A stretch of DNA of 64,000 bases from a virus, in the IMG/VR virus record IMGVR_UViG_2842357229_000002, positions 300 through 64,299 of that record, one strand, 5' to 3'. Made by a program: the position numbers and the translations under genes. Positions 1 through 64,000 of the stretch are shown here, piece after piece. A model generated the notes under the pieces. That model saw nothing but the letters and a program-made list of their open reading frames with translations. It did no database searches and was not told where the DNA came from. Positions within the stretch are counted from its first letter, which is position 1. Every line of letters begins with the position of its first letter.

Positions 1-448
1 AGAGAGTCCACATGGCGCTAAGTAATGTCGCCTCATCTGCCGATAGTTGCCTGACGATCTGAGAGAAAGCGGGATGCGCATTATGAACGCGCGTCTGGTC
101 CATGCTACTGCTCAGAAGCTGTGAGAACATCTCAGATATCGGGCTATCCTCGGGTTCATACCGTATTCCTTCAAGGACCGGTCCTAACACCTGCGGAGGA
201 GGTGGAAGTCGGTTATCTTCTGGAACGCGGCGAACGGACTTATCGAGGAAGTTTCTATATCGGTCCTGCAGCGCGGCGGCATACTGTATAGGCGCGAGGG
301 TAAGAAGAACTGTCTTCGTAATATCCTCTACAATATTTCCGACCTGCCGAGCACCGGGTTTTACTGCATCGTCATAGGCGTCTTTGACTGGAATCTGCTT
401 TGCAACTTCGACAGCTACCGCTGTAGCCAGGTCAACCTCTTCTGCCAT
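1..448 (-). CDS. DUF4393/Abi-alpha-like protein, partial (runs off the left edge; absent from the ORF track)
   Basis: Open frame from ATG 448: MAEEVDLATAVAVEVAKQIPVKDAYDDAVKPGARQVG...EMFSQLLSSSMDQTRVHNAHPAFSQIVRQLSADEATLL; the AHPAF..I..QLS.DEA..L motif is typical of DUF4393. Confidence 0.7.
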   Translation of the reverse strand, partial: MAEEVDLATAVAVEVAKQIPVKDAYDDAVKPGARQVGNIVEDITKTVLLTLAPIQYAAALQDRYRNFLDKSVRRVPEDNRLPPPPQVLGPVLEGIRYEPEDSPISEMFSQLLSSSMDQTRVHNAHPAFSQIVRQLSADEATLLSAMWTL

Positions 449-502
449 CGCCGTCTACCCTGAACGCGGATTGAGTTATTGTAGCAATAAGCCTGCCGAT
501 CT

Positions 503-850
503 TCATCGACGAAGGTCATCTCGCATTGATTCTATCAGTCCGCTGAACGCCGACTCCCGTTCAGACCGTGGCCTATCGTTTGTTTCCACGATGGCCTGGG
601 CGAAACGCGCTGCGTCCGGCGACCCGAAAAGCTGGCAGCGGGTTTGCCAAAGAGCAAAATCCTTTGAGTTTTCGTCTGAAGGTTGCACCGCTGCTTTATG
701 GAGCGCTCCGAGAAGTCCTAGATAGGCTTCCCGCTTCTCCTGATACAGGCGGTCTTTCATCACTGCCCTGCGACTATTGAAATTGTCGATAACCGACTTC
801 AGTAGCGATCCGATACCAAGGCCACCGATTAGCGGCAAAACCCAATCCAT
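503..850 (-). CDS. Hypothetical protein with N-terminal membrane anchor
   Basis: MDWVLPLIGGLGIGSLLKSVID followed by a charged helical region; co-oriented with neighbours. Confidence 0.6.
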   Translation of the reverse strand: MDWVLPLIGGLGIGSLLKSVIDNFNSRRAVMKDRLYQEKREAYLGLLGALHKAAVQPSDENSKDFALWQTRCQLFGSPDAARFAQAIVETNDRPRSERESAFSGLIESMRDDLRR

Positions 851-860
851 GCTCAGTGCC

Positions 861-1588
861 TCACCAAATTTTTGACCATCGTTTGAAGGCAGCAACGTCA
901 GCCTTCGTCAGCTTGAACCATTCCCCACGTGTCCGCTTCGCGGCAAAGCGTTTATGCCAATACGCTTCAATGCCTGCCGGATCGTCGGTTAAGATCGAAT
1001 GGACAAGCTCGATTTCCTGAGGAAGCTCGATCTGGATTTGCCGACCGCGCTTATTGAGTGAGGTCGTGAAGCCGATCTTGTAATCCGTGCCGTGGCGCTG
1101 CATGTAGACGTAGCCGACTAAAGTGGCCGCATTGTCACGGTCGTAGTCGACGTTCTGACGGCGCGGAATGTATGCCCGCGCGAACGAAGCGACCTCTACC
1201 TCACCAGCTCGGTCAGCGTGCTCTGCAAGGGCTGTCGCCAATTCGGCCACGCCCCAACGTTTCAACAAGGTTTTCCGATCGGGACTGTTAGGACGGTGAT
1301 GAAATTCAAAATCGAGGTCGGAAGTCGTCGGGAAGCGGCCTAGTGCTTTAGCAATGTCCATCACCAGCTCCAAGAGAGCGTCTTCGCTCCATGCGACCTG
1401 AAGTTCATTCGGTGCCAGTCCTGCCTCAGCAACGGCATCACTCCAGTTTCGCCAAATCTTTCCCTGCCACTCGTGACGCTTAATTCCCGTCTCCGCTTCG
1501 AACTTCGCATGCCCGGCGATTTGCCGCCGTTATCAGCCGCAACTTGCCGGATCTTAAGAAGTATGTCCTGCTTCTTGTAATCGCTCAC
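861..1588 (-). pseudogene. GIY-YIG (T5orf172/MUG113-like) nuclease with N-terminal helical domain, split by a one-base frameshift near 1502
   Basis: GTG 1588 MSDYKKQDILLKIRQVAADNGGKSPGMR continues in the shifted frame as FEAETGIKRHEWQGKIWRNWSDAVAEAGL...; C-terminus GYVYMQRHGTDYKIGFT...RGEWF. Confidence 0.7.
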
Positions 1589-1784
1589 TCGGCTGATTCC
1601 CGTTGTGGGCGTATTTTGCTCACGACTACACAAAAAGAAAAGCCCGCCGAGTATCCGACCTGATATCCTCTCGCGATGGCGAAGATTGACTCGGAAAGAT
1701 CGTACGCATTGCCCGTCAAACCGGCAGCACCCATCGGGGACATTGCTGCGCGAAGGAACTTAGACACTCCCTCAGAAAAATTCC

Positions 1785-2519
1785 TCAGTTTGACGACGAG
1801 CCTCGTTTCACTGGACCTAGATTTCGCCGATAACTGTATGGATCGGGCGCAGGAAGGCCCTTTGGCATAGCAACCTCTAAGCAGTAACGTGTATGCGCTT
1901 CGGCCGCCCGCGCCACCTCCGCATCAAGCTTCGTGACAGTGTCCCAGAACGCTTGCGGCCCTTCTGGTCGGGTTTCATCAGCTGCATTGAGTACAGTTGG
2001 AGCCCAAAGGCGAAGAAGTTGGAGCAAGGGTAGAAGTGGATAGCGATACCCATCTACCGTCACACCGGCAGAGAGATCGCCTGCATGCCCTCCCCTTCCT
2101 ACAACGAAAAAGCCAAAGCCATCTCTTTCATGACCAGACCAGATTTGCTGGCCAAGCTCCAGTTGATGTTCTAACACCGACGGTGCACCCAATGTAGGCC
2201 GCCAAGAAACACCCGCATCACCACCATCACCACCAATTGCCATTCCATCGCCAGCAACATTCGCGCTACCACCATTACCCCCGCCGCCGTGCAAGCCTCC
2301 CCGACCTCCTCGGCCGCCAATTGCTGAACCATCGCCGCTAACGCTTGCGTTGCCCCCTTGACCTCCACGTCCAAGCGGCATTTCGTCGTGCGATTTTCGT
2401 CGCAAGCGGATTACCCAAGCAACCGAACCACCAATAGCCGTAATGGCTGCAACCACAGCGCTAACGCCGCCAGAATATGTATTAATGGCGATCCACGTGT
2501 CTCCCAGCAATTCAAGCAT
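1785..2519 (-). CDS. Membrane-anchored protein with glycine-rich GGxGG repeats
   Basis: Hydrophobic GGVSAVVAAITAIGGSVAWVI then GRGGQGGNA, GGRGGRGG, GGNGGSA, GGDGGDA repeats; start placed at ATG 2519. Confidence 0.6.
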   Translation of the reverse strand: MLELLGDTWIAINTYSGGVSAVVAAITAIGGSVAWVIRLRRKSHDEMPLGRGGQGGNASVSGDGSAIGGRGGRGGLHGGGGNGGSANVAGDGMAIGGDGGDAGVSWRPTLGAPSVLEHQLELGQQIWSGHERDGFGFFVVGRGGHAGDLSAGVTVDGYRYPLLPLLQLLRLWAPTVLNAADETRPEGPQAFWDTVTKLDAEVARAAEAHTRYCLEVAMPKGLPAPDPYSYRRNLGPVKRGSSSN

Positions 2520-2956
2520 TGTAATGGCCCAATCTTGTAAAATCTCGCCAAGATTTAGTGATTGTCGTGCGATCCGGCAACGGCTTTGGGTCAAACCGAG
2601 GACGCAATCCCCTTTGCTTGTTTTGTACGTCACATATTTTTGAGCTGGTTTATGCAACACAATAGAAGCGTTGTGTGCCATCCCGCACGCCTGACACCAA
2701 ATCATCAAGCATAAGTCGAGCGTCGGCCTATTGTGACAATCAGACACCCTTGAGGCGAGTACGAACCAAACGCAGATGCCTCGGAATTACCCTCTCGGAA
2801 GAGGGCACACCAAATCGCCGTCCCAGACCACGGTTATCCACAGGTTTAAGTCTTCAGATGTCGAAAGGAACAGAAAAGGAACAACTATCAATATGCTCCT
2901 GCGATGTGATACAATCGTGATCTACCGGTAGCTGCGTGATTTCGCAACTAACATCG

Positions 2957-2991
2957 AAAACCTCTTATGCCATTGGAATAAAAGAGGTTTT
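2957..2991. terminator. Inverted repeat immediately 3' of the tRNA fragment
   Basis: AAAACCTCTT (2957-2966) / AAGAGGTTTT (2982-2991). Confidence 0.5.
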
Positions 2992-3042
<51 letters not shown>

Positions 3043-3566
3043 CTTTATTCAATGAATTTCAATTACTTGATTTCAAACTAGCTTAAATTTGGCATACCAG
3101 AATTCAACAAGTTAAAGCCCGTTTGCAAACTGAAAAGATTGTGGCAAACGGGCTATTTTTGTGTCCGGCACAATCTTCGCATCCTAATTATATCTCATGC
3201 CCTCCGCACACATTTGTCACTTCTTCACAACATACATCTAACGCAAGGGCACCCTCATAAATTAACGTATTGCGCGATAGCCCGTTTTACTTATTAATCA
3301 ACCTTGGGCTTAGACACCCTGATCATCGCTAGGCTCGCACAAGTTTGTGAGCCGAACTACTGCGCAGCTTAGCGGCTGGCGCATTCACCTGGCCTTTGCG
3401 GGCCGGGGGCAATGCGTCGCGCGTGCGTAACAGCACGTGCACAGCGCGTGCTTCGGCGCGCGCATATGTCCAAGGCTCGCCTAAAGGCGCATTGGCTGGT
3501 CGCGATGACTGGTGTCTAACCCCCGGCTCGGCGCCGACAGCCGCCTTGGGGGGTTCATAAGAAAAA

Positions 3567-3785
3567 ATGTCACTAGCAATGGACGATGGGAGAAACGCCA
3601 GAGTTAGAGTTTTCAATAAAGAGTGGAAATTTCGAATCGGGCAAATTGTTTCATTTGGGAATTTATCGGCGATCGTTATGTCGCGGCAGTGTTCCGCCAT
3701 GGGGCGACAGATCTACTATCTGTGGATTGTCGACTGTGAGGACGGGTGGAAACTGCGCTGGGTTCTGGCCGACTGTATTGAATGA
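3567..3785 (+). CDS. Hypothetical protein
   Basis: 72-aa ORF followed directly by a terminator hairpin. Confidence 0.45.
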   Translation: MSLAMDDGRNARVRVFNKEWKFRIGQIVSFGNLSAIVMSRQCSAMGRQIYYLWIVDCEDGWKLRWVLADCIE

Positions 3786-3812
3786 AAAAACCCGCCTTGT
3801 GAGGGCGGGTTT
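3785..3812. terminator. Bidirectional intrinsic terminator
   Basis: AAAAAA CCCGCC ttgtgag GGCGGG TTT between convergent genes. Confidence 0.65.
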
Positions 3813-3847
3813 GGTTGTTACTATCGCGTGTTTGAGATGCGGGAAAG

Positions 3848-4447
3848 TTACGCCGTCACCTTCAGCCGCTCAATCGCCTCGCTGGCCGACGCGCACTTCG
3901 GCCGATCGTCAACCAACCGACCGCTGGCCTGCGCATCGAGCAGGATAGCCATGCACGCCCTGACGTGCGCCAGGTGCGACGCGCCGCTCTCCTGATCAAC
4001 ATCCTCACCAGAGAACCATTGCAGCAAGTGGCGGATAGCCGCGCTGTAATAGGTGGTCGCATCAATCGGCTCGTCCTGCCAATTGAACGCACCGTACTTG
4101 GCAGCGCCTAGCGCCATCACGACGCTCTCCTCGATGATTGCCACGGGCGGGATGAACTGCGCCGACGGCTTGCGAACACCGAACGCGCGCTTGGGGTTGG
4201 TTGATGGTAGTTTGGTAATCTCCATGACTCGGTTGAACATGCTGCCGTTGTCGTTGGCCTCCGAGGCAGCAAGCGTAGCATGCACCCTTGGAAAGCGGTT
4301 CGCAGCCTTGTCGATCATGCCGTCATAGTCCACCTTCCCTATTGCCGCGCCAAGCGCGCGCAATTCGGAAGGGACGTTATTGTCATTGGCGCTACGCGAA
4401 GGTGCGGCGATGAGGTCGCCGTCGAGGTTGAATAGCGGGTTGTTCAT
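3848..4447 (-). CDS. dATP/dGTP diphosphohydrolase domain protein (DUF5664)
   Basis: KPSAQFIPP...VMALGAAKYGAFNW...YYSAAIRHL...DQESGASHLAHVRAC. Confidence 0.85.
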   Translation of the reverse strand: MNNPLFNLDGDLIAAPSRSANDNNVPSELRALGAAIGKVDYDGMIDKAANRFPRVHATLAASEANDNGSMFNRVMEITKLPSTNPKRAFGVRKPSAQFIPPVAIIEESVVMALGAAKYGAFNWQDEPIDATTYYSAAIRHLLQWFSGEDVDQESGASHLAHVRACMAILLDAQASGRLVDDRPKCASASEAIERLKVTA

Positions 4448-4845
4448 ACGGTCTCCTCCAATTCTGCCAATGCTCGCTCGTACTTCTCGCGAAGGTGCGC
4501 AGCGCCAGGGCGAAGGTTGTCTTTGATGTCGGCGATCTTGACTCGCCGCGAGATCGGGTTGGCCTTTGCGCGTTCGATGAACGCCTCGTACGGCTCGTGC
4601 TTGCGCCGCGTTAGTGCGCCCACCGCATATGTGACTTCAGGAGCGAAGCCAGCCATAGCCAGATCCGTAAGATCACATTCGCAGTCCTCAACGACATCAT
4701 GGAGAACGCCGACTATTTGATCCACTTCGCCACTCAGCGAAAGCATGACGCGAAGTGGGTGGAGGATGTACGGCTGGCCGCTTTTGTCGACTTGTCCATG
4801 GTGCAATTCCGCCGCCATCTGTATTGCTGTGCGTAGGTCGCTCAT
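4444..4845 (-). CDS. Stand-alone HD-domain hydrolase of the RelA/SpoT hydrolase (small alarmone hydrolase) type
   Basis: AAELHHGQVDKSGQPYILHPLRV...VLHDVVED...VKIADIKDN. Confidence 0.8.
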   Translation of the reverse strand: MSDLRTAIQMAAELHHGQVDKSGQPYILHPLRVMLSLSGEVDQIVGVLHDVVEDCECDLTDLAMAGFAPEVTYAVGALTRRKHEPYEAFIERAKANPISRRVKIADIKDNLRPGAAHLREKYERALAELEETV

Positions 4846-5051
4846 TTTCCCTCCTTGAGTGCGGCGTCGATGGCGCGACGCCAAAGTTCCGTGGTCGTGG
4901 CGCCTGCGTTCAGGATTGGATGACCAGCAGGTAGATCACGCATCGCCTCGATTGCGGCGCGGGCGGCAGGTACGCACAATTCCCATTTGCTGTCGGTCGG
5001 CAGTTCGGCAAGGCATATCGCCCGCGCTACCTTCTCAATCATCTCGCTCAA
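4842..5051 (-). CDS. Hypothetical phage protein
   Basis: 69 aa, ATGA-type overlaps with both neighbours. Confidence 0.6.
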   Translation of the reverse strand: MSEMIEKVARAICLAELPTDSKWELCVPAARAAIEAMRDLPAGHPILNAGATTTELWRRAIDAALKEGK

Positions 5052-5833
5052 GCCGCCACCCTCCTATTCGTCAACGCCTCAAACGTAATCAAAAACTCCG
5101 TCTCAGCCGCAGCCGGCGACCAGCAACCTATCCGCACGCCCAACAGCTCGTTATACCGCGCATGCCAAGCCATCGGCGCCATGTTGACGAGCTCGTCGCC
5201 AATGATGCGGTTGTCTGCTTCGTGGACTTCGGCAGGCAATTCGCGCGCCAGTCCGAACCGCGCGGCTATCGCCAGCCAGTTGCGGCTTTCGATATCCTTG
5301 TAGTTCGCTAGGAACGGCTTGAGCGGGCGCGGCACGTCTACGACGTACGCTTCTGTGGCGTCGTGCAGCAAGCCATGCAGCGCCATGGCCGGGCCGTACT
5401 TACGTTGCAGCCAGCGGGCGATATGAACGCTGTGCTCGGCTACGCTGTAAAAGGAAATGGCGTGGCCGGCGTAGCGGCATTGCAGGGACAGGCTGTGGGC
5501 GATGTCTTCGATGAAGACTTCTTCGGCGCGCGGATCGCAAGGCCAATATTTGCCGCCGCGGTAAGTCTGCATGAAGTCGCCTTCACGACGAGCGAGCCCA
5601 ATATACCCACCAACCGCAAATCCAGCCGACGCGCCGGATTCGTCAACGACTAGGCCGCCCGTTTCGCCGTACCGCTTAGCGCCAGTAAAGGCGTCATTCG
5701 CCGCCACATACTTCTCGGGCGGCACGGGTTGCGCGCCGTAGCCGGGGATCATAAGCAGTTCGTTATAAGGTTGTGGCGAAACATTATAACCATCGCCGTC
5801 CTCGTTGGGGATTCTTCCGCCGAATAGGGTCAT
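5048..5833 (-). CDS. HD-domain 5'-deoxynucleotidase-like protein (YfbR/YfdR type)
   Basis: IEDIAHSLSLQCRYAGH...YSVAEHSV...LLHDATEAYVVDVPRPLK. Confidence 0.8.
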   Translation of the reverse strand: MTLFGGRIPNEDGDGYNVSPQPYNELLMIPGYGAQPVPPEKYVAANDAFTGAKRYGETGGLVVDESGASAGFAVGGYIGLARREGDFMQTYRGGKYWPCDPRAEEVFIEDIAHSLSLQCRYAGHAISFYSVAEHSVHIARWLQRKYGPAMALHGLLHDATEAYVVDVPRPLKPFLANYKDIESRNWLAIAARFGLARELPAEVHEADNRIIGDELVNMAPMAWHARYNELLGVRIGCWSPAAAETEFLITFEALTNRRVAA

Positions 5834-6009
5834 TGTGCGGCCTCCTTCTCTTCCCAAAAACGGCAATACTTGGCGCCGATGCCGGCCTCCTTTTCGGGGT
5901 AGCCATCGCGCACTAGCGTGTCTTCAAGGGTTTCGCCTGGATGGGGGTTATAGACGCGCGGGAAGCCGTGACGCCAGCCGCCTGGCGGGTCGTAAATGGT
6001 GGTGGTCAT
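5830..6009 (-). CDS. Hypothetical 59-aa protein (not in ORF track)
   Basis: MTTTIYDPPGGWRHGFPRVYNP...RFWEEKEAAQ; GAGGAGAC RBS; ATGA overlap with the next gene. Confidence 0.6.
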   Translation of the reverse strand: MTTTIYDPPGGWRHGFPRVYNPHPGETLEDTLVRDGYPEKEAGIGAKYCRFWEEKEAAQ

Positions 6010-6061
6010 GAAGTCTCCTCTTCTGTGGTGTGATTGCCGATTGGTGGTCGGCGGGTGGTGG

Positions 6062-6232
6062 TTATTTCAGACGGATTGCACCGGGCATCTTCCCGCCTCC
6101 CCAATGCCGGGTGCACGCCTCATAATTGTGATCGCGCCCGCCGCAATACGTGCAGCGCAGATTGCTTGCCGTGCCGTTAGACGGGCAGCATGTGTAAGGG
6201 TGCCCGTCTTTGCCGCAGTAGCCGCACCGCAT
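6062..6232 (-). CDS. Small protein with two CCHC zinc knuckles
   Basis: CGYCGKDGHPYTCC and CTYCGGRDHNYEAC both fit CX2CX4HX4C; TGATG coupling to the upstream gene. Confidence 0.7.
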   Translation of the reverse strand: MRCGYCGKDGHPYTCCPSNGTASNLRCTYCGGRDHNYEACTRHWGGGKMPGAIRLK

Positions 6233-6444
6233 CAGACGCTCCATCCCATGAACTTCTTGAGGGTGTCACCTATGCGCGCAGCGACACCACAATGCTCTTG
6301 CGTCCGTCCGTAGGTAGTCATGTGCTCGCCGTGCGGCTCGGGGGAGTCATGGCATCGGCGAGCGTAGATGACGACTTGGTCGTAACCATAGTTCTTGGCG
6401 ATCATTTCCGCCGTGCTGATGGGGATGTCACGCATCGTACTCAC
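6232..6444 (-). CDS. Hypothetical phage protein
   Basis: 70 aa, coupled to neighbours. Confidence 0.6.
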   Translation of the reverse strand: MSTMRDIPISTAEMIAKNYGYDQVVIYARRCHDSPEPHGEHMTTYGRTQEHCGVAARIGDTLKKFMGWSV

Positions 6445-6599
6445 GCCACCCTCCTCTGCTCTGCCGGCACGTTGTCGTTTGCATTTGCGTAAAGCTCCGC
6501 CTGACGGATAACATCCAACTCCTGAACCTCATCAGACTGCGCCGCCACCCACGCATCAAATTCAACAATGGCCAGTTCAACTATTTCGTTGCCGGTCAC
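6441..6599 (-). CDS. Hypothetical 52-aa protein (not in ORF track)
   Basis: GTG start overlapping the upstream stop; MTGNEIVELAIVEFDAW...ANANDNVPAEQRRVA. Confidence 0.55.
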   Translation of the reverse strand: MTGNEIVELAIVEFDAWVAAQSDEVQELDVIRQAELYANANDNVPAEQRRVA

Positions 6600-7843
6600 G
6601 CCGCAGCCCTCAATGGAGCGTTGTCGTTTGCTGCATCAAGCATCGCGACACGAACACGCGAAATCTCGCCGTACTCCCTGTGGTAGGTGATCGTCTGCAG
6701 CGAACGGCCAGACAGGAAGCCGGAGCCGAAATGCCAAGCATCCTGCGGTATCGGTGCTTGGTGTGATTCCATAATCACGCCACCACCCTCCGTCGCAAGC
6801 TTAGACTTGTGGTGGACGTGGAATCCGTGGGCGTACCTGAACTTTGACGCTCCCCAGTCCTCGGCTCTGCGGTGCGCCATTATTCCCGGCATGTCCTGCA
6901 GCTTGGCCTCGTGGCCGTGTGTCGCAGAAATCATCACCTTGTCATAGCGACGATGGAAGAAGAGCGATTTGTCGAGATCTACGATGACACGAGGCTCGTT
7001 GCGATACCAAGCGTGCAGGAACCACGCGATTGCCGGCGCCGTCTCCTCGTCGTGGTTGCCCTTGAGATTGCGAACCTCAACGACAGCATTGCGTCTTAGC
7101 GCAGCGTCAATGGTGCGGACTAGAAGCCTGCCCGCAGTCTCCGTGACCTTGGTGTGCCTGCCGTCGACATCGAGGACGTTCTTGGATCTCGATGTCCTGT
7201 TCTCGTTGTTGTCTGCGTGTGTTAGGTCGCCTCCACCAAGAACGATTGCCACCCCGCTTGCCGGTGATCTGGCGACAGCCTCCTCAATACCGCGACCAAT
7301 GACGCGTTCCGCTATTTTCAGATCCCAGTTTTCGTCTGTCTCCTGGCTCCACGCGAACATTCCGACGTGCCAGTCATTGCATGGAATGAGCGTAACGAGC
7401 TCTTCTTGGACGTGTTCCGGCGCGGGCGTCGGGATGGCTGCCGGCTCATAGTTGGAGAATGCCGCCTTCAACGTTTCGGCGATGTCGATCGCCGACGGCT
7501 CTTCCCTCGTCTTCACCCACTTAAGGACTTCCCGCCCCTCTTCGTCGACGAGGGCCGAGACGCCTTTTATCGTATGGCCAGCCGGTACTTCAAATTCGGC
7601 GCCATGCTCGCGTCGCTGTTTGATATAGTCGCCGTTCGGCGTGTTGCTGACCTGCGCAATACGAAAACCCGGCAGCACTGGCTTCGTTCCCAACATCCCC
7701 CGCTCCGATGCAATCTTCAAGCGCGACTGAAAAGTAGTGCGGGACAGATGCAGAAAATCGGCCGCCGCTTGCTGCGAGCCAAGCGCGATGAACGCGTCGG
7801 CGGCTTCCTTGGCTAGTTCGTCTGATAATGGGCGAGTGGGCAA
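6596..7843 (-). CDS. Calcineurin-like metallophosphoesterase with N-terminal HTH
   Basis: NDWHVG, GGGDLTHAD, KGNHD, THGH, HGFHVHH motifs. Confidence 0.8.
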   Translation of the reverse strand: MPTRPLSDELAKEAADAFIALGSQQAAADFLHLSRTTFQSRLKIASERGMLGTKPVLPGFRIAQVSNTPNGDYIKQRREHGAEFEVPAGHTIKGVSALVDEEGREVLKWVKTREEPSAIDIAETLKAAFSNYEPAAIPTPAPEHVQEELVTLIPCNDWHVGMFAWSQETDENWDLKIAERVIGRGIEEAVARSPASGVAIVLGGGDLTHADNNENRTSRSKNVLDVDGRHTKVTETAGRLLVRTIDAALRRNAVVEVRNLKGNHDEETAPAIAWFLHAWYRNEPRVIVDLDKSLFFHRRYDKVMISATHGHEAKLQDMPGIMAHRRAEDWGASKFRYAHGFHVHHKSKLATEGGGVIMESHQAPIPQDAWHFGSGFLSGRSLQTITYHREYGEISRVRVAMLDAANDNAPLRAAA

Positions 7844-7845
7844 GA

Positions 7846-8085
7846 TTAGGATTCCTTCTTTCTTGCGGCGAGCATGGCGTCGGCATAGGCGTAAGAATCA
7901 TGTGCCAATCGCGCTGGCTCGAGATGTGATCCTGGCTCGCCAGCAAGAGCGCCGGCCATTGCCTTTATTGCCGCGTAATCGCGCAGCGACATGCCGCTAT
8001 TCAGGTGAACTGTTGTTCTGCCGTAGAAATCTTTAGTTTCGTGCGCACGCGGAAACGCAGCCCCGCCGTCATCAATCTTCACCAT
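7846..8085 (-). CDS. Conserved hypothetical phage protein
   Basis: DDGGAAFP...GMSLRDYAAIKAMAGALA pattern common in phage early proteins. Confidence 0.65.
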   Translation of the reverse strand: MVKIDDGGAAFPRAHETKDFYGRTTVHLNSGMSLRDYAAIKAMAGALAGEPGSHLEPARLAHDSYAYADAMLAARKKES

Positions 8086-8747
8086 CACGCCCGCCCCATC
8101 AGCATACAAACAGTCGAAGACGGCACGACCATACCAAAGCCGGCAAGCGACGGCGTAGCGCCAATAATGCCGCCGGGGAGGCTGGCAGACGCAACGCCTA
8201 CCGTGATACCAACCACGCGCCCATCAGGCTCGAATACCGGCCCGCCACTGGCGCCCATGACGATCGTAATGTCGGTAATCAACACCTGACGCCACGGTCC
8301 GAGCGCGCGAACGTCGCCAGCGATGCGACCGAAGGAAGAAACGAATTCAAGGTCCATAGGATTGCCTGCGGCCTGAATTTCTTCGCCAGCCTTCGCGGTT
8401 CGGCAATCAAGCGCGCTTCCGACGGCGGGCAGACCGACGGCGCGCAACAACGCGATATCGTATTCTTTGTTTACCCAGAGTACGTCGGCATCCATCTCGC
8501 GACCGTCGTTCGTCTTGAGCTTCACCTTTGCGTTGCCATCAGCAACGTGGCCGGCCGTGATGACGTAGCCATTGCCGATGTTGACGCCGGAACCGTGGCC
8601 GTCTTTCTCGGTGACCTTGACGACGGATGCTTCGGAAATCGTGCGCGGCGCTGACGTCTGCGCCGGGGCGGTGGCATAGGTGATGCCGCTGAATAGAAGT
8701 GCGGTAAGCGCTAGAACAAAGACTGCGGCATATCTGTAGTATCTCAT
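8085..8747 (-). CDS. Exported trypsin-like (S1) serine protease
   Basis: Signal-peptide-like N-terminus; catalytic motifs TAGHV, YDIALL, GASGGP. Confidence 0.85.
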   Translation of the reverse strand: MRYYRYAAVFVLALTALLFSGITYATAPAQTSAPRTISEASVVKVTEKDGHGSGVNIGNGYVITAGHVADGNAKVKLKTNDGREMDADVLWVNKEYDIALLRAVGLPAVGSALDCRTAKAGEEIQAAGNPMDLEFVSSFGRIAGDVRALGPWRQVLITDITIVMGASGGPVFEPDGRVVGITVGVASASLPGGIIGATPSLAGFGMVVPSSTVCMLMGRA

Positions 8748-8805
8748 GGCTGTCTCCTCTCGTGGTGTGGTGGGTGGTCGAGGCTGGTTGGTTGCCAGTT
8801 TTATT

Positions 8806-8834
8806 ACATTGCTGTAAACTTACAAATTTGTCAA
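8806..8834 (-). promoter_or_regulatory. Sigma70-type promoter with embedded ACAAATTTGT operator
   Basis: TTGACA at 8834-8829 overlapping the palindrome at 8822-8831. Confidence 0.7.
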
Positions 8835-8853
8835 GGATGGCAAGAGTAGAAAC

Positions 8854-8888
8854 AAAAAATGCCGCCTCCCCGGTTAAGGAGAGGCGGC
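8854..8888 (-). terminator. Terminator at the end of the late operon
   Basis: GCCGCCTC...GAGGCGGC stem followed by ATTTTTT on the minus strand. Confidence 0.7.
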
Positions 8889-8915
8889 TGGGTGAATTTT
8901 GCTGAGAATGTCACG

Positions 8916-10544
8916 TTAAAGCTCCACATCTAGGATGAGGAAGTCTTTCACGCCGAAGTAGATGGATCCTGAAGTAAAACCTGTCCCGCCCATATTAATA
9001 TAGCCTGCATTGGGTGTGACTGATGTGGGAGTGATCGTGGCTGCGGTTTCAGACCCGCCGCCAATCCTGATCATGCCGCTACTGCCAGAGGAGGGAATCA
9101 CACTTGGATTCGGCGTGCCACGCATCGTTCCAGTGTAATACGCCAAGGTGATCTGCGTAGTACTGAAGGCTTGGCCGACAGCGCCCGCACCGGCTTTTCG
9201 GCAATACCGTTCACACAGCGCCAGGTCCTGCTCGATATGCCGCGGCGCGTACGGCCATGTCTCACTCGATGCATCACCGCGCACCAACCCCCACACCATA
9301 TCGAGCATGACGTTCTGAGCCGCCGTCTGATCCGTCCACATGAAGACGATGAGGTTGTTGCATGAAGAGCTGATCGTCGCCTGAAGCGACCACGGCGTTA
9401 TGGTATTCGCTGTCGGGGTGATGGAGCCAACTGCGGCCACCGTTAGGCCGGACGCAAGGAAGAAGTTGCCTGCAGTGAACGTGCCGCTCGCCCAGTTGTT
9501 TACCACATCCGATGTGACGGTATCTGCGGTTCCGGTCCACTCAAGGATAGCGTAGCGAATGGTCTGGCTTGCTGAGCAACGCACAAACCCGCCTAGCGTC
9601 ACCGGCTTGCCGCGGACACGTTTGGCGGCGTATGCTTCTACGATCTGTGCATTGCCCATGCGCTGCGCGCTGGCCTGTGACTGCGTCAACCGCATCATGT
9701 ATGGCAGCCCATCGGCTACGTCCGTGATGACTGTCGGCGTGATGGATGCCGTTTGCACCAGCGCATAGTGCCGGTCGCACCAGTAAACGTCGTCCCCGCC
9801 GTACGCGACGGCGTTGATCCGCGTGTTGATCGCACCATCACCATTAATGAGCACATCGCGCATGCCGCCGAGCGGGCCGCCATTAAGGCTCGCCAGCGCC
9901 GAAATAGCTTGGCTTCCCATGTTTAGCGGGCCGGTCATCGTCCCGCCGGCCTTGTCCAACTTTCCGGCAACCGTGGTGGTTAAATCGGTGATCTGCTTTT
10001 GCAGTTTACCGAGCGCAGACAATATATTATCAGTCGTGCTTATAACCGCATTCGTCGCCGTACTAAGCCCTGTCAACACGGTGGCGAGGACGCGCGCCGC
10101 TGTGAAATATAGGTTCGTTGAGCCTTCCGTTACCGAATCCGTCGAGCTTGGAGACGGCGAAATTTCTACGTACGAGCTACCGGACCAACGATAGATTTTT
10201 CCCGTATCGTCGGCGACGTAGATTATGCCTGTGCTGCCTGTGCCAGGGAACGCCGCAAGATTGGCGTATTCCAGCACGTCATCCACGTATGATGGCAGTT
10301 GAGCGGCCGGAACCTTGCCGCCGCTATCAAGGCCGGCATAGCCGTTCGCCATGCCCTTATTCGCCGAATGTTCGGCGTCGGTAATGCCATACCCGGTCAG
10401 CGTTGTTGGCTTACCGGTTATGTCAGCCCATGCATTACTGCCGGGCGGTCCCTGAATTCCCTGCGGACCAGTTGGACCCTGCGGGCCAATGACAGCCACC
10501 TCCACGACGTTCGTGGACACTTCCAGAACTGTAACCTGATCCAT
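8916..10544 (-). CDS. Fibre/receptor-binding-like protein with a short collagen repeat
   Basis: GPQGPTGPQGIQGPPG, WADITGKPTTLTGYGITDA and KVPAAQLPSYVDDVLEY fibre-type motifs; beta-rich C-terminus. Confidence 0.65.
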   Translation of the reverse strand: MDQVTVLEVSTNVVEVAVIGPQGPTGPQGIQGPPGSNAWADITGKPTTLTGYGITDAEHSANKGMANGYAGLDSGGKVPAAQLPSYVDDVLEYANLAAFPGTGSTGIIYVADDTGKIYRWSGSSYVEISPSPSSTDSVTEGSTNLYFTAARVLATVLTGLSTATNAVISTTDNILSALGKLQKQITDLTTTVAGKLDKAGGTMTGPLNMGSQAISALASLNGGPLGGMRDVLINGDGAINTRINAVAYGGDDVYWCDRHYALVQTASITPTVITDVADGLPYMMRLTQSQASAQRMGNAQIVEAYAAKRVRGKPVTLGGFVRCSASQTIRYAILEWTGTADTVTSDVVNNWASGTFTAGNFFLASGLTVAAVGSITPTANTITPWSLQATISSSCNNLIVFMWTDQTAAQNVMLDMVWGLVRGDASSETWPYAPRHIEQDLALCERYCRKAGAGAVGQAFSTTQITLAYYTGTMRGTPNPSVIPSSGSSGMIRIGGGSETAATITPTSVTPNAGYINMGGTGFTSGSIYFGVKDFLILDVEL

Positions 10545-10906
10545 TACGCCGCCTCAAATTGATTTTTATAAATCGTCATGGTGCCGCTAAGAATTGTGGT
10601 GACGCATCCGTCCAAGTCGGTGATGCGGATCTGGTAGTCAGCGGTCGAAACCTTCGGCAACTCGTCGGTTTGTGTTGCGGTCGCGTGAAAGGAAATAGTG
10701 CCATCTGCGCCTACAATCGTGCCGGCGAGCACGAGGACGTCCGTCACCTTCACGCGGCCAAGACCGCGTTCGTAGGTGTACTGAATGGCCATTTCTGCCG
10801 TGTAGCCGGTAAGGTCGACGACCACACCGGCCGCCTTATAGGTTAGCGAGAAATCGAAGCAGTCGCCCTTGATGAGATAGGTGTCATATCGAGGCCGTGT
10901 CGGCAT
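10544..10906 (-). CDS. BppU-like Ig-fold adaptor protein
   Basis: KGDCFDFSLTY...VDLTGYTAEM...YQIRITD...TILSGTMTI pattern; coupled to the fibre gene. Confidence 0.55.
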   Translation of the reverse strand: MPTRPRYDTYLIKGDCFDFSLTYKAAGVVVDLTGYTAEMAIQYTYERGLGRVKVTDVLVLAGTIVGADGTISFHATATQTDELPKVSTADYQIRITDLDGCVTTILSGTMTIYKNQFEAA

Positions 10907-10909
10907 ATC

Positions 10910-11212
10910 TTATCCTGCTCTGGTGGTGCGCGTACGCTCAAAGGCGCGATCAAGGCGCTCGTGCAGACCGTCAATTCGGTTGCCTACACCTTCGATGGCG
11001 CGCAGAAGCTGCGCGGTCTGTTCCTGCATGCCGGCTTTGGTGGCGAATGTTTCCGCGGCGTGGAGTTTGTGGGCGGCAAGGTCTGCTTCCGCTTTTTCAG
11101 CTTTATCTCGAGCTGCATCAATCTTGCCCTCAACACGCCACCAAATGGTGAGAATTAGGCCGATTACGGGAACCATCGGCCCGACGGCCGCGATCAAATC
11201 AGCACCACTCAT
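10910..11212 (-). CDS. Single-TM coiled-coil protein of the lysis region
   Basis: One hydrophobic segment followed by a coiled coil; directly after the spanins. Confidence 0.6.
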   Translation of the reverse strand: MSGADLIAAVGPMVPVIGLILTIWWRVEGKIDAARDKAEKAEADLAAHKLHAAETFATKAGMQEQTAQLLRAIEGVGNRIDGLHERLDRAFERTRTTRAG

Positions 11213-11502
11213 TTACCACCAGCCAGTCTCTTGTCGCGATCCGCGTAGAAGTCGCGCAGCGCAGCATGACGCCGGCGGCACTCGATCAGCGCCTTACGAT
11301 CGGGTATCCAGAAGTTTTCGGTCTGCTCCTGCGTAAGCTGCTTGTCGCCGATGTTTACCGGCGCATCGCAATCCTTCGTCAAAGCTGAGTCTGGCTGCGC
11401 CAACTGCGGCGCCGGAGGCGGACTAACGTATCTTGTTGATGCGCTGCACGCTGGAAGCGCCAAGAGCAGGCTTGCCAGCGTCAGGGTCTTGATGAGCTTC
11501 AC
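11209..11502 (-). CDS. o-spanin (Rz1-like lipoprotein)
   Basis: Lipobox-like LLALPACS, Pro-rich, overlapping the i-spanin. Confidence 0.7.
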   Translation of the reverse strand: MKLIKTLTLASLLLALPACSASTRYVSPPPAPQLAQPDSALTKDCDAPVNIGDKQLTQEQTENFWIPDRKALIECRRRHAALRDFYADRDKRLAGGK

Positions 11503-11794
11503 GCTGGAGCTCCTCTATCTGGTTTTGAAGTGTGGTGGCGTCAGCCTGCATCTGTGCTATGCGTGCGGCCTCTGCCTGCTTTGCGGCGTTGTTGGCCGCG
11601 TCCTGGCGCTCGATCTCATTGGCGCGGGCTGTAGCTGCGTCAGCTTTTAGCTGTGCAATCTGCGCCGTGTAGTGCAGCTCTGCCTGTGCATATCCTGAGT
11701 GGTGCGCGTAGACATAGACGCCTACCGCCAGCAATACGACAGCCAGCGCGCCAGCCAGCCACCTGCCAACAGGAGTTGCTAGAAACGCCATCAT
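11423..11794 (-). CDS. i-spanin (Rz-like)
   Basis: N-terminal TM followed by an Ala/Gln coiled coil; after the endolysin. Confidence 0.7.
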   Translation of the reverse strand: MMAFLATPVGRWLAGALAVVLLAVGVYVYAHHSGYAQAELHYTAQIAQLKADAATARANEIERQDAANNAAKQAEAARIAQMQADATTLQNQIEELQREAHQDPDAGKPALGASSVQRINKIR

Positions 11795-12393
11795 GACGGC
11801 AGCCCCGAAATGCAGAGCTCAGCCTCGCCAATGCGCTGCGCATCGCCCATCTCGCGGCGCTTCACCAACCCAGACACAACCTGCCCGCCTGCCCGATTAA
11901 AGCGCGTCTGCATTTCGCAGGCTAGGCGATAGTTGCCCTTTCCAGCCTCGCGCACGGCGCTAGAGCGAACAAGCGCGCCAACGCCGAAATTATACGCGCC
12001 CGAAAGTTCTGAAGCCTGCACGCCAACAGGGAACGACGTGAAGCCCGGAATCTGCTTCACCAAAGGCAGGTAATAATCCTTGTAGACGCGCGCCTCTAGG
12101 ATCGCCTCGCATTGCTCCTTAGTGAAGCTCATGCCAGCCGCCACCGGCTTGCCATTGATTTCAGTTTCGCCGTAGCAGATGTCGTAAATCTTGGCGTAAG
12201 GATCCCAATGCGATTTGAGAGCAAGCCCTTCCCACGGCTTTATCAGGCTGTCGGTTGCCAGCACTACTGCAGGCGGGTGAACCGTCGGAGACGTATCGCC
12301 TACCGCATGCCAACCACCAGCAGCAGCCGCGATAATTGCAGCCACAATTGCAGCCTTGCCGCGCTTGGTGGCGACAATCTTATTTATCGGCAT
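11791..12393 (-). CDS. GH24 lysozyme endolysin, probably SAR type
   Basis: EGLALKSHWDP...DICYGET (E-x8-D-x5-T); Ala/Gly-rich N-terminal anchor KRGKAAIVAAIIAAAAGG. Confidence 0.85.
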   Translation of the reverse strand: MPINKIVATKRGKAAIVAAIIAAAAGGWHAVGDTSPTVHPPAVVLATDSLIKPWEGLALKSHWDPYAKIYDICYGETEINGKPVAAGMSFTKEQCEAILEARVYKDYYLPLVKQIPGFTSFPVGVQASELSGAYNFGVGALVRSSAVREAGKGNYRLACEMQTRFNRAGGQVVSGLVKRREMGDAQRIGEAELCISGLPS

Positions 12394-12583
12394 CAATGCC
12401 TCCTTGATCGATGATACGTCCCAGCGGCGAAAGCAGGAGAACCGCAATCGAAAGCCAACGCGGCAAATAGCCGTCTAGGTACGGGACGATATACGGAATG
12501 ATTTCGAGCGCGCCCGCGAGATAGACGAGCCGCATTGCATGCGAGCGCGCGAGAACGCGCCGCCAGTGCGGTACGAGTTTCAT
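12380..12583 (-). CDS. Putative holin
   Basis: 67 aa with two hydrophobic segments, MKLVPHWRRVL start, upstream of the endolysin. Confidence 0.65.
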   Translation of the reverse strand: MKLVPHWRRVLARSHAMRLVYLAGALEIIPYIVPYLDGYLPRWLSIAVLLLSPLGRIIDQGGIDADK

Positions 12584-12723
12584 GAGTTTGGGTGTCCTTA
12601 TGGATGGCGCGCTGAAGCGCCGTCAACAATATGCACGGCCATCGATCCTGAGAATATGGTCGATTAATGCGGCGTGGGTGACGTATCGCCACCCACAGGG
12701 GGACGCGGCCAAGAAATTCCGCA

Positions 12724-12752
12724 TTGAAAATTGCCTGGCTATGGACCTATAT
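12724..12752 (+). promoter_or_regulatory. Probable constitutive promoter of the RgpF moron
   Basis: TTGAAA-N17-CTATAT, close to the rhizobial RpoD consensus. Confidence 0.5.
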
Positions 12753-12778
12753 GGTTTTTACAACCGTTGGGGATACAA

Positions 12779-13792
12779 ATGACCGAGGAATTGCCAGAAG
12801 ATTTTGATCCAGCCCTCTACCTACTTCACAACAAGGATGTTGCCGATGCTGGCATCGACCCGAAATGGCACTACCTTACACACGGCAAAGCAGAGGGCAG
12901 GCCATACAGAGGCAATCAACTTTTGGCTAAACAAATCGCCATTGAATTGCCCCTTGGATACACCCCACATCCACACCGGATGAAGATCGCAATAATTTGC
13001 CACCTCTTCTATTGCAACTTTATCGACCATCTTTTGTCGCGCTTCGCCGATTTCCCAGAAGGCACGGACATATACATATCAACAGACACTGAAGCCAAAA
13101 GAGACGAGATCGGCAGGGCCTTTTCCTCGTGGAGAAGAGGCAACGTCTACGTCGTAATAACCCCAAACAAGGGCAGAGACATAGCGCCTAAACTGATAGC
13201 TTTCCGCGATGTATATTCAAAATATGACTTGGTCGTTCATGTACACACGAAAAAATCGCCGCATGAGGGGAACTTAAAGAATTGGGGAACATTTCTTCAT
13301 GACAACTTGATGGGCTCGAAAGAAATCATCGACGGCTATATCGAGTGCTTCCGAGCCAATCCAGAATTGGGAATTGCTGGTCCTCAACACATCGAGTTTA
13401 TTCGCAATTGGGTGCATTGGGGGCCGAACTACCCTGCGGCTCGCCCTTTAATCAGGTCAATGGGACTTAAGCTTTTGGAATCCGACGCCATTGACTTTAT
13501 TACAGGGTCAATGTTCTGGGCTAGGCCAAAAGCACTGAAGCCAATTCTTGACCTGGACCTTTCGTTTGATGACTTCCCTGCCGAAAGTGGGCAAGTAGAT
13601 GGAACCTTAGCTCATGCGATCGAGCGCTTGTATTTATATGTCTGTGAGAAGGCAGGCTATAAATGGGTGAAGGTTGCGACCCCAGGCAACTTTACCAGCC
13701 TGACGAACGTCATAAAAATAGGATCCGACGACGAATTGGTTTCGTTCATTAGAGGCGAGCCTTTGTGGGTGGGGATGGCATATAACAAATAA
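12779..13792 (+). CDS. Rhamnan synthesis F (RgpF) family protein, moron
   Basis: FDPALYL...DPKWHYLTHGKAEGR N-terminus; NKGRDIAP, HVHTKKSPH, GSMFWARP, DGTLAHAIER; low GC and opposite strand. Confidence 0.8.
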   Translation: MTEELPEDFDPALYLLHNKDVADAGIDPKWHYLTHGKAEGRPYRGNQLLAKQIAIELPLGYTPHPHRMKIAIICHLFYCNFIDHLLSRFADFPEGTDIYISTDTEAKRDEIGRAFSSWRRGNVYVVITPNKGRDIAPKLIAFRDVYSKYDLVVHVHTKKSPHEGNLKNWGTFLHDNLMGSKEIIDGYIECFRANPELGIAGPQHIEFIRNWVHWGPNYPAARPLIRSMGLKLLESDAIDFITGSMFWARPKALKPILDLDLSFDDFPAESGQVDGTLAHAIERLYLYVCEKAGYKWVKVATPGNFTSLTNVIKIGSDDELVSFIRGEPLWVGMAYNK

Positions 13793-13825
13793 CTGACAAA
13801 AGGTTGCGGCGTCACACTTGAACAT

Positions 13826-13855
13826 GCGGTGGCGGTCAAATTCACCCGCCACCGC
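13826..13855. terminator. Hairpin between convergent moron and tailspike genes
   Basis: GCGGTGGCGG...CCGCCACCGC. Confidence 0.55.
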
Positions 13856-13873
13856 GTTGCTGACTGTTGCTCG

Positions 13874-16093
13874 CTAGAACGTATTGGTTGTGTTGCGTCT
13901 CGTCCACGACGCAGCGCTACCTGTGAGTGATAGACTGTAGCCGGACGGGATGAAGTTGCCAGAGGTATCGAAGATCATGCTCGTAGTACCTGCTGCAAAC
14001 GCCATGCCCTTGGAACTGGTGTCCGTATCCACCAACACCGCAGTATTATCACGCACTGTCAACTTACCGGTGAAATACAATTCAGACCAATCGATTGCCC
14101 ACGACGTCGTATTGAATATATAGTTGCCGGACACTAAAATATTAGCGCAGCCATTACCTGAGCCGGTACTGAACCCTTGTATGCCGGCACCGCCGATGTC
14201 TTGGATCGAGTTATTTCTGATGCGGATATTCGACAGACCATAACCCGCGGTGTCAGAGGTCATAAATAGACCTGAACGATACGGGTTTGGACTTACGTTG
14301 CTGACCATGATAGTATTATCTGACACGTCGATGTTTGAACCGCCGTCGAGATAAACCCCATGCCCATGGCCTTTGTTCGTAGCATAGCTGACACCATCAG
14401 GATCGACCAATGCTAGGCCAACATTTGAAATGTAGTTGCCCGTAACCTTGAGACGCTGACAATACTGCTGCAATATTGCTGGACGCGAACCCCAACCTGC
14501 TGAATACGTATGGATTGAAACACCATTACCTTTGATGTTGGTCATGATATTGTCAGCCACAAGCACATCATCGGAGTTATACAAGGCTACCCCATTGCCG
14601 CACGTACCAGCACCATTATCTAGCAGGTTGCCTGTTATGATGATATTATTCGTACGTACAGTAGTGTTACCTCCCGTAGCATCTGTTGTACAGGCGATCA
14701 TATCATCACCAGTCGACTGCACTGTATTATCCGTTACCTCGCAGAATACTGAACCGCCCGCAAGGTGGATACCATCACCCCATGCTTGCTTAATATAGTT
14801 CTTGCGAATATTCGTGTACTTGGCGTTGTTCAGCCAGATTGTCTCTGCGAAGCCTGAAAACGTGCAATTTTCAATCAGACACTTTGTACCACTCGTGGCG
14901 AAACCAATCGCTTGGTTAGCAGTCAGTCGGCTGGTAGCGTTAAGGTTCCTAAAATTGATATTACGGATCGTGAGCCCGGTTATGGCTGGATTGAAGTGCA
15001 GAAGCCATGCAGTCGGTGCCGTAGATATCTCGACAAAGCCGCAACCATTCTTACCTTCAATCAGCACATTATCAGGCCACGTTCCTATGAAGTGCCCGCC
15101 ACTGATAACGATGTCTCGGTCAACCACAATATGCTTGTTACCGTAACCGGCAATGAGCATGTTGATCATGCCTTGCCATGCAACGCTGTAGTCAACCGTC
15201 GTATTGCCGGCAGGGATACCGAACATTCCCGGAGTCAAGTATGGGGGGGAGACGCGGACATAGGCTTTCGTCGTGGGGTCGGAAACAAGGGGAACGATGA
15301 TACCCTGCGTCGGGTCGTCTGTGCCGGCAGTAGAAAAATCACCCGTAGTCAGCTTAAAAAGCCCCTCACGCCCTGCCTCTGTGAGGTACGAATACGTCAC
15401 AGTGGACGGCTGCGCCGCCATTGCGGTTCGTGTCGGCGGGAATGAATTAGGTACGGCGCCAAGCGCAGCGTCGCGTGCGGCTTCGGCGGCGGCAGCAGCC
15501 GCCTCTGCGGCAGCCTGAACGGCAGACGCAACCTGATCGTTAATGCAGCGAAAATTCGAACCCTGAATAAACCCGAACAGGATAAGACCCGAGACAAGAC
15601 CGCCGACTGAAATATCATTGCCGGAGTTCGTCTTCAGCGTGAGCGCCACTCCTCCGTTGAATGCAACAGTAACCGGGCTCGATGCATTCGTGGCAGTGAT
15701 GTTCAGCACAACCAGGGCAGAAGCGCTAACCGGTATACTGGTCGTGGCAATAATCGCATTGCCCGTTCCTGCGCCAGAATTGCTTGCGACTATAAAGCTA
15801 TACGGAAGGTCGGAGATCCGCAACCAAGACCCAGAACCGGATGCGCCAACCTTTGTATAAACGCCGTTGTAGGCGACTGTCGAGTCGCCAATCACCCACG
15901 CGGACGTGTTGGCGACATGGGCGAGGTCCGCATAAAGGAGCGCTCTTGATGCGTAAACTAGACCGCCATTTGATGTGAACGCGTTTACGATTCCTTCCAG
16001 CCATGTGCCCCAATCACGAATGTCGGACTTGGGTGGCTCGTAGGGGTCAAGCGCTGGACCGTCGGCCCAAATATTTGCTGCAAGCTGAACCAT
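13874..16093 (-). CDS. Tailspike with parallel beta-helix (pectin-lyase-like) domain
   Basis: Repeats GDGIHL, GDDMIA, GNGVAL, GNGVSI, GHGVYL with NiiiigN turns; lower-GC C-terminal part. Confidence 0.8.
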   Translation of the reverse strand: MVQLAANIWADGPALDPYEPPKSDIRDWGTWLEGIVNAFTSNGGLVYASRALLYADLAHVANTSAWVIGDSTVAYNGVYTKVGASGSGSWLRISDLPYSFIVASNSGAGTGNAIIATTSIPVSASALVVLNITATNASSPVTVAFNGGVALTLKTNSGNDISVGGLVSGLILFGFIQGSNFRCINDQVASAVQAAAEAAAAAAEAARDAALGAVPNSFPPTRTAMAAQPSTVTYSYLTEAGREGLFKLTTGDFSTAGTDDPTQGIIVPLVSDPTTKAYVRVSPPYLTPGMFGIPAGNTTVDYSVAWQGMINMLIAGYGNKHIVVDRDIVISGGHFIGTWPDNVLIEGKNGCGFVEISTAPTAWLLHFNPAITGLTIRNINFRNLNATSRLTANQAIGFATSGTKCLIENCTFSGFAETIWLNNAKYTNIRKNYIKQAWGDGIHLAGGSVFCEVTDNTVQSTGDDMIACTTDATGGNTTVRTNNIIITGNLLDNGAGTCGNGVALYNSDDVLVADNIMTNIKGNGVSIHTYSAGWGSRPAILQQYCQRLKVTGNYISNVGLALVDPDGVSYATNKGHGHGVYLDGGSNIDVSDNTIMVSNVSPNPYRSGLFMTSDTAGYGLSNIRIRNNSIQDIGGAGIQGFSTGSGNGCANILVSGNYIFNTTSWAIDWSELYFTGKLTVRDNTAVLVDTDTSSKGMAFAAGTTSMIFDTSGNFIPSGYSLSLTGSAASWTRRNTTNTF

Positions 16094-16178
16094 GCGGCTC
16101 CTCTTTGAAATGAAGAGGCCAGCACAAGGCGGGCCGTGGTTTTTATGGGGGTGGGCGGTGCGTCGTTGCGTGGCGTCG

Positions 16179-18377
16179 TCAGCTAACCGTGAATGCGCCT
16201 GTCGCTACTTCCGTGCCGCCAATACCGGAGCGGTTCAGCGCGACGATCCAGCCGTACTTAACTCCAGCGCTAAGGCCGGTAACGACATGGCTATCCGGCA
16301 AGCCCGGAGCGCCCTGCTCAGTCGGGCTTACTGCAGTAGCCGTCGCGAAGTTGTTGACCGTGTTCCAATACAGGCGAGACGCGGCATAGTTTGAGCTATT
16401 AGGAGCAGTCCAATTGTACGTTGCCTGCCCAGAGCCGCCAGTTGCGCTTGCCCCGGTCACCACGCCAGGGGGCGTAGGATCAGATGTAGAAACAATGCTT
16501 TCGATCGGCGACCATTCGCCATAGGAATCATTTGACCCTATAAAAGCAGCCTCGACGTCAAGTGTGGTGTCAGCCGGAACCGAACTCGTGTTCATGTTGA
16601 TATAGCCGCCAGACGGCGGCGCATCAGGAAACTGCTGCTCTACCCACGCACCAGCAACGCCTGAACCAATGTCCTGCACGCGATAGCGCACAACTGGCGT
16701 CAGGCTGTCATCTGCCGGGTCGATAACAACCACGCGCAGATAAACCGAACCATTGCTGGTCAGCGCCTGAATCAGATTTATTACTGGCGTTGGTATGGCG
16801 TCGGGATCTGGCGAGGCCGGAACTGGTGGCTGCATCCCTTCGTCGACGGATGGATTCCAGTCTTCGATATTTTCGGGATGCTGGTTGATTTCCATCGAAA
16901 AGCCGCCCTTCATCAGGGAGAGCAGCGCGCGACGGTTTTCGATGAGCTTGCCGTTGAGTCGCGGCAGTCGAATAGGCGTGTCTAGGCGTATCCATCGGCT
17001 GTAAATGGCATTGATGCCGGACAGCCGAACGTCAATCGAGCCTTTGACTTTCTGCTGAATACGCAGCCAGTCGCGCTTGCCAAGACGGCGAGCCTGCCGC
17101 CACTGATGGCACCAGCCGTAATCCCCCTCTTGCGCGAGGACGCGACCGGCCGAAAGTTGCGCCGCCGTGTCTTCGAAAAAGTCGGTATCGCACGTCGAGT
17201 AGTCCGTCGCCGGATAGGTGAATTTCGGAATGAGGCGGTTGCACTCATCCTCGAAAAGCACATCGTATTGGATCTGGTGGCCGATGATGTCGGCGTCGGT
17301 AAGCGTGCCGACTCGCGTCTCGCGAAACTTTCCGACCGTGAGCAATAACGCCCCGTCGCCACGTTCCGCCATCCACCCGTCGCAGGTAGCCAGGATTGCG
17401 TTGGTGCCAACCTTGGGGCTATTTTCGGTCGTGTCCCAGCCGTTGCACTGGTAGCGCTTTTCTGTGCCGCCGCCGGCCAACGGCACGTCTTCGTCGCAGA
17501 TGTCCGCTTCCTCGATCCACATATCGAGAACGGGAAGGATGGCCTTGCGATAGTCGCGTCTGGATCCGAATTCGTTGAAGCACTCGTGCCAAGCAAGAAT
17601 GAGCGCGCTGTTGCGCGTCCAGCCCCACGTCGCGGGATTGTTAGGGTCTTGTGCCGGGTCGCGATAATCCCAGCAAAGAGCGCCATCAACCTCAACCGAC
17701 AGAGACGGCGGCCCGAATGGGAAGCGCTTCTGCTGGTTCTTGGCTTCTGTCGACTCCGCAATCATCATGACGGACGCCTGTCCGTCGCCGCGGTGATTAT
17801 TGGTCCAGATGCCGGATGCGCCTAGTTCAGCTACGAGCGGCGCGTAAGCCGTCTCGGTAGGTGCGCCGATGCGCGACTGAATTCTGACGTTGTTGCCGTA
17901 TCGGCCGCCATCGTCGTTGGTCGTGAAGCCGTTGGCGTCGATCTCGACTTCATCATCGTGAAGCCAATAACGGTTGACCGATTTGATGCGGTGGCCTGCG
18001 ATTGCTTGTACGGCAAAAAGATTCTTGCCGCTTGCCTCCCAGAGCATGTAGGAACCGGCAAGCCGCATGCGCCCGACCGTCCAAATGCGATACGGCACGC
18101 CTTGCGACTTTGGCGCCTTGCCGTCTTCTGGCTTCGGCGGCTTTGGCGCGAGCGCCATTTGAATGCCGATAGAAATTGCCGTGGTGACAATCGCGGTCGT
18201 CAAGCTGCTGGCTATGCCTGCGGTTGATACGCCGAAAATCGTACCGGTTAGACCGATTGATGTGAAAAACGACGTAAGCGGCAGGGTTAGGAGCGGGGCG
18301 AATACGACTTGGCTATAAAGCGATGTGGTGCAGGACAGGTTATAGCGCTGCAGCATGCGCTGGTGGTGCATACTCAT
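16179..18377 (-). CDS. Tail tip / central fibre (gpJ-like) protein with C-terminal FnIII domain
   Basis: Tail-tip position, RYQCNG..D, DYSTCD, terminal TYNWTAP...Y..WIVA FnIII-like segment; ATGA overlap at 18377. Confidence 0.7.
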   Translation of the reverse strand: MSMHHQRMLQRYNLSCTTSLYSQVVFAPLLTLPLTSFFTSIGLTGTIFGVSTAGIASSLTTAIVTTAISIGIQMALAPKPPKPEDGKAPKSQGVPYRIWTVGRMRLAGSYMLWEASGKNLFAVQAIAGHRIKSVNRYWLHDDEVEIDANGFTTNDDGGRYGNNVRIQSRIGAPTETAYAPLVAELGASGIWTNNHRGDGQASVMMIAESTEAKNQQKRFPFGPPSLSVEVDGALCWDYRDPAQDPNNPATWGWTRNSALILAWHECFNEFGSRRDYRKAILPVLDMWIEEADICDEDVPLAGGGTEKRYQCNGWDTTENSPKVGTNAILATCDGWMAERGDGALLLTVGKFRETRVGTLTDADIIGHQIQYDVLFEDECNRLIPKFTYPATDYSTCDTDFFEDTAAQLSAGRVLAQEGDYGWCHQWRQARRLGKRDWLRIQQKVKGSIDVRLSGINAIYSRWIRLDTPIRLPRLNGKLIENRRALLSLMKGGFSMEINQHPENIEDWNPSVDEGMQPPVPASPDPDAIPTPVINLIQALTSNGSVYLRVVVIDPADDSLTPVVRYRVQDIGSGVAGAWVEQQFPDAPPSGGYINMNTSSVPADTTLDVEAAFIGSNDSYGEWSPIESIVSTSDPTPPGVVTGASATGGSGQATYNWTAPNSSNYAASRLYWNTVNNFATATAVSPTEQGAPGLPDSHVVTGLSAGVKYGWIVALNRSGIGGTEVATGAFTVS

Positions 18378-18781
18378 CCAGCGAACCTCCACGCAGCGAC
18401 GAAATCTAATTTCTTGCCCTTGGCCCCATCCGGCCCAAGCGCCAACCAAAGCGGCCCAAAGCGAATGGCGCCGATCTCTTTGGTTTCGCCACTGAGGCCA
18501 ACGGGAGCGTCAATGACGCCAACGTCGCCGTCCGCAGGCGCGTCAGTGCGAATGAAGCCTATCGGCTCCAGATGCGACGCCATGAACGGAACGAGGCCGC
18601 CCGCCGCGTCCAGCAGTGCGTGCGCGCCCTCTTCTGTGCGGTATGTTCCACGCAAGTGGGCGGCAGGGTCGATGCCAATCTGTTCGGAAATCCACGTGGC
18701 GCAAAATGTCGTGCAGTCGTCACCGCCTACCCCGCCCCACCGAAAACGGTGCGGGAGCGCCAAAAATTCGTGTAGGGTCAT
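18374..18781 (-). CDS. NlpC/P60-like tail assembly protein (DUF6950-like)
   Basis: FRWGGVGGDDCTTFCATWI; position between hub and tip genes. Confidence 0.6.
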   Translation of the reverse strand: MTLHEFLALPHRFRWGGVGGDDCTTFCATWISEQIGIDPAAHLRGTYRTEEGAHALLDAAGGLVPFMASHLEPIGFIRTDAPADGDVGVIDAPVGLSGETKEIGAIRFGPLWLALGPDGAKGKKLDFVAAWRFAG

Positions 18782-18800
18782 GATTTCTCCGCCGATGGCG

Positions 18801-19400
18801 TCAGTAATTCGGCCAAACCGGCTGCACGCCGCGCGCCAAGCGTTGGACTTGCTTGCAAAAGTCATCAGTCGGTGACAAAGACTTCTGCATGGCGTCAGAC
18901 CACAGCACGCGGGCGGGTCGTGAGCGCGTTGACTCGCCGGTTACGACGGACAAGGCGAGCGTGAGAGTTGGCGAACTTTCGCCCTGCGCCGCCTCGCTGG
19001 CCTCGTTCACGTGTGAAGCTGTGCCCGCCCAAATCGGCACGACTGCGCCCATTGGTTGGAAATAGTCGTCAAGCGTCGTCAGGCCCATTTGAACGGCGGC
19101 GCCGCGAATATCCGGAATGCTGTCGAGCATCTTGGCGCCGGTTTGCGGGTCAACGCCCGAAACCGTGAAATCAACGCTATCCGCCGTCCCGTTTACTAGA
19201 ACCTCGAGCGTCGGCACGCCAATAAGCTTGCCGCCGCCCACATAGACGGTTCCGTCAGGATCGATGCTGTCGAAGCCGGCGGGGATATCGTTGACGCCAA
19301 ACCACACACGCAACACCGGATCTGTATCTACGCGCAGGAAGATGCCGAGTTGATGGCTACCGCGCATCGCCTCGATAATGTTGGGTGGAATCCAGTCCAT
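18801..19400 (-). CDS. Minor tail / hub-like protein
   Basis: Position in the tail module; YVGGGKL, WSDAMQKSLSPTDDFC pattern. Confidence 0.6.
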   Translation of the reverse strand: MDWIPPNIIEAMRGSHQLGIFLRVDTDPVLRVWFGVNDIPAGFDSIDPDGTVYVGGGKLIGVPTLEVLVNGTADSVDFTVSGVDPQTGAKMLDSIPDIRGAAVQMGLTTLDDYFQPMGAVVPIWAGTASHVNEASEAAQGESSPTLTLALSVVTGESTRSRPARVLWSDAMQKSLSPTDDFCKQVQRLARGVQPVWPNY

Positions 19401-19416
19401 GCGCTCTCCGCCGGGG

Positions 19417-20145
19417 CTAGAACGCCTCCGAAAACTGAATGGTCTGCTGCGTCACGAAGAACGCCTCGACGACAGACGGAAGGGTGAAATCGCCGCGGAA
19501 CTTGGCGACGAAGCGAGGGCGAGCGAACTCGACGCGCGTACCGACGGTCACCGCCTCACGAAGGGGCGGCGCGAGTGCGAGTGTATAGACTGGGTTCTCT
19601 TCGTCGGTGACGCCGAGAACGTCCCAATAGCGGTAGGCTCGCCAGCCCTTCGTCGGGTGGTAAATCGAAAACCAATCAGACCAGCGCAGCGGCCTAGCAA
19701 GCCCGTAGACGCGCATCGAGACGATGCCGGCATTCAGGCTAGCCGCTTCGGTGATCTCGCCCCAGACGGTTGCCTGGCTGTATCCTGTGCCATCCGAAAA
19801 CAACGATCCGTCCGAGTGCGGAATTGGCCGCATGATTGGCGTCGGTATGTTGGCAACCTTGGGGAACGGCCCAAACCAATCGGTGATGATCGGGACATTC
19901 AGAAAGCGGAAACCGCCGTTAAAGCGGGCACCGAGCCAATTGACGTATTCGTATTGTTCCGGCTGGACAATTTTGCAGTCTTCGTAAGTGGCGGTGACAA
20001 GGCCGCCGCCACTCATTTCGATTGTCTGACTTTCACCCGTGCCGTTGCGCCCGCCGTCTATACTTGAGCCGGCGACGTCAAACGTGGTCTTCGCCGGCCC
20101 AAGAAAGTTTGCGGCCAGCGTCGGTAGGCTTGTATAATTGGCCAA
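19417..20145 (-). CDS. Distal-tail-like protein
   Basis: Immediately after the tape measure; LAPPLREAV...VEF..PRF motif. Confidence 0.6.
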   Translation of the reverse strand: MANYTSLPTLAANFLGPAKTTFDVAGSSIDGGRNGTGESQTIEMSGGGLVTATYEDCKIVQPEQYEYVNWLGARFNGGFRFLNVPIITDWFGPFPKVANIPTPIMRPIPHSDGSLFSDGTGYSQATVWGEITEAASLNAGIVSMRVYGLARPLRWSDWFSIYHPTKGWRAYRYWDVLGVTDEENPVYTLALAPPLREAVTVGTRVEFARPRFVAKFRGDFTLPSVVEAFFVTQQTIQFSEAF

Positions 20146-20249
20146 AATAATGCTCCGGGCGGTTGTATTTCGTCGGCGGAAACGCTAGATAGAAGATGAG
20201 CGGTGCGGCCATTCGGCAGCCGTAAACCTTTTTGGTTTCGCTGCACCCC

Positions 20250-23200
20250 TCAACTCTTCCTCGCATTCCACTTGTTCTGGTTTGACCCAAACCCGCCGCG
20301 GACTTGCGAATCGTTGTACTGGCCAAGGCCCTCAGACACGCCTTGCTTCACCAGGCTACGAACATGGTCATCGCCGTTCGCGCCATTGATGTGCACGTTC
20401 AGGACTCCCGGTTCGCCACCGCCAGAGCCAGTCGTTGCCATCCGTGGCGTCAACGATGGCGCACGCGGAGCGGAAACCAATGCAGGCGTTACTAGGCCGC
20501 CCGAGGCAAAGTGAGCGCCCTTGCCGCCATTGATGGCCTCGAGCAGCTTCTTGTTCTTTTTCGTAGCCGAAGCGTTGACGACAAACTCGCCGTTGGAAAG
20601 CCATGCAGGAACGCTATCGCTTGTGCCTGAACCGGGGCCAGAGACGTGGCCGCCGTCTGCGAAGAGGCCGACGCCGCCAGAAGCCAATGCGCCCGCAAAT
20701 TGCGGTGAGGCCGCCGCGACCGAAGAGCCGTAGCTCGTCAGGCCGCCACCAAAGAGGCGCGAGAACAGCCCGCCAATGCCGGCGGATGGTGCGGCAGGGA
20801 AAGCGCCGCCGGCCGCGCCTAGCTGTTGGCCAAGCGTCCCCAACCCATTGCCGAACGTGCCGACATTCTTCGATGCGCCGTCTAGGGCATTGTTGAACTT
20901 GGTGACGTACTGAGGCGTGGTGTTGAAGCCATCGCTTGCAAGGCCAGCCTTGGCCAACGGTCGACCGGAGAACCAAACGCTTGCCGCATCCTGCGGGTTG
21001 CCGAACTTGGAAACGGACGCACCGAAGTTCTTGTTAAAGACAGCATCCTGCGCGCTCGGATTCGACAAGAAGGCGCTTGGCGTCATCGCCGTTCCGGTCG
21101 CGGCTTTTGTCCACGACGGAATGTTTGAACCCATCACCTGATAGGCGCCATAAGCACGGTCGCCACTCTTCATGAGCGGGCCAAGTGCGCTATAGTTCCC
21201 GCCGCTCTCGATCGACTTGATCGCAGATGCGTAGGCAGACATATTGCCGGCAGCTATAGGGTTGCTGCTCGTTGCTGACGAGCCGCTGAACACCTTAGCA
21301 GCAGCCGCGGCACCAGCTACGCCTATCCCCGCACCAGCCCCGCCAGCAGCGTTGCCGCTAGGCAGGAATGCGTTCACCAGCGAGTTAGTCAGCCGCTGGA
21401 TAGCGGCATCACTCGCCTTGGTGAGTGCGCTAAGCAGCGAAGTCTTGATAGCGTCGCCGAGCGCCTTACCGATATTACCGCCATTGCTGACGACGTTATC
21501 GCGGATGCTCGTGAAGAAGCCGTTCACCGTATCCTGCATCTCTGCAATCTGCAGGTTTTGCCTGATGCTCTTCGCTTCTGGCGAATTTGCATCAACTGGC
21601 AGCCCCGCGCCCTGAAGGCGAGACGCGACTTGCTGCTCTTGCGGAGTCCTAAATAGCTGATCTCTCTCGAAAGACAGATCCTTTTTCAGGTTCGCCTTGT
21701 TATAGGCGTCGGTAAGTTGGCCGAGCTCTTGCGACTTCTGCTTGATCAGATCGAGTTCTTTTTGGTCGACCTGCGTACCGTTCTTCGCGGCATCAATCCG
21801 AAGCTGGCTTGTGAGCTCGTATTCTTTCCGAAGCGCCGCAGTCTCGCCGGCCGTCTTGCCGATGAGCGATACTTCAAGCTTTTGGTCTTCGACCGTCTTG
21901 TTGAGTGCTACCGCTCGATCGCGCTGCGCCTCAGTTAGGTCATGCTGAATTTGGATTTCAACAAGCATACCGGCTTGCTGAATACGCTGCTTTCGCGCGT
22001 CCGGCGTTTCGTCATTGTTAAACTGCGCCGCAGCCGACTGACGTGCCGCTTGGGCGCGCTCGAATGGCGATCGGGCGTTGATGCCCGCTTGCTGCGCCGC
22101 GAGCGCTTGGTTGGCCCTAGATGCGGCGATGCGCTGCTGCGTCTGAAACGCGGCATAGTCGCCCATATCGTCGGTGTTCGTCTTGCCTTGCGACAGCAGT
22201 TGGCCGTTTGGCCCAACATTGTTGAACAACAACGCCTTGCGAGCGTCCAGTTCCTTCAACTGAATATTCAGGTTAAGCAGTTCACGGCCAAGGATAATAA
22301 CTTGGTCTGCTACTCTCCCAAGGCCGCTGCTTTTGCCAATCTGCTCGATGTCAGTATTGAACTGAGATAGATCAGGGTGGCCGTCGGCGATGCCAACTTT
22401 CAACCGGTCAATTGCAGCCTGGAACGGCGCGAGAGACTGGCTTGTTTCCTTGCCGTCCTCGCCAAGAACCTTGATGGTGCTGCTGACGGTTAGGGCATTT
22501 TCGCCAAGCGCCTTTACAGCGTCGGCGGTTGCCTGAAGGGCTTGCGGGTTGTCCGAAGATCCAGATAGAATTTGCAGCGTCTTGTCGACGCTCTTGTTGA
22601 ACGTGTCGAGGTCCGGCGCACCATTGCGGGCGCTCTGCAAGAGTGCATCAACGGCAGGCTGGAACTGCGCCTGATCGCCAGGCAACTTCATCAGGCTCTT
22701 GATCGACGTGCCGGTATTGCCGGTAAGAGTCGACGCCCAAGTGTTGTTGCCAGTCAGCGTAGACGAAAACTTATCAGTCTGCTGGCGCGCAACGGCGCGC
22801 ATAACGACTTCGTTGGTACGAAGAATCGCATCAACGCCGCTATTGCCACCAAGGCTCAGCGAAACCTTAATTTCATCGCCGAGCTGGTGATATGCTTCTT
22901 TCAGCAGATCAACGCTGTCAGTGTGCGCCTTTAGCGCGTCGTCCATCGTCTTGAGCGTTTTGGTGGACGACTGGAAATATTGAATAAGCGCGGCGGCGCC
23001 GGCAACCAAGCCGACAGTTACTAACTGAACCGGGCTAACCAGCGAGGCGAACCCGGCGGCGATCCCCTTTATCGCATCCTTGCCGCCACCGAACGTTTGC
23101 AGTGAATCAGCAAGCTGCATACCTTGCTGGAAGCCTACCGTTAATGGTTTTTGGCCACCCAATGCGGATACAAATGTATCCTGAAATTGCGCCGTAATAT

Positions 23201-23699
23201 TAGCCGTTTGCCACGGCCTGGCAGACCGCTCATTTTGCCCAGGCCGTCCCGCCTGCTCAACGGCAGCATTGCGCCCCTTGATTGCGGCAATACTTGCGAG
23301 GGTTGCCTGCCGTTCGCGCGACTGTGCCGCGGTGAATTCTGCCGAACTAATGGCGCCGATCGCGTAAGCGCGCTTCAGGTCTGCCAAGTTCGATTTGTAC
23401 TGATTGATAGTCGAGAACAGCGGATTGTACTTGGCGCGGAGCGCGTCAAGCTGCTTGCCTTGATCGGCAAGCGCGCCGTTCCATTCGTTAGTGGCCTTTG
23501 CGCCAATCCCGACCATGGCGTCGATGCGAGACTGCAGCGCAGTCGTCATCGATCGATCCATGTTCTTGCCGGCGCTATCGAATTTCTTCGATATTTGATC
23601 CGACGCCGTGCCGACGTCGCCGACCAGCTTGGTAAGGGCGCGCTTGACGGTCGTTAAGTCTGTGCTGATCGAAATAATCAGGTCGTCTTGATCAGCCAT
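20250..23699 (-). CDS. Tape measure protein with C-terminal lysozyme-like domain
   Basis: 1149 aa Ala/Gln-rich; QFQD...GQKPLTVGFQQG N-terminal motif; IESGGNY...AYGAYQ; FADGGHVSGPGSGTSDSVPAWLSNGEFVV. Confidence 0.9.
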   Translation of the reverse strand: MADQDDLIISISTDLTTVKRALTKLVGDVGTASDQISKKFDSAGKNMDRSMTTALQSRIDAMVGIGAKATNEWNGALADQGKQLDALRAKYNPLFSTINQYKSNLADLKRAYAIGAISSAEFTAAQSRERQATLASIAAIKGRNAAVEQAGRPGQNERSARPWQTANITAQFQDTFVSALGGQKPLTVGFQQGMQLADSLQTFGGGKDAIKGIAAGFASLVSPVQLVTVGLVAGAAALIQYFQSSTKTLKTMDDALKAHTDSVDLLKEAYHQLGDEIKVSLSLGGNSGVDAILRTNEVVMRAVARQQTDKFSSTLTGNNTWASTLTGNTGTSIKSLMKLPGDQAQFQPAVDALLQSARNGAPDLDTFNKSVDKTLQILSGSSDNPQALQATADAVKALGENALTVSSTIKVLGEDGKETSQSLAPFQAAIDRLKVGIADGHPDLSQFNTDIEQIGKSSGLGRVADQVIILGRELLNLNIQLKELDARKALLFNNVGPNGQLLSQGKTNTDDMGDYAAFQTQQRIAASRANQALAAQQAGINARSPFERAQAARQSAAAQFNNDETPDARKQRIQQAGMLVEIQIQHDLTEAQRDRAVALNKTVEDQKLEVSLIGKTAGETAALRKEYELTSQLRIDAAKNGTQVDQKELDLIKQKSQELGQLTDAYNKANLKKDLSFERDQLFRTPQEQQVASRLQGAGLPVDANSPEAKSIRQNLQIAEMQDTVNGFFTSIRDNVVSNGGNIGKALGDAIKTSLLSALTKASDAAIQRLTNSLVNAFLPSGNAAGGAGAGIGVAGAAAAAKVFSGSSATSSNPIAAGNMSAYASAIKSIESGGNYSALGPLMKSGDRAYGAYQVMGSNIPSWTKAATGTAMTPSAFLSNPSAQDAVFNKNFGASVSKFGNPQDAASVWFSGRPLAKAGLASDGFNTTPQYVTKFNNALDGASKNVGTFGNGLGTLGQQLGAAGGAFPAAPSAGIGGLFSRLFGGGLTSYGSSVAAASPQFAGALASGGVGLFADGGHVSGPGSGTSDSVPAWLSNGEFVVNASATKKNKKLLEAINGGKGAHFASGGLVTPALVSAPRAPSLTPRMATTGSGGGEPGVLNVHINGANGDDHVRSLVKQGVSEGLGQYNDSQVRGGFGSNQNKWNARKS

Positions 23700-23717
23700 A
23701 TAAACTCATCCTATAAT

Positions 23718-23741
23718 AGAAAAGCCCGCGCTAGGCGGGCT
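23718..23741 (-). terminator. Terminator-like hairpin directly upstream of the tape measure gene
   Basis: AGCCCGC ctagc GCGGGCT TTTCT on the minus strand. Confidence 0.5.
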
Positions 23742-23754
23742 CTCCGAGGGTCTG

Positions 23755-24072
23755 ATGAAAACGGGTATGATTTTGTTTGCGGCGCTGATTGCCGGCACCG
23801 CGCACGCTCAACAGATCGTTGATGCGTCTGGGAAGGCCATCGACGAGAAGGTGACCAAGGCCATGTTCTCGGCGCTGACATCTGAAGCGAAAGACCCGCT
23901 TTCAGCACAATTTATTGATTTGAGGTTCGCCAAAAGCCGACCGGAACTGGTGTGCGGCGAAGTGAACCTCAAAAACTCGTTCGGCGCCTACACTGGTTTC
24001 AAGCCGTTTGGCTTCAACACCGAGTACAATAATCTGCTGATGGACCAGAACTTGTCGGACTGCGCGCAGTAG
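23755..24072 (+). CDS. Small exported protein, moron
   Basis: Signal peptide ending AHA; KDPLSAQF...VCGEVNLKNSFGAYTGFKPF; opposite strand inside the tail operon. Confidence 0.7.
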   Translation: MKTGMILFAALIAGTAHAQQIVDASGKAIDEKVTKAMFSALTSEAKDPLSAQFIDLRFAKSRPELVCGEVNLKNSFGAYTGFKPFGFNTEYNNLLMDQNLSDCAQ

Positions 24073-24077
24073 GCGGC

Positions 24078-24248
24078 CTAACCATATTTCGCAATAATCG
24101 CGGCCATTTCGCCTTGTGATGGGCCTGCCGTCTCTTCCTCGCCGCCTTGCGCCTCGTTATGGCCCTTGATTGCGATGAAGAATTCCGTCAGCGTGGCGTC
24201 CCAAAAGTCAACGGGACGCCAGCCTAAGCCGCCGATCCCTGTTTTCAT
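24078..24248 (-). CDS. Tail assembly chaperone, gpT-like part (not in ORF track)
   Basis: MKTGIGGLGWRPVDFWDATLTEF...; in frame with the -1 product of the upstream chaperone. Confidence 0.75.
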   Translation of the reverse strand: MKTGIGGLGWRPVDFWDATLTEFFIAIKGHNEAQGGEEETAGPSQGEMAAIIAKYG

Positions 24249-24280
24249 CCATTGACGCCATGGGAACGCTTCTTCAGGCT

Positions 24281-24643
24281 CTATGCCGCCGGAGCGGCCA
24301 GATCGTTTCCCTCGTCACCGTCGAAGTGGTGCGAAAGAGCCGCCGTGAACGCAGAGGCGCACGCCAGGAAGTGTTTTAGCTTCAGCTTGGCCAAAGCCTC
24401 TATCGCGTCGCCCTTGACTGTGAGCAGCGCTATGGCGGCCTCAGTCGCGGAGACTTCGACGCCGGAAAGACGTGTGAACAGGTCATTCAGCGACTTGCAC
24501 TGTAGGCGGCTGGAAACAGCAGACAGGCCGCCCAATGTTGCCGCAATTACGAGCTCTACGTCGTCAATGACGAGGCGCACTTCGCCGCGCGCCTCGTTGA
24601 CGGTATGCTTGAAAGCGACCACTTTCTTCTCCTCTTTAGCCAT
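24281..24643 (-). CDS. Tail assembly chaperone, gpG-like
   Basis: Follows the tail tube gene; NEARGEV motif; slippery site near its 3' end. Confidence 0.75.
   Translation of the reverse strand: MAKEEKKVVAFKHTVNEARGEVRLVIDDVELVIAATLGGLSAVSSRLQCKSLNDLFTRLSGVEVSATEAAIALLTVKGDAIEALAKLKLKHFLACASAFTAALSHHFDGDEGNDLAAPAA
24305..24311 (-). promoter_or_regulatory. -1 ribosomal frameshift slippery site G GGA AAC
   Basis: Correct X XXY YYZ phase; the -1 frame is open through RSGRSGGIEPEEAFPWRQWMKT to the stop at 24078. Confidence 0.8.
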
Positions 24644-24645
24644 GA

Positions 24646-25077
24646 TTACGCCTCAGCAACGAACGTCAGGACGTCGGCGGCCGTGAATGTGGCGCTGAAA
24701 TCCATGTTCGGCTCGACATCGCCCGAGAAGTTAAAGCTCGTAACGAAGAATGGACCAGAGAATGTGCCGAGGCCGGGTACAACAACCTGCGCATTGAAGG
24801 CAGTGGCGTTGATGACGTGCGTCATGAAGCCGTCCATCGCTGTGCTCGACACGAACGCGCCAGAACCCGTAAAGGTGCGGCTTGCAATGCCCGGTCGGCT
24901 AGTCTTCTGGACTACGTCGCCGGGATTCGTGCACGACGGGATAGTCGTGTCGATCTCGTTGGTGGACATATCGAAGCTGCGGGTTTTCAGTCCGCACAAA
25001 TTAGAAAAAGTTTCCGGGTCGTCGCCCGCGCCCAATTTAATGAGCAATAGTCTTCCGAGTTGCTGGCCGTCTGCCAT
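24646..25077 (-). CDS. Major tail (tube) protein
   Basis: CGLKTRSF...EIDTT..C...FSGPFFVTSF.FSG...FSATF. Confidence 0.85.
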   Translation of the reverse strand: MADGQQLGRLLLIKLGAGDDPETFSNLCGLKTRSFDMSTNEIDTTIPSCTNPGDVVQKTSRPGIASRTFTGSGAFVSSTAMDGFMTHVINATAFNAQVVVPGLGTFSGPFFVTSFNFSGDVEPNMDFSATFTAADVLTFVAEA

Positions 25078-25151
25078 ATCAGGTCTCCAATAGTGTGGTG
25101 GTGGTTAGCGCGGTTGCGCTTGTTTGCCCTTGGTGGGGCTTGCCGCCCGCG

Positions 25152-25562
25152 CTAAGCAGTCGGCTTCTCGACGTATGCCACCAACTCGATGACCACGTGC
25201 GATGTGAGTCCGTCCGGATCGCGAAAGGCGCGGTTCTGGCGGTGATTTATGGAAATCAATCTGTTGGTCGCCAAGGTTAGTGGCGCTAGATGAAGCGACT
25301 CCGCCACAGCATCAGCCACGCGCTTCGCTTCGGGAAATCCGACTGCGCGCGACCATGCGTGGAGCGTGAGATAAACGGCGCCTGCCGAGATGCATGTTGC
25401 ATCGTCGCGGATGAACTGCGCTTCCCCGAGTGTAACATATGGAAATGCCGCCGGATCGGGTGGCTGGTCATATACGCGGCCCTGAACTAGCGTAGTTAGC
25501 GTGGCATCAGCCTTAAGGCGCGCGACCATGGCGGCCTGGAGCTCTAGATCTGGACTGGCCAT
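25152..25562 (-). CDS. Tail terminator (DUF3168)
   Basis: LQAAMVARLKAD..L..LV.GRVYD.PP...FPYVTLG. Confidence 0.85.
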   Translation of the reverse strand: MASPDLELQAAMVARLKADATLTTLVQGRVYDQPPDPAAFPYVTLGEAQFIRDDATCISAGAVYLTLHAWSRAVGFPEAKRVADAVAESLHLAPLTLATNRLISINHRQNRAFRDPDGLTSHVVIELVAYVEKPTA

Positions 25563-25564
25563 GC

Positions 25565-26065
25565 TTACGCTCCGGTCTTATTCATGGCCTCGCGCACGCC
25601 CTTGCGGATGGCTGCCTGAATCTTTTGCTTGGCGGTCTTTTTGTAGGAGCGCCACACAGGAAAAATGTGCGGCTGCGCTTGCGTGCCGGGGTGTTGCGTC
25701 CCGCCGCCAGCCGCATGCGTGGCTTGGCCTAGAGCAGTACCACCGCCCTTTGCTGTGTTGTGCGGTGCGACTCCGAACTCGAGCCAGTTCCACAGAAAAT
25801 CAGCGAATATGCCCGCGGCATCGGGGTCTTTGGTCTGCGTAATGCCTACCTGCTTTGCATTTGGATGATTTTTAAGCAAATCACCGTCAATGCTTTCTGC
25901 ATATTCCAAGGTCGCGCCGCGCGGCGCCGCGGCTCTCATTTTCTCAGCAGCGGCCTCGGCAACCTCGAGTTTTGCAGCGTTGGCGTATTTCGTCGCCGTT
26001 GGCGCCAACTGATCAAGTTTTGCAGTAAGCGCGCCGCGCCCAAGAACCGTAGCCTTCAGCGCCAT
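25565..26065 (-). CDS. HK97 gp10-like neck protein
   Basis: WLEFG...HPGT.AQPHIFP motif. Confidence 0.8.
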   Translation of the reverse strand: MALKATVLGRGALTAKLDQLAPTATKYANAAKLEVAEAAAEKMRAAAPRGATLEYAESIDGDLLKNHPNAKQVGITQTKDPDAAGIFADFLWNWLEFGVAPHNTAKGGGTALGQATHAAGGGTQHPGTQAQPHIFPVWRSYKKTAKQKIQAAIRKGVREAMNKTGA

Positions 26066-26424
26066 TAGGTCGCCACTCCCTGCGTGGCCATCATATCGAT
26101 GTACGCATTCTTTTCGTCTACGTTGGCCGCTGACGTGATGTTGAAGATCCGCGCCTCATTGCGCGCATCAACTGCCCGCCACGCCGTGGCGACCGCCCTT
26201 GCGGCGACGTGGCTGCGAACGCGAATGATGTACGGCTGCACGCCAGTAAGGCGGGCCGCAATCGCGGGCTCGGATCCAGTCAACGGAATGAGCTCTGCTG
26301 CGGCTGTGAATTGGGTGGCGAAATCGCCAGAGACTTCGTTTCCGAATCCATCGTCGACGAGCGCGCGCACTTGAAAGTGTAGCTTCTCGCGGAGTCTTGG
26401 GATGCCTGGTCTTATCGGCGCCAT
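26065..26424 (-). CDS. Head closure / head-tail adaptor
   Basis: LREKLHFQ...DDGFGN...IFNITSAA. Confidence 0.8.
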   Translation of the reverse strand: MAPIRPGIPRLREKLHFQVRALVDDGFGNEVSGDFATQFTAAAELIPLTGSEPAIAARLTGVQPYIIRVRSHVAARAVATAWRAVDARNEARIFNITSAANVDEKNAYIDMMATQGVAT

Positions 26425-26603
26425 TTCAGCCTCCCCAAACCTTCCGGCCGCTCACACAGCACAGCAACGGAGCCGGCCGCCCTCACACATTCATGCGTAA
26501 CCAGATAGCGGCCATCTTTAAGCGGGCCGCCGTCTGGTTTAAAAACGATAGTGACGGCTGGTGTTGCGTGCCAGTTGAAGCGCTCGGTAAAGCGCGCCCA
26601 CAT
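26412..26603 (-). CDS. Hypothetical virion-region protein
   Basis: 63 aa, tightly packed in the operon. Confidence 0.5.
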   Translation of the reverse strand: MWARFTERFNWHATPAVTIVFKPDGGPLKDGRYLVTHECVRAAGSVAVLCERPEGLGRLKWRR

Positions 26604-26604
26604 G

Positions 26605-27009
26605 TTAGAGAGTCACACCGCTATCTTGGATATCAACGGCAAGCACAGTGGCGCTCTTGGCGAGACCGATCAGGATTGTGTCCATGCCGGTTGCAAGGTC
26701 AGCAACAGGGCAGATACCGCCCGCCGTTGCCGACAAATACAGAGCTGCGCCGGGGGTGAGCGTCCCGCCGATCGTGATGTCGCCAGACTTCAGGATAGAA
26801 ACGGGCTGGTTCAAGCTGGCGCCATTGAGGGCAATGCCGTTGACCTGACGCGTGCCAGTGCCGTTGTTGTCAGAGAGCATCCACCGATTGGTGGCCGCGT
26901 TCAGGAAGATGGCCTTGCCTGCGACTATGGTTTCGCCTGCCGTGCCGATGTCGCGGGTGGCGTTGGTGCCGGCTACGACGTTTGCTGGTACTACAACAAT
27001 ATCCGTCAT
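26605..27009 (-). CDS. Putative capsid decoration / cement-like protein
   Basis: Gly/Ala/Thr beta-rich, AGETIVAGKAIFL...GIALNGA...YLSATAGGI. Confidence 0.55.
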   Translation of the reverse strand: MTDIVVVPANVVAGTNATRDIGTAGETIVAGKAIFLNAATNRWMLSDNNGTGTRQVNGIALNGASLNQPVSILKSGDITIGGTLTPGAALYLSATAGGICPVADLATGMDTILIGLAKSATVLAVDIQDSGVTL

Positions 27010-27012
27010 CTA

Positions 27013-27222
27013 TTAAGCCTTCAGAGCAGCGACAATATCAGCCGCGGTAGAGGCGGCACTTAGAGCGGCAATCTGCGACTTAATCTTGATTGCATTCTGT
27101 GCCGTGGCATCGAGACCGGTAACGGTCGAGCCGGCCTTGATCGTCAGCTTGCCGCCGACATCAACTACGAGTTCGTCAGGGCCGTTGAAATGGACATTGG
27201 CCGAATAATCACCTACGGGCAT
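27013..27222 (-). CDS. Hypothetical head-region protein
   Basis: 69 aa between connector and decoration genes. Confidence 0.55.
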   Translation of the reverse strand: MPVGDYSANVHFNGPDELVVDVGGKLTIKAGSTVTGLDATAQNAIKIKSQIAALSAASTAADIVAALKA

Positions 27223-27237
27223 GCTTGCCTCCTTGCG

Positions 27238-27900
27238 TCACGCGAACCTGCCGACGCGATATTTGTTGAGAATGGTTTCCACGGTAAACGGAACCTCGAC
27301 AGCAACGGCGCGCTCTCCAGCGACAACGTTTTCGCGGTTCTCAAACCAATGGCCGAGAAGAAGCAGAAGCGCCGCCTTCAGATCGGCCGGCGTGGATGCG
27401 AATCCGGCGGTAAAGTCGACCTTCACGGCGCCTAGATAGTTGATCGTTATCGGCCACATGCCGCCATAGAGCGGCGAAATTCTTGCTGGCGTCGATTCGA
27501 TGTCAACGACGTATTGGTCTGCCGGAACGATATGCATGGCGCCAGTGTCGTCGGTGTACGAAACTTGCTCAACCGATGTCGTAGGTCCAAGCGGAATCGA
27601 AATCGCACTATAGATGGCGCCAACGTCGAGATACGCGGCGCCGTAGCCGTAAGCGGGGCTGAAACCGTTGATCAGATTGCGCGAATAGAAGCTGTCCAGC
27701 GATAGGCGCCACTTCTGCGGCGTCAACGCCAACCCAATACCGTTCGGACCCTCTACAAAGGCCGTCACTGCATCAAGCAATAGCTGAATGTGCTCGTCTT
27801 CGTCGTCGTGGTAGATCCGGAGATGTCGCTTGGCTGTATCTAGATCGATCGGTGCGGTTGCTGGACCATCCAGAAGGGTAAGCCTTGACCAATCGGTCAT
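27238..27900 (-). CDS. Head-tail connector (gp6-like)
   Basis: PIDLDTAKRHLRI...DED...LKAALLLLLGHWFENRE. Confidence 0.9.
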   Translation of the reverse strand: MTDWSRLTLLDGPATAPIDLDTAKRHLRIYHDDEDEHIQLLLDAVTAFVEGPNGIGLALTPQKWRLSLDSFYSRNLINGFSPAYGYGAAYLDVGAIYSAISIPLGPTTSVEQVSYTDDTGAMHIVPADQYVVDIESTPARISPLYGGMWPITINYLGAVKVDFTAGFASTPADLKAALLLLLGHWFENRENVVAGERAVAVEVPFTVETILNKYRVGRFA

Positions 27901-28067
27901 TTCTTAGCCCTCCGAGCTGGCTTAGCGGTCTCTTCAGCCACGTCTTCGGCAACGGCTAAGCCGCGCTCAACCAAACGCAATGCGTCGGCATCATCCCACT
28001 CCACGACCTTGCCGGCTTTGTAATGCCTCATGACGCCAGAAAGCGCCGTAAGCAGTCGAATACGCAA
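27897..28067 (-). CDS. Small head-associated protein (not in ORF track)
   Basis: TTG start with GGAGG RBS; MRIRLLTALSG...DADALRLVERGLAV; ATGA overlap with the connector gene. Confidence 0.6.
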   Translation of the reverse strand: MRIRLLTALSGVMRHYKAGKVVEWDDADALRLVERGLAVAEDVAEETAKPARRAKK

Positions 28068-28076
28068 AGGCGCCTC

Positions 28077-28970
28077 CTATGTGGATATTTCATTGGGAAA
28101 GTTGAGGTAGCATTCGGCGCCCCAAGCCGCGAAAGCGGCTTTGTCATAGACGCGCGCGGCCGCCTCTGGGGTGGTGAACCTACCTAAGTTTATTTGCTTT
28201 CCGTCTAATTTTATCCTGGCAAGATATTTTCCGCGGTCTTTGTCAAGATTTACGCCCTTGAAATCACCCTTGGGCATCTCAATCAGTTTCATGTTCGTAA
28301 TCGCAGATAGGTGCTCTGCGCTCAAACTCTTGCCGCGGTGGGCTGCGCCAATCTTTGCGCGCGTTTCGGCGCTAGGATTTTTCTTGGCCTCGCTTAGATT
28401 GGCTCGGTGATCTTCACTAAAGCGCTTTCCTAGATGAGAGACTCGTATCTTTTCCCTAGATTCAACGCTGTGCTTCCTACCTAATTTGGCAGAACTCATT
28501 TTTAGGCGAGTATCATCTCCTGGTTTCCGCCCACTGTTGGCGGCGCTAATCTTAGCGCGCGACACGGCACTGACTGATTTGCCTATCTGCCACGCGCCCA
28601 TCTTTTTGCGGGTTTCCTTACTGGGAGAATGGCCGCTCATGCCTTCGCCGCCGTCTGTAAGGTTTGCCAACACACCAGTGCCGTTATCGCGCCGCCCAAA
28701 AAGCTTGATGTATGCCATCTCTAGGCTAAAGGCGTCACTTTCGCGCAGGCCTTCTTGCCATCGCACGATGCGCGGCTCTTTGCCTTCTTCGCGTATTTTT
28801 GCGACTATGCGCTTGAATATGACGTTGGTCTTAGGAAAGACATCGCGCCTTCCGCATCCTTTGCCAACGTAGAATGGCCTACCATCTGGATAGAGCCAAG
28901 CGTAAACATAAAAACGTAAATAGTCATTGTCATTGTCAGCAGCCGGCGGGCCGCTATCAACATTACGCAT
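28077..28970 (-). CDS. GIY-YIG homing endonuclease with NUMOD3 repeats and AP2 domain
   Basis: FYVYAW...FYVGKG...R; LANLTDGGEG; HS.ETR.KM repeats; FKGV...YLARI...LGRF.TPEAAARVYD. Confidence 0.85.
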   Translation of the reverse strand: MRNVDSGPPAADNDNDYLRFYVYAWLYPDGRPFYVGKGCGRRDVFPKTNVIFKRIVAKIREEGKEPRIVRWQEGLRESDAFSLEMAYIKLFGRRDNGTGVLANLTDGGEGMSGHSPSKETRKKMGAWQIGKSVSAVSRAKISAANSGRKPGDDTRLKMSSAKLGRKHSVESREKIRVSHLGKRFSEDHRANLSEAKKNPSAETRAKIGAAHRGKSLSAEHLSAITNMKLIEMPKGDFKGVNLDKDRGKYLARIKLDGKQINLGRFTTPEAAARVYDKAAFAAWGAECYLNFPNEIST

Positions 28971-29090
28971 GCAAGGTGTCCAATCCTGCGTCCAGTTGTG
29001 GTGTTCGGCAGGCGCCTGGACAGACGCTCTTCGGGCTGCAGACCCTAGCCGAACAATGGGCATATAGGCAGCTACCCGCCTATATGCAAC

Positions 29091-30341
29091 TTACGGATGG
29101 GACAGAACCTTAACCGCGTTCTGGTCCAAAAGTTCACCGTCAAAACGGGTGAAGCCGATGAAGCCGGTCTGGTCGAAGTCGGCGTAACGCTCGACGAGGC
29201 GCTTGATCGAGAATTCGTTGACCTTGCGGACAACGTAGCGATTGAACGCGCCGAATGCGATCGTCTTGGCGCCGGTTGCAATGGAAGCAACTGCCTGGTT
29301 GACCGAGTACGGCATATTCAGAATGGTGTCAGGCTGGCCGGTAGTAACGTTGGCCGGCTGCCAGATATATTCGCCCTCACCATTTTTCAATTTTCTCAAC
29401 GCCTTCAGCGTGGAGTCATTGAACATGAAGCGGCAAGACGGATCGGAGCGATAGGCAGGGTCAACGCTGTGATAGGTCTCAATCAAATCGTCAAAACTGA
29501 TCGCAGTCGCACTGCCGGCAGTAAAGCCGGCGCCGGCAGCGGCGATAATGCCGTGCGGCTTGGACGAACCATCACCCGTGGTCAGGTGGGTGTTGGCGAT
29601 GCGGCCGATACGCTCAGCCATGGCGTCGCGAACGATTGCCTCGACGTCGAGAACGGCGTCCTGCAGAAGTTCGCTCGAAACCAGAACGACGCCAGAGGTG
29701 TACTTGTACGCCTCAAGGGTCTTGGTGCCGAAAGCCATTTCAGCGAGAGCGACCTGCGTGTTTTCCGCAATGAGCGCGCCGGTATTCGACGTGTCGTCCA
29801 TGGTCGGCCACGGAATGGTATTGCCGGTAGCCGTATTCAGGACGCGGGTAACACCCGGATCAAGCATCGGACCCCAAGCCTTCAGGCTCTTGACGAGCTC
29901 TGCCATGAAGCCCTGCGGAACGAGGTAGCCGCCGTCGGCGCCAGGAGCGGTGGCCTGCGGGCCGGCGCGAAGTTCGCGAACAATCTGGCGCTGCTCAGGC
30001 GAAAGGCCCTCAAGACCGTGACGCAGATAGCCGTTGAAGGCTTCGGCACGCCGTTCGTCGAGCGGGCGCTCGTCAGCCTTCACAACCTTGGCCTGGCGGG
30101 TTTCGCCGAGCGGGCGACGGTCACCCTCGATGGAATTCAGTTCAGCTTCGCGGGCCTCAAGGGCCTCTTCGCGGGCGATGGTGGCGCCGACGCGGTCATA
30201 TTCTGCCATGGCCTTATCATGAGCGGCGTCAATTTCAGCAACGCGGGCTTCCGTGGTGCTGTCGTTGATTTCGTCGCGAAGGGCGCGGGCATCTGCAACA
30301 AGCTTCAACTGCTTTTCGCGCAGTTCGGTAATTTTAGACAA
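29091..30341 (-). CDS. HK97-fold major capsid protein
   Basis: N-terminal coiled-coil delta domain, DGGYLVP, ELLQDA, GDGSSKPHG, RFDG; start moved to TTG 30341 behind a GGAGA RBS. Confidence 0.95.
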   Translation of the reverse strand: MSKITELREKQLKLVADARALRDEINDSTTEARVAEIDAAHDKAMAEYDRVGATIAREEALEAREAELNSIEGDRRPLGETRQAKVVKADERPLDERRAEAFNGYLRHGLEGLSPEQRQIVRELRAGPQATAPGADGGYLVPQGFMAELVKSLKAWGPMLDPGVTRVLNTATGNTIPWPTMDDTSNTGALIAENTQVALAEMAFGTKTLEAYKYTSGVVLVSSELLQDAVLDVEAIVRDAMAERIGRIANTHLTTGDGSSKPHGIIAAAGAGFTAGSATAISFDDLIETYHSVDPAYRSDPSCRFMFNDSTLKALRKLKNGEGEYIWQPANVTTGQPDTILNMPYSVNQAVASIATGAKTIAFGAFNRYVVRKVNEFSIKRLVERYADFDQTGFIGFTRFDGELLDQNAVKVLSHP

Positions 30342-30356
30342 TGCAGTCTCCAATGC

Positions 30357-30381
30357 AAAAAGCCCCGCGCGGCGAGGCTTT
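30357..30381 (-). terminator. Terminator-like hairpin between protease and capsid genes
   Basis: AAAGCCTCGC cgc GCGGGGCTTT TT on the minus strand. Confidence 0.45.
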
Positions 30382-30415
30382 GTTTGTGGTGGTTTTGGTG
30401 GGTGACAGCGCCTGG

Positions 30416-31033
30416 TCAGCGCGTGCTGCGGACCTTTATGTCAAGGTCCATCTTGAGCCGCGCCTTAATGGCGTCGACTCGTATTACCGGCGCTGCCGCC
30501 GGATCGGTAATTTCTGGTGTGGGAGCGTTGGCGGAGCGCCACTCCTCAAGCGATCGAACGCCAATGGTGGTGTCGTCGTAGGCGGGGAATGCGCAGGGCG
30601 AAATCTCAAACAGGTCAACCTGCTTGATCGTCCTAACGGCTGGCTCGACGCTCTCGTCCCAACTTTGATTTGTGACACAAAATCCGAAACTGACCCCCGA
30701 AATATCGCCTCTGGAAACCAGTTCCCAAAGATCATTTCCATCACTGGTGTTTGGGAGGTCAAGTTCGAATCGCAAACCTTGGGCATCTTCTGAAAGGCGA
30801 AGAGTGCCGCTGCGCGTGCGACCAACAACGCGGCCTGTATCATGATTGATCAGTGCCCGAACATCATTAGAGAGCGACTTGGTGAACGCGCCAGGTTCGA
30901 TGCGCTCAACCCAATACCCACCGATGTCTGCGTCGCTGTTAAACACGGCGGCCAGCCCCGTCAAGGTGCGCTTATCGCCCTCTGCGCGGGTCTCTACGCC
31001 AAGCGTTCCGCCGCGCTTTTCTACGTTGGTCAT
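30416..31033 (-). CDS. HK97 prohead protease
   Basis: GLAAVFNS, ERIEPGAF, ALINHD, SFGF, LFEIS...FPAY. Confidence 0.95.
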   Translation of the reverse strand: MTNVEKRGGTLGVETRAEGDKRTLTGLAAVFNSDADIGGYWVERIEPGAFTKSLSNDVRALINHDTGRVVGRTRSGTLRLSEDAQGLRFELDLPNTSDGNDLWELVSRGDISGVSFGFCVTNQSWDESVEPAVRTIKQVDLFEISPCAFPAYDDTTIGVRSLEEWRSANAPTPEITDPAAAPVIRVDAIKARLKMDLDIKVRSTR

Positions 31034-31869
31034 TTGGCGTTCGCCTCTAAAAAATGTTGATTGTCATTGTCTGGCCGCCACTTGGCGCCCTTGGCTATGT
31101 TGTCGGCGGCCCACAGAGGCTGCAGATTTGAAAGCGCCCACGCTAACTTGAATTCTGGATCGTCTGGCGTTTCGTAATCAAATGACGCCAATGGTCGGAT
31201 GTGATCGATGTGCCAGTCGCCATAGTTATCAAATGACATTCCAGGCAAAAACTTGGACTCGAGATGATGCATTAGATCTGCAATCGAGAATTCCAGCAGA
31301 TCAATTGTCCGCCGATCTCCCTTGCTTCCTGATGTAATCCCGCTCCAAATGCGGCATCGCATAGCGCTCTCAATGCGAAATTTTAGCGACTCTCGGCGAC
31401 GGGAACTATATTCGCTGTGCTTGCCGGGGTTGGCGTCGTACCATCCGCGCATATAATCACGCCGTTTTGGTGCATTATCAGCAGCCCAAGACGCATAATC
31501 AGCCTTCAGCCTGTCAGCATTTTCAGCGTAATATGACCTGTTGTATGATGTTACTTTATCTGGATTTTCTAGCTTCCATGATCGAGCCCTATCAAGTGAA
31601 CGATCATGATTTTCGTAGTGCCAATTCATCGAGCGCTCTCGATGTTTGGCCGGGCCTTCCGCGTACAGCGCACGCTTCTGCGCATTTATGACATCACGCT
31701 TCCGCTCGTACCGCAGCAAGGATGCCGACGATTCGCATGACTTGCACACAGACCTGCGCCCGCTCTTTACCGTCTTTTGGACAGAGAAATCGCTTGTGTT
31801 CTTGAGGTCTTCGCACTTTGTGCACGCCTTGAAAAGGCCGGCGTCGCCCGCATATATAACCTCAGCCAC
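31030..31869 (-). CDS. HNH homing endonuclease
   Basis: CTKC..CKSC N-terminus; WHIDHIRPL...LSNLQPLWAADNIAKG. Confidence 0.85.
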   Translation of the reverse strand: MAEVIYAGDAGLFKACTKCEDLKNTSDFSVQKTVKSGRRSVCKSCESSASLLRYERKRDVINAQKRALYAEGPAKHRERSMNWHYENHDRSLDRARSWKLENPDKVTSYNRSYYAENADRLKADYASWAADNAPKRRDYMRGWYDANPGKHSEYSSRRRESLKFRIESAMRCRIWSGITSGSKGDRRTIDLLEFSIADLMHHLESKFLPGMSFDNYGDWHIDHIRPLASFDYETPDDPEFKLAWALSNLQPLWAADNIAKGAKWRPDNDNQHFLEANAK

Positions 31870-31962
31870 TCGATGCTCCTTAACAGCTTCGTACGGTTAG
31901 ATACCGGCTAGCGCGCCAACGCTTTCCGGTATCGCCTTATGTAGTTATACGCGCTAGTATAT

Positions 31963-33240
31963 TCAAGCTGCAGTTGCGTCTTTGCTTTCGTTGTCATTGG
32001 CCGCGCCGCCATTTTGGACGGGCTTCGTCGCAGACATGTTCTGCATCCCTAGAGGGACCGTGGCGCCTTGGATGTATAACTTGTCTGCCTCACCACCCTC
32101 TGCTGGCCAATTTTCAAGCCCACGTATCTCATCAGGCTTCAAAATAGCGTTCTGAACGGCAGTCGCATAACCAGTCATGCGGGCGACAAAATCGCCGCGG
32201 AGCAATGAATCTTGGTTGAAAGACACGAAGTTCTTCGTATTGCGGGCAGTGAATAGCTTAAGATTTAGTTCCTGCTCCCAAGCAACGAGCCATTGCATTA
32301 GTGTATGTTTGGTGAAGTTTAGATCTTGTTGCTCTACATTGCTGAAAGTTCCATGCGTCAAATCTTGCAGAAACGCTGGCGGAAGATTAAAAATCCGCGC
32401 TACTTCCTCGATCTGGTAACGCCTCGCATCAATCATCTGAGACTTGTCAGGATCGATACCTACCGCCTTTAGCTCATGCCCTGCCGGCATGATCAGGACG
32501 TTTCGGCGCTCCGCATTAGCATCTCGAATGGCCTTGGTTACGTCAGTGGCCGCCCTCGATGCAGCTGCAGGCGACCCGACCGGGCCGTATAGGGCCAGAG
32601 GCGGCACGCCGCCATTCAAGAACAGCTTCTCGGCGTAGGATTCAAGCGCTATCGCAAGGCCGACCGCCTTGGCAAGTCGCTGTATTGGTGCGACATGACA
32701 CAGGCCGTCAGGTTCAAGCATGAACGGCACATCGATGATTTCCGACGCCGCATATTCTATTTTGCGCGCGCCTTCGTCGTAGATGTAAAACTTCCTGCCG
32801 CCGCGCCGCTCAACCGTCACCAGCAAGGGATTCAGCGGCCAAAGGTTCGTCACCCTGCCCGCTTTGTTCCGCTCAATGAAAGTGAACGCGCGCCCCAAGG
32901 TCAGAATATTGACCATGGAGTATTTGCGCCAAGCAAACGACGTCCATTCCGGGTTGGGCGCATCCTGAAGGATGGCGTAAAGCGGGTTTGCTTCCGCCGC
33001 TTCCCTGCCCGCATCGTTCTTCACGAAGAGCTCGAGCGGCAATGACGCCAGCGTGCCGGCGAGGAAGTTGACGGCGCACCATACAGCCGGGACGCCAAGG
33101 GCGGTCTCGACGGTCACAGGCACGCCGCTGGCCGCGTTCCACGTCTCGAACATCGAGCGCCACGCGCCGACGTCGGATAGCGGCACGCTTGGATTTTCCA
33201 AGCTAGCGCGCGCTTCCGTCTTCTTGTCAAAAGGCCACAT
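31963..33240 (-). CDS. Portal protein (HK97 family)
   Basis: VPAVWCAVNFLA, PNPEWT, IARIFNLPP, TFSNVEQ, LKPDEIR.LEN. Confidence 0.95.
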   Translation of the reverse strand: MWPFDKKTEARASLENPSVPLSDVGAWRSMFETWNAASGVPVTVETALGVPAVWCAVNFLAGTLASLPLELFVKNDAGREAAEANPLYAILQDAPNPEWTSFAWRKYSMVNILTLGRAFTFIERNKAGRVTNLWPLNPLLVTVERRGGRKFYIYDEGARKIEYAASEIIDVPFMLEPDGLCHVAPIQRLAKAVGLAIALESYAEKLFLNGGVPPLALYGPVGSPAAASRAATDVTKAIRDANAERRNVLIMPAGHELKAVGIDPDKSQMIDARRYQIEEVARIFNLPPAFLQDLTHGTFSNVEQQDLNFTKHTLMQWLVAWEQELNLKLFTARNTKNFVSFNQDSLLRGDFVARMTGYATAVQNAILKPDEIRGLENWPAEGGEADKLYIQGATVPLGMQNMSATKPVQNGGAANDNESKDATAA

Positions 33241-33258
33241 TAAAACACCTTGCCGCCG

Positions 33259-35229
33259 TCATACGACGGCAATCTGAAATTCCGGATCTTCCCAAGGGCT
33301 CGCCGCAGGTTTGATCTCGACGAAACCATCAACCGCGGCGCCAACGGCCATCGCGCTCGCGACAGCAGGATCTATCCTCACCGTTGACTTCTTCTTCGAA
33401 AACCACTGGTTGCCCATAAGAGGATCAGTTTCGATCGATACGCCCATTAGCGCGCCAAGCAGAACTGGCGACTTACGCAACCGAATCCGCTCTTCGAGGA
33501 TAAGCGTTTCCAAAGAAGCAACGCTGCCAGGCATCCAAAGCCCTAGAGGAGGCTCAAGGCCGGCGTCTTTCGCCGCCTGCACCTTCTCTTCGTCTGGCTT
33601 TGCACGTTTCTTGCCGCCCTGCGGGTGCGCTACGGTCTTGATATCGACACCGTATTCGTCGAGCTCTTGTTCGAACTTGTCGAATGCATAGCGGTCGAAC
33701 GCCAGAACGTTGATGCCGTGCTCGGTATTCAGGCGAGCAAACAATGCTGCCACATGGTCATATCGAATGCGCTGGCCTTCGGGAGCATGGATATATGGCT
33801 GCGTCGTTCCGGGGTGGAACGTCTCGTTCCACAGCCGATAGGGCACGTTGTCTTGTTTAGACCGCTCATCCATCGTGTCGCGCGGCGTCCAAGCCTCAAT
33901 CCAAAGATCGTAGGTGGGCAACTCCGCTTCCGTTCCGTCCTCGCGCTCCACGCGCTTGGTGCCGGTTTCAATCGCGAATGCAGCGGCCGTCAAATCCTTC
34001 GCGCCGGACAAATCGAGGCCGGCCGCGGTGATCTTCTTGCCCTTGTGCTCGACATACGGGTCGAAGTCGACCATCACTTTTTCAAGGATCGGCCGCGGTA
34101 TCCATGCCGTGTCGGCCTCAGTCCAGACGCAAAAGTGCAACCGCAGAATGCCGTTGCGCTTCGAAGGAATGTCCTTCGCCTGGTTGACGACGCCAGCAAG
34201 ATAATCGTGCTTGAGCGTCACGCCGAAAAGCGGGTTTGCCTTCTGCCAGCAAGTCGGATCCGTAAAAGGATCGTCGTCTTTGTCGAGCGCGCAAACATAC
34301 GAAAACGTCGTGTCGTCGACGACTTCACCAACATAGGTAAAATCATCGTCTGGCGTCTGCGTGCCGGCGGCAACCTTAACTGCGTGCTGGTGCTCATCCC
34401 AGCAGATTGAATTCCTATCCGAGCCGCTGTTCGTGATCATGAACAGGAGCGGCTGGCGACGGAACTTAAAACCGCGCTCCAGCATCTCGATGACTTTGCC
34501 ATCTGGATGCTCGTGGATTTCGTCGCAGAGCGCGATATACGGACGCGGGCCGCTATGGGCACCTTCACGCGAGATCGGCCGGAAGAAAGATCGCTTCTTG
34601 AGGTACGAAAGATTCCAAACCGGGTTGCCGCCAGATGGCGTCAGCTTCGACTTGAGCGACGGCGACTGCTCGTACATAGCCACGGCATCGCGGAACAGAA
34701 CGAAAGCCTGATCCTTGTTGGCTGCGGCCGCATAGATTTCAGCCGCCGCCTCGCCGTCAGACGTTAAGCAGTAATGCCCGATGCCTGCAGCCAGCGGCGA
34801 CTTGCCGTTGCCTTTGCCCTCTTCGATATACGCGCGTCGAAAGCGTCGCAGGATTGCGCCGTCCGATTCAACGCGCTTCCATCCGAAGATAGAGCCAATC
34901 TTGAACTGCTGCGAAATATGCGGGTTGAAAGGCCTACTTTCGAACTGGCCGCCGTTTAGGCGAAGCACAGCCGGGAAGAAGCGCAGAACACGGCCAGCAG
35001 CTTCTGGATCCCAATGCACTCCTCGCGCCGGGCCATTCTTGCGATCGTCACGATGGCGACGGCAGGCGTTGCGCACATGCGGGCCAGCGACGATGTCGCC
35101 CTTGATTACTGCTTCTGCATATTCGTCTACAGGACCAGTCGGATACGGTGGATTGAAGTGGGCCGGAAGTTCAACGCCAGCCGAAACGCTAGTCGAAGAA
35201 CTCGTCGGCCGGATCCGTCTTTTCGCCAT
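33259..35229 (-). CDS. terL: Terminase large subunit
   Basis: GKGNGKS Walker A, LCDEIHE Walker B, GLDLS and RIDPAVA nuclease motifs. Confidence 0.95.
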   Translation of the reverse strand: MAKRRIRPTSSSTSVSAGVELPAHFNPPYPTGPVDEYAEAVIKGDIVAGPHVRNACRRHRDDRKNGPARGVHWDPEAAGRVLRFFPAVLRLNGGQFESRPFNPHISQQFKIGSIFGWKRVESDGAILRRFRRAYIEEGKGNGKSPLAAGIGHYCLTSDGEAAAEIYAAAANKDQAFVLFRDAVAMYEQSPSLKSKLTPSGGNPVWNLSYLKKRSFFRPISREGAHSGPRPYIALCDEIHEHPDGKVIEMLERGFKFRRQPLLFMITNSGSDRNSICWDEHQHAVKVAAGTQTPDDDFTYVGEVVDDTTFSYVCALDKDDDPFTDPTCWQKANPLFGVTLKHDYLAGVVNQAKDIPSKRNGILRLHFCVWTEADTAWIPRPILEKVMVDFDPYVEHKGKKITAAGLDLSGAKDLTAAAFAIETGTKRVEREDGTEAELPTYDLWIEAWTPRDTMDERSKQDNVPYRLWNETFHPGTTQPYIHAPEGQRIRYDHVAALFARLNTEHGINVLAFDRYAFDKFEQELDEYGVDIKTVAHPQGGKKRAKPDEEKVQAAKDAGLEPPLGLWMPGSVASLETLILEERIRLRKSPVLLGALMGVSIETDPLMGNQWFSKKKSTVRIDPAVASAMAVGAAVDGFVEIKPAASPWEDPEFQIAVV

Positions 35230-35572
35230 CTGGTTTCGCTCCCGCCTTCGAAGCATCAGCCGGCGTCGCGCCCATTTGCCCGTAGCACTGACGTAGAAGG
35301 TTCATGGCTTGCACGCCAACGTCGTCGCCCTTCATCATCCTGCCGCGAATATTAGCGGCGATCGCCAGGTGTCCGCGGTGGCTCCAATTGAGCCAAGGCA
35401 CCTCAGATGCAATTTCGCGCCATGCCTGTTGCGCGTGTTCACTTAGCCATTCAAACGGCTCTCCGACAGTCTCGATGACGGTCGGTTCGTTGCGGCTTTC
35501 AAATTTGGTTTTTTGCTTGTCGGCGTAGCCGGTGAGCTCGGCCTTGGCCTTTGGTGTTCTCGGCCTAGCCAT
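35189..35572 (-). CDS. terS: Terminase small subunit (P27-like)
   Basis: MARPRTP...GATPADASK...DPADEFF; upstream of terL. Confidence 0.8.
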   Translation of the reverse strand: MARPRTPKAKAELTGYADKQKTKFESRNEPTVIETVGEPFEWLSEHAQQAWREIASEVPWLNWSHRGHLAIAANIRGRMMKGDDVGVQAMNLLRQCYGQMGATPADASKAGAKPDGEKTDPADEFFD

Positions 35573-35764
35573 GCAAAAACCTCAACATTTCAATCGAAAA
35601 ACTGTGTACAAATGCCCATCGCCGTTTCCCCAGTTTGGCCGACCCGGCGATCCGAGGCACCCCTCCCTGGCAAACCTTCCATCATATCACGCCTCAATCG
35701 AGGCGTCAAGCACAAAATTCAATAAAATCATCGATTTATCGATCTTTTTTCATCTATTTTGTCA

Positions 35765-36058
35765 TCACAATGGCCACCCATCCGCTCCGTATACCACCAC
35801 CGTCTTGCCATTGTCCTCAAGCTGGCCGCGAGAGGAGTGGCACGGCTTGCACGTGCTTATGAATGGTCCGCTCCAGAACAGATCAAGGTCGCCCTTGTGA
35901 GCGACCTTGTGGTGAACCTCATTGGCTGCCGTGATCTCTTCCCGCTCTAAGCACCATTCGCATAGGGGATGGATAGATAGTTGTGCGTGCCTAATAGCGC
36001 GCCAGCGTGCCGTTTTATATAGGTGAACCCAAGGCGTATTGGCGCGATACTTTGTCAT
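35765..36058 (-). CDS. Packaging-associated HNH endonuclease (HK97 gp74-like)
   Basis: YKTARWRAIR...PLCEWC...VHH...CKPCHS. Confidence 0.85.
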   Translation of the reverse strand: MTKYRANTPWVHLYKTARWRAIRHAQLSIHPLCEWCLEREEITAANEVHHKVAHKGDLDLFWSGPFISTCKPCHSSRGQLEDNGKTVVVYGADGWPL

Positions 36059-37137
36059 GCCACCATCGCAAAAAGATTTGGTTGAGCAGGAGGCGTATCG
36101 CTCTTATGAGCGTTGCACTTACGACAGGCACATTGCGTATTAAAGTAGCTATGCGCTCCACCTAATGCTAGGGGCATGATGTGGTCCAACTCAGGAGCCT
36201 TGTCGTCAAGCGTGCCGCGCAGTTTTCGTGGCGTCTTCACACCGCATATCTGGCACTTCCACTTATCGCGGTCGAATACCTTAATCGGGTCTACGTTCTC
36301 CACATATGCAGCCCTAAGCATAGCTTCACGCTTCAACTTGCCGGTGCGCCGCCCGTTCCTTTTTGAACACTTGCCGCCACAGAACTTTCTGATTTTCTCC
36401 CCGTATGATGGCGAGAATACCGATCCGCACTCGGCGCATGGCCTTGGAGATCTATCAACGTTGTCGTTGGCTGCGTATCTGGCCCTGGCTTTGTCGCTGG
36501 CAATTGCCGCACGACATTCGTTCGAGCAGAACTTTGCCGTTGCGCCGTTTGCCGTAAAGGGCTTGTCACACACTGCGCAGCGTGGCCTAAATACCGTGAA
36601 CTTTGCAACCTTAACAAGGTCTGCAGAAGCGCGAAGATATTCGTGGCCACAATCTCGAGAGCAGAATAATGCTTTATCCTTTGCATTTGGATTGCGCTTG
36701 AAAGTTGCGCTACACCATTTGCATTCTCGCTCTTGTGCGTTCCTGTGCCTGTCGCGTCCCTGCTCTCCATATCTCCTTGCGCAATTCTTGCTGCAAAAAA
36801 TCTTTCCAGGCACACCAGTGAACTCGCCACCGCAACGAAGGCAGTTGCCGCTGATTAACTGTCGTTCCGGTTTCTGACGTAAGAGTTTTGGTTGTCGTGG
36901 CTTTTTGCGGCTATCGTCACGGCAGGTAGAGTCACAGAACTTGCGCCTTCGACCAGTGATTTCTTTTTCGCAATGAGCGCATTTCCAATCAGTAAACACG
37001 GGCGGATGCTTGCATGCATCGCATCGACTTGGCTTTGGCCCGCGCTTCGACGATGGTGCTATATTGCCACCGCACTCTATGCACTTCCTAAAATTATCAT
37101 TGGCGGCAACTGGCCCGCCGAATAGCGTATCAAACAA
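36055..37137 (-). CDS. HNH endonuclease with tandem zinc-finger repeats
   Basis: Five CxxC...FCxxxC repeats, then CQICG...ELDHIMPLALGG.H...N..CACRKCN..K. Confidence 0.85.
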   Translation of the reverse strand: MFDTLFGGPVAANDNFRKCIECGGNIAPSSKRGPKPSRCDACKHPPVFTDWKCAHCEKEITGRRRKFCDSTCRDDSRKKPRQPKLLRQKPERQLISGNCLRCGGEFTGVPGKIFCSKNCARRYGEQGRDRHRNAQERECKWCSATFKRNPNAKDKALFCSRDCGHEYLRASADLVKVAKFTVFRPRCAVCDKPFTANGATAKFCSNECRAAIASDKARARYAANDNVDRSPRPCAECGSVFSPSYGEKIRKFCGGKCSKRNGRRTGKLKREAMLRAAYVENVDPIKVFDRDKWKCQICGVKTPRKLRGTLDDKAPELDHIMPLALGGAHSYFNTQCACRKCNAHKSDTPPAQPNLFAMVA

Positions 37138-37166
37138 GGTCTCGACCTCCTTGCCGACCTCATGTG

Positions 37167-37196
37167 AAAAACGGGTGAGCCGAAGCCCACCCGTTT
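37167..37196 (-). terminator. Intrinsic terminator with cUUCGg loop
   Basis: AAACGGGTGGGC TTCG GCTCACCCGTTTTT. Confidence 0.75.
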
Positions 37197-37740
37197 AGAT
37201 CAGCGCAAGAGGTCGAGAATTGCGCCGATGCATAAAAGCGAAAGCGCCAGGGAGCCGCACGGTTTATCTATCCGTGCGCTCTACCTGGCGCATGATTACC
37301 GCTTCGCGGAGGAGGCGCGCTGCGGCAATGGGTATTCAGTATCGCGGCGCCTCCTCTGTGGGTTGCGAGATTAGCGAGGCCGCAATACTGAATGCATTAC
37401 CGTGGGCGCATACCAGAAGGCAGAGGTGAGGCCACGGTGTACGAAAAGGCAGGCGGCTCCCATACGGTGGGCCTTTGGTTATCGGGGCTCAATGCGTCCG
37501 CAGCCCGACCTGCAATGTGTGGGTGCGGCAACCGTCATGACAAAGCATGCTGCCGTTGTTATCCGCACCCGACGGCAACTGGTTTACAACGCCAGTTCCG
37601 CAGATAATGCCCGTTTTCGCAGAAGCAGCCACGGTGCACGGCCAGGGTAGTTACCCGCAACGTTCAGCGGCTGCACTAAATGCAGCATGACGGCGGGGCG
37701 GTCGTAACCGCAACTCTTTGGGGATGTTTCCATCCCTCTC
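37167..37740 (-). ncRNA. Candidate ~570-nt structured late-leader RNA
   Basis: No credible ORF; at least eight helices, GAAA/UACG/UUCG tetraloops and G-U pairs that fit only the minus strand. Confidence 0.55.
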
Positions 37741-37770
37741 ATAAGAGTACGCAGCAACGACACACGAAAA

Positions 37771-38712
37771 TTATGCGTACATCGGTTTTTTTCTATCCCT
37801 TATAGCAACTAGGATTTCAGCCAGATCGACTAGCGCTTCCTTGCCGGCCGCTATCGCAGATCCTTCGTTGTGACCTAGCAAAAGGCCGATCGACTTGAGA
37901 GTGCCGCGAGCCGCAACCTCTTCGATAACGGCGGTAGCGCTGCTCGTAGGCGCATCAGGCTGCTCCCACATGACTGCGCCACTGGACGAGTTGCCGGATG
38001 GGTTGGTTACTCCACCAAGGAAGCCGGCGCCTTCGGCTACGGCTTGCGGGCAGAAGGTGACGCCATTGATCTTGGCCGCTGGCACGCTGCCATCGACGCC
38101 AAGATAGCAAAGTATGGCTCTTGCCGCCTCCACACCGGGAAGAGGATCGTACATCGACGACAAGGCAGGCTCGCCAGACAGCGGTCGATGGTAGTGCTCT
38201 GCGGCCATGGGCGAAGGCGTGGTGGCCTTTGTGGCAAGGTAGAAGAGCGGCGAGCGAGTCTTGTTCTCTTTGCTTTCCGTGCTTCGCGGCCTGTCTGTCG
38301 GCTTGAGCTTCTTGCCCTTCTTGGTCGTTCCCCATTCGATTAGGCGACCACTCAGGAACCGCAGTGCGCCGATTGATACGCGGCGCTCGGTTTCATAACT
38401 TGGCGGTACCGGGTTGCCGTCCGCATCGTGTGATGCCTTCATCAGTTCGCCGATGGTAGGGCGAATCTCTTGCCGTGTCGGTTCGACGTCTACGAACCAG
38501 TTAGCTGGCTGGCGTGGCAGTGCGTCGGCGAACGCTTGCGCCAGATCGGGGCGGTTGTCCCATAGCCACCGCAGTGCGGGAAGCGTGCCGCGGTAATGTG
38601 GCTCTCTCGGCTTGCGTTGCGGATTGTTACGTTGCGGGTTGTTGTCGTTTGCGGCGATTGGCCGCTCTTTGATGGCGATTAGCTGCTCGGCAAGCGACCC
38701 ATGTCTGGCCAT
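37771..38712 (-). CDS. Hypothetical protein in the late-regulator position
   Basis: 313 aa immediately upstream of the late leader; own operator-promoter at 38766-38794. Confidence 0.7.
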   Translation of the reverse strand: MARHGSLAEQLIAIKERPIAANDNNPQRNNPQRKPREPHYRGTLPALRWLWDNRPDLAQAFADALPRQPANWFVDVEPTRQEIRPTIGELMKASHDADGNPVPPSYETERRVSIGALRFLSGRLIEWGTTKKGKKLKPTDRPRSTESKENKTRSPLFYLATKATTPSPMAAEHYHRPLSGEPALSSMYDPLPGVEAARAILCYLGVDGSVPAAKINGVTFCPQAVAEGAGFLGGVTNPSGNSSSGAVMWEQPDAPTSSATAVIEEVAARGTLKSIGLLLGHNEGSAIAAGKEALVDLAEILVAIRDRKKPMYA

Positions 38713-38765
38713 TTCGTCCCCTCGACTGTGGTGGTGTGGCGCGTAGCGCCGTGGTGGTATCGTAG

Positions 38766-38794
38766 ATATTGCTGTAAAGTTACAAATTTGTCAA
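38766..38794 (-). promoter_or_regulatory. Promoter with ACAAATTTGT operator
   Basis: TTGACA-N17-CAATAT; palindrome at 38782-38791. Confidence 0.7.
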
Positions 38795-38800
38795 GGCGCG

Positions 38801-38836
38801 AAAAAGGCCGCACTAGCGGGGTAGCTAGGCGGCCTT
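38801..38836 (-). terminator. Intrinsic terminator
   Basis: AAGGCCGC...GCGGCCTTTTT. Confidence 0.6.
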
Positions 38837-38865
38837 GGTGGGCGGGTGGGGGTTGGTTGGAGCAA

Positions 38866-39063
38866 TTAAAGGATTTCGATCTGGTTGCGCGGCACTTCTG
38901 AAAGAGAAGTAAGTGCCTCTTTCATCGTGTCGAATCCCTCGCAGGAAAAACAATCGTTGTTCTCGTCCAGAATAAGGACGGTGAAGGGCTTATCGAAAAG
39001 GGTGTCCCGAAAAGCATATTCTGCTTCCGTTGCTTCCGATGCGCCTACGATAAAGCGTTCCAT
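38866..39063 (-). CDS. Small acidic protein in its own transcription unit
   Basis: GAGGAGAC RBS, upstream operator-promoter, downstream terminator. Confidence 0.6.
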   Translation of the reverse strand: MERFIVGASEATEAEYAFRDTLFDKPFTVLILDENNDCFSCEGFDTMKEALTSLSEVPRNQIEIL

Positions 39064-39102
39064 CTCTCGTCTCCTCAGTGTGGTGCGTTTCGGTATATTG
39101 GC

Positions 39103-39131
39103 TTTCTACGTGCATTCAACAAATTTGTCAA
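39103..39131 (-). promoter_or_regulatory. Promoter with ACAAATTTGT operator
   Basis: TTGACA-N17-TAGAAA; palindrome at 39119-39128. Confidence 0.65.
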
Positions 39132-39181
39132 CACCCAGAAGGAAAATGCCCGCAAACTTGCGAATGCGGGCAATCCGTAAT

Positions 39182-40216
39182 TTATGCCAGCATCCATACA
39201 TTGCCGATGGCGGAGAACACCTCTTTGAATTTCTGCGGATTGTCGCCGAAGTAAAAGAACGATTGGCCCATAGCCGGGCTGTTTCCTTGCCGCGTGGGCG
39301 ACTCGAAGCGAATGCGTCCCGTTGTCGTGCACATGCGGGTGCATGCGTCCTGCATTGATCTGTGCCAGCCGGTGTCGGCGCTGTTGTTAGTGAGGACGAT
39401 TGCCTCTGTAACGCGACCTGACCGATACTCGGCTATAACCTTGTCGGCGAACTGCTGCACCTCTGGATTCGAATACGGAGGGTTCATCCAGACCTTGCCA
39501 AGCCATTCCTTGTCGAGACCGTTAGTTTCTTCCGTGTAGTAGGTGCTGGCCCTGACTGTGCGCTGTGCCGTCGGGTTGCTGGCCGGGTCTGTGTCGATGC
39601 TGCCCATAACTTCTCGGGCCATGTCGACGTACCGTGCCGGGGTGTACCACTCGTTGTCGCCAGAGAAGGACGATAGGCGGGTATTGATTTCTCGTGAGAG
39701 CGCGTGGCGTGTTGGCTCCTTGCCGTCCGCTATGATGTCAGCGAGAGCATCCTTTACGGCATACGGATCTTCATTGAGGATATTTCTAAGCTTTCGAGCA
39801 TCATGAACCGCATTTGCACTGAGTCCAGTATCGGTAATCCTTGCCGGCTTAAGTCCGTTATCATCGAAACCGACTTTTGGCCTTCCCGTCCTAACACCGA
39901 CTTCCCCGCGCGCTTGCGCCGCATCCAACTCATCTGCAAAGCGACGCTTCGCCATTGCCTCGATTTCAAGAGCGTCAGCTTGCGCACGATAGACTGCCCC
40001 GATTACGTCGTCATACGCGCCCTTGGCTTTAGCGAAACGCGCGGCTGCCTTGGCTGCATCGTAGGCCAAACCCGCAGACGCCTTCGCCTCCAGCACTTCA
40101 GCAGCAGTCGTGGCCGCCGCCAACTGCGCGGCAGCCTTGCGCACCAATTCAGGCAATCCTGCGATGTCGCCGCTGACCACCACATCGTTCGAAACCCTTA
40201 ACGCAACCGCATTCAT
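39182..40216 (-). CDS. Phage N6-adenine DNA methyltransferase (Dam-like) with N-terminal helical domain
   Basis: NEWYTP, DTDPAS, VWMNPPYS, GRIRF. Confidence 0.85.
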   Translation of the reverse strand: MNAVALRVSNDVVVSGDIAGLPELVRKAAAQLAAATTAAEVLEAKASAGLAYDAAKAAARFAKAKGAYDDVIGAVYRAQADALEIEAMAKRRFADELDAAQARGEVGVRTGRPKVGFDDNGLKPARITDTGLSANAVHDARKLRNILNEDPYAVKDALADIIADGKEPTRHALSREINTRLSSFSGDNEWYTPARYVDMAREVMGSIDTDPASNPTAQRTVRASTYYTEETNGLDKEWLGKVWMNPPYSNPEVQQFADKVIAEYRSGRVTEAIVLTNNSADTGWHRSMQDACTRMCTTTGRIRFESPTRQGNSPAMGQSFFYFGDNPQKFKEVFSAIGNVWMLA

Positions 40217-40635
40217 GCTGCCACCCGCATCAGCCCATCGTTGTCATTCGCCACTTCGAAGAATTTTTCAGCCGACACTTCGGCGCCAGTCTTCTTTTCG
40301 CGAATCCACAGGTTTTCTGGGTTGATATCGAGGTGGTCGCCGTTGAATGGGAATACGTCGTATGCCGCTGGAACGGGACGATGGTATGTTAGGAACAGAC
40401 TGATGCGGTGGGCCATTTTCGATGCGTGAACCCGCGTTGGCTTGGCGAAATTGCTGGTTTCCTTGCTTACCAGTTCGAACTCGCCGTAGAAGTATTTTTC
40501 ACAATCTACGGTGTTGTGATTTGTGTTTTTCTGACCTGTCCAAATCCACTTGCCATCCGGCTGCTTGGAAACGTTCCTCCAGAACGTGCCATCATGTCCC
40601 GATCTCATGTCGATCTGCTTTTGTGTAAGTGGCAT
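40213..40635 (-). CDS. Degenerate HNH-like protein
   Basis: FWRNV..Q.DG.WIWTG...AHRIS...NGDHLDINPENLW; the usual HxC metal ligands are missing. Confidence 0.6.
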   Translation of the reverse strand: MPLTQKQIDMRSGHDGTFWRNVSKQPDGKWIWTGQKNTNHNTVDCEKYFYGEFELVSKETSNFAKPTRVHASKMAHRISLFLTYHRPVPAAYDVFPFNGDHLDINPENLWIREKKTGAEVSAEKFFEVANDNDGLMRVAA

Positions 40636-40673
40636 CTAAGTCTCCTCTTGTGGTGTGGTGATTTGGTAGACGG

Positions 40674-40702
40674 ACCTTGGTGTAAACATACAAATTTGTC
40701 AA
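40674..40702 (-). promoter_or_regulatory. Promoter with ACAAATTTGT operator
   Basis: TTGACA at 40702-40697; palindrome at 40690-40699. Confidence 0.65.
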
Positions 40703-40845
40703 GACTGATCGCGCAACTGTTCCTTGAGGCGCTTTATGATCTCCAACTGATCGGACCAGAACCGACGGTCAACTGCCCGCCGGGCGTGATAATGGAAGGC
40801 ACGCTGACAGACCTTTTCGATTTCGGCGAGTTGTTCTGGCGTCAT
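40699..40845 (-). CDS. Hypothetical 48-aa protein
   Basis: ATGA overlap with VRR-NUC; MTPEQLAEIEKVC. Confidence 0.5.
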   Translation of the reverse strand: MTPEQLAEIEKVCQRAFHYHARRAVDRRFWSDQLEIIKRLKEQLRDQS

Positions 40846-41306
40846 TGGTTCAGCCAGGCGCGTACAAGCTTCACAGCGCTGATGGCCGCTTCGGCGCATG
40901 CGTCTGCCCGTACGACTTCGATTGCGTGCCCTAGCCGCGCCAGGGCGGCGTGGCGGTCGATCTGCGCCGGCGACAGCCTGCCTTTGCCCACCTTGTTCTC
41001 GATCATGCGCAGCTGGCCGCCAGCGAGGTAAATCCGGAGATCGGCTTCTCCTGGCGTCATGCCGGCAGCCGTGGCTTCCATCTGGGCGCGTGGGCCGCGC
41101 TTGGCGCTGTTCTGGTCGCCAGCCAGCAGGAACTGCTTGCCGTACTCAGGCATGGCTCGCAGGGCGCGCACCTGGGCCGCCTGCAATTCCCATTCCTTCG
41201 GGGCGGCATCGGTCACCTTCACGCTCGTGCCGGTCGCCGTAACGCGGGCGACGATGCGAACGCGCTTTCCTGCAATGCGGGTGGTCTGTGTGTTGGTCTT
41301 GGCCAT
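40842..41306 (-). CDS. VRR-NUC domain nuclease
   Basis: GMTPGEADL...IENKVGKGRLSPAQ..RH..L..LGH. Confidence 0.85.
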   Translation of the reverse strand: MAKTNTQTTRIAGKRVRIVARVTATGTSVKVTDAAPKEWELQAAQVRALRAMPEYGKQFLLAGDQNSAKRGPRAQMEATAAGMTPGEADLRIYLAGGQLRMIENKVGKGRLSPAQIDRHAALARLGHAIEVVRADACAEAAISAVKLVRAWLNQ

Positions 41307-41366
41307 GTCGGTCTCCTGTGGTGGTGTGGTGGTGGGTTTCTCTATTTTCTCTACAAATCACTTCAA

Positions 41367-41747
41367 GGACAAAACACCGGGACAACACCCACCCCTAAAG
41401 GGGTGTGGGGTTTTTGTCCCGCTAGATGTTCGGTTAAATAATTAGCGGGACAAAGCGGGACAAGCGGGACAAAACACCTTGTAAGTCATTGATTTTGCTA
41501 TGGGACAAAATGGGACAAAAAATAAATCTTGTCCCGCTGCCTATTTTTTAGCCGGACAAAACGCCGGGACAAGCCGATATTTTTCGTCCTTCTTGTCCTT
41601 ATAGGTTGTAACAACCTATGCACGCGAAGTTTTTGTCCCGCTGTTTTGTCCCGCTTGTCCTTTTCGGCACTTAAACCATTGATAAATAACCGGGACAAAA
41701 TGGGACAAGCGGGACAAAACGAAAATAAGGCAATTTCTTGCCTTATT
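41367..41747. repeat. Iteron-like GGGACAA array, probable phage replication origin
   Basis: 14 exact GGGACAA/TTGTCCC copies in both orientations, AT-rich spacers and two long palindromes, directly 3' of the primase-helicase. Confidence 0.7.
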
Positions 41748-41760
41748 GTATCAGGTTGTA

Positions 41761-43890
41761 CTACGATGGCCAAAACCAGAGGCCAATGTTGTTCACATGG
41801 CCGTCCTCGACGAGCGCTTTTGGCGCGCGCTGGAACTGCTTCCGTGCGGTCTCGGCGGCGCCGGTATTCGCCATGTCACGGCTGGCGTAGAACTCATTGC
41901 GCCACGTCTGCTCGTCGACCACGAGAATATCTTCGGGGAAAGCGCTGCCGCCCGGCTCAATCCCGTTCTTCTCTAGTGCGCTACGCAATGCCTTGAGCAC
42001 GTCACCCTTGAACCCCTTTAGCGTTCCACTTGTCATCTTCACGTCCTCGGCCGGCACCACGACAGGCGCCGTAGTGGGCTCGCCGTCCTCATCCGTGCCA
42101 ATCTGTACCGACTTCATGGTGAAGGCCAGAACGTCGCCTTCCTCGCCGTCGTTGGTGCCGTCGCAGACAAGTCTGTGCTTGTTGCCGTCCTTCTTGACCA
42201 TGAAGGATGCGTCGACCGCGCCATCAAGATCGATCGCGCCCTTGCCTCGCTCGCCGCTCCAGGCGCTATGGTGAATGGCTGTGACGTGCGCTTTCGTCTC
42301 CGCCAGGATCTCGTCGCACGACTGCACAAAGCGCGTCATATCCTTGCTGGCGTTCTGGTCGCCGCCACCGAAGACGCGCGTTAGTGTATCGATGATCACC
42401 CACACGCATTTCATCTCGGTTATGGTCTCGGCCTCACGGATGGCCGCAATCAGGTCGCGCGCGTCCTTTAGATCGCGAGTGAAGTCCAGCCGGCCGCCCA
42501 CCACCAAGAGCGGGACGTTGTGCACGTCATGATGCTTGCGGAAAGCCATCATACGCCGCTCCGTTAGCTTCTTGCGCTCGGCTGCAACGTAGACCACCAA
42601 ACCTTGCTTCACCTTCTTGCCGTGCCAATCCATGCCAGCGGCAATGTGGCATGCAATGTCCGTGACGATGACGCTCTTGCCTGTGCCTGGCAGACCGGAA
42701 ATCGTGGTGAATTCGCCCTCGCCGAGCCAGCCCTTGAGGATCGTCTCTTTAGGCTTTCCTTCCTCGATGGCATCAAACCACGTTAGTTCGAAACGCTCGC
42801 GTTTTTTGGGCTGGTCTGGGTGTGGCGGCTCGCTGACTGTTTCCGTTTCGGTTGCGGCGGCAGCCTTCTTGGCCTTCATATTATCGACCATCCTGGCCAC
42901 GGCCTCCGGATCGACAACAGTCGTATTGTCGTTGTCGTGGTCACGTTCCGGTATTTGCCGCGGCGAATTGGCCGTCTTGTCAAGGCCGCGCTTAATCTTG
43001 TCGAGGCACTTTCGCTCGCCATCGGTGGCGGCAAGCCCATTCGCTCGAGCGGCGTCAATAAGGCCAGCTTCCGCGTCGCTGCGGTGGATGTGGCCGGCGG
43101 CAACCAGTTCACCAATGGAACATGCGCTGGCGAACAACTGCTGGCCGCGCTGGCCTTTTGGTGCACCTGCTAGCTTATCGAGCTCCATTTCCATGGCGCG
43201 CGACGCGTACCGCGCGGATCCGGATTCCTCTGGCTGGTAGGTGTATTCGCGCTGTGTAGGAGTGACGGGTGGCGCTTCTTTTGTTTTGACAAGATCCAAA
43301 AGCCAGCCAGGTGCATCGGCAAATTCCGGCATTCCGTCGCCATCGTGGTCGATCCATTGGTAGCGCCGGCCGTCTGCCATGACGCTGCCAGGCGCCAGGA
43401 CGTAGCCCCCTTCGCCGCGGGTGTCCACGCCCGGCGCGATAGCTGCGCGATTGCGAACGCCGTCGACGTGTTTGAAAAATACGTGCGTCCCGCCATTGGC
43501 AGTCGTAGCGCGGGCTGTTTGCGGCAATGTGCCGTGAATCGCCTCCATTTCAGCAAGCCATGTATGGCCGTCTCTGTCACCGTGCCGGTCCAGATCGAGA
43601 ACCCATGCATTGAGTTTGGATCCCGTCGGTATGCCGATCGCCGCCGCCGAATAGCGTTCGCCGAACCAGATATCAATAATGCGGCTGGAGCGGGTTGCGC
43701 CCTTTAGCCCATCTGGAGTCCATGGCGCTTTTTCGACGAATTCTATGATCTCGCCGGTGGCGTGGTCGACGCCTTCACTGTTGGCTTCTCGGCACGGGAA
43801 AACGGCAACGCCCGCCGCTATGAAACCGCGGGCAACGTCTAGAGGAGAGCGTGTGGTGGGTGTTGGCACCTTGAAGTTGATTTTGGCCAT
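41761..43890 (-). CDS. Bifunctional primase/polymerase (PrimPol) fused to an AAA_25 RepA-like helicase
   Basis: VFPC, VLDLDRH, GGTHVFF, DTRGEGGYVLAPGS; GLPGTGKS, IIDTL, IHH.....RG. Confidence 0.9.
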   Translation of the reverse strand: MAKINFKVPTPTTRSPLDVARGFIAAGVAVFPCREANSEGVDHATGEIIEFVEKAPWTPDGLKGATRSSRIIDIWFGERYSAAAIGIPTGSKLNAWVLDLDRHGDRDGHTWLAEMEAIHGTLPQTARATTANGGTHVFFKHVDGVRNRAAIAPGVDTRGEGGYVLAPGSVMADGRRYQWIDHDGDGMPEFADAPGWLLDLVKTKEAPPVTPTQREYTYQPEESGSARYASRAMEMELDKLAGAPKGQRGQQLFASACSIGELVAAGHIHRSDAEAGLIDAARANGLAATDGERKCLDKIKRGLDKTANSPRQIPERDHDNDNTTVVDPEAVARMVDNMKAKKAAAATETETVSEPPHPDQPKKRERFELTWFDAIEEGKPKETILKGWLGEGEFTTISGLPGTGKSVIVTDIACHIAAGMDWHGKKVKQGLVVYVAAERKKLTERRMMAFRKHHDVHNVPLLVVGGRLDFTRDLKDARDLIAAIREAETITEMKCVWVIIDTLTRVFGGGDQNASKDMTRFVQSCDEILAETKAHVTAIHHSAWSGERGKGAIDLDGAVDASFMVKKDGNKHRLVCDGTNDGEEGDVLAFTMKSVQIGTDEDGEPTTAPVVVPAEDVKMTSGTLKGFKGDVLKALRSALEKNGIEPGGSAFPEDILVVDEQTWRNEFYASRDMANTGAAETARKQFQRAPKALVEDGHVNNIGLWFWPS

Positions 43891-44519
43891 TATGCTGCAT
43901 TCCTGATCGTCGAAATGATGAATTCGATTGCCTCGTCTGGCTCGATGGCAAACCATTCGCCGTTTCTGCGGTAGTCTCCGAAATGCGAATGCGCGGCTCT
44001 TTCGACCGCGCTTGCGTTGTTCGCATATCTCGCCATCTCCAACCGCAACGCATGCGGGCTGCCCGTCGACAACTGCGTCAGGCGCTTCTCTGGTGAGTTG
44101 GCGATTCCTATCTTACAGAGTGGCGGGTCGTTGTCGTTTGCGGAGATGACGTAGACGAAGCGACCTGCATCGTGTTTGTCACCACGCGGTGACGTCGTGG
44201 TGTGCGCCGGTTCTGGCGTTGTCTTGGAGGCGGCAATGGACGCCACCTTGTCCCACGCCCAACGATGCAGCGTCTTGGAAACGAAATCATCTGGAGTATC
44301 GATATCCATCATGCCGAGCTCGCCGAGAAGGTAATGAAGCGCGCTCTGCCCTTGCAAGTTTTTGTGGTAGTCATTGTCCAATGCGCGGATTTCCATACGG
44401 AGAATTTCGCCACCGTCATCGGCGCATAGAAAAAATGTGCTGCCTGTTTGGTCTTCAGCCACCCTAGCTTCCACAATTTCAACGCTAAGCGGGCGCCTAT
44501 TCACTTCAAGCGGCTTCAT
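43890..44519 (-). CDS. GIY-YIG (T5orf172-like) domain protein
   Basis: FVYVI...CKIGIA..PEKRL.QL.TGSP...ERAAH..F...R.NGEWF. Confidence 0.8.
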   Translation of the reverse strand: MKPLEVNRRPLSVEIVEARVAEDQTGSTFFLCADDGGEILRMEIRALDNDYHKNLQGQSALHYLLGELGMMDIDTPDDFVSKTLHRWAWDKVASIAASKTTPEPAHTTTSPRGDKHDAGRFVYVISANDNDPPLCKIGIANSPEKRLTQLSTGSPHALRLEMARYANNASAVERAAHSHFGDYRRNGEWFAIEPDEAIEFIISTIRNAA

Positions 44520-44549
44520 GCTTACACTCCTTGTTGTCGTTATCGTGTC

Positions 44550-44774
44550 TCATTGTGCCAACTCCAATCCCTTACGCACGACGATCGCCGTCTTCGTGTA
44601 GTAGACGTAGAAGTTTGGATCGCGGCCCATTAGGTCGACGAATGCAACTCCCCGCCGCACTCCTGTGTGTTCATCCGGCCCGTACTTGCCACGGAACTGA
44701 CCGGCGATATGCAGGGCATGCTGCCATTCACTGGCCGGCACGTTTACGAGTTTCAGGTCCATCAAATCCCCCAT
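44550..44774 (-). CDS. Hypothetical protein
   Basis: TGATG coupling at 44774. Confidence 0.55.
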   Translation of the reverse strand: MGDLMDLKLVNVPASEWQHALHIAGQFRGKYGPDEHTGVRRGVAFVDLMGRDPNFYVYYTKTAIVVRKGLELAQ

Positions 44775-45154
44775 CAAAACGGCGCCTCGCTTAACGCGGC
44801 ACGAAGCCCCCGCGCGCACCCTTCCCACGCCGCCTTGACCAACATGCGCTGGTCGAGCTCGTCGTAGAGTGAGAGGTCGGCGCCAAGTCCGCGTTGCACT
44901 ATCCACTCGCCCACCGCATCAACTCCAGCATCGAGGGCGGCAAGCTCGTAGTCGTCGAGCCGGCGGATTTTCTTGTAATCGTCGATCGCCACGATGCACC
45001 TCTTGCATAAATACGACGGATCTGATTTCGGGTTGCGCGAGATACCCAAGGCTTGCGCCCTCATCCCACAGACATGGCAGCAGGTTGGGTCTCCGGCGGC
45101 GTCTGCAGTCGGGGCAAAGGGAATGATTGGCTTTCCTGTCGGGATCTTCGTCAC
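44774..45154 (-). CDS. Hypothetical Cys-containing phage protein
   Basis: CHVCG...LCKRC; GTG start overlapping the upstream stop. Confidence 0.65.
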   Translation of the reverse strand: MTKIPTGKPIIPFAPTADAAGDPTCCHVCGMRAQALGISRNPKSDPSYLCKRCIVAIDDYKKIRRLDDYELAALDAGVDAVGEWIVQRGLGADLSLYDELDQRMLVKAAWEGCARGLRAALSEAPF

Positions 45155-45972
45155 GAATCTGCTCCAGCCCTTGACTTTGGGAAGTTCAAGTAACAGCGAT
45201 CTCCCCATGTTTCGTATGCTGCGGCGTCGTACGCAAAGGCGGCTTCCTCTGGCGTTAAGAACACACCAAGATGGCGCTGTTTCCTTTCATGCCTTATTGT
45301 CGCGCGCCATTTTCCGTTTCTTCCGTAAGGGCTAACTCCCTTGAAGGCACCTAGCGACGGCTTCATATGTTGGGCTTCTATGTTGCTTCGCAGGGCTGGA
45401 GGCGCCTCTGGCGCCACATCTGGAAAATTCAGATAGCAACCAACTCCCCACCACGCAAAAGCGGCAGAGTCATAGGCGCGCGCAGCCAACTCTTCCGTTT
45501 CAAAATACCCCAGATGGCGCAACTTCCCATCTATGCTGATATGCGCAATCCACTTTCCATTCCTACCGACGTATGAAACTCCCTTGTACGGTCCTTTCTT
45601 CGGCGGTGACTTACGGCTAGACGCGCTCATTTTAGCCCTACTAGAGTCTGAATACACAAAACCGCTGGACCCCTCCCCGCCCTCGGTTAAATTTACCAGT
45701 AAGCCGCCAAATTCTCGGCGCCCGTATTTAGCGATTTCGCTACGCTCAATCTCAAATGCCTCGATCTCCGTGAGACCCTCATGGAGTTTTACTATCGTCG
45801 GCTCCAATCCATCGCGCTTAATCTTGGCTACGATATTCTTGAAAATAATGCCCCTCTTCATCCTAGCGGCGCGCTTCCCCCTCCCCTTCCCGATATAGAA
45901 CGGAGTGCCACACGGCCGAAGCCAGGCGTAGACATAGAAGTCCCCAGAGATTGTGGGTGATGATTCGCTCAT
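45151..45972 (-). CDS. GIY-YIG homing endonuclease with two AP2 domains
   Basis: FYVYAW...FYIGKG..R; LVNLTEGGEG; two KGVS...W.A.I...HLG.F...AA.AYD repeats. Confidence 0.85.
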   Translation of the reverse strand: MSESSPTISGDFYVYAWLRPCGTPFYIGKGRGKRAARMKRGIIFKNIVAKIKRDGLEPTIVKLHEGLTEIEAFEIERSEIAKYGRREFGGLLVNLTEGGEGSSGFVYSDSSRAKMSASSRKSPPKKGPYKGVSYVGRNGKWIAHISIDGKLRHLGYFETEELAARAYDSAAFAWWGVGCYLNFPDVAPEAPPALRSNIEAQHMKPSLGAFKGVSPYGRNGKWRATIRHERKQRHLGVFLTPEEAAFAYDAAAYETWGDRCYLNFPKSRAGADS

Positions 45973-46547
45973 GCAGCAGCCCTCGCCATGTCATCGGCCG
46001 GTGAGTTGTCATTCGCCGCAACAAACCTATCCGTCTGATTGCCCCAAGCCGACCACCCCGGCCAACCCTGGCGCGCGAACAATTCGAGATACGGCCCGCC
46101 GACTAGCCGCTCAATACGGCCGTACTGCTCGTCAGGCTTTCGGCTATGTTCACGGCGCGGTGCGCGGATAAGCTGGCGCACACCCTTGCCGATACGAGGC
46201 GGCTTGCCGCGCTTGAACAGATGGCAGATCTCGACTTCCTGGCGCGTCCAGTAGCCCATGCCCATGCGGCCCTTGTCCCAGACGAAGGCGATAGATACCG
46301 GCGCGAAGCCCCATGCCGCAGCCACTTCGAAGGCAGGCTGCTGGAGATGCGACACCGTCCACATGAACAGAACGCAGTCGTGCGCCGCAACGTCGGAGAC
46401 GGGCAGCGCCTTGATGTCGGCTAAGCTCATGACGGAATAGGGTTGTGCGCCTCTGGCGGGGGCTACGTCTTGCTTGCCGTAGGTTCTGAACGACCATGGC
46501 GGGTCTGCCAAGACGGCGCCGAAGCGCCCATCCGGTAACGGGTTCAT
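45969..46547 (-). CDS. MT-A70 family adenine methyltransferase
   Basis: VLADPPW, LFMW, GMGYWTR, HSRKP, YLELFAR. Confidence 0.9.
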   Translation of the reverse strand: MNPLPDGRFGAVLADPPWSFRTYGKQDVAPARGAQPYSVMSLADIKALPVSDVAAHDCVLFMWTVSHLQQPAFEVAAAWGFAPVSIAFVWDKGRMGMGYWTRQEVEICHLFKRGKPPRIGKGVRQLIRAPRREHSRKPDEQYGRIERLVGGPYLELFARQGWPGWSAWGNQTDRFVAANDNSPADDMARAAA

Positions 46548-46688
46548 ATCTGTCTCCTCTTATGGTGTTTCCCTGCCGAAGCAGGACCGCGCGTTGGTGG
46601 CGCGCGGTCGTGGTGATATAGAATGCTGAACGGGACGGCGCTGGTTATGCGCTATCCTGTGTCAACTGCGCGCTAGGGCGCTGTGGGG

Positions 46689-47024
46689 TTAGGTGCGGAT
46701 GGGCGGAAAGCTGGATGGCACCTTACAAAGCCAGTGCGTCGGCTCGCCGTAGAACTTCCGGCGAGTCTGCATCCAGAAGGAGATGAACGGCGACTTTTCG
46801 CATATTTCAGTAAGGCCACCAAACATCCCGAAGCGTGCCGCAATGACTTCAATCCCCGGCTCTGTCGGGGCGCTGTCCATTGTCTTCCATACAGTATCCC
46901 CGCCGCCTTGTTGCTCGGCAACAATCGGGCGGTCGAAATATGGCCCATGGTCATCGCCAGTCAGGGCAGCAAGCTTCTCGCCGTCCGCAAGCAGGGCGGC
47001 TTGCATCTCTTGGTCTAAGGTCAT
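46689..47024 (-). CDS. Hypothetical protein
   Basis: 111 aa with overlap coupling; PTHW motif. Confidence 0.6.
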   Translation of the reverse strand: MTLDQEMQAALLADGEKLAALTGDDHGPYFDRPIVAEQQGGGDTVWKTMDSAPTEPGIEVIAARFGMFGGLTEICEKSPFISFWMQTRRKFYGEPTHWLCKVPSSFPPIRT

Positions 47025-47299
47025 GGCAGGTACTCCCGCAGGTCGACATGGTCGAGCTTTGAGTTGAATACCCCGCCATCTGAGTCCGTAAACGTGATGG
47101 CTTCGAGCACGTCTTGCCGTCCGCGCGCGTAAGCCAGTCGCGCAACAGCGGCCACTTCGGAAATGAGATCCTGCTTTTCAGCGGACACGTACGACAGCCC
47201 CATGCTGCGCTGGCGAGCATCTGCGGTCGCTGTGTATTTGGACGAGATGAAAGCATCCGCCATGTGGTGAAACTGGTCTTCGATCTTCCTAGCCATCAC
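47021..47299 (-). CDS. Hypothetical protein
   Basis: 92 aa with overlap coupling. Confidence 0.55.
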   Translation of the reverse strand: MMARKIEDQFHHMADAFISSKYTATADARQRSMGLSYVSAEKQDLISEVAAVARLAYARGRQDVLEAITFTDSDGGVFNSKLDHVDLREYLP

Positions 47300-48033
47300 G
47301 CAGCCCTCTTCTCTTCAACCACAGAAAACCCCGGAATCTTCCTAACACCAAAGCGCACATCGCTTGCGGCAAGCTCGCGCACCAGATCCTCAAATGCCCC
47401 TTGATGCGAACCCCAGTAGTGGTCCAACGCCTCATTGATGTCGACAAGATCGGCGCGGTAGGTTGTGCGCAGTCCGGTGCCAGTCGTTGCCGCCTTGAAG
47501 GTGCGGGTGGCGGTCTTTTCCAGGCGCTTGGCGTCTTGCAATAAGGATTCGGCTTCTTCGCGTGCCGCAAGGTTGCCGCTACTGGCGCGGATGGCCTCGG
47601 TAGCAGCAACCCTAGCCGCCTCTGCCGCAGCGGCCACCCTAGCCGCCTCTGCGGCCTTCTCCTGCGCAACCTTCGTGCGCCAAGGGGTGAGCAACGTGTC
47701 GAGCGTAGACTTGGCCAAATCGACCTTGCCGCGCTTCGGCTGGATGTAGACGTTGTAGCGATCTTGTATCGCCTTCACCTGCTCATCCAGCGGGCGCTTC
47801 TCCTCGACGCGCAAAGCATCGGCGCGCTTGCCAGCCTCATGAATTCCGTCGCGCAGTTTCTCGATGGCGTCATGCATTTCGGGCGACGTGATAGGCTCGC
47901 CGTCCGCCCAATGCTTGGCTTCTTCGAAGAGGTCGTTGATTTCTTGGCTGATGGCCTCGAAGGGGGGCTGATTATGGCCGATGGTGGCGATTGGCGTTGA
48001 GCCGGAAAGCTCGAGTGGATTGAAGGTGCTCAC
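47296..48033 (-). CDS. Conserved coiled-coil phage protein
   Basis: IGHNQPP N-terminus, long helix, C-terminal TGLRT...VRKIPGF.V.EE. Confidence 0.7.
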   Translation of the reverse strand: MSTFNPLELSGSTPIATIGHNQPPFEAISQEINDLFEEAKHWADGEPITSPEMHDAIEKLRDGIHEAGKRADALRVEEKRPLDEQVKAIQDRYNVYIQPKRGKVDLAKSTLDTLLTPWRTKVAQEKAAEAARVAAAAEAARVAATEAIRASSGNLAAREEAESLLQDAKRLEKTATRTFKAATTGTGLRTTYRADLVDINEALDHYWGSHQGAFEDLVRELAASDVRFGVRKIPGFSVVEEKRAA

Positions 48034-48494
48034 GACAGCGCCTCCACACCACTAACCAATTGACCACCAACCAATACAGCCGAAGGCGCGAACCCGCCGT
48101 TGGCGATACGCAGCCACGCCTCGTAACTTGCCGTCTGGCCGGCGAACGAGCTTGCGCTGGTCGCCACGAGCCATGTTGCCAACTCTTCCGGCGTTGCAAA
48201 GGCTGGCGAAATGGGTGTGCCTTCCGATGTATCTTCGTACATCATGAAGTGCGTACGCTGCTCATCTGGCCACGATGGCATATAGCCCTCGCGCTTTGGC
48301 GGGTCGCCGTAATAATCGATCGCCGCCTCCAGGCTTTCGTCGTTGGCCTTTTCCAACCAATCCTTTGCGGCCTCAGCATAGCTGCCGTTGAGCAACGGAA
48401 TGTAGCGCCCCACCGCGCGAGCGTGTGGCGCATTCTCTTCTGTGTATTTCGGATGCTGCCAATCAGCAGGCACTCTTCTGACTTCACGTCCCAT
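48030..48494 (-). CDS. Conserved hypothetical phage protein
   Basis: MGREVRRVPADWQHPK...YEDTSEGTPISP.FATPEELA; GAGGAGAC RBS. Confidence 0.7.
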   Translation of the reverse strand: MGREVRRVPADWQHPKYTEENAPHARAVGRYIPLLNGSYAEAAKDWLEKANDESLEAAIDYYGDPPKREGYMPSWPDEQRTHFMMYEDTSEGTPISPAFATPEELATWLVATSASSFAGQTASYEAWLRIANGGFAPSAVLVGGQLVSGVEALS

Positions 48495-48531
48495 AATCGT
48501 CTCCTCTATGTGGTGGTGCATTGGTGTTTCA

Positions 48532-48560
48532 AACTTGCTGTAAAGTTACAAATTTGTCAA
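48532..48560 (-). promoter_or_regulatory. Promoter with ACAAATTTGT operator
   Basis: TTGACA at 48560-48555; palindrome at 48548-48557. Confidence 0.7.
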
Positions 48561-48563
48561 GCC

Positions 48564-50252
48564 TCAATACGGAATTTCGTCCCGCTCCCAATCGGCGAGG
48601 TTATCATTCGCGGGTGGCGGTGCGTTGTCGTTGGCTGGTTCTAACTGGTGGTCGCCGACACGGTGAGCCATGACGTCGGGGTATTTAGGATTGCGGCTAT
48701 AATCTAGCTGCACTTCCGCGGTTTCCGCGACTTCGTGCTGGCGCTCGAGGAATTCAATGACATCCTTCGGAAACGGACGCCTGCCGCCATGCGCCAACCA
48801 CCATCGATCGGCTTTCGTTTTCGGGTAGCCAGTATGAGCGCAGCAAAGCCATTCGTTGACAGATTTTAGACCCACCATGTAGCTGACCTTCACGCTGTCT
48901 GGCTTACCCTCCTTGCCGGGATGATGCCGAAACGTCCTCTGCGAAACCGGATACCAAGGCTTTTCCGTAGACAGAACCGGAGCATCTGCCGCCTTGGCGG
49001 TAAGCTTTTCCTCCTCATTTGGCGTAAATTCATAGCCGCAGCACGTGCACTTCATCACCGAGATCAAAAGAATTTCATCGCAACCGAAATTGCCGTTTGC
49101 ATCCTTCTTGTCGGTAGGGCAAATCTTCTGAGGTGGTGTGCCGTCACCAGATCCAGGCGGCTTAGGCCGAATAAGATCGATCGGCCCGAATCGACTTAAA
49201 TTGTTCCCATGATCAAGCACCAGTCCGTCCGTCTTGCCCTCGCAAAGGCGGGTAACTCGCCCGATGATCTGGACGATAAGACCGGCGCTTTTCGTGCTTC
49301 GATAGATGGAGATCATATCAACGAACGGGTAATTCGCGCCGGTCGTCAGCATATTCACCGAAACCAATCCCCACACCTTACCGGAACGAAAGTCGGCAAT
49401 AATCCTGTCGTGCTCGCCGGGATTCTGGCTGGTCAGCAGTTCGCAAGTCTTGCCGTGGCGCCGCACCTCGCGACACACTTTCTCAGCATTTTCCTGGCTG
49501 ACGCAGAAGAACATGGCGGCGCGACGATTGCCGCCCTTGGCGATATCTTCAGCAACGCCATCGACAATGATCTTGTCGGCGGCATTAGACACATCCCCCG
49601 GCACGTACTCGCCGGCTCGCGTATGCATGCCTTTCAGGTCGATGACAGAATTGACGCTCTTGGTTGAGATCGGCGACAGATATCCTTTTTCGATTAGCTC
49701 GCCGATACCGATCTCGTAAACCACGTCGTCGAATAGCTTGCCCTCGCCCTCGGTAAGGCGACCAGAATCGGTGCGATAATCCGTGGCCGTCAGGCCGCAG
49801 ACACGGCTATCTGGATTGCGCTCCTTCACGCCAGCAAAGAACTTGCCGTAGAGAGTGTCGGCGTTCCTTGAAATCGCGTGGGCTTCATCCACGATTACAA
49901 GGTCAATGTCGCCGAGTTGGTCCGTCTTGTTGGCGACAGACTGAATGCCGCAAAACAGGACTTGCGCTCTAGCATCACGACGCCCAAGGCCGGCAGAGTA
50001 AATTCCTGCAGGAGCAAATGGCGACAAGCCAATGAATTCTTTGAAGTTCTGAGCTACCAGAGTTTTCGAATGAGTAATATTCAGGATGCGAATATCAGGA
50101 TAATCGGCAATCAACTCTTCTATTATTTTAGAAATAACTAATGCCTTGCCCGCCCCTGTCGGAAGCACGATAAGACCATTGCCGCCACCTTCCGCCCAAT
50201 ATTTATAGAGCGCGTCGATAGCGGATCGTTGATAATCTCGGAGCTCAAGCAC
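48564..50252 (-). CDS. SF2 DEAD/DEAH helicase (RadD/UvsW-like) with C-terminal Zn ribbon
   Basis: LRDYQ, PTGAGK, DEAH, GLTAT, QIIGRVTR, CTCCG. Confidence 0.9.
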   Translation of the reverse strand: MLELRDYQRSAIDALYKYWAEGGGNGLIVLPTGAGKALVISKIIEELIADYPDIRILNITHSKTLVAQNFKEFIGLSPFAPAGIYSAGLGRRDARAQVLFCGIQSVANKTDQLGDIDLVIVDEAHAISRNADTLYGKFFAGVKERNPDSRVCGLTATDYRTDSGRLTEGEGKLFDDVVYEIGIGELIEKGYLSPISTKSVNSVIDLKGMHTRAGEYVPGDVSNAADKIIVDGVAEDIAKGGNRRAAMFFCVSQENAEKVCREVRRHGKTCELLTSQNPGEHDRIIADFRSGKVWGLVSVNMLTTGANYPFVDMISIYRSTKSAGLIVQIIGRVTRLCEGKTDGLVLDHGNNLSRFGPIDLIRPKPPGSGDGTPPQKICPTDKKDANGNFGCDEILLISVMKCTCCGYEFTPNEEEKLTAKAADAPVLSTEKPWYPVSQRTFRHHPGKEGKPDSVKVSYMVGLKSVNEWLCCAHTGYPKTKADRWWLAHGGRRPFPKDVIEFLERQHEVAETAEVQLDYSRNPKYPDVMAHRVGDHQLEPANDNAPPPANDNLADWERDEIPY

Positions 50253-50595
50253 GAGACACCTCCTCAAACGGAATGCCGGCATCGGCCAGCCTACGCCGCA
50301 TGTCAGCCGTGCCCGTGCCACCAGGAAACACGAGACCGTAATCGGGCTTGCCGTCATCAATCATCCATTGATTGCGGATGCTGCCCGCAGATTTGCCGAG
50401 GTTGTCCCAATCCGCTGGATATTTATCAACGGTCACGCCGCGACGAAACGCCCAATGGGCGGCTCGCTTATCCAGCCCGCTTGCCTCGCCCTCAATCAAA
50501 ACAGAGATTGGGCGGCGCGCATGCAACTCGTCGAGTGCCGCGAAGATGCGTGCCATGTCCGTGTAGTCGCGTCCACCCGTTACAACTAATCGCAT
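50245..50595 (-). CDS. DUF2493 / YspA-like SLOG family protein
   Basis: MRLVVTGGRDY...GEASGLD...ADW..GKSAG.IRN..M...FPGGTGTADM. Confidence 0.85.
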   Translation of the reverse strand: MRLVVTGGRDYTDMARIFAALDELHARRPISVLIEGEASGLDKRAAHWAFRRGVTVDKYPADWDNLGKSAGSIRNQWMIDDGKPDYGLVFPGGTGTADMRRRLADAGIPFEEVSRA

Positions 50596-50858
50596 CACCC
50601 ACACTCCCGCTCATACTTCTCCCGCACATCATCGCGCGCCTGCTCGGCCGCCATAGACTGCGCGAGCCGGATTGCATTAGCGCGCACCACAATCCAGCCG
50701 GCGGCACGCAACGCGGCTAGCTGGTCGACCGTGATGATGTCGCGTGGGTGGAGGTTGTCGTTGGCTGGACGTGGTTTGGCACCAGTGCGAGGAGGGGACG
50801 GCCTGCCGACTGACCCAGTTGTTACTGGCGAAAAGCTAATCATCACCGGCCCGCTCAC
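50595..50858 (-). CDS. Hypothetical protein
   Basis: 87 aa, coupled; contains ANDN. Confidence 0.55.
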   Translation of the reverse strand: MSGPVMISFSPVTTGSVGRPSPPRTGAKPRPANDNLHPRDIITVDQLAALRAAGWIVVRANAIRLAQSMAAEQARDDVREKYERECG

Positions 50859-51316
50859 GCCGCCGCCCTCACGTACTCACGACGAAACGCCGTAATCTTC
50901 TGGTGTACGCGCTGCCGGCTCACGCCGTGCATCGTGGCGATTTCCTCGCTCGTGTGGCCCGACGCTACCAGCCGCATGACATCGGCGTGTGGGCTGCCCT
51001 CCACGGCCCGCAGTAAGGCAGACACAACAACGTCGCCTTCCTGCGACGGCTGGATGGCGATGTTATCCATGTCGGCGCCGGTTGCCACCGGTCGGCGCCG
51101 CTCCTCAAACGCAACGTTTCGCATCTGGTAGACAAGCCAGCCGCCGAGGTTCTTTTCAGGGTTGTAGGAACGCCAGTAGCGCAGCCCGCGCTCGATTGTA
51201 GACTGCACGAGGTCTTCTTGCTGGCCGTTAGGCGCGAGGCGGGCAGCTACGTGGCGCAGTCTCGGCATGTAGGCTAGGACGCGCTTGTCGAATTCAGGTG
51301 GGCGGTCGTTGGTCAT
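50855..51316 (-). CDS. ECF-like sigma-70 family factor
   Basis: Region 2 (EDLVQ.T..R......Y.....LGGWL...RN) and region 4 HTH (SEEIATMHGVSRQRVHQ). Confidence 0.8.
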   Translation of the reverse strand: MTNDRPPEFDKRVLAYMPRLRHVAARLAPNGQQEDLVQSTIERGLRYWRSYNPEKNLGGWLVYQMRNVAFEERRRPVATGADMDNIAIQPSQEGDVVVSALLRAVEGSPHADVMRLVASGHTSEEIATMHGVSRQRVHQKITAFRREYVRAAA

Positions 51317-51379
51317 ATTATCTCCTCTTGTGGTGGTTGGCTGGTGAGGCCGAGTCCGAAAAATGTATATAAAAAGTGG

Positions 51380-52315
51380 TCAGTTGGCGTTGGTGGCGCC
51401 GTCAATGAATATGTCACCAGTAGGTGACCGATAAGTAATCGTCTCCTCGGCTTCCGAGCAGTCGATCTGCTCATATCCAACAAGCATCGCCGGGATATAC
51501 AGATGAGCCGGACAACCAGCGTCTTGTTCCGCCAGCGAAAGCGGCTTGCTCCATCTGGAACAATCCCAACCGGCGTGGCCATCAAGCAGGGCGGATGCGT
51601 GGATGCACGTACGACAATGGGCGCGCGGCAGCTCCTCTCCCCAGCAAACCGCAGCCTGTCGGCAGAATGTGCCGCGGAAATCGTCACGCTTGCTGCACAG
51701 ACGCGATGGCGGCTCTGGCATGTTGATAATGCGTTCGATTTTGGCGACCTGGCGGATGGCAAAATCGGCGTCGTAAGGCACGCGCTCGAAATGTAGATCC
51801 TCGTCGTTCTTGTTCGACATCATGTAGTAGACGCGATCGACTCCTGTCCCAAACATATAGAACTGGAACGTCGCATAGTGCTCGGGCTTACCGACCTTGA
51901 CGCCGTGCTTCTTTACCTTCCTGAAGATGTCGTCCTTTGCGCTCTTGCACTCGACGATATGCTCCTTGGTGGGCGCCTCAATGATGCCGAGGGCGCGACC
52001 GTCAATCTTCCCGCGAAGGTGGCCGCCGGCCGCCCTAACGCGGTCTTGCTGGCCCCACACCTGAACGTCGACGAGCCGCAACAGGTCAAGCAGTCGCTCT
52101 TCCTCGATATTGCCTCGCTCGAAGATGCGGCGCTTGCGCCACGTGATTACTTCCGGAACTGACGCGCGCCGGAAGGCAAACCAGATTTGTCGATCGCACT
52201 CGAGGCCGATGTCGCCAGCCGGCACGCCGACGGATTCCCATTCGTCGCCGCTGGCGGCGAGTGCCTCGTGGACGGCGCGGAGCGTGCTTGGCGTTGGGCG
52301 CGGGATTGGTGCCAA
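51380..52315 (-). CDS. Cas4-like PD-(D/E)xK exonuclease
   Basis: ECDRQIW, GKIDG, ECKS, QFYM and C-terminal Cys cluster (FCRQ..VC...CRTC). Confidence 0.8.
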   Translation of the reverse strand: MAPIPRPTPSTLRAVHEALAASGDEWESVGVPAGDIGLECDRQIWFAFRRASVPEVITWRKRRIFERGNIEEERLLDLLRLVDVQVWGQQDRVRAAGGHLRGKIDGRALGIIEAPTKEHIVECKSAKDDIFRKVKKHGVKVGKPEHYATFQFYMFGTGVDRVYYMMSNKNDEDLHFERVPYDADFAIRQVAKIERIINMPEPPSRLCSKRDDFRGTFCRQAAVCWGEELPRAHCRTCIHASALLDGHAGWDCSRWSKPLSLAEQDAGCPAHLYIPAMLVGYEQIDCSEAEETITYRSPTGDIFIDGATNAN

Positions 52316-52316
52316 T

Positions 52317-52580
52317 TTAAAACATCTCCTTGGTAGCCAAGCATCGTGCCGGATTGGCTGAATCTTCCTTGAAAGCTAGGCAGGCCGGCTTGCCTTCGCG
52401 ATAGACCCACTCGTCAACCGGATAGACGGACGCGCGCGAAAGGATGTTGCAGCTACCCTCAACATCATTGCCGAACTCGTCTTCCCAGTTCTCGCCCTTT
52501 TCGTGGATGCAATGAGCACACCAAGAGCGCTCGAATTGAGCGCCCTCAGTTGCGTTTGCTGGGTAGTATTGGCCGGTCAT
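52317..52580 (-). CDS. Hypothetical Cys-rich protein
   Basis: YYPANATEG..F...WCAHC...C. Confidence 0.65.
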   Translation of the reverse strand: MTGQYYPANATEGAQFERSWCAHCIHEKGENWEDEFGNDVEGSCNILSRASVYPVDEWVYREGKPACLAFKEDSANPARCLATKEMF

Positions 52581-52858
52581 GACGCCGCCGAGAACAACGG
52601 CGATGACTGCAGCGCAGACTGGTGGCCGCGAACGTCATCCTTCATGACGTAGGTGGTCCAAAGCTCGCGGCCGCCGCGTGTGACAGGATGCATCTCTTGG
52701 ATGTTGAAGTTCACATCGTCGATACTGTCTGCATCGATGTCGAAGTCGTCGCGGTTCACTTCGGCTTCGACGGTGGCCTCTGCGGCCTCCATCGATTCTG
52801 CTTCGATTGTCCGACAAGACCGGCCTTGAAACGTGTAGTCGACCATGAATTTTGGCAT
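52577..52858 (-). CDS. Hypothetical protein
   Basis: 93 aa, coupled. Confidence 0.6.
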   Translation of the reverse strand: MPKFMVDYTFQGRSCRTIEAESMEAAEATVEAEVNRDDFDIDADSIDDVNFNIQEMHPVTRGGRELWTTYVMKDDVRGHQSALQSSPLFSAAS

Positions 52859-52861
52859 CGC

Positions 52862-53926
52862 CTAGACCCTCATCGGCATCAAGACGGCCAGCAGGTTCTC
52901 GGCCTTCTCAGACGTAAACACGGCCGGAGAACCGCTGTCGGCCAAGGCCAGGGTGATATCGCCGGCCGGGAAGATGCCGATGAGTTCGGCGAGGTAGGCC
53001 GCATTAAAGCCGATCTCGATAGGGTCGCCATCGTAGGAGACGACGATTTCATCCGATGCACTGCCCGAATCCGGATTGCTCACGTCCAGCGTCGCTTTGC
53101 CATCAGCGAACGAGAGTTTGACAGCCCTACCGCGCTCAGAGGAAATGACGCTGACGCGGCCCGATGCCTGGCGCATTTCATCGCTGCCGAAGACAATTTT
53201 CTTATCATTGCCCGTCGGAATGACGCGCTGATAGTCTGGGAACGTGCCATCGATCAGTTTGCTGGTGAGCACGAAGTCGCCGGCAGCAATGCGGATCTTC
53301 GCTTCCGAGACTGACACGTTGACTGTGCCCTTGGGAACGACGCCAACCGCCTTGCGGGGTACGATAACGCCCTTAAAGGCATCCTCACCAGTGTACGGCA
53401 TTTGGTGGCGCGAAAGCCGGTGGCCATCCGTCGATACGGCGCGAATGAACTGGTCTTGGAGGTGGATGAACACGCCGTTCAGATAATAGCGTGTCTCCTC
53501 GGTCGACATGGCGAAAGCAACCGGCGCCAGAAGCGCGGCCAGATCAATGTCGAAGGTGGCGTCGAACTTGCCGCCATCCAGAGAAGGAAAGTCAGCAGCT
53601 GCCAGCGTAGGCAACGCAAACCGGCTACGGCCTGATTTTACGACAAGGCGATCAGCTTCCAGGCTGATTGAGATATCGCCGCCGGCCTTTTTGGAGATGT
53701 CCTGCAGAAGCTTGGCGTCGACGCAGATGCTGCCTGGCTCGCTTACGTCCGCAGGCGCGGTGTCGGTCGCGACGATATCGAGATCCGTGCCCGTGACGCG
53801 CAGCGTGCCGTTGTCGGCATGCAGAAGCACGTTGCCAAGGATCGGGATGGTGTTTCTTGACTCGATGACGCGGCCGACGTTGGTCAGCACGCGCGCGAGG
53901 TCTGATTTGGGGATGGTGAGTTTCAT
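52862..53926 (-). CDS. dnaN: DNA polymerase III beta sliding clamp, phage copy
   Basis: RNTIPILGNVLL, GTDLD, STEETRYYLNG, STDGHRL, LIDGTFPDYQRVIP, IGFNAAYL, VLMPMRV. Confidence 0.95.
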   Translation of the reverse strand: MKLTIPKSDLARVLTNVGRVIESRNTIPILGNVLLHADNGTLRVTGTDLDIVATDTAPADVSEPGSICVDAKLLQDISKKAGGDISISLEADRLVVKSGRSRFALPTLAAADFPSLDGGKFDATFDIDLAALLAPVAFAMSTEETRYYLNGVFIHLQDQFIRAVSTDGHRLSRHQMPYTGEDAFKGVIVPRKAVGVVPKGTVNVSVSEAKIRIAAGDFVLTSKLIDGTFPDYQRVIPTGNDKKIVFGSDEMRQASGRVSVISSERGRAVKLSFADGKATLDVSNPDSGSASDEIVVSYDGDPIEIGFNAAYLAELIGIFPAGDITLALADSGSPAVFTSEKAENLLAVLMPMRV

Positions 53927-54002
53927 GGTGGTGGTCTCCTCTGGTAGTGGATACGCTGGTGGTGGGGTTGCCGCATGGTTGGTGGCCATGCGGCGGTAGG
54001 GG

Positions 54003-54857
54003 TTAGGCGGCGAGGCCGAGCAACGAGAACGGCGAAGACCGATCGCGAGCCGGCGGCTCATAATCTACGGGGTAGCCTAAGCCATCCTCGCCTTCGTCAA
54101 AGCGGCTTGCGTCGAACGCCTCGCCCTTGAGTTCCGCCAATTTCTTCTGCATGCCGATTGCGTAGCTCGGTTGCGCCTCGTTGTCGTTGGCAATGAACGT
54201 GTCGCGACCGTCTTCCGTGACCGTCAGCGCCTCAATGGCTGCGTCGAGCGAGAATTCCTTGTCCTCGCCAGCCAAGACGACCTTTTCGCCATAGGCGCCG
54301 CCGATTTGGTCTTTCAGTTCCTCCCAAGTGTCGATTTTCACTTTGCGGCTGGCCAGTGCAATCTTGAGGATGTCACCCTTGCCGATGGTATAGCCGCGAT
54401 CTTGATATTTCAGAACGCGCGTAGCCGACGCCAGCGGATATCGCGTGCCAGGATGGAAGCGAAGGAAGCGTTGCGAGTTGTGTTTCAGGAAGTCATCATG
54501 GAATGCGAATTCGCCGTTGTCGAAGTCGTAAGCACCCATGACGACCGTGAAGTCGAACGCATCGAAGATGGCCTGCGCAGTCGGGAAGAAGTCGAAGTGC
54601 ATGAACTGGATAGGTGTGCCGCCCCCACTGTTCACGAATGTAACGGCGCGCTTGGTTGTCGACACGCACCACATGCTTTCTTCATAGGCTTGCGCGACTG
54701 CATACTCGAAAGCCTCACGACTCTTGAAATAGACGTCTACATCGTTGATGTCCTTGCCAGCGAACACACTGGTAACCGCTCCGCCGGCTGCGAAAGCGCC
54801 GGGGATCGGGTAGCACTTTTCGGTAATCTTGCGGGCTTCTGCTCTGTAATCGGTCAT
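54003..54857 (-). CDS. Pol-beta-superfamily nucleotidyltransferase (CCA/poly(A) polymerase head-like)
   Basis: AAGGAV...DINDVDVYF; FDFTVVMGAY. Confidence 0.7.
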   Translation of the reverse strand: MTDYRAEARKITEKCYPIPGAFAAGGAVTSVFAGKDINDVDVYFKSREAFEYAVAQAYEESMWCVSTTKRAVTFVNSGGGTPIQFMHFDFFPTAQAIFDAFDFTVVMGAYDFDNGEFAFHDDFLKHNSQRFLRFHPGTRYPLASATRVLKYQDRGYTIGKGDILKIALASRKVKIDTWEELKDQIGGAYGEKVVLAGEDKEFSLDAAIEALTVTEDGRDTFIANDNEAQPSYAIGMQKKLAELKGEAFDASRFDEGEDGLGYPVDYEPPARDRSSPFSLLGLAA

Positions 54858-54916
54858 ATTAGTCTCCTCTTGTGTGGTGAAGTGGCGGGCCGCTGGTGAC
54901 GACCCGCCGGTTTATT

Positions 54917-55507
54917 TTACTTGGAGCCCCATGGGCGGCGACCACTCGGCGCCGCCGCTGCGGCAGCCGGACGTGCAGCCTGGCGGTTGTCGTTTGCTGC
55001 CGGTGCCCGATTGTCGTTTGCTGCGGCAGGCTTCTCGTCGTCAGGCTGGATTGCGTCGATGCCGAGTTCCGGCAACTCCTCGTCTGGGAAGAAGTATCGC
55101 TTGATCTCGGCACGGCCTGGATATTCCTTGCCATCCTTGCCGACCGACGGCTTGCCGCGACCAACCTTGGCGACGAAAGCCATGAAGTGGAGCTCTTCGG
55201 AATCTTCGACCGACGTTACGCCGATGGCGCGGCAAAGGCTGGCGAACTGCTTCTGTCCGATTTCCTGCGCCTGCGGATTTGCATTTTCGAGATTGTAGTT
55301 GTTGTTGAAGATCTTTCGGCCTTTGTATTCCTCCGGCTCGACGACCGTGACCGTCGTTGCCAAGTATGTGCCAGTGCCTTTGCTGGTCGGCTTCACTTCC
55401 GATGCCTCGATCTCAAGGCGAAAGATTCCGTTCGGCAGTTCGCCTGCGAATTCTCTCTGCGTGGTGTCATGCTGCGTAGCGTCAAAAGATGTAGAAAGTT
55501 TAGCCAA
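54917..55507 (-). CDS. DUF669 ssDNA-binding-like protein
   Basis: ELPNG.F...I.ASEVK.T..G.G.YL...GRKIF.N.NL.N...A..IG; start at TTG 55507 behind a GGAGA RBS. Confidence 0.8.
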   Translation of the reverse strand: MAKLSTSFDATQHDTTQREFAGELPNGIFRLEIEASEVKPTSKGTGTYLATTVTVVEPEEYKGRKIFNNNYNLENANPQAQEIGQKQFASLCRAIGVTSVEDSEELHFMAFVAKVGRGKPSVGKDGKEYPGRAEIKRYFFPDEELPELGIDAIQPDDEKPAAANDNRAPAANDNRQAARPAAAAAAPSGRRPWGSK

Positions 55508-55681
55508 TTTTAGTCTCCTTCTGTGGTGGTTAGTTGGTGAGTGCGTAGTAGCGCCAAGCGCCGCTACCGTATGCGGTGTGCGCACATTCGCGCAGCACGT
55601 ATTCAAGCCACGCCCAACGACTGCCGTTGCGCGTTTTGACGACGACGGGATGCCAGGCAAACCATTGCTCTTGGTGGAACA

Positions 55682-55876
55682 TCAGGCGGCCTCCTTCGAA
55701 AGCTCCTTAGCTTTCATTGTTGCCAGCCGCTTGTCTGCGAACTCCAACGGCTTGTTGTCGTTGGTGACGGTTGCCCATAAGCCGCGCTCGACCTCAGCTA
55801 CGAGGGTGAACTTGCCGCCGCTTAGGGCAACTTTGTGCTTGCGGCCTTGGACGGGGTTGCAGGTGAAGGCGGTCAT
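55682..55876 (-). CDS. Hypothetical protein
   Basis: 64 aa, coupled. Confidence 0.55.
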   Translation of the reverse strand: MTAFTCNPVQGRKHKVALSGGKFTLVAEVERGLWATVTNDNKPLEFADKRLATMKAKELSKEAA

Positions 55877-56679
55877 GCGGCTTCGCTTGCGGCTGTAGCC
55901 GTCGTCATCAGGTACTTGGAAAGCTCAGCAAACCCCTGGCCCGCCTTGTAGGGTATTTGAGCCGGCGCGCCTTTGAAGCGGTTCTTCGCCAAGAATCCGG
56001 CGCGCTCGTCGGTGTGAATGATGCGCTCAGAGCCTGACATGCCTTCCGGCTTGCTGGTCTTCTTGCCGCCGAAAGCAGCCTCAACCTGCTTTACGGACGT
56101 GCGGCGATTGATGAAAAGAAGCGCCTTGCAGTTTTCGATGACCAGATCCAATGCTCGCTTTTGTAGCTTGGGCCGGTAGCGATCGTAGGAGTCGACGAGC
56201 GGGTCGTTGAAGTTCTTCGTTTCGCTGTGGAGAATTTGGACGACGTACATACCAGCGCGGGTCAAGGCGCCGACGGCTTCGAAATATTCGCCCCATTCGA
56301 CATCGGCGCCAAGGTAGCCCTTTCCGAAGGATGTCGGAGAGCCCTTGTCGTTGCTGTCGATGACATCCCATCCGTTGCGGGCGCACGTTGCCGCCCACAC
56401 CATCGGCTCAACCTTATCTAGGCTGTCGATGATAACGGTTTGGAATTCGTGTTCCTGCTCAAGCAGGTCGGCGAATGTATCGAGTAGGCCGGCGAAAGAA
56501 GTGATCTGGTCAGACGGCAATTCGACGCCATCCGGCGGCTCTTCGCCCTCAACGAAGAGATAAACGGGATTAGGGAATTCTGCGGCCAGCGAAGTCTTGC
56601 CAACGCCTGGCGTGCCGTAGATGGCGATAGCAGGCGGGTTGACGCGCTTGCTAGATTTCAATCTGTCGAAAACAGACAT
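55873..56679 (-). CDS. AAA_24 (Sak4-like) ATPase
   Basis: IYGTPGVGKT, IIDSLD, FGKGY, AKNR. Confidence 0.85.
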   Translation of the reverse strand: MSVFDRLKSSKRVNPPAIAIYGTPGVGKTSLAAEFPNPVYLFVEGEEPPDGVELPSDQITSFAGLLDTFADLLEQEHEFQTVIIDSLDKVEPMVWAATCARNGWDVIDSNDKGSPTSFGKGYLGADVEWGEYFEAVGALTRAGMYVVQILHSETKNFNDPLVDSYDRYRPKLQKRALDLVIENCKALLFINRRTSVKQVEAAFGGKKTSKPEGMSGSERIIHTDERAGFLAKNRFKGAPAQIPYKAGQGFAELSKYLMTTATAASEAA

Positions 56680-56691
56680 TTCTTCTCCTTC

Positions 56692-56817
56692 CTAGAAATA
56701 AAACGCCGCTGCTATAACCAGCAGAGCGATGACGACCGGCCACCAACTGAACGGGTTGGGCGGCCACATGCGGGTAGCGGTTTGCCGCCGAGGTAGGGGC
56801 GCGCTAATGGTTGTCAT
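56692..56817 (-). CDS. Small membrane peptide (41 aa, not in ORF track)
   Basis: MTTISAP...WWPVVIALLVIAAAFYF. Confidence 0.45.
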   Translation of the reverse strand: MTTISAPLPRRQTATRMWPPNPFSWWPVVIALLVIAAAFYF

Positions 56818-57070
56818 TCTTGGCCTCGTGTTTGTCAGCCAGCTTGCCGCCAGCCCACACAGAGGCCGCCACGACGCCGAGAGCGAGCGCGGTTAGGCCG
56901 ATGGTCGGATATACGAACAACGCGATTGCGGCCGCCGCTATGGTGGCTGCTAGGGCGGCTCGCCGAAGTGCGCGGCGGGGTTTGTGGACTTTGGTGACGG
57001 GCACGTAGTCGCGCGGTGCGCCGGGGAATGGCGCAGGCGTGAACGGTGTGGACCAGGGGGATTTGGTCAT
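56804..57070 (-). CDS. Two-TM hypothetical protein
   Basis: Two hydrophobic segments after a basic stretch. Confidence 0.6.
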   Translation of the reverse strand: MTKSPWSTPFTPAPFPGAPRDYVPVTKVHKPRRALRRAALAATIAAAAIALFVYPTIGLTALALGVVAASVWAGGKLADKHEAKNDNH

Positions 57071-57606
57071 GCTGCCAACCCCTTCGGAGTGTCATCGTTT
57101 TCCGCCAGCACCTTGTAAAGATGACTGGATGCGGTCATGAAAACGATGATGCCTTCCGGCTTCATGAACCCCGGCGCCGCCTGCGATCCGGTCTCCTTGA
57201 GGTTGTCGAGCACCCAATCGACCGTGTCAGTCGCGAACTGGCCGACATAGAGGAGCGGCACGACATCGCAGCATGCGGGGCGTACGGCGGCATCCGACCA
57301 GCGACCCGTATTGAACAGCGAGAAGCGCTTTTCCTTCAAGCCGTAGTTGCGTTGGATGCCATTGCCCCACCACTCGCCGAAGTGCTGGCCTGGTCCGAGC
57401 TTGAGCAGTTCCTCCTTGTTGCGCTCGACCCAACCGGCGAAGCCGTAGTTGTCTGCCTCTGGTGTAATCCAGCGATTGCGGCTGCCGGCGCGGACAGATC
57501 CGTCTTCGCCGACGACAACCTGCGCATTCGTGCCGTCGAGCTTTTCTGTGATGATGCAGCCTCTCTTGAGGCGCGGTATTTTCGGGAACGGGATGAAGTC
57601 GGTCAT
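57067..57606 (-). CDS. Rnl2-like RNA ligase (adenylation domain only)
   Basis: ITEKLDGTN (motif I), FGEWWG, FSLFN, PEGIIV, YKV. Confidence 0.8.
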   Translation of the reverse strand: MTDFIPFPKIPRLKRGCIITEKLDGTNAQVVVGEDGSVRAGSRNRWITPEADNYGFAGWVERNKEELLKLGPGQHFGEWWGNGIQRNYGLKEKRFSLFNTGRWSDAAVRPACCDVVPLLYVGQFATDTVDWVLDNLKETGSQAAPGFMKPEGIIVFMTASSHLYKVLAENDDTPKGLAA

Positions 57607-57770
57607 GCTGCATACCGCGCATTCTGGCGGGCGCTGCTGAACGGGTACGCCTTCCCCTTCGGCTGAACCGGCGCATAGCGGCTGGCCGGGTAGCTGCTGG
57701 GCTGGCGGGCGTTGGCCTTGTCAACCTTGGCTTGGTGGCGCGCCGCAGCGCGTTCTGTCTGTCTGGACAT
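57603..57770 (-). CDS. Basic 55-aa protein (not in ORF track)
   Basis: GAGGAGA RBS; MSRQTERAAARHQAKVDK...ARYAA; ATGA overlap. Confidence 0.55.
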   Translation of the reverse strand: MSRQTERAAARHQAKVDKANARQPSSYPASRYAPVQPKGKAYPFSSARQNARYAA

Positions 57771-57835
57771 AAAGATCTCCTCTTAGCCGTGCGGTTGGTG
57801 GCCGCGCGGCGTTGCTGTGGTGGCAGTTGGTGGTG

Positions 57836-58903
57836 TTAGGCGGCCCGAAGAACCGCCGTCTTGGTGATCACTTCGTCAGCGATCCTGCTATCCGCAAGAA
57901 CGAAGACGCCGAACTCCTGGCCAGGATGCAGCAGCGCGAGGCGGCTGGCCTCGGTAGTTGCCGCTTCCTGGCTGGCGTGGACGACGGGCCGTGTGCTTGG
58001 AAGGGCGACGCCGTTTTCGATCAGGGCGACGATGGCTGGTATGGTGGTGACAAGCGCAGGAAACTGGACTTCTGAAGCTTGAAGCCACCATTCGTTGTCA
58101 TTGGCACCGTGGCCGTCGTCGAAACCTTCGAACCGAACGCGGTACGGCACTTCAGACTTGTCATCATCAATGATGACACCAAAGAGACCTTTGGTTGGGC
58201 CGTCTTCCGCCGACACGACCCGATCACCCACCTTGAACTTGGCCGGCGCCGCGTTGTCGTTGGCAATGGTGGCTGGCTCGTCGACCCATTCGGCGATGAG
58301 GTCGTCTTTGTGGCGGTGGCCGTAAGCCCAACCTGGGCAAGAGAAGCCATCGTTTCGGTAGTAGTGCGTGCCGCTGGCGAGCTTCCACGACCAGTATCCG
58401 CTCTGACCCTGCGCCACGACAATCGGCCCGACCTTCCGACCGTCGCGCGTCTTGTAGTAGCGGCCGGCGGTGATGGTGAGGGGTGCGGGTGCTGGGGCCA
58501 ACTTTAGGCTGGCGCTCGGCATGTAGAAGTTCGTTCTGCCGACCTTATTGCTCAAGCCGATCTGATCGCCGTAGATGCTCGACACGACAAGGGCGCCGTC
58601 GATGATTTCTCCAAACGCGCTACGGAAGCACCCACTCCAATGCCGGAAAATGTCGACGTTGGATTCTGTTGACTGGACTACTCGGTCGCCGACCTTAGGC
58701 TGCCATTCTGCCGGAGCGGCAGTCACGAGTTCCAGATACTGCGCAAAGTTGAACGACGAGTCGCCACTCTTATCGGAGCGCACAAAGCAATCGCCATCAC
58801 TGTCAACTTCAGTCACCGTGCCTGTGTCACCGATGCGCATGTCATCGCAATTGAAAGTGCCGATACGCCGCACTCTATCCCCAACCTTAAACTTCCCCAT
58901 CAC
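57836..58903 (-). CDS. Mosaic protein with three KVGDRV (KOW/SH3-like) modules
   Basis: FKVGDRV, PKVGDRV, FKVGDRV plus a GRYYKTRDGRKV module. Confidence 0.7.
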   Translation of the reverse strand: MMGKFKVGDRVRRIGTFNCDDMRIGDTGTVTEVDSDGDCFVRSDKSGDSSFNFAQYLELVTAAPAEWQPKVGDRVVQSTESNVDIFRHWSGCFRSAFGEIIDGALVVSSIYGDQIGLSNKVGRTNFYMPSASLKLAPAPAPLTITAGRYYKTRDGRKVGPIVVAQGQSGYWSWKLASGTHYYRNDGFSCPGWAYGHRHKDDLIAEWVDEPATIANDNAAPAKFKVGDRVVSAEDGPTKGLFGVIIDDDKSEVPYRVRFEGFDDGHGANDNEWWLQASEVQFPALVTTIPAIVALIENGVALPSTRPVVHASQEAATTEASRLALLHPGQEFGVFVLADSRIADEVITKTAVLRAA

Positions 58904-59193
58904 GCTGCTCCTTCCGTTGTGGTGTTCGGCTTCAGCGGCCGACGCTTGGTGAAGTCGACCGGGATGACGTTGTCGTCCACGGCCTGCTTGGCAGCGACCG
59001 GTGGCGTAGGCATGTCGTCGTCATCGACGAGGTCAAGCTCCCATTCGTGGAACTGCAGAACCTCCAACGTAGGCGCCACACGGATGATGACGATGGTTCC
59101 CATGAAGCCGATGACGATGCCGAAAACGTTGGCGTTCATCTTGTGCTGAACGATGTCGCCGGTGCCGATGCAGTCGCAATCAGGGCAACTCAT
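58900..59193 (-). CDS. Hypothetical protein
   Basis: 97 aa, coupled. Confidence 0.65.
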   Translation of the reverse strand: MSCPDCDCIGTGDIVQHKMNANVFGIVIGFMGTIVIIRVAPTLEVLQFHEWELDLVDDDDMPTPPVAAKQAVDDNVIPVDFTKRRPLKPNTTTEGAA

Positions 59194-59459
59194 GCCGCCA
59201 CCTGCTCTTCCTCGACGTCGGCCGACCGCGCCAGCGAAACCGGCATCAGGCCGGAGGTCGTCGAGCAGCCGCCGTTGTGGGGGATCATCTTGACGAACTT
59301 GTTGTCATTGGCTGCAAGTGGCGGGCCGTCGCGAAGCGGCTTGCGATTGCCGCCGAGGCGATAAAAAACGCCGGGGCCGGTCATATTGAATTTGTCGCCA
59401 ATTTGTCTGAGCGACATGCCTGCTCGATGCAGGGCGCGCATTTCTGCTGTCTGGTCCAT
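59190..59459 (-). CDS. Small HTH protein, Cro-like position
   Basis: RAGMSLRQIGDKFNMTGPGV.YRL; first gene of the leftward operon. Confidence 0.7.
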   Translation of the reverse strand: MDQTAEMRALHRAGMSLRQIGDKFNMTGPGVFYRLGGNRKPLRDGPPLAANDNKFVKMIPHNGGCSTTSGLMPVSLARSADVEEEQVAA

Positions 59460-59514
59460 TTGGTCTCCTCTTGTTGTGGTGGCTTCTTGAAAAGGCGTCC
59501 GGTTTGACGCCGTG

Positions 59515-59524
59515 ACAAATTTGT
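59515..59524. promoter_or_regulatory. ACAAATTTGT operator in the divergent control region
   Basis: Exact palindrome between the Cro-like and repressor-like genes. Confidence 0.7.
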
Positions 59525-59572
59525 ATTACGTCATTGTCTAGTGTTAACACCCCTCCTGTTGCAAGGTGAATT

Positions 59573-60205
59573 ATGACCGGCGGAAAATCCCGCTTTTCTC
59601 AGATGCTGATCGATCGCCAGAAGCAAGCCGGTATGACCGACAAACAGATTGCAGATCGCTACAACTGGATTCAGCAGACCTTTAACCGCTGGAAGATTGC
59701 CAGCCTGCCGCGCAAGAACATGTTCCCATCGATCGCCAACTTTCTTGGCATAACGCCTGAAGAAGTAGAGCGACTCGTTGAAGATGCAGCAACAACGGAA
59801 AACGCCGTTAAAAACGTAAGCATCTTCGGAATGGCAAATATCCACGGCGCGGTTAGCGACCGCAAGACCGGAAAATACAAGTTCCGTCGGCCTGGTCGTC
59901 ACGCAACTGCGATTCCAACTGGCCGCTATGCCATCATGATACAGACGGAAGTCATGATGCCTGCGCTTGTTGCTGGCTCGAAAGCTTGGGTTGATCCTTC
60001 CGTTACACCGCGCCTTGGCAACGATGTTATGGTGCACGCCGATGGCGGAAAGGCGTGGGTTGGACAGTTGCGCGGCGCCGGTAAGCGCGGCGGCACGACG
60101 GAGGTGACGATCACGCAACACGCTGCTGGCACGATGGTTATTCGCGATGTCCAGGCAATACATGTGATCGTCCTATCCGAAAGGGTGTCAAGCTGGTCGG
60201 ACTGA
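59573..60205 (+). CDS. Repressor-like HTH protein with degenerate S24 domain
   Basis: N-terminal HTH; C-terminal YAIMIQTEVMMP...VDPSVTPRLGNDVMV lacks the catalytic Ser and Lys. Confidence 0.75.
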   Translation: MTGGKSRFSQMLIDRQKQAGMTDKQIADRYNWIQQTFNRWKIASLPRKNMFPSIANFLGITPEEVERLVEDAATTENAVKNVSIFGMANIHGAVSDRKTGKYKFRRPGRHATAIPTGRYAIMIQTEVMMPALVAGSKAWVDPSVTPRLGNDVMVHADGGKAWVGQLRGAGKRGGTTEVTITQHAAGTMVIRDVQAIHVIVLSERVSSWSD

Positions 60206-60210
60206 CGGCG

Positions 60211-60240
60211 CTTGACAAATTTGTGGAATGTTTGGTATAC
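60211..60240 (+). promoter_or_regulatory. Promoter with ACAAATTTGT operator
   Basis: CTTGACA...GTATAC; palindrome at 60215-60224. Confidence 0.7.
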
Positions 60241-60241
60241 A

Positions 60242-60452
60242 TTCCGCGCTGATGTGGTGTCAGTATCGAAATCCGGGGTTAACGACGGGCCGCAAGTCAG
60301 TCTCCTCCCCCGAGAAAGTAGGAGCTCCAATCGCAAGCCGATAATCACGTGGTGGTGGCCTTCGGGTCGGCTTGCTGGTTGGGGTGTGCTTATCCATTCC
60401 TTGCGGAAACAGAAAATGCGCCAGCCGGCGGTTAGCCAGCGGCGCTATTTTA
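60242..60452 (+). ncRNA. Candidate small RNA
   Basis: Bounded by a promoter and a terminator (GCGCC...GGCGC TATTTT); several hairpins including cUUCGg; no ORF with an RBS on this strand. Confidence 0.55.
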
Positions 60453-60520
60453 TGTCGGCTTGTCGTCGGTGTGGTTTCTCATGGCGTCCTCCCTAATTGG
60501 TGTTCAGCAAACTGGTGCTT

Positions 60521-60631
60521 CTATAAATAGGAAAGGCCGCCTTCATGGCGGCCTGTTCTTCTTCTGGGAGGACCAGCGCCTTTCGGCGCTACTGCTCTTC
60601 TGGGAGGGTTTTCCTTCTTTGCTCGCCGCAT
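60521..60631 (-). CDS. 36-aa Arg-rich peptide (not in ORF track)
   Basis: AGGAGA RBS, TATAAT at 60674-60669; MRRAKKENPPRRAVAPKGAGPPRRRTGRHEGGLSYL. Confidence 0.5.
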   Translation of the reverse strand: MRRAKKENPPRRAVAPKGAGPPRRRTGRHEGGLSYL

Positions 60632-60853
60632 GCTTGTCTCCTTTAAATCTCGCCTTGATAAATCGTCGATTATAACTTGTGGCCGCGAAGCCTGAAAAAT
60701 GTTCTCGTAAAACTTTTATATTTTGGGCTAGGCGTTTCTGCTTAACCCTACTTACAATTTCACTAGTACCATTTACATATTTGAGTCGTCAATAAGATTG
60801 TTTGTAAATTGTTGCGATAAATGATAAGTAGTTGAAAAATTGAGGACAAAACT

Positions 60854-61576
60854 ATGAGCCGACTTTCCGATACGTTAACCGCGAAGGCCGTGGAGCTTGG
60901 CATCAGCCAGACCGAATTGGCCGAGCGTACCGGCGTACTACAGCAAAGCATCAGCGCGCTTTTCAACGGCGACGTCGCGTCCCCCCGCAAATGGCGAGAG
61001 ATAGCGCGCGAGCTGCAGATCCCCGAAAGCGAGATGCGCGAAATGATGATTGAGGCCAGCCGCGCCACCGGCAAGACGACGAGGCTGCCTCGCACATTCA
61101 AGGTGGAAGAGGCGTTTCACGAGGTGCCCCATAGGGTTCGCGTTGACATGACGGAAATCCCCGCGCCAATACGGCCAGGCAAGCTCATTCCCGTGCTCGG
61201 CGAGGCTGCGGGCGGCGCCGACGGGCGCTATTGGTTCAATGGCAATGTGATTGACTACGTTGCTTGCCCCCCGTCGCTCGACGGCGTGCCGGGGGCGTAC
61301 GCTATCTATGTCGATGGCGAATCCATGTCTCCCCGCTATCGCCCCGGCGAGGTCGTTTGGGTGCATCCACATAAGCCGGCTCGTCGAGGCGATGACGTGA
61401 TTATTCAGATACGACCGAAGGAAGAGGGCGAAACCCCCTACGGCTTCATAAAGGAATATGTTGGCTGGTCTGGCAACCGCCTGACGCTTCGCCAGCACAA
61501 TCCCGAATCACAACTCACCTTCGATCGAGACGAAGTTGTAAGCGTCCATCCGATCGTCTTGGCGGGAAAATACTGA
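60854..61576 (+). CDS. CI-like repressor (HTH plus S24 peptidase)
   Basis: GISQTELAERTGVLQQSISAL; VLGEAAGG cleavage-site region; VDGESMSP and GFIKEY catalytic dyad. Confidence 0.9.
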   Translation: MSRLSDTLTAKAVELGISQTELAERTGVLQQSISALFNGDVASPRKWREIARELQIPESEMREMMIEASRATGKTTRLPRTFKVEEAFHEVPHRVRVDMTEIPAPIRPGKLIPVLGEAAGGADGRYWFNGNVIDYVACPPSLDGVPGAYAIYVDGESMSPRYRPGEVVWVHPHKPARRGDDVIIQIRPKEEGETPYGFIKEYVGWSGNRLTLRQHNPESQLTFDRDEVVSVHPIVLAGKY

Positions 61577-61592
61577 ATGTTACCATTTTCTG

Positions 61593-61621
61593 TTTGACAT
61601 TGTAAAATTGTAGCTCTATGT
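61593..61621 (+). promoter_or_regulatory. Rightward early promoter
   Basis: TTTGAC-N17-CTATGT with TTGTAAAATTGT in the spacer. Confidence 0.65.
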
Positions 61622-61684
61622 TTCTCCTCAGACGCAAACACCAAAGCGTCGCCGCCAAGCGCGGTCACCACCGAGGAGACGACA

Positions 61685-61876
61685 ATGGTCAGAGAATTAG
61701 TAGAAGACGACTACGCGCCCACAGGCTGCGCCGCCGGCAGCGACGAGCCTATGCGCCGCGCTGATTACAAAGCCAAGAAACATCCCCGCCCGCGCAATGT
61801 AGATTGCCGCGGTCGTTTTGCGTTGCGCCACCAGAAGCCGGGGCGTGTGCTGGCGTCGTTGGAAGGGGGTGAGTGA
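61685..61876 (+). CDS. Hypothetical protein
   Basis: CACCACCGAGGAGAC leader. Confidence 0.65.
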   Translation: MVRELVEDDYAPTGCAAGSDEPMRRADYKAKKHPRPRNVDCRGRFALRHQKPGRVLASLEGGE

Positions 61877-62259
61877 TGGGCACACCAAACCCGCTTTGGG
61901 AGCCTGCCCTCCCCTACGATCTCGTCGAGGGCAACGAGAGCCACGGCCCATACGTCACTACAGCATTCGGCACGACCGTGTGCGACTTTTACGCGATGTC
62001 CAACCCAAGTTCGCCGTCTGTACGCAACGGCGGCGCGTCGAAGCCCATCTGGTTCACTGACGCTGCTGAGAATGCCGCATTCATGGTGATGGCAGCTAAC
62101 GCCTATCACGACATCCTGGCTGACTACAGCAACGCCGTGAAGGCGCAAGACGACCTTCTCGCCGGCCTTCGCACAATCATTCAGAAACTGGAATTCGAGC
62201 AGCCAAACGAAGCGCTAAAGCGCGCCCGTTCCCTCCTTGCGAAGCATGGTGGCGCGTGA
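61876..62259 (+). CDS. Hypothetical protein
   Basis: TGATG coupling. Confidence 0.65.
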   Translation: MGTPNPLWEPALPYDLVEGNESHGPYVTTAFGTTVCDFYAMSNPSSPSVRNGGASKPIWFTDAAENAAFMVMAANAYHDILADYSNAVKAQDDLLAGLRTIIQKLEFEQPNEALKRARSLLAKHGGA

Positions 62260-62357
62260 TGACCTACCGCGACCTAATCCAAGACATCTGCGCCGCCCTG
62301 TCGGCTGGCGCGTTCGTCTGCGCAATCACCGTTTGGGCGTCTTACGTTATCCACTAA
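62259..62357 (+). CDS. 32-aa hydrophobic peptide (not in ORF track)
   Basis: TGATG coupling; MTYRDLIQDICAALSAGAFVCAITVWASYVIH. Confidence 0.5.
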   Translation: MTYRDLIQDICAALSAGAFVCAITVWASYVIH

Positions 62358-62448
62358 GCAGCCCATTAAGAGCGCGGCCCGTTGATGGCTGGCTGCAACT
62401 ACCGTTGCGGGCCGCGTTTTTACCAACCACCACAAGAAGGAGACCAAA

Positions 62449-62673
62449 ATGGAAAAGAGAAGACACCAGCCGCCGACGCGGCCCGCCAACACCAACGCGC
62501 CGCTGCTCACGCTCGAGCGCGCAATCGCCGACGGCCTCACGCCAACCTCGTTGAGGCAGGTTGCCGCCGCGAATACGAACTGCGGCTATCGTCGCGAGCG
62601 GCAGGCTGACAATCTGTTTATGATTGCCGATCGGCTGGAATTGTTGGGATATCGTTATGGGAGGGCGGCGTGA
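62449..62673 (+). CDS. Hypothetical protein
   Basis: CCACCACAAGAAGGAGAC leader. Confidence 0.6.
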   Translation: MEKRRHQPPTRPANTNAPLLTLERAIADGLTPTSLRQVAAANTNCGYRRERQADNLFMIADRLELLGYRYGRAA

Positions 62674-63287
62674 TGACGATACCGAAGGAAGCCTTAGAGG
62701 CTGCCGCGTCGACGGTATGGAGCGGCGGAACGCGCGACCTACCTGAGCGCGTATCGCACATCACCAAGATCATCACCGCCTACCTTGCCGCCGCCCCACA
62801 ACCAGACGGGACAGTGGCGCAGGAGCCGGTGGCTTGGCGGTGGCGATATGAGGATGAAGACCAGTGGACGCTCCGGACTGGCAAGCCCCCAGTATTCCTC
62901 GACACTATCGCTGAACCTTTATACGCCTCCCCACCACCCGCAGTAGCGGAAGAGGTGGGGGTGAAGGACTCCCCCTTGACGCTAACGCTGCAGATGGTCG
63001 AAGCCGCCGCCAGGGCGATGGACCCGGAAGTGTTCAGCGATGACCCAGAGGAAGCGCACCGAGCAGCATCACCGCTTATCGTTGAGCGCGTGAGAGATCG
63101 AGTTCGTGAAGCCGCACGAACCGCGCTAACTGCCGCCCTCTCCTCCCCACCAAGCGAGCCCGCGCCGCAGGTGGTGGATAATGAAATCGCGCGATTACGC
63201 CGAAATCTAGAAAGGCGAGATGAATACATCGTCGGTCAAGGTCTCTGGGATGATTTTGTAAGCCGTTTGGAGGCCAGCCGTGATTAA
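62670..63287 (+). CDS. Hypothetical (Eaa-like) phage protein
   Basis: EPVAWRW...PLYA motif; repeated ..AAA..ALTAAL helices. Confidence 0.65.
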   Translation: MMTIPKEALEAAASTVWSGGTRDLPERVSHITKIITAYLAAAPQPDGTVAQEPVAWRWRYEDEDQWTLRTGKPPVFLDTIAEPLYASPPPAVAEEVGVKDSPLTLTLQMVEAAARAMDPEVFSDDPEEAHRAASPLIVERVRDRVREAARTALTAALSSPPSEPAPQVVDNEIARLRRNLERRDEYIVGQGLWDDFVSRLEASRD

Positions 63288-63462
63288 GATCAAACACGAT
63301 GATCTGTGCCCGTGCACGCGCTTCTACACCCAACCTTATTTCTGCACTTGCGGTGCGGCGTCATGCGAAACAGATTTGAATGCCGGCATGAAGCGTTTCG
63401 GCGATCGTCTTCGCGACATCAACCGCCGCGCCGCCATCGCCAGCCAGGAGAAGAAGGGATGA
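63280..63462 (+). CDS. Hypothetical protein
   Basis: 60 aa, coupled. Confidence 0.5.
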   Translation: MIKIKHDDLCPCTRFYTQPYFCTCGAASCETDLNAGMKRFGDRLRDINRRAAIASQEKKG

Positions 63463-63737
63463 AGACGGCGGCGAATGATAACGGGCCACGCCTGATTGGT
63501 CGCAAGGAGGCTGCAGCCTATTGCAGCGTCACGCCGACATGCTTCTCTATGTGGGTGGCGAGCCACAAGATGCCGCCGGCGATACCCGGCACGCGAAAAT
63601 GGGACAAGAGAGCGATCGACGCCAAGCTTGACGAAATAAGCGGTCTGGCTGTGAATGACAACAAGGCCGAAGGCGGCTTAACCGAATGGAGAAGAAAACG
63701 CGATGCGCGCAAAGCTCAAAGGGCTAATGAAGGTTAA
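63459..63737 (+). CDS. Excisionase-like / AlpA-type HTH protein
   Basis: LIGRKEAAAYC.V...F..WV....P......RKWD; directly before the integrase. Confidence 0.75.
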   Translation: MKTAANDNGPRLIGRKEAAAYCSVTPTCFSMWVASHKMPPAIPGTRKWDKRAIDAKLDEISGLAVNDNKAEGGLTEWRRKRDARKAQRANEG

Positions 63738-64000
63738 GAAGACGCTCGCTAACGGCAAGACCATCTATTACTGCTACGCGTGGCGCAAGGGGCCTCTTTT
63801 AAAGCACAAGGACGGATCGCCCATCCAACCCGGCGACCCGTTGCTTCTGCGTGCCTTTACGGAGGCGACCAAAGATCGCTTTGTCGATCCTTCGGAAACG
63901 ATGGGAGAACTTATCACTGAATTCAAGGCGTCGTCTGAGTTCACGGAAAAGTCAGCGAAGACGCGCAAGGCATACGCGCGATACCTTGACATAATCCGCG
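63703..64000 (+). CDS. int: Tyrosine integrase, N-terminal part (truncated by the window edge)
   Basis: MRAKLKGLMKVKK.LA.G....YYYAW-like arm-binding start, then TMGELITEFKAS.EF...TRKAYARYL core-binding helix; pairs with a tRNA att site. Confidence 0.75.
   Translation, partial: MRAKLKGLMKVKKTLANGKTIYYCYAWRKGPLLKHKDGSPIQPGDPLLLRAFTEATKDRFVDPSETMGELITEFKASSEFTEKSAKTRKAYARYLDIIR

Follow-up and report, generated by a model that had tools for sequence, protein, structure and literature searches.

How does a single tetrapeptide, Ala-Asn-Asp-Asn (ANDN), come to be present in 16 unrelated proteins of one virus? The source is a temperate Rhizobium phage, of which we analysed a stretch of 64,000 nucleotides (hereafter the window). 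An earlier note on this DNA had proposed that ANDN, as the head of the ssrA (tmRNA) tag, docks phage proteins on the host adaptor SspB, either to time their turnover by the protease ClpXP or to titrate the adaptor.

Frequency, reading frame and carriers of the motif

Six-frame translation of the window recovers 21 ANDN copies, 20 on the minus strand and one on the plus strand, all at the positions previously listed save two that are shifted by one base (48624 and 58094). ANDN is the commonest tetrapeptide in the window proteome (87 ORFs, 19,088 aa), being seen 21 times vs 0.21 expected; 2000 within-protein shuffles yielded three at most (Poisson P ~1e-34), in agreement with the earlier estimate of less than one copy by chance. 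The other 11 orderings of A, N, D and N occur 0-3 times each in the window, and NDN is found 27 times in its proteome (~1.8 expected). Near-variants comprise DNDN (three copies) and TNDN, KNDN, VNDN, ANDA and ANDE (one each), among them all four that had been reported.

Could this be a signal in DNA or RNA that merely reads as ANDN, such as a Chi-like or packaging signal, a translational pause, or a site for protein binding, methylation or restriction? The codons offer some encouragement: the Asp codon is GAC in 18/21 copies (background share 57%, P 0.007), the last Asn codon is AAC in 18/21 (background 60%, P 0.015), and the commonest version of the word (GCC/GCA AAC GAC AAC) resembles the GCAAACGACAAC of the tmRNA gene. 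However, each of the 21 copies is in frame with the long ORF that spans it, and the ORFs concerned, 16 altogether, take in all three minus-strand frames; there is therefore no copy of the DNA word GCNAAYGAYAAY outside a reading frame in the six-frame translation of the whole window. The word is absent from the opposite strand except in the one gene coded there, for an excisionase-like protein, and in related phages ANDN is always on the gene strand, switching strand together with the genes. Synonymous codons differ at all four positions (GCC/GCA/GCG, AAC/AAT, GAC/GAT), and every third position varies. What is found is thus an in-frame, gene-strand-following element with degenerate third positions, not a frame-independent site of fixed nucleotides. 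Because ANDN is frame-locked, a nucleic acid signal is contradicted and very improbable, and the earlier claim that selection acts on the peptide stands. The GAC-AAC skew is mild; we count it against the explanation preferred below.

The carriers and their ANDN copies are as follows.

3848..4447, minus strand: MazZ-like dATP/dGTP diphosphohydrolase-domain protein, 199 aa (Pfam domain aa 83-182); ANDN at aa 20 (nt 4379-4390) and aa 64 (nt 4247-4258), both ahead of the domain
6441..6599, minus strand: 52-aa ORF; ANDN at aa 40 (nt 6471-6482); last 13 residues ANDNVPAEQRRVA, tag-like but with a Val-Ala end
6596..7843, minus strand: exonuclease-like protein (phrog_704), 415 aa; ANDN at aa 405 (nt 6620-6631); C-terminus AANDNAPLRAAA, a whole-tag look-alike
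31963..33240, minus strand: portal protein, 425 aa (Pfam domain aa 51-377); ANDN at aa 414 (nt 31990-32001), C-terminal to the domain; C-terminus AANDNESKDATAA, a whole-tag look-alike
36055..37137, minus strand: HNH endonuclease, 360 aa (HNH domain aa 295-347); ANDN at aa 12 (nt 37093-37104) and aa 223 (nt 36460-36471), neither within the domain
37771..38712, minus strand: protein of unknown function, 313 aa; ANDN at aa 21 (nt 38641-38652)
40213..40635, minus strand: 140-aa protein; ANDN at aa 129 (nt 40240-40251); C-terminus VANDNDGLMRVAA, a whole-tag look-alike
43890..44519, minus strand: T5orf172 (GIY-YIG-like) protein, 209 aa; ANDN at aa 127 (nt 44130-44141); Ala-Ala end
45969..46547, minus strand: MT-A70 DNA methyltransferase, 192 aa (domain aa 9-171); ANDN at aa 178 (nt 46005-46016), C-terminal to the domain; C-terminus AANDNSPADDMARAAA, a whole-tag look-alike
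48564..50360, minus strand: SF2 (ResIII) helicase, 598 aa; ANDN at aa 576 (nt 48624-48635) and aa 584 (nt 48600-48611), both in the C-terminal tail, followed by an SSB-tip-like end, DEIPY
50595..50858, minus strand: 87-aa protein; ANDN at aa 32 (nt 50754-50765), within a segment rich in Pro
54003..54857, minus strand: 284-aa protein (phrog_18122, profile match aa 20-216); ANDN at aa 223 (nt 54180-54191), directly after the match; Ala-Ala end
54917..55660, minus strand: DUF669 SSB-like protein, 247 aa (domain aa 65-181); ANDN at aa 214 (nt 55010-55021) and aa 222 (nt 54986-54997), in the tail after the domain
57836..58903, minus strand: multi-domain protein, 355 aa; ANDN at aa 214 (nt 58253-58264) and aa 267 (nt 58094-58105); Ala-Ala end
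59190..59459, minus strand: Cro-like protein, 89 aa; ANDN at aa 50 (nt 59301-59312), within AANDN; Ala-Ala end
63456..63737, plus strand: excisionase-like HTH protein, 93 aa when started at the ATG at 63456; the only plus-strand ANDN, at aa 6 (nt 63471-63482), within AANDN

The identities previously given to the portal, SF2 helicase, HNH protein, MT-A70 methylase, DUF669 SSB-like, Cro-like and excisionase-like proteins are upheld. The carriers have only the four residues in common, the core being N-D-N, usually with Ala or Pro before it (Ala in 10/21 window copies; about a third of copies have Pro). Their distribution is uneven: the structural block (8.9-35.3 kb, 29 proteins) has one ANDN and three Ala-Ala ends, and the 58 proteins outside it have 20 ANDN and 16 Ala-Ala ends.

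Sequence context and conservation

Only 1 of the 11 copies in Pfam-matched proteins lies within a Pfam domain envelope (that of T5orf172, aa 121-201, whose homologues do not have it), and one further copy is inside a PHROG profile match. The 355-aa protein is instructive. In the AF2 model its aa 214 copy falls in aa 210-220, the one long linker whose pLDDT is under 50, and across 61 homologues (36-58% identity) N215, D216 and N217 reach at least 90% conservation; its C-terminal tail is also predicted to be disordered (pLDDT below 50, aa 341-352), and 111/120 homologues have the Ala-Ala end. The copy at aa 267 is lineage-specific and lies in a loop, as does the lineage-specific T5orf172 copy. 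In the helicase tails, ANDN is present in 93/120 close homologues; among the 152 copies in the tails of 120 homologues, the preceding residue is Ala in 83 and Pro in 52.

One might suppose that a Pro/Ala-rich linker cassette containing ANDN was spread by recombination or duplication and has no function. The phage genomes of this lineage are mosaics, and the Pro-rich flanks (9.4% vs 5.2%), which are poor in hydrophobic residues, together with the mild synonymous skew to GAC-AAC, would suit such a passenger. Yet the flanks have no common sequence, and in orthologue comparisons ANDN is retained, changing synonymously, while surrounding residues mutate and gain indels. Nor would a passenger be expected to persist in the predicted disordered linker of the 355-aa protein, or in the helicase tails despite their hypervariable spacers, and we regard this alternative as quite improbable. 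On the structural predictions, the setting of ANDN in disordered or terminal segments outside folded domains is that of a short linear motif (SLiM), and its evolution, conserved amid diverging flanks and gained and lost between lineages, is likewise that of one. We conclude that selection acts on ANDN as a short linear peptide motif in the disordered tails and linkers of this lineage's non-structural proteins.

A Rhizobium leucaenae strain (hereafter the host) carries a prophage whose portal is 96% identical to that of the window. This prophage has 16 ANDN copies, and two further relatives, RHph_TM3_3_14B and NV1.1.1, have 18 and 20. The portal ANDN and Ala-Ala end are retained in RHph_TM3_3_14B and the prophage while the surrounding tail diverges; the AANDN of the Cro-like protein is kept in 3/3 relatives, and the methyltransferase orthologue in the prophage has AANDNYPAAPAQAGAA at the corresponding C-terminus. 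No in-frame ANDN was found in five phages that share the helicase. Three control phages of other alphaproteobacterial hosts with ANDN-type tags (Rhodobacter, Paracoccus and Brucella) have none in frame. The motif is thus not common to alphaproteobacterial phages at large, and its presence indicates a lineage habit rather than a general need. The 6.7 Mb host genome has 50 ANDN DNA matches, half of which (25) are within three prophage-like islands.

The host tag and Ala-Ala C-termini

What might read such a motif? The R. leucaenae tmRNA tag, as identified with ARAGORN, is ANDNYAEARLAA, 12 residues long, and its first four residues are ANDN, as the earlier note has it for rhizobial tags. The tmRNA donates an Ala ahead of the encoded tag, so that tagged proteins carry A-ANDNYAEARLAA; the Ala before ANDN in 10/21 window copies is as in the real tag. 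In characterised systems the tag head is the part read by the adaptor SspB. The host sspB gene is ~150 bp from ssrA (PF04386, 162 bits), its product matches the Caulobacter SspB structures 2QAS/2QAZ (E ~1e-35), and a 486-aa ORF encodes ClpX with the zinc-finger N-domain (PF06689, 76 bits). Both SspB and a ClpX with an adaptor-binding N-domain are therefore encoded. The E. coli tag is bound by SspB through its first seven residues and by ClpX through the C-terminal ALAA (PMC9963277).

The other end of the tag also recurs. Ala-Ala ends are present in 22% of window proteins and in 22-30% of proteins in ANDN-rich phages, vs 5% in the host and 0-2% in control phages (72/297 in four ANDN-rich genomes vs 18/350 host ORFs and 3/199 in four control phages, P 1.5e-14). 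Within the window they are associated with ANDN (8/16 ANDN proteins vs 11/71 others, P 0.006); this co-enrichment is a pointer to ClpX. Across the four genomes the last ANDN is 11-16 residues from the C-terminus in 19/59 ANDN proteins, and never closer; 11 of these 19 end in AA and 15 in xA, giving 11 whole-tag look-alikes with spacing like that of the 12-residue host tag. Four window proteins combine tag-like spacing with an xAA end, plus one that ends in VA. To judge from sequence, then, ANDN copies the head of the host tmRNA tag, often with the tag's Ala-Ala ending.

We favour, at a probability of about one half, the explanation that the phage ANDN copies belong to encoded modules, part SspB-docking site and part ClpX degron, which render early proteins unstable. 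Host SspB would dock on the ANDN of a phage protein and tether it to the ClpX N-domain for delivery to ClpXP, and a second signal, often a C-terminal Ala-Ala, would then enter the ClpX pore. The Ala-Ala could lie 11-15 residues downstream of ANDN, as in the whole-tag look-alikes, or at a distant C-terminus, forming a bipartite degron. Early, regulatory and potentially toxic proteins would be short-lived in consequence, and virion proteins, with neither signal, would remain stable. ANDN thus probably ties phage protein stability to the host SspB-ClpXP protease. The SspB-docking interpretation of the earlier note is, on these sequence comparisons, partly supported.

The same match to the tag head would serve a decoy, in which SspB of the infected or induced host would be sequestered by the ANDN copies, with slower clearance of ssrA-tagged or other SspB-dependent substrates, or shielding of phage proteins, as the consequence; on this view the ANDN proteins are not themselves meant to be degraded. 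Half of the window ANDN proteins have no Ala-Ala end, and in 16/21 cases the copy is internal or N-terminal, a long way from a C-terminal degron. The DUF669 SSB-like protein and the helicase, both abundant and early, have two copies each, yet end in SK or PY rather than AA. However, the association of ANDN with Ala-Ala ends on the same proteins and the 11 look-alikes with host-like spacing count against this, because a pure decoy needs neither Ala-Ala ends nor tag spacing, and we consider a decoy unlikely.

It is also conceivable, if somewhat doubtful, that ANDN addresses another hub, of phage or host, unrelated to SspB, so that the match to the tag is a four-residue coincidence. Candidates would be a chaperone, a scaffold of a replication/recombination factory or a modifying enzyme. 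In keeping with this, the ANDN-bearing tails have hub motifs of other kinds, namely an SSB-tip-like D-E-I-P-F/Y end in the helicase and, in the methylase of a relative, a clamp-type QLSLF, and the residues after ANDN differ from the host tag's Tyr-Ala; alphaproteobacterial SspB could, moreover, have low affinity for the phage motifs if an aromatic tag residue is required. Against it, the carriers extend beyond replication (Cro-like and excisionase-like proteins, portal, nucleotide hydrolase), and the Ala-Ala-COOH co-enrichment points to ClpX. The window encodes no reader resembling Clp or SspB, and its only protease besides the likely prohead protease is probably exported, since it has a signal peptide. 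A host reader is favoured by the small integrase island of the host, with its six ANDN copies.

Relation to known systems

Set beside tmRNA tags, such as those of E. coli (AANDENYALAA) and Caulobacter (AANDNFAEEFAVAA), the phage motif has an (A)ANDN head, which matches that of the host tag; many copies have Ala-Ala-COOH and a length of 11-15 residues vs 12, and the host of a phage relative has SspB beside ssrA, and ClpX. In contrast to the tag, which tmRNA adds co-translationally to stalled chains, the motifs are gene-encoded in frame, and we therefore regard them as tag mimics and reject membership in the tmRNA-tagged class. The tag middle, YAEARL, is missing from the phage copies, most of which are internal or N-terminal without an adjacent C-terminal degron, and Pro, often before the phage motif, never precedes the real tag.

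A parallel to the internal copies may be E. coli RseA(1-108), which Flynn and colleagues (Genes Dev, 2004) are said to have described as a natural SspB-delivered ClpXP substrate with a bipartite signal. In both, an encoded docking site, a putative one in the phage, is distant from a C-terminal xAA degron on the same protein, a layout found in the ANDN proteins at 54003-54857, 57836-58903 and 59190-59459. The docking sequence of RseA is, however, unlike the ssrA head, and belongs to one protein in one pathway, whereas the phage has one four-residue motif in 16 unrelated proteins of a single virus.

Encoded Ala-Ala ends as ClpX signals have precedent in regulatory and replication proteins, including those of phages, and the ends described here are candidates for the same role; Caulobacter CtrA has such an end. 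The C-motif-1 and phage-related ClpXP substrates include ssrA-like and MuA-like C-termini and the N-terminus of lambda O (PMC8138137). Those are single proteins, in contrast to 22% of proteins in the window and 22-30% in its relatives, and the phage proteins additionally carry the adaptor half of the tag.

ANDN in this phage amounts to one host-derived motif across a third of the non-structural proteome. Our literature search found no published description of a bacterial virus spreading one host-derived motif across its proteome. In general character, ANDN resembles the SLiM mimicry of eukaryotic viruses and bacterial hub motifs such as the SSB C-terminal tip and the beta-clamp QL[SD]LF: all are very short, lie in disordered segments as conserved islands in divergent flanks, and are gained convergently in unrelated proteins. 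We know of no other bacterial virus with one such motif in a third of its non-structural proteome.

ANDN in the phage and its relatives

The virus record is 65,054 bp long, and the window takes in 64 kb of it (G+C 57%), with genes arranged as in a temperate siphovirus:

0-8.7 kb: lysis and nucleotide-metabolism genes
8.9-35.3 kb: structural block of tail, head and packaging genes
35.7-59.5 kb: early/replication block with nucleases (HNH, T5orf172), methylases (Dam, MT-A70), primase-polymerase, SF2 helicase, sigma-like protein, DnaN clamp, DUF669, AAA_24 ATPase and RNA-ligase-like protein
Divergent immunity/excision block: S24 repressor and excisionase-like protein

By blastn, Rhizobium phage RHph_TM3_3_14B and Sinorhizobium phage NV1.1.1 are the closest relatives that have a name. 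A prophage in Rhizobium leucaenae USDA 9039 carries a portal 96% identical to that of the window, and some 26 kb of its DNA aligns at 80-98% identity. The 57836-58903 product recurs on a 732,577-bp contig as a protein (P0271) that is 100% identical but has an N-terminus shorter by one residue; a sequenced bacterial genome therefore also contains this phage as a prophage.

The earlier note had reported that the ssrA (tmRNA) tag peptide Ala-Asn-Asp-Asn (ANDN) is written 21 times into 16 phage proteins. Six-frame translation recovers all 21 copies, 20 on the minus strand and one on the plus strand, each read in the same frame as the long ORF around it (16 ORFs), with the lone plus-strand copy belonging to a plus-strand gene. 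Three of the peptides are:

31963-33240, portal tail: GGAANDNESKDATAA
48564-50360, helicase: EPANDNAPPPANDNLA
59190-59459, Cro-like protein: PPLAANDNKFVK

The estimate that chance would supply under one copy is borne out, since 0.21 are expected among 87 curated ORFs (19,088 aa; Poisson P ~1e-34), a set in which ANDN is the commonest single tetrapeptide. The highest count in 2000 within-protein shuffles is 3, each alternative order of the four residues turns up 0-3 times in the window, and the core NDN is found 27 times against about 1.8 expected. The shuffles and the other orderings rule out chance or composition as the source.

Every codon of the motif varies at its third position, as had been claimed, and the DNA word GCNAAYGAYAAY has no out-of-frame copy in the window, so the note's refuting condition of a DNA word kept outside reading frames does not apply. 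Codon usage for Ala and the first Asn (AAC 12, AAT 9) is that of the background; Asp is GAC in 18/21 copies (P 0.007) and the last Asn AAC in 18/21 (P 0.015), a minor unexplained skew, and the host tmRNA gene writes ANDN as GCA AAC GAC AAC. A DNA-level site is ruled out as the source by the frame-locking, and it is scarcely credible that ANDN marks a nucleic-acid signal.

Copies number 18 in RHph_TM3_3_14B, 20 in NV1.1.1 and 16 in the R. leucaenae prophage, and their strand changes with that of the genes. Not one in-frame ANDN occurs in five phages with the same helicase, namely Rhodobacter RcTitan, Paracoccus R3, Brucella Tb, and P. aeruginosa Ab26 and BL5. The motif is therefore rejected as a trait common to alphaproteobacterial phages, or as one that comes with the helicase/DUF669 replication module.

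A 400-kb stretch of host chromosome contains no ANDN in any frame. The 6.7-Mb R. leucaenae genome has 50 matches to the DNA pattern for ANDN, against 13 for a reversed control pattern; half of the 50 lie within three islands (the prophage 16, a small contig 6, a second prophage remnant 3) and the tmRNA gene accounts for one. Across the class, most of 61 sampled genomes have 5-25 such matches each; the sample takes in one unpublished genome (G041), which bears on none of the results. The small contig (L035, G001:C57, 4600-13300) holds its six in-frame copies within 5 kb, together with an integrase, an AAA_25 primase-like gene and an S78 prohead protease, and looks like a phage satellite or small prophage. 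Another host contig (L036, G001:C9, 11100-11900) bears second copies of two C-termini, that of the window exonuclease (ending VAMLDAANDNAPLRAAA) and that of the small ORF downstream of it.

Position, conservation and C-termini

Proteins with a Pfam match hold 11 of the copies, and only one of these, in the T5orf172 protein, falls within a domain envelope; one further copy sits inside a PHROG profile match. Copies in the window cluster at termini (4 in the first 11% of the protein, 10 in the last 25%), in flanks where Pro is enriched (9.4% vs 5.2%, P 4e-4) and hydrophobic residues are scarce. The preceding residue is Ala for 10 copies and Pro for 3. Orthologues of the portal, helicase, DUF669, exonuclease, Cro-like, excisionase-like and MT-A70 proteins keep ANDN despite surrounding substitutions and indels, and some gains are lineage-specific.

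We surveyed 120 homologues of the helicase (identity 59% or higher), all with source names that point to rhizobial genomes or phages. ANDN is present in the tail of 93, with at least two copies in 58; Ala precedes 83 copies and Pro 52, the spacers separating copies are hypervariable, and the variants DNDN, SNDN, ENDN, VNDN and TNDN occur. Among the 150 most diverse helicase representatives, ANDN is found in 3 tails only, and ANDEN and ANDDN, the latter the head of the P. aeruginosa tag ANDDNYALAA, are absent. In IMG/VR viral contigs, all matches listed for ANDEN-x3-AA-stop (L040-L159) are host tmRNA genes (ANDENYALAA) near predicted prophage ends; they reflect prophages integrated at ssrA rather than mimicry by proteins.

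In the 355-aa protein encoded at 57836-58903, N215, D216 and N217 are at least 90% conserved in an alignment of 61 homologues of 36-58% identity. Its AlphaFold2 model has a mean pLDDT of 85.5, and these residues fall in the sole long segment below 50 (aa 210-220); disorder is likewise predicted for the C-terminal tail (pLDDT <50 over aa 341-352). Conservation within a disordered stretch is what characterises a short linear motif. Set beside these figures, and the retention of ANDN among orthologues, a neutral linker cassette is a very improbable account of the motif.

The second feature of these proteins is an Ala-Ala C-terminus, which ends 22-30% of ORFs in the four ANDN-rich genomes (19/87 in the window, 72/297 pooled), compared with 5% of 350 host ORFs, 3/199 in four control phages and a compositional expectation of 1.4% (window vs host, P 7e-6; pooled set vs control phages, P 1.5e-14). 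The control phages scored for C-termini were RcTitan, R3, Tb and Ab26 (not BL5), each with 0-2% of such ends. Ala and stop codons vary at Ala-Ala ends, so here too the peptide is what is under selection. This variation, and the control phages doing without such ends, make it unlikely that they are a by-product of overlapping ATGA/GTGA stop-start sites.

Within the window, Ala-Ala ends are found in 8/16 ANDN proteins vs 11/71 others (P 0.006). ANDN and Ala-Ala ends both avoid the structural block, whose 29 proteins have one ANDN and three Ala-Ala ends, the other 58 proteins 20 and 16. In the four genomes, the last copy lies 11-16 residues from the C-terminus in 19/59 ANDN proteins, and in none nearer; 11 of these 19 end in Ala-Ala and 15 in xA, and the host tag itself has 12 residues. 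Window C-termini with a near-terminal ANDN include:

AANDNAPLRAAA
AANDNESKDATAA, portal
VANDNDGLMRVAA
AANDNSPADDMARAAA, MT-A70

The family of the 57836-58903 protein has an Ala-Ala end in 111/120 homologues, even where the C-terminal segment differs.

The host tag and its proposed readers

The earlier note had given rhizobial tags as beginning with ANDN, and the R. leucaenae tag predicted by ARAGORN, ANDNYAEARLAA, agrees. The Ala carried by tmRNA precedes the tag on a tagged protein, which therefore reads AANDN. In E. coli, the tag's seven leading residues are bound by the adaptor SspB and the C-terminal ALAA by ClpX (PMC9963277); the Caulobacter tag is AANDNFAEEFAVAA (PMC9393093). R. leucaenae has an SspB gene (PF04386, 162 bits) about 150 bp from ssrA, whose product matches the Caulobacter SspB structures 2QAS/2QAZ (E ~1e-35) and also the Agrobacterium orthologue 2NYS, and it encodes a ClpX with a zinc-finger N-domain. 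No gene separates the tmRNA gene from sspB, and both lie on the same strand (G001:C7:146682-147637; L006, L007). Caulobacter SspB-alpha reads the N-terminal part of the Caulobacter tag.

A reader encoded by the phage itself was rejected, as no Clp-like or SspB-like gene was found within the window. The trypsin-like peptidase at 8085-8747 has a signal peptide and is therefore probably exported.

The reading best supported by these sequences is that the phage encodes a two-module mimic of the host ssrA tag, with a head that would dock on SspB and a tail that ClpX would recognise. The tail would adjoin the head in some proteins and lie distant from it in others, the latter layout resembling that of E. 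coli RseA(1-108). Early and regulatory phage proteins would then be ClpXP substrates while virion proteins stay stable. We hold mimicry at a probability of about 0.5 because the residues after ANDN differ from the host tag, Pro often precedes ANDN, many copies have no degron nearby, and related phages of other alphaproteobacterial hosts manage without it. That the same conserved peptide is read by something other than SspB is unlikely, and that the copies serve as a decoy for SspB somewhat more doubtful still.

On the mimicry reading, with even odds, a temperate rhizobiophage lineage and small satellite-like islands of the same hosts would share a degron code that is modular and taken from the tmRNA tag of the host, its heads (NDN) and tails (Ala-Ala-COOH) placed separately or together on about one-third of non-structural proteins; the host quality-control protease would either set the lifetime of the entire early proteome or be saturated by it.

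Single encoded ClpX C-terminal signals are already known, as is one natural substrate delivered by SspB. Full-text literature searches yielded nothing relevant on ANDN with phage, nor on ssrA-like phage degrons with SspB, and as far as can be told one host-tag-derived motif across about one-third of a phage's non-structural proteins is undescribed. If ANDN docks on SspB, this would be the first known case of a phage copying the host degradation tag to wire much of its early proteome into an adaptor-protease pathway. It would explain a short life of the Cro-like, excisionase-like, nuclease and methylase proteins, make sspB and clpX predicted host factors in the lysis-lysogeny control of rhizobia, and provide a natural library of graded alphaproteobacterial degrons. 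ANDN would also be a simple sequence signature for finding prophages and satellites, and an instance of proteome-wide short-linear-motif mimicry in a bacterial virus. Whether bacterial viruses mimic short linear motifs, as eukaryotic viruses do, would become testable. On the mimicry model, phage motif and host tag head are expected to covary.

Other motifs and genes of the window

Directly downstream of its two ANDN copies, the helicase ends in DWERDEIPY (48564-48640). An acidic stretch followed by IPF ends the 120 close helicase homologues and many of the 150 distant ones (P0001-P0270), resembling the C-terminal tip of bacterial SSB, DDDIPF; the helicase tail may thus mimic that tip to reach SSB-binding partners. 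The phage encodes a DnaN-like sliding clamp with three Pfam clamp domains (52862-54061), and a methyltransferase tail in RHph_TM3_3_14B (L002, 6794-6841), AANDNSPQLSLFGDAA, runs from ANDN through a clamp-type QLSLF motif to Ala-Ala. The 54003-54857 protein ends in SSPFSLLGLAA (54003-54050). Tails of this kind seem to stack several short motifs.

Inside the tail-gene block, on the opposite strand, lies a gene for an RgpF-like rhamnan-synthesis glycosyltransferase (12731-13792, plus strand; Pfam E 2e-57), possibly a lysogenic-conversion (moron) gene altering host surface polysaccharide. At 3848-4884, an HD-domain protein adjoins a protein with a MazZ-like dATP/dGTP diphosphohydrolase N-domain; enzymes of the latter type are found beside base-modification pathways in some phages.

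Follow-up and report, generated by a model that had tools for sequence, protein, structure and literature searches.

The question raised by this locus is why several gene starts of one viral genome should be preceded by hairpins that have different stems and the same seven-nucleotide loop, and whether that loop is read by a partner. The window, i.e., the whole stretch of DNA that was analysed, comprises 64,000 nucleotides (positions 300 to 64,299 of IMG/VR virus record IMGVR_UViG_2842357229_000002).

Hairpins upstream of gene starts

Reading the minus strand, we found all five CCACCAA hairpins, and the CAACCAA variant, exactly where the original prediction had placed them; five such hairpins compare with a mean of 0.04 and a maximum of 1 in 300 dinucleotide-preserving shuffles. 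A seventh site, at 54884-54908, was absent from that prediction. The seven hairpins are:

6036-6052 (element 6032..6056), minus strand: leader hairpin GCCGA-CCACCAA-TCGGC, 5 bp, 5′ of ORF 6009; R1 23.3 bits
8784-8798 (element 8779..8803), minus strand: variant hairpin CTGG-CAACCAA-CCAG, 5′ of a trypsin-like protease gene; R1 22.3 bits
46585-46609, minus strand: leader hairpin GACCGCGCG-CCACCAA-CGCGCGGTC, 9 bp, 5′ of MT-A70; R1 33.3 bits
51386-51400 (element 51381..51405), minus strand: weak hairpin GGCG-CCACCAA-CGCC, 4 bp; R1 23.9 bits
53970-53994, minus strand: leader hairpin GCCGCATGG-CCACCAA-CCATGCGGC, 9 bp, 5′ of dnaN; R1 34.3 bits
54884-54908, minus strand: leader hairpin GGCGGGTCG-TCACCAG-CGGCCCGCC, with a U.G pair, 5′ of a 284-aa nucleotidyltransferase-like gene; R1 27.3 bits
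57786-57810, minus strand: leader hairpin GCCGCGCGG-CCACCAA-CCGCACGGC, 8 of 9 bp with one C.A, 5′ of ORF 57770; R1 34.4 bits

The CCACCAA heptamer itself occurs 35 times in the window (6.6 expected), and two of the six perfect hairpins with stems of at least 9 bp have it as their loop. The downstream genes named in the original prediction, i.e., MT-A70, a sigma factor (regions 2 and 4) and dnaN, were borne out. The placement of each hairpin between the end of one gene and the next ribosome-binding site held in general; the exception was the weak hairpin at 51386-51400, located inside the last seven codons of a Cas4-like exonuclease ORF (..D G A T N A N stop), approximately 58 nt upstream of the sigma-factor ribosome site. 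Because of this location, its conservation could come from protein coding, and since its variants in relatives are synonymous Ala codons, coding and RNA constraint are inseparable at this site.

Conservation of the loop in related phages had been set as a test, and the hairpin is present in all 16-3-like rhizobiophages examined, phage 16-3 included, with 5–7 sites per genome, mostly 2–30 nt 5′ of a ribosome site. The most conserved junction follows a gene for a 355-aa protein, where hairpin 57786-57810 stands 2 nt 5′ of AAGAGGAGA and the start of ORF 57770; orthologues with stems GCCGTGCGG/CCGCACGGC and GCCGTGCGC/GCGCACGGC occur in TM3_14B, AP-16-3, NV1.1.1, L003, L006 and L024. The hairpin upstream of dnaN was kept in all six relatives fetched, with a compensatory change from U-A to C-G and, in L007, a wholly different stem. 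Orthologues of 54884-54908 carry the loops TCACCAA, CGACCAA or TTACCAG on compensatorily changed stems, those of 46585-46609 (behind which stands another hairpin, with a UUCG loop) carry CCACCAA or CTACCAA, and the short stem at 6036-6052 has longer orthologues (TGCCGCCGA/TCGGCGGCA and CTGCTGCCGG/TCGGCAGCAG) in TM3_14B and X2_25. Hairpin 8784-8798 lies at approximately +1 to +20 behind a predicted promoter (TTGACAAATTTGTA..CAATGT), an arrangement repeated in TM3_14B, G001, NV1.1.1, L011 and L024.

The hairpin is always on the gene strand, and its orientation tracks the gene in the opposite-strand operons of L004, NV1.1.1 and AP-16-3. Stems are unlike between copies within one genome and vary between orthologous sites by compensatory substitutions; they contain U.G pairs, which fit the sense strand only. 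The loop follows the consensus N-N-A-C-C-A-A, with positions 3–6 unchanged at upwards of 50 sites from many phages, and in an unbiased count of heptaloop hairpins, xxACCAA was the commonest loop in six of eight genomes. Because the stems drift compensatorily while loop positions 3–6 stay invariant, the loop is under purifying selection. The earlier reading of variable stems with an invariant loop as a recognised RNA element is thus supported by strandedness, compensatory stems, U.G pairs and retention of the loop across many phages; judged from these sequence patterns, the element works at the RNA level. X2_25 and G003, the relatives furthest away, keep a hairpin at the orthologous junction but close it with a UUCG or UACC tetraloop; the stem can therefore function without the ACCAA loop.

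The gene-start cassette

The hairpin is the first part of a longer cassette, in which the GC-rich stem with its 7-nt loop is followed by a G-poor CA box (CACCACA) and then by a ribosome-site box, AAGAGGAGAC. In the window, its core is exemplified by:

54861..54881, minus strand: cassette core CACCACA-C-AAGAGGAGAC before an ATG
Starts at 59459, 57770, 53926, 51316, 48494, 46547, 40635, 8747 and 6009: preceded by equivalent boxes

Approximately 55% of CACCACA copies lie at most 45 nt upstream of a start, and in three host genomes of the Rhizobium group (6.7–8.4 Mb) nearly all copies of the composite motif fall in prophage regions. Cassettes stand either between cistrons or at the extreme 5′ end of predicted transcripts behind TTGACAAATTTGT promoters, where the hairpin begins at approximately +1 to +8. 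They lead early genes as well as genes for replication, sigma factors and accessory functions. Across phages, the junction behind the 355-aa gene leads into at least five different genes, and because the next gene differs between phages this junction represents a mosaic boundary.

A structured RNA in the immunity region

As one of its options, the original prediction had proposed that a candidate small RNA with a UGGUGG segment at 60349-60358 pairs with the hairpin loops. This segment lies inside a conserved, structured RNA with GU-rich loops and an anti-SD box, to which the following features were assigned:

60247..60384, plus strand: conserved structured small RNA ('anti-leader' RNA), approximately 140 nt; R2 122.9 bits
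60248-52 and 60260-64: stems of its 5′ hairpin, with loop UGUGGUG at 60253-59
60300-08: GUCUCCUCC in an apical loop; an AGUAGGA box is also present in the RNA
60333-41 paired with 60367-75: long hairpin, holding GUGGUGGUGG at 60349-58
60212..60241, plus strand: predicted RNA promoter, TTGACA with ACAAATTTGT operator, 18-nt spacer and TGG-TATACA (extended -10)
60418..60455, both directions: bidirectional intrinsic-terminator-like hairpin downstream of the small RNA

The promoter is predicted from its agreement with the consensus; its TTGACAAATTTG and TGGTA are invariant in seven phages, it has the same operator as the early promoters, and it is overlapped by an inverted repeat (60225-60245) whose minus-strand loop reads ATACCAA. 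Several relatives have a U run directly after the long hairpin of the RNA. RNAalifold returned 36 pairs, 20 of them with compensatory changes; over 17 distinct sequences, 90.9% of cells were paired, a value reached by none of 500 shuffles, and many G.U pairs are compatible with the plus strand only. In seven phages, invariant boxes are combined with covarying stems. Model R2 matched at 20 places among the loci searched, and each hairpin-bearing record that is at least 90% complete has exactly one copy of the RNA. Phage 16-3, which also has the hairpins, carries it at 36884-37022(-), within an unannotated gap. The RNA is unannotated in the records checked and undescribed. No Rfam match reached the gathering score in the window; when 60150-60700 was searched with E values as high as 5, no match fell inside 60247-60384 and none was to RF01695 (C4). 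On the minus strand, the region has no conserved ORF after it and is located behind terminators. The fold and its covariation show a structured non-coding family in the immunity region, the transcription of which is predicted.

Three invariant boxes are exposed in this RNA, and their pairing partners are likewise invariant: UGUGGUG is complementary to CACCACA, GUCUCCUC to GAGGAGAC, and GUGGUG to CACCAC. The exact complements of these boxes are the CA box and the SD box. Of the proposed pairing, then, the RNA itself stands, but the hairpin loop matches it over only 4–6 nt (ACCA:UGGU where ACCAA meets the invariant GUGGU; 5–6 bp for CCACCAA), and because of this the part played by the hairpin itself is only putative. 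In such a pairing, the final loop A, which is invariant, would be set against a G of the RNA, and a loop selected for pairing should read CACCAC, as it does at only a few sites (AP-16-3, NV1.1.1, L026). Loop and RNA showed no covariation, since both are invariant. Among the three mechanisms originally put forward, the small-RNA idea nevertheless fared best.

Proposed antisense control and competing readings

We give a nearly even chance to antisense control, the likeliest mechanism, in which the RNA pairs with the cassettes, ribosome binding is blocked and the hairpin acts as a structured part of the cassette. One RNA of approximately 140 nt from the immunity region, antisense to early genes, would pair with the CA box and the ribosome-site box and so block ribosome binding. 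On the leaders, which are rich in C and poor in G, the block might lead on to Rho-dependent polarity or to decay, and the whole cassette-led gene set would be damped together, like icd/ant under P1 C4 RNA. The hairpin would form a cap at the 5′ end, either of the message itself or of a fragment left by processing, and its loop would display a CA-type motif (CCACCA) as a possible first contact for the GU-rich loops of the RNA. More tentatively, and with some doubt, we propose that 16-3-like rhizobiophages run a riboregulated regulon, in which one RNA of approximately 140 nt with three invariant loops acts on a uniform adaptor, made up of the ACCAA-loop hairpin, the CA box and the SD box, that stands before more than ten genes (early, replication, sigma-factor and cargo), the anticodon-loop-shaped ACCAA heptaloop serving as kissing entry. 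What the sequences show directly is the hairpin with its strandedness and conservation, the architecture of the cassette, the RNA family with its fold, the complementarity, and the joint occurrence of RNA and hairpins; that the RNA is transcribed, pairs in vivo and represses, and most of all that the ACCAA loop acts as a kissing site, is inferred from them.

In phages P1/P7 (immI) and satellite phage P4, the C4 and CI RNAs constitute a second layer of control beside the protein repressor, by translation block and then transcriptional polarity. The RNA described here resembles them as a predicted small untranslated RNA of the immunity region with loops complementary to boxes at or near the ribosome site. 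Both traits were found in silico: a structured non-coding RNA in the immunity region (predicted promoter, terminator, no conserved ORF, covariation), and exposed loops complementary to at least two ribosome-site boxes. It has no sequence or Rfam relationship to C4, and its putative targets are more than ten dispersed, cassette-sharing gene starts instead of one operon; whereas C4 is excised from its target transcript by RNase P, the RNA here has its own predicted promoter, and the host is an alphaproteobacterium. For P1 immI, full repression of ant is stated to require the C4 antisense RNA (PMC8198154, citing Citron and Schuster 1990).

The SAS/ESAS elements of Cluster K mycobacteriophages are another relevant comparison. 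SAS is a conserved ribosome-site box near many starts, mostly in the non-structural arm, with an inverted repeat just upstream of approximately half of the sites and a function that is unknown; the sequence of the ESAS arms is conserved, and evidence for a hairpin in the mRNA was, according to the authors, slight (PMC3203893, PMC12699233). The cassette similarly combines a phage-specific ribosome-site box a few bases before starts with an upstream inverted repeat. In contrast to ESAS, its arms are free to vary, and do so in a correlated way, around a constant loop, and the sequences and hosts are different. Neither the 13-bp GGGATAGGAGCCC nor the 17-bp inverted repeats of conserved sequence were found at the cassettes, where the box is AAGAGGAGAC and the arms covary, and for SAS no antisense partner has been described, unlike the candidate RNA here.

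Binding of the loop by a phage or host protein, either in boxB/N-type antitermination or by a translational repressor or activator reading ..ACCAA.., with the CA-rich flanks as Rho loading sites as in lambda nutR-tR1, is in our view unlikely. It would account for stems that vary beneath a constant loop, as is classically seen where a protein binds a hairpin, and for the invariant last loop A, which RNA pairing leaves unexplained. As with lambda nutL and nutR, hairpins with a sequence-specific loop occur in the promoter-proximal leader and in intercistronic gaps, their C-rich, G-poor flanks resemble rut sites, and there is one Arg-rich small ORF (36 aa, 60521-60631(-)), the first gene of the leftward transcript, conserved in amino acids with synonymous changes. 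The 355-aa protein, found in all relatives, with three SH3/KOW-like repeats and encoded just 5′ of the best-conserved site, is a further candidate, as a lead only. However, the Arg-rich ORF, present in the window, G002, TM3_14B and G001, is absent from four hairpin carriers (AP-16-3, NV1.1.1, X2_25 and G003), such that an N-family Arg-rich protein does not accompany the sites in every phage. No CGCUCUUUA-like boxA was found a few nt upstream of a hairpin in the window; searched as GCTCTTTA with at most one mismatch, boxA gave 39 matches against 37.5 expected, none upstream of any hairpin. The heptaloop also differs from the GNRA-like pentaloop of nut, and the up to seven sites per genome, close before ribosome sites with no terminator behind them, are unlike nut sites; the boxB/nut claim of the original prediction is weakened accordingly. 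No conserved early protein with a recognisable RNA-binding domain was found, and a host regulon is opposed by the lack of high-scoring hairpins outside prophages in host genomes (150 candidates scored per genome).

Comparably improbable is a purely structural hairpin, i.e., a 5′ cap against 5′-end-dependent RNase E/RNase J or a cistron insulator, with the loop kept by descent and cassette recombination at gene-shuffling junctions, as for the PeSL stem-loops of T4-type phages. Copies close to a promoter do come first in the predicted transcript, the small RNA also begins with a hairpin, and both the tetraloop hairpins of X2_25 and G003 and the mosaic boundary after the 355-aa gene fit this reading. 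PeSL are efficient terminators, always accompanied by a promoter, and these cassettes mediate modular shuffling; like the cassettes here, they are repeated stem-loop regulatory units heading early or accessory genes, at which the gene content of relatives differs (PMC2839356). Most copies here are, in contrast, intercistronic, without U runs, and with a fixed loop and ribosome-site box; only 8779-8803 follows a promoter in the window, where PeSL combine a sigma-70-type promoter with a terminator stem-loop. Moreover, neutral descent or gene conversion would homogenise the stems also, or let the loop drift, which is at odds with purifying selection on the loop.

That the hairpins are transcription terminators, attenuators or pause sites is very improbable: their GC-rich stems lie between genes and PeSL stem-loops are terminators (PMC2839356), but none of the seven is followed by the U run of an intrinsic terminator, which the obvious terminators of the window (loop positions 41737, 3803, 23734, 60546) do have. 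CA-rich sequence comes after them instead, and most sites are followed directly by a ribosome site; several stand at the transcript 5′ end, directly behind a promoter, and termination needs no fixed loop sequence. Least credible is an element working in the DNA itself, whether as a cruciform, as a hairpin of single-stranded DNA during replication or recombination, or as a signal like Chi (TGGTGG when the opposite strand is read). In its favour, the motif is strand-biased and CCACCA is the complement of the E. coli Chi core. Against it, a single genome can hold sites in both orientations, each following the direction of its gene, the sites keep to 5′ UTRs and the gaps between cistrons, and U.G pairs are A.C mismatches on the opposite strand.

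For sixty years geneticists have used phage 16-3 as a model, and accounts of its immunity have been framed around protein repressors (immC, immX). If antisense control by the small RNA is true, a conserved, unannotated RNA beside the repressor genes would add an RNA layer to the 16-3 switch, directly testable in a tractable system, and one RNA may control a whole gene set of Rhizobium phages including 16-3. Any gene placed behind the adaptor would join the regulon at once, which would tie the exchange of modules to a common post-transcriptional control. For rhizobia, the cassette together with its RNA could be made into an orthogonal part for controlling translation. If real and shared by unrelated prophages, the layout of fixed-loop hairpin, ribosome-site box and RNA would be a general, overlooked means for block control and swapping of accessory genes in temperate phages, and could explain puzzles such as the SAS/ESAS motifs.

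Conservation of the leader hairpins

The source record is an IMG/VR provirus of 65 kb whose minus strand carries nearly all genes. Its distant relatives included isolated Rhizobium and Sinorhizobium phages, and related prophages were located in Rhizobium ruizarguesonis, R. leucaenae and Metarhizobium album. To the same phage group belongs 16-3 (DQ500118), a classic temperate phage beside which AP-16-3 has been placed (PMC10460002). At 3000-3042, dozens of unrelated metatranscriptome contigs matched a 40-nt stretch only, with tRNA-like continuations; this stretch is probably a tRNA-derived attachment-site repeat marking one prophage end.

The five hairpins with a CCACCAA loop and the CAACCAA variant of the original prediction were all found at the described places and in the described form, and a seventh site was detected:

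6036-6052, minus strand: leader hairpin, loop CCACCAA
8784-8798, minus strand: leader hairpin, loop CAACCAA
46585-46609, minus strand: leader hairpin, loop CCACCAA
51386-51400, minus strand: hairpin within an ORF end, loop CCACCAA
53970-53994, minus strand: leader hairpin, loop CCACCAA
54884-54908, minus strand: seventh site, GGCGGGTCG-TCACCAG-CGGCCCGCC
57786-57810, minus strand: leader hairpin, loop CCACCAA

Five CCACCAA hairpins compare with a mean of 0.04 and a maximum of 1 in 300 dinucleotide-preserving shuffles, and this loop closed two of the six perfect hairpins in the window with stems of at least 9 bp. MT-A70, sigma factor and dnaN genes lay downstream of sites as had been stated. The claimed placement between a gene's end and the next ribosome-binding site also stood, except for 51386-51400, which lies within the last codons of a Cas4-like exonuclease ORF; the relatives' variants there exchange synonymous Ala codons, so that the site taken alone is no evidence. 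Directly after the hairpin at 46585-46609, a second small hairpin with a UUCG tetraloop was observed (CCUGC-UUCG-GCAGG; 46567-46581, minus strand), with CCCUGC-UGCU-GCAGGG at the equivalent place in the relative L002.

The hairpin upstream of dnaN was kept in all six relatives fetched. Its stems showed a compensatory change (GCCGCATGG/CCATGCGGC vs. GCCGCACGG/CCGTGCGGC) and were elsewhere wholly different (GGCGGGC/GCCCGCC), while its loops were CCACCAA, CAACCAA or CUCACCA. The window and seven near-complete relatives together contained 44 hairpins with an NNACCAA loop, approximately 33 of them with a ribosome site and start codon within 60 nt downstream; these were all on the strand of the downstream gene, including in the opposite-strand operons of L004, NV1.1.1 and AP-16-3. 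An unbiased census covering every hairpin with a 7-nt loop gave gene-strand xxACCAA as the commonest loop in six of the eight genomes. Phage 16-3 carried hairpins as well. A covariance model of the leader hairpin (R1) recovered the seven window sites, none in the structural-gene region, and 34 further sites among 69 other IMG/VR loci, with new stems differing by compensatory changes (GCUGCACGG/CCGUGCAGC, GGCGGCUCG/CGGGCCGCC, AGCGGCUGG/CCAGCCGC). Because the R1 alignments were built from sites chosen as hairpins, their pair counts are not independent support; this is provided by the orthologous comparisons and by the loop census.

The loop consensus was N-N-A-C-C-A-A, with A-C-C-A invariant, the last A nearly invariant and positions 1-2 free. 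Stems contained U.G pairs, e.g., within GGCGGGUCG/CGGCCCGCC, which are A.C mismatches on the opposite strand. The proposal that variable stems around an invariant loop denote an RNA element was thus borne out by compensatory stems, gene-strand orientation, U.G pairs and a loop kept across many related phages. From these comparisons of sequence, we conclude that the hairpin is a sense-strand RNA element whose loop is under purifying selection. The whole genome of the rhizobiophage TM3_14B (RHph_TM3_3_14B; MN988496) additionally contained 18 plus-strand hairpins with 7-nt loops and the common loop xxCAGGT, a repeat distinct from the ACCAA family and not related to it.

The leader cassette

A common layout was observed at every site: G-poor CA-rich sequence, hairpin, CACCAC(A) box (CA box), the ribosome-site (SD) box AAGAGGAGAC, 5-7 nt and the start codon, often preceded by an upstream ORF ending in GCC GCC TAA. 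The CA and SD boxes occurred at about a dozen starts in the window, seven of which also had the hairpin, and approximately 55% of CACCACA copies were within 45 nt upstream of a start. Where a TTGACAAATTTGT promoter was present (window 8779-8803; TM3_14B, G001, NV1.1.1, L011, L024), the hairpin began at approximately +1 to +8 of the predicted transcript. In three host genomes (6.7-8.4 Mb), the composite CACCAC-N0-6-GAGGAGA was almost confined to prophage regions, as were R1 matches (150 candidates scored per genome). This near-confinement in the three genomes argued against a host regulon and indicated a phage-specific cassette as opposed to a translation signal in general use by the host.

At the best-conserved junction, which follows the gene for a 355-aa protein, at least five different genes came next in different phages; mosaic boundaries, too, are marked by the cassettes. 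X2_25 and G003, the most distant relatives, keep a hairpin at this junction, but with a UACC or UUCG tetraloop. The PeSL cassettes of T4-type phages show the same shuffling behavior but combine a promoter with a terminator (PMC2839356). In Cluster K mycobacteriophages, the SAS/ESAS have the same placement as the cassette; however, the ESAS arms are conserved in sequence, and an mRNA hairpin is little supported (PMC3203893, PMC12699233). The AP-16-3 paper makes no mention of hairpin, stem-loop, antisense, sRNA or intergenic (PMC10460002).

The 355-aa protein (57836-58903, minus strand), whose gene ends at this most conserved hairpin junction, was present in all eight genomes with 33-48% identity and contains the repeat K(F)KVGDRV three times. 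Neighbors in the atlas were, at low TM (0.2-0.3), repeat proteins of the SH3, KOW or Spt5-like kind, together with a cluster labeled ribosomal L7/L12; for the X2_25 homologue, an L7/L12 domain is annotated. Several early proteins end in Ala-Ala-stop (in every case GCC GCC TAA; 57836-58903, 59190-59459, 57603-57770 and 54003-54857, all on the minus strand), reading ..RAA, ..VAA, ..YAA and ..LAA and containing ANDN, and in relatives this ending was seen again at independent junctions. Nucleotide-level conservation covers the final two codons and the stop, directly before the CA-rich leader; a TAA stop is expected to be rare at this genome's G+C. The Ala-Ala ending resembles the C-terminus of the ssrA tag of alphaproteobacteria.

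The first early gene (start 59459) has a terminator-like hairpin (GGCGUC-AAACCG-GACGCC-UUUU; 59486-59510, minus strand) in its leader, between operator and CA box, which may be a leader attenuator. Among RNA records, none was listed as covering the early region; contigs of four root metatranscriptome runs covered short stretches of 6441-7444 and, from one relative, its copy of 6013-6064, matches that carry no information on transcript ends or processing.

A predicted small RNA complementary to the cassette

A conserved element of approximately 140-200 nt was common to the window and all seven relatives; it runs antisense to the early genes and lies directly downstream of the second repressor-like gene (59573-60205, plus strand). 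The element, with the small RNA predicted at 60247-60384 (plus strand), comprises, in order:

predicted promoter, TTGACAAATTTG..TGGTAnnnn
5' hairpin with invariant loop UGUGGUG and free covarying stems (GCUGA/UCAGU, UCAC/GUGA, UCGC/GCGA, GCGCC/GGCGU)
covarying helix whose apical loop holds an invariant GUCUCCUC
box UAGUA(G/C)GA
long covarying hairpin holding a mini-hairpin (CAC/GUG, CAG/CUG, CGG/CCG, CGA/UCG) with invariant loop GUGGUG
U-rich tail or separate bidirectional terminator

RNAalifold predicted 36 pairs, 20 of them with compensatory changes. In the alignment of the places found with a small-RNA covariance model (R2), 90.9% of cells were paired and 13 pairs had double changes, values reached by none of 500 shuffles. 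The many G.U pairs fit the plus strand only, and no conserved ORF was found in the element on either strand; read on the minus strand, the locus is a leader without a gene behind, downstream of terminators.

R2 found the small RNA in 20 places among the collected loci. It was present in seven of ten further hairpin-carrying IMG/VR records (four of four with at least 90% completeness) and in 16-3, where it occupies an unannotated gap between p069 and p070 (36884-37022, minus strand; 117 bits). With blastn against the phage collection, TM3_14B was the sole match, with nothing annotated under it, and the covariance model was needed for the others. Two tandem copies occurred in the IMG/VR relative L114 (7036-7174 and 7191-7308, plus strand), the second much diverged (18.9 bits). 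The small RNA had no Rfam match, the window contained no tRNA or Rfam family at gathering score, and an E-value scan of the immunity region gave chance-level Rfam matches only, which ruled out a tRNA or known Rfam identity.

Two 210-codon ORFs overlap on opposite strands beside this locus (59573-60205, plus; 59531-60163, minus). Only the plus-strand ORF matched a phage repressor family (phrog_4), with homologues in all relatives, and the minus-strand ORF is probably spurious. Copies of the TTGACAAATTTGT(A) promoter/operator were located at 8806-8834, 40660-40690, 48520-48550, 60209-60222 and 59500-59520; it would drive the predicted small RNA as well as early and cargo operons. The ACAA-N2-TTGT of the operator resembles the ACAA..TTGT operators of the 16-3 C repressor, and the G003 version differs (TTGACAATTTTGTAAATATAAACTATTGTCA).

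The small-RNA loop UGUGGUG is an exact complement of CACCACA, GUCUCCUC is complementary to GAGGAGAC and the loop GUGGUG to CACCAC, all three targets being invariant boxes of the cassette. The C4 RNA of P1/P7 and the CI RNA of P4 likewise aim three exposed loops at a ribosome site and its flank; this antisense immunity is the same kind of mechanism, with no sequence relationship to the predicted small RNA. Full repression of ant depends on C4 (PMC8198154). Given the complementary invariant boxes and the C4/CI-like loop design, antisense control by the predicted small RNA is rated the best-supported mechanism for the cassette as a whole, and we consider it moderately probable.

The earlier idea that the hairpin loops seed pairing with this RNA stood in part: invariant small-RNA loops complement the CA and SD boxes, whereas the hairpin loop itself would fit more weakly. 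Its ACCA pairs with UGGU, and CCACCA : UGGUGG gives 6 bp in the window's own RNA, but the invariant last A would face a G and the fully complementary CCACCAC occurred at only a few sites. Nothing covaries between loop and small RNA because both are fixed.

Other conserved small-RNA boxes (UAUCGAA, UAGUAGGA) had no complements in the leaders, and RNAduplex on whole leaders gave long, meaningless duplexes that did not separate cassette genes from others. The hairpin at 60225-60245 (plus-strand loop UUGGUAU) was rejected as a kissing partner: its conserved TGGTA falls on the extended -10 of the predicted small-RNA promoter, and from phage to phage the first base of the loop varies independently of the last A in the target. 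Pairing with 16S rRNA was likewise rejected; the sole UUGGUGG of a Rhizobium 16S rRNA presumably lies in helix 11, paired with a CUACCAA strand, judging from the flanking sequence.

Alternative readers and the proposed role of the hairpin

A protein reading the hairpin loop is possible and could account for the invariant last A, which RNA pairing leaves unexplained. An Arg-rich 36-aa ORF (60521-60631, minus strand; MRRAKKENPPRRAVAPKGAGPPRRRTGRHEGGLSYL) also favors this reading; it is real, its amino acids being conserved through synonymous changes in G002, TM3_14B and G001. However, it was absent from four hairpin-bearing phages (AP-16-3, NV1.1.1, X2_25 and G003), and for this lack of co-conservation the peptide was rejected as a universal reader. 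An RNA-binding domain was recognized in none of the conserved early proteins. The more specific suggestion of boxB/nut-like antitermination was weakened by the same absence, by the lack of a boxA and by a number and placement of sites unlike those of nut sites. The Arg-rich ORF comes first after a sigma-70-like promoter (60698-60669), has an intrinsic terminator hairpin (60554-60534) inside its 3' end, and contains the anti-SD-like CCUCCCAGAAGA twice in its mRNA. Among three further candidate readers, the zinc-knuckle protein, RNA ligase and nucleotidyltransferase, only the ligase had a Pfam match. Nucleotidyltransferase homologues were found by tblastn in G001/G002 only (in a compared gene set that excluded the ligase and zinc-knuckle ORFs), which argued against this protein as the reader.

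A purely structural hairpin with a loop kept by descent is doubtful, as it conflicts with free stems around a fixed loop. A DNA-level signal is unlikely, since the orientation flips with the gene and the stems contain U.G pairs. That the hairpins are terminators is highly improbable, U runs being absent after them.

The 5'-terminal position and the tetraloop replacement show that the stem is of use in itself, most plausibly as a cap that protects from 5'-end-dependent decay. The flanking A residues of the hairpin loop could be structural if the loop resembles an anticodon loop, in which positions 3-7 are stacked on the 3' side; ACC would then be presented with AA stacked on it, and the loop would display the CA motif. 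We tentatively propose that the hairpin combines a protective cap with a displayed CA motif within an antisense-controlled cassette.

Follow-up and report, generated by a model that had tools for sequence, protein, structure and literature searches.

Four proteins of a 16-3-like phage end in tails resembling the tmRNA (ssrA) degradation tag of its host type

Four proteins encoded in the window, a 64,000-nucleotide stretch of the DNA of a temperate Rhizobium phage (positions 300 to 64,299 of IMG/VR record IMGVR_UViG_2842357229_000002), end in ANDN followed by 7–11 residues, the last two being Ala-Ala, and then a stop codon (Table 1). With moderate confidence, we read these tails as genome-encoded, two-part mimics of the host tmRNA (ssrA) tag that would be read by SspB and ClpXP; the stability of the tailed proteins would then probably be handed to the host SspB-ClpXP machinery. 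The tails are no isolated oddity: they are part of a proteome-wide ANDN motif and of a general excess of -AA ends.

We re-read the gene ends and found all four ANDN...AA C-termini as a sequence-only reading had first described them. The protein identities given there also hold. The exonuclease matches phrog_704 (DNA repair exonuclease, calcineurin/SbcD-like phosphoesterase; E 2e-98), the portal matches PF04860, and an MT-A70 domain spans residues 9–171 of the 192 residues of the methylase. The 140-aa protein itself has a weak HNH match, and its homologues carry PF13392 (HNH_3). The portal stop was correctly said not to overlap the downstream start; the other three tails overlap the start of the next gene and have a ribosome-binding site (AGG or GAGG) shortly before it. 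Counted from the A of ANDN to the stop, the tails measure 11, 12, 12 and 15 residues (exonuclease, portal, HNH_3-like protein and methylase, respectively), and the host-type tmRNA tag is 12 residues long. The gap between ANDN and the terminal AA, reported earlier as 8–11 residues, is roughly so but in fact amounts to 5–9. All four tails open with (A/V)ANDN, identical to the head of the host-type tag, and carry A, T, V and A at position −3, without the Leu of the native ...LAA. They are gene-encoded in frame and followed by ordinary stop codons, not added co-translationally by tmRNA. The phrog_704 domain match stops near residue 400 of the 415 of the exonuclease. AlphaFold gave pLDDT values below 50 to exonuclease residues 403–415 and to portal residues 400–425, the latter without secondary structure; the tails are thus predicted to sit past the folded domain, on disordered C-terminal ends (AlphaFold models of two tails). 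The set of four is incomplete, as a 52-aa ORF adds a near-complete fifth tail.

Table 1. Positions of the tag-like tails and of the head-only ANDN copies in the window
Feature	Coordinates	Strand	Gene and remarks
Tail AANDNAPLRAAA of SbcD-like exonuclease	6599..6634	-	C-terminus of gene 6596-7843
Tail AANDNESKDATAA of portal protein	31966..32004	-	C-terminus of gene 31963-33240
Tail ANDNDGLMRVAA of 140-aa HNH_3-like protein	40216..40251	-	Gene 40213-40635, C-terminus VANDNDGLMRVAA
Tail AANDNSPADDMARAAA of MT-A70 DNA methylase	45972..46019	-	C-terminus of gene 45969-46547
Fifth, near-complete tail ANDNVPAEQRRVA	6444..6482	-	52-aa ORF 6441-6599
ANDN, residue 64 of dATP/dGTP diphosphohydrolase-like protein	4247..4258	-	Gene 3848-4447; not kept in relatives
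ANDN, residue 20 of dATP/dGTP diphosphohydrolase-like protein	4379..4390	-	Gene 3848-4447
AANDN, residue 223 of HNH protein	36460..36471	-	Gene 36055-37137
AANDN, residue 12 of HNH protein	37093..37104	-	Gene 36055-37137
AANDN, residue 21 of 313-aa protein	38641..38652	-	Gene 37771-38712
ANDN within T5orf172/MUG113 domain protein	44130..44141	-	Gene 43890-44519
Tandem PANDN-x3-PANDN near C-terminus of SF2 helicase	48600..48635	-	Gene 48564-50360
PANDN, residue 32 of 87-aa protein	50754..50765	-	Gene 50595-50858
ANDN, residue 223 of protein	54180..54191	-	Gene 54003-54857; C-terminus ...GLAA
Tandem AANDN...AANDN, Ala/Pro-rich C-terminal region of DUF669 protein	54986..55021	-	Gene 54917-55660
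ANDN, residue 267 of protein	58094..58105	-	Gene 57836-58903; not kept in relatives; C-terminus ...LRAA
ANDN, residue 214 of protein	58253..58264	-	Gene 57836-58903
Internal AANDN, residue 50 of 89 of cro-like protein	59301..59312	-	Gene 59190-59459
N-terminal AANDN (MKTAANDN...) of excisionase/HTH-like protein	63471..63482	+	

A host of this phage type has the machinery that such a tag needs. Rhizobium leucaenae, which carries a near-identical prophage (portal 96% identical to that of the window), has a tmRNA encoding the tag ANDNYAEARLAA; the four residues that open this encoded host-type tag are the ANDN of the phage. The tmRNA gene is followed directly by an SspB gene (PF04386, 162 bits), whose product matches Caulobacter SspB-alpha (PDB 2QAS/2QAZ, E 1e-33). 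We looked for an SspB-like gene in the phage and found none. [quoted passage not shown]

No other tetrapeptide is as common in the 65-kb phage as ANDN, which has 21 copies against 0.2 expected from composition and a maximum of 3 in 2000 within-protein shuffles. At the nucleotide level, GCNAAYGAYAAY occurs 21 times (mean 0.32, maximum 2 in 100 dinucleotide-preserving shuffles). The copies are spread over 16 carrier proteins, and each is read in the coding frame. The portal is the only structural carrier; the other 20 copies lie in non-structural proteins, which are co-expressed. Six of the 21 stand 10–16 residues from a C-terminus versus 0.75 expected (p about 1e-4). Among AAYGAYAAY sites, 27 of 28 read N-D-N in the coding frame and all synonymous codons are used; this frame-locking and codon variety indicate that the constraint acts on the protein and not on the DNA. 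The motif codons lean mildly to C-ending forms (GAC 81% versus 54% background), an excess that protein-level selection alone does not explain and that counts against tag mimicry. In the host, by comparison, we found no ANDN in 121,312 aa of a 400-kb chromosome sample, and about half of the 50 matches in the whole 6.7-Mb genome cluster in prophage-like elements. ANDN enrichment is thus specific to phage DNA.

We examined how the tails fare among relatives. NDN within the last 25 residues together with an AA end was found in 64 of 121 portal homologues, and the phage 16-3 portal ends in ANDNQEDEAEAA. Across 14 exonuclease homologues (31–96% identity), N406, D407 and N408 are invariant, as are the catalytic residues, and A405 and A415 nearly so. 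Exact ANDN is present in the tails of 22 of the 26 listed members of the HNH_3 family (46–100% identity), three more have NNDN, MNDN or TNDN, and 23 of 26 end in AA. The MT-A70 methylase homologues of the R. leucaenae prophage and of L096 end in AANDNYPAAPAQAGAA and AANDNQDLLGRVA, respectively. In TM3_3_14B, NV1.1.1 and several IMG/VR loci, it is the exonuclease that ends in the fifth tail, ANDNVPAEQRRVA. Judged from these alignments, both tail ends are conserved across diverged homologues and the middle drifts.

We then surveyed the distance from ANDN to the stop in 283 unique instances from 120 IMG/VR loci (independent viral contigs). It peaks at 11–13 residues, with 45 cases versus 1 at 10 and 3 at 14, and tails of this length mostly end in AA or VA. 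Of 71 tails in related loci, 86% close with A and 86% have A or V at position −2; at position −3, most portals show D, Q or N and other tails A, V, R or D. Complete tails occur on 19 unrelated protein families, which indicates that they were gained convergently. Phage 16-3 of Sinorhizobium meliloti has 18 motif copies and the same portal tail. The Rhizobiaceae phages PBC5, phiLM21 and L338C and Agrobacterium phage 7-7-1 have 0–2 ANDN matches each, and of the other alpha-proteobacterial phages tested phiCbK has 1 and RcapNL 0. The trait is therefore restricted to the 16-3-like lineage, which is compatible with simple ancestry or with a phage-encoded reader.

Seventeen of the 21 copies are internal or N-terminal and hence not classical C-terminal degrons. 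The head, in the four tails too, follows the consensus [A/P]-A-N-D-N-x-[P/A], with Pro frequent at +2 (34–50%) where the native tag has Ala. Many of the internal or N-terminal copies are kept at orthologous spots: AANDN[KE]P in 13 of 13 homologues of the 313-aa protein, the first AANDN of the DUF669 protein in 13 of 14, the helicase tandem in 8–10 of 12, the ANDN of protein 54003-54857 in 4 of 4 and the AANDN of the cro-like protein (so called from the annotation of its orthologue in MN988496) in 8 of 8. The excisionase/HTH-like copy, the sole one on the plus strand and inside a plus-strand gene, is kept in 3 of 3 homologues aligning there. The helicase ends in DWERDEIPY, not in AA, and the cro-like protein ends in ...QVAA. 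Other copies are less constant. In the residue-20 linker of the diphosphohydrolase-like protein the motif is present or absent as an indel across relatives, relatives of protein 57836-58903 show [ASTC]ND[NA] at the residue-214 spot within a gap-rich linker, and the T5orf172/MUG113 copy may be chance or structural. Overall, the orthologue alignments show the motif as a conserved island in variable, gap-rich sequence, as is typical of short linear motifs.

How might the tails work? The head would copy the SspB-bound part of the tag and the free Ala-Ala carboxyl end the part gripped by ClpX. The 11–15-residue length would keep the native spacing, so that SspB and ClpX could bind together, and a tail on a disordered extension past the folded domain would deliver the free protein to ClpXP. 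That the head is the SspB-alpha docking site of the alpha-proteobacterial tag is suggested by homology; SspB binding, ClpX recognition and degradation are all three steps that we infer from sequence. Because the Leu of the native ...LAA is absent, delivery would be more adaptor-dependent than for the real tag, and ClpX may bind the tails weakly. Where the head stands alone, in linkers and at the N-termini of some twelve further non-structural proteins, it would be an SspB-docking short linear motif. The purpose would probably be a short life for DNA-cutting and -methylating enzymes, regulators and unassembled portal, with carrier lifetime tied to host proteolytic capacity. An essential structural protein like the portal would hardly be expected to carry a degron, which counts against mimicry, and the earlier idea of a tail that caps the number of portal copies is reasonable but no more than a guess. 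The proposed ssrA-tag layout agrees with all sequence-level tests, but the −3 Leu is missing and the tails belong to a proteome-wide ANDN pattern.

We also considered a more elaborate and rather improbable "stability code". Fully tagged proteins (portal, nucleases and DNA methylases) would be destroyed while SspB and ClpXP are free, and titration of SspB, by bulk early head-only proteins or by tmRNA-tagged host proteins under translational stress, would stabilise the tagged set. The code would serve as a timer for late functions and as a sensor of host translational stress feeding the lysis-lysogeny decision. Both the cro-like and the xis-like protein bear the head.

Could the pattern lack function altogether, as a by-product of composition, of overlaps with ribosome-binding sites and starts, or of a DNA-level repeat? 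The three start-overlapping tails with their upstream AGG or GAGG would fit, and phage -AA ends are commoner in start/stop-coupled than in uncoupled genes; the sequence-only reading had named such overlaps as a source of terminal AA. The counts do not bear this out. About 17% of phage genes end in -AA versus 3.6% in the host chromosome sample, and such ends are 5–8 times as frequent as in host genes; only 5% of coupled host genes have them, and uncoupled phage genes still reach 11%. Start/stop coupling is therefore no explanation for the excess. (The "about 15" further AA-ending proteins of that reading shrank on recount to 12–14, as 16–18 genes in total have this end.) Shuffles reaching 2–3 copies at most, frame-locking at 27 of 28 sites with synonymous variation, the empty host sample and a portal tail that is uncoupled yet best conserved likewise contradict an absence of function, which we hold to be the least probable of the readings. 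Targeting of portal, nucleases and methylases into the prohead, or to the S78 prohead protease for processing, is very unlikely. The portal does bear a tail, a prohead protease gene lies nearby (30416-31033), and some phages package DNA-modifying enzymes, but no structural protein besides the portal has the motif, 20 of 21 copies being non-structural. The cro-like, xis-like, helicase and DUF669 proteins, none expected in the capsid, have the head too, and identity with the host tag is left unexplained.

Two further readings keep a function for the head, and we consider each of them unlikely. One is a decoy: ANDN heads, perhaps with the -AA ends, would flood SspB/ClpXP when the early genes fire and thereby stabilise other proteins, be they phage proteins or host regulators normally removed by ClpXP, or, in a timer variant, would protect the fully tagged proteins as early proteins accumulate. 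Such a sponge would suit the 17 of 21 motifs without a C-terminal position, the tandem copies on probably abundant replication proteins (DUF669 protein, helicase), the 20 copies in co-expressed non-structural genes and the two peptide sites of the SspB dimer (PMC9963277). A single abundant multi-copy protein would serve this end best, however, whereas single copies are kept at matching positions in the orthologues of about 16 unrelated proteins, low-abundance regulators (cro-like, xis-like) among them, and the sharp 11–13-residue spacing to AA fits productive hand-off to ClpX and not mere binding. In the other reading, to which we give little credence, ANDN would dock to a partner different from SspB, either encoded by the phage lineage or, like ClpA, belonging to the host, and the likeness to the tag would be partial or coincidental. 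E. coli ClpA also reads N-terminal residues of the tag. The confinement to 16-3-like phages, with PBC5, 7-7-1, L338C and phiLM21 lacking the trait, and the Pro at +2 in place of the native Ala are in its favour. Yet the motif matches the host tag head in all four residues, total length and end agree as well, the phage has no detectable SspB-like gene, and a private reader needs no free Ala-Ala 12 residues away.

Tag mimicry can be set against several known systems. The studied model tag is E. coli AANDENYALAA. Like the Rhizobium tag (A)ANDNYAEARLAA, the phage tails have the (A)ANDN start, the free Ala-Ala end, a similar length (typically 11–13 residues, native 12) and a disordered C-terminal position, and a host of the phage type has both tmRNA and SspB-alpha. 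Unlike the native tag, which is added by trans-translation, they are written in the genes, their middle is free to vary, they lack the −3 Leu and often have Pro at +2, and their head also stands alone inside proteins and at N-termini. Anti-sigma factors of M. tuberculosis reportedly have genome-encoded ssrA-like C-terminal degrons as ClpXP substrates, and degrons of this kind also include those of the E. coli "C-motif 1" class, of Caulobacter CtrA, which ends in Ala-Ala, and of MuA at its C-terminus. These share with the phage tails a natural protein with a small, non-polar ...AA-COOH on an accessible tail, but they copy the ClpX-binding end only, whereas here a single virus adds the adaptor-binding head at native spacing to many unrelated proteins. 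Engineered DAS and DAS+4 tags combine an intact SspB-binding head with a weakened ClpX end and give adaptor-dependent degradation. Phage tails ending in ...A[DQN]AA or ...RVAA appear to share this layout, but they are natural, diverse and putative, and end in Ala-Ala instead of Ala-Ser. Eukaryotic viruses mimic host short linear motifs; there, as here, unrelated viral proteins have convergently gained a 4–7-residue motif that lies in disordered regions, copies a host recognition signal and forms a conserved island in variable sequence.

Phages are known to enlist host proteases for individual regulators (lambda CII, O and Xis; Mu repressor), and our literature search found no publication on phages copying a bacterial degradation tag. 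If true, the tails would be the first bacterial case of degron mimicry on a large scale, with both tag halves on many unrelated proteins, and a phage counterpart of the short-linear-motif mimicry of eukaryotic viruses. Adaptor-dependent degrons like the engineered DAS-type tags would then already exist in nature, and SspB-alpha would have natural substrates other than tmRNA-tagged proteins. Phage 16-3 of S. meliloti offers a tractable system for direct testing. Tag mimicry, if it holds, would also suggest how temperate phages curb their nucleases, orphan DNA methylases and unassembled portal.

The sequence-only reading had described four phage proteins that end in ssrA-like tags, with an ANDN head (the adaptor-binding part) ahead of a carboxyl-terminal Ala-Ala (the ClpX-recognised part), and the four C-termini match that description exactly. 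Starting at the ANDN alanine, the tails of the four carriers run 11, 12, 12, and 15 residues to the stop, and in all four the recognisable domain ends before the tail. In AlphaFold models built from alignments, portal residues 400–425 and exonuclease residues 403–415 are low-confidence, unstructured ends.

Features discussed in the text (window coordinates unless a genome, phage, or locus is named)
Feature	Position	Strand	Annotation
SbcD-like phosphoesterase/exonuclease (carrier 1)	6596–7843	-	phrog_704
HK97-type portal (carrier 2)			PF04860
140-aa protein (carrier 3)			homologues with HNH_3
MT-A70 methylase (carrier 4)			
52-aa ORF	6441–6599	-	fifth, near-complete tail at C-terminus
Endonuclease VII/HNH-like gene	31030–31869	-	phrog_1035
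DNDN, KNDN, and TNDN variants	28934, 31068, 42933 (-), plus 56818, 55762		
SF2 helicase, C-terminus after the tandem ANDN	48564–48600	-	
Methylase of Rhizobium phage RHph_TM3_3_14B (L003)	about 36797		QxxLF-like tail
Methylases of IMG/VR loci L080, L092, L096			QxxLF-like tail
R. leucaenae tmRNA and sspB genes (L006/L007)	G001:C7:146682–147637		
R. leucaenae small integrated element (L008)	G001:C57:4632–13307		

The exonuclease, whose own tail is ANDNAPLRAAA, lies next to a 52-aa ORF that ends in ANDNVPAEQRRVA. This sequence is the terminus of the exonuclease itself in other phages, and the same two-gene layout is repeated in the Rhizobium leucaenae genome (G001:C9); the arrangement suggests a recombination scar or a duplicated tail. 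An endonuclease VII/HNH-like gene, probably a homing-endonuclease insertion, stands between the portal and S78 prohead protease genes, which overlap directly in the R. leucaenae prophage. In the window this gene sits behind the portal, which accounts for the uncoupled portal stop.

The four tails are part of a proteome-wide pattern. ANDN outnumbers every other tetrapeptide in the proteome, with 21 copies across 16 proteins of the window versus 0.2 expected; none of 2000 within-protein shuffles gave more than 3. At the DNA level, the pattern GCNAAYGAYAAY gave 21 matches versus a shuffle mean of 0.32; a 400-kb sample of the R. leucaenae chromosome held no ANDN in 121,312 residues. Both sets of shuffles, of DNA and of protein, and the host chromosome control thus rule out composition or chance. 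Of 28 AAYGAYAAY sites, 27 read Asn-Asp-Asn in the coding frame (27 in-frame NDN in total, versus about 1.5 expected) and every synonymous codon is used. Therefore, the constraint acts on the peptide. A repeat or protein-binding site at the DNA level is ruled out by the same two observations and by the non-coding strand set, which gave one match. More widely, the consensus reads [A 53% / P 25%]-A-N-D-N-x-[P 34% / A 16%]. The variants DNDN (three in the coding frame), KNDN, and TNDN are present as well. Across all ANDN sites in four phages the codons are skewed to C-ending forms (GAC 81% vs 54% background; last AAC 80% vs 59%) and GCT is almost absent, a mild preference.

We then considered the Ala-Ala ends, which close 16–18 of about 100 genes in the window. 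They make up 17–28% of termini in four related phages versus 3.6% of 439 host chromosomal genes, with 1.4% expected from composition. The earlier suggestion that terminal Ala-Ala can arise from overlap with the next ribosome-binding site does not hold as the main cause: only 5% of coupled host genes end this way versus 24–34% of coupled phage genes, and 11% of uncoupled phage genes do so as well, which rules out start/stop coupling as the principal origin. What remains of the suggestion is that the ribosome-binding site accounts for the frequent Arg or Glu at positions -3/-4.

The tails are conserved among portal, HNH_3-like, and exonuclease homologues. Of 121 portals from Rhizobium, Sinorhizobium, Agrobacterium, Bradyrhizobium, and Hansschlegelia, 64 combine an NDN within 25 residues of the C-terminus with an Ala-Ala end; the typical tail is PANDN-x6-7-[DQN]AA, 12–13 residues long with a variable middle, and in the model phage 16-3 the portal terminates in ANDNQEDEAEAA. 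Listed members of the HNH_3-like family carry exact ANDN in the tail in 22 of 26 cases and end in Ala-Ala in 23 of 26. In 14 exonuclease homologues of 31–96% identity, N-D-N is as invariant as the catalytic His/Asp. In orthologue alignments, the internal ANDN copies stand out as islands of conservation within gap-rich Pro/Ala linkers; in the window, two copies are not conserved.

An IMG/VR scan with one fixed-codon version of AANDNxP, a biased sample, gave at least 120 loci. The 120 listed hold 304 pattern matches versus 5 for the control, and 71 of them have two or more. For the 283 unique instances in these loci, the number of residues to the stop has a sharp peak at 11–13 (45 cases, versus 1 at 10 and 3 at 14), and among the matches listed the tails at this distance mostly end in AA or VA. 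This agreement with the length of the native tmRNA tag (12 residues) is the strongest single argument for whole-tag mimicry. Full tails occur on at least 19 unrelated families, foremost the exonuclease, the portal, and the C5 and N6/N4 DNA methylases. In several methylases, the stretch that separates the ANDN head from the AA end holds a beta-clamp-binding-like QxxLF (QLSLF, ADLFG, QPSLFG), so that a single tail packs three short motifs.

Other short motifs were seen in the window. The SF2 helicase has a tandem ANDN followed by the C-terminus ...DWERDEIPY, and its relatives end in DDEVPF, DDDIPF, or DDFIPF. These resemble the acidic tail with which bacterial SSB ends (...DDDIPF), and the helicase terminus could be a second host-motif mimic. 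The palindromic 10-mer ACAAATTTGT (7 copies) probably belongs to an operator or a promoter, and GGCGGCAAG has 15 copies on the coding strand of the whole window.

The window is nearly the entire 65,054-bp provirus record, with almost all genes on the minus strand; its closest named DNA relatives are Sinorhizobium phage NV1.1.1 and RHph_TM3_3_14B. We used the R. leucaenae USDA 9039 genome as host-type reference; a portal search of genome contigs led to a single locus, a prophage in this genome with a 96% identical portal. The R. leucaenae tmRNA encodes ANDNYAEARLAA (codons GCA AAC GAC AAC ...). Directly downstream, after a gap of ∼150 bp, lies the SspB gene (PF04386, 162 bits), whose product matches the Caulobacter SspB-alpha structures 2QAS/2QAZ (E 1e-33) and an Agrobacterium homologue; this adjacency fits a functional pair. 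No phage-encoded SspB was found in the provirus record.

Taken together, these results are best explained by genome-encoded two-part tag mimics that would be read by host SspB-ClpXP. In E. coli, SspB binds tag residues 1–7 and the C-terminal end is held by ClpX (PMC9963277). By homology, both sites would be available on the phage tails at the native spacing, and head-only copies would dock on SspB. The lack of Leu at -3 suggests, by analogy, weak ClpX binding and greater adaptor dependence, and in this the phage tails would resemble engineered DAS-type tags. Less probably, the motif copies would serve as a sponge for SspB/ClpXP or be recognised by another reader. A capsid signal is unlikely; 20 of the 21 ANDN copies are in non-structural genes, and the portal is the sole structural carrier. 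Literature searches gave no description of tmRNA-tag mimicry in phages.

How far does the motif extend? The 6.7-Mb R. leucaenae genome gave 50 matches to the DNA pattern versus 13 for the reversed control: 16 fall in the related prophage, 6 in a small integrase-bearing element, 3 in another prophage fragment, and 1 in the tmRNA gene. The small element encodes a tyrosine integrase, an AAA_25 replication-type ATPase, and an S78 prohead protease, with six AANDNxP motifs packed into 5 kb; the element may be a phage satellite that uses the motif. Phage 16-3 has 18 matches in 60 kb, whereas phiCbK and L338C have 1 each, phiLM21 has 2, and PBC5, 7-7-1, RcapNL, lambda, D3, and F116 have zero. The counts of 0–2 in PBC5, 7-7-1, phiCbK, RcapNL, L338C, and phiLM21 rule out a trait common to all alpha-proteobacterial phages. 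The trait therefore belongs to the 16-3-like temperate rhizobiophage lineage and related integrated elements, not to all phages of these hosts.
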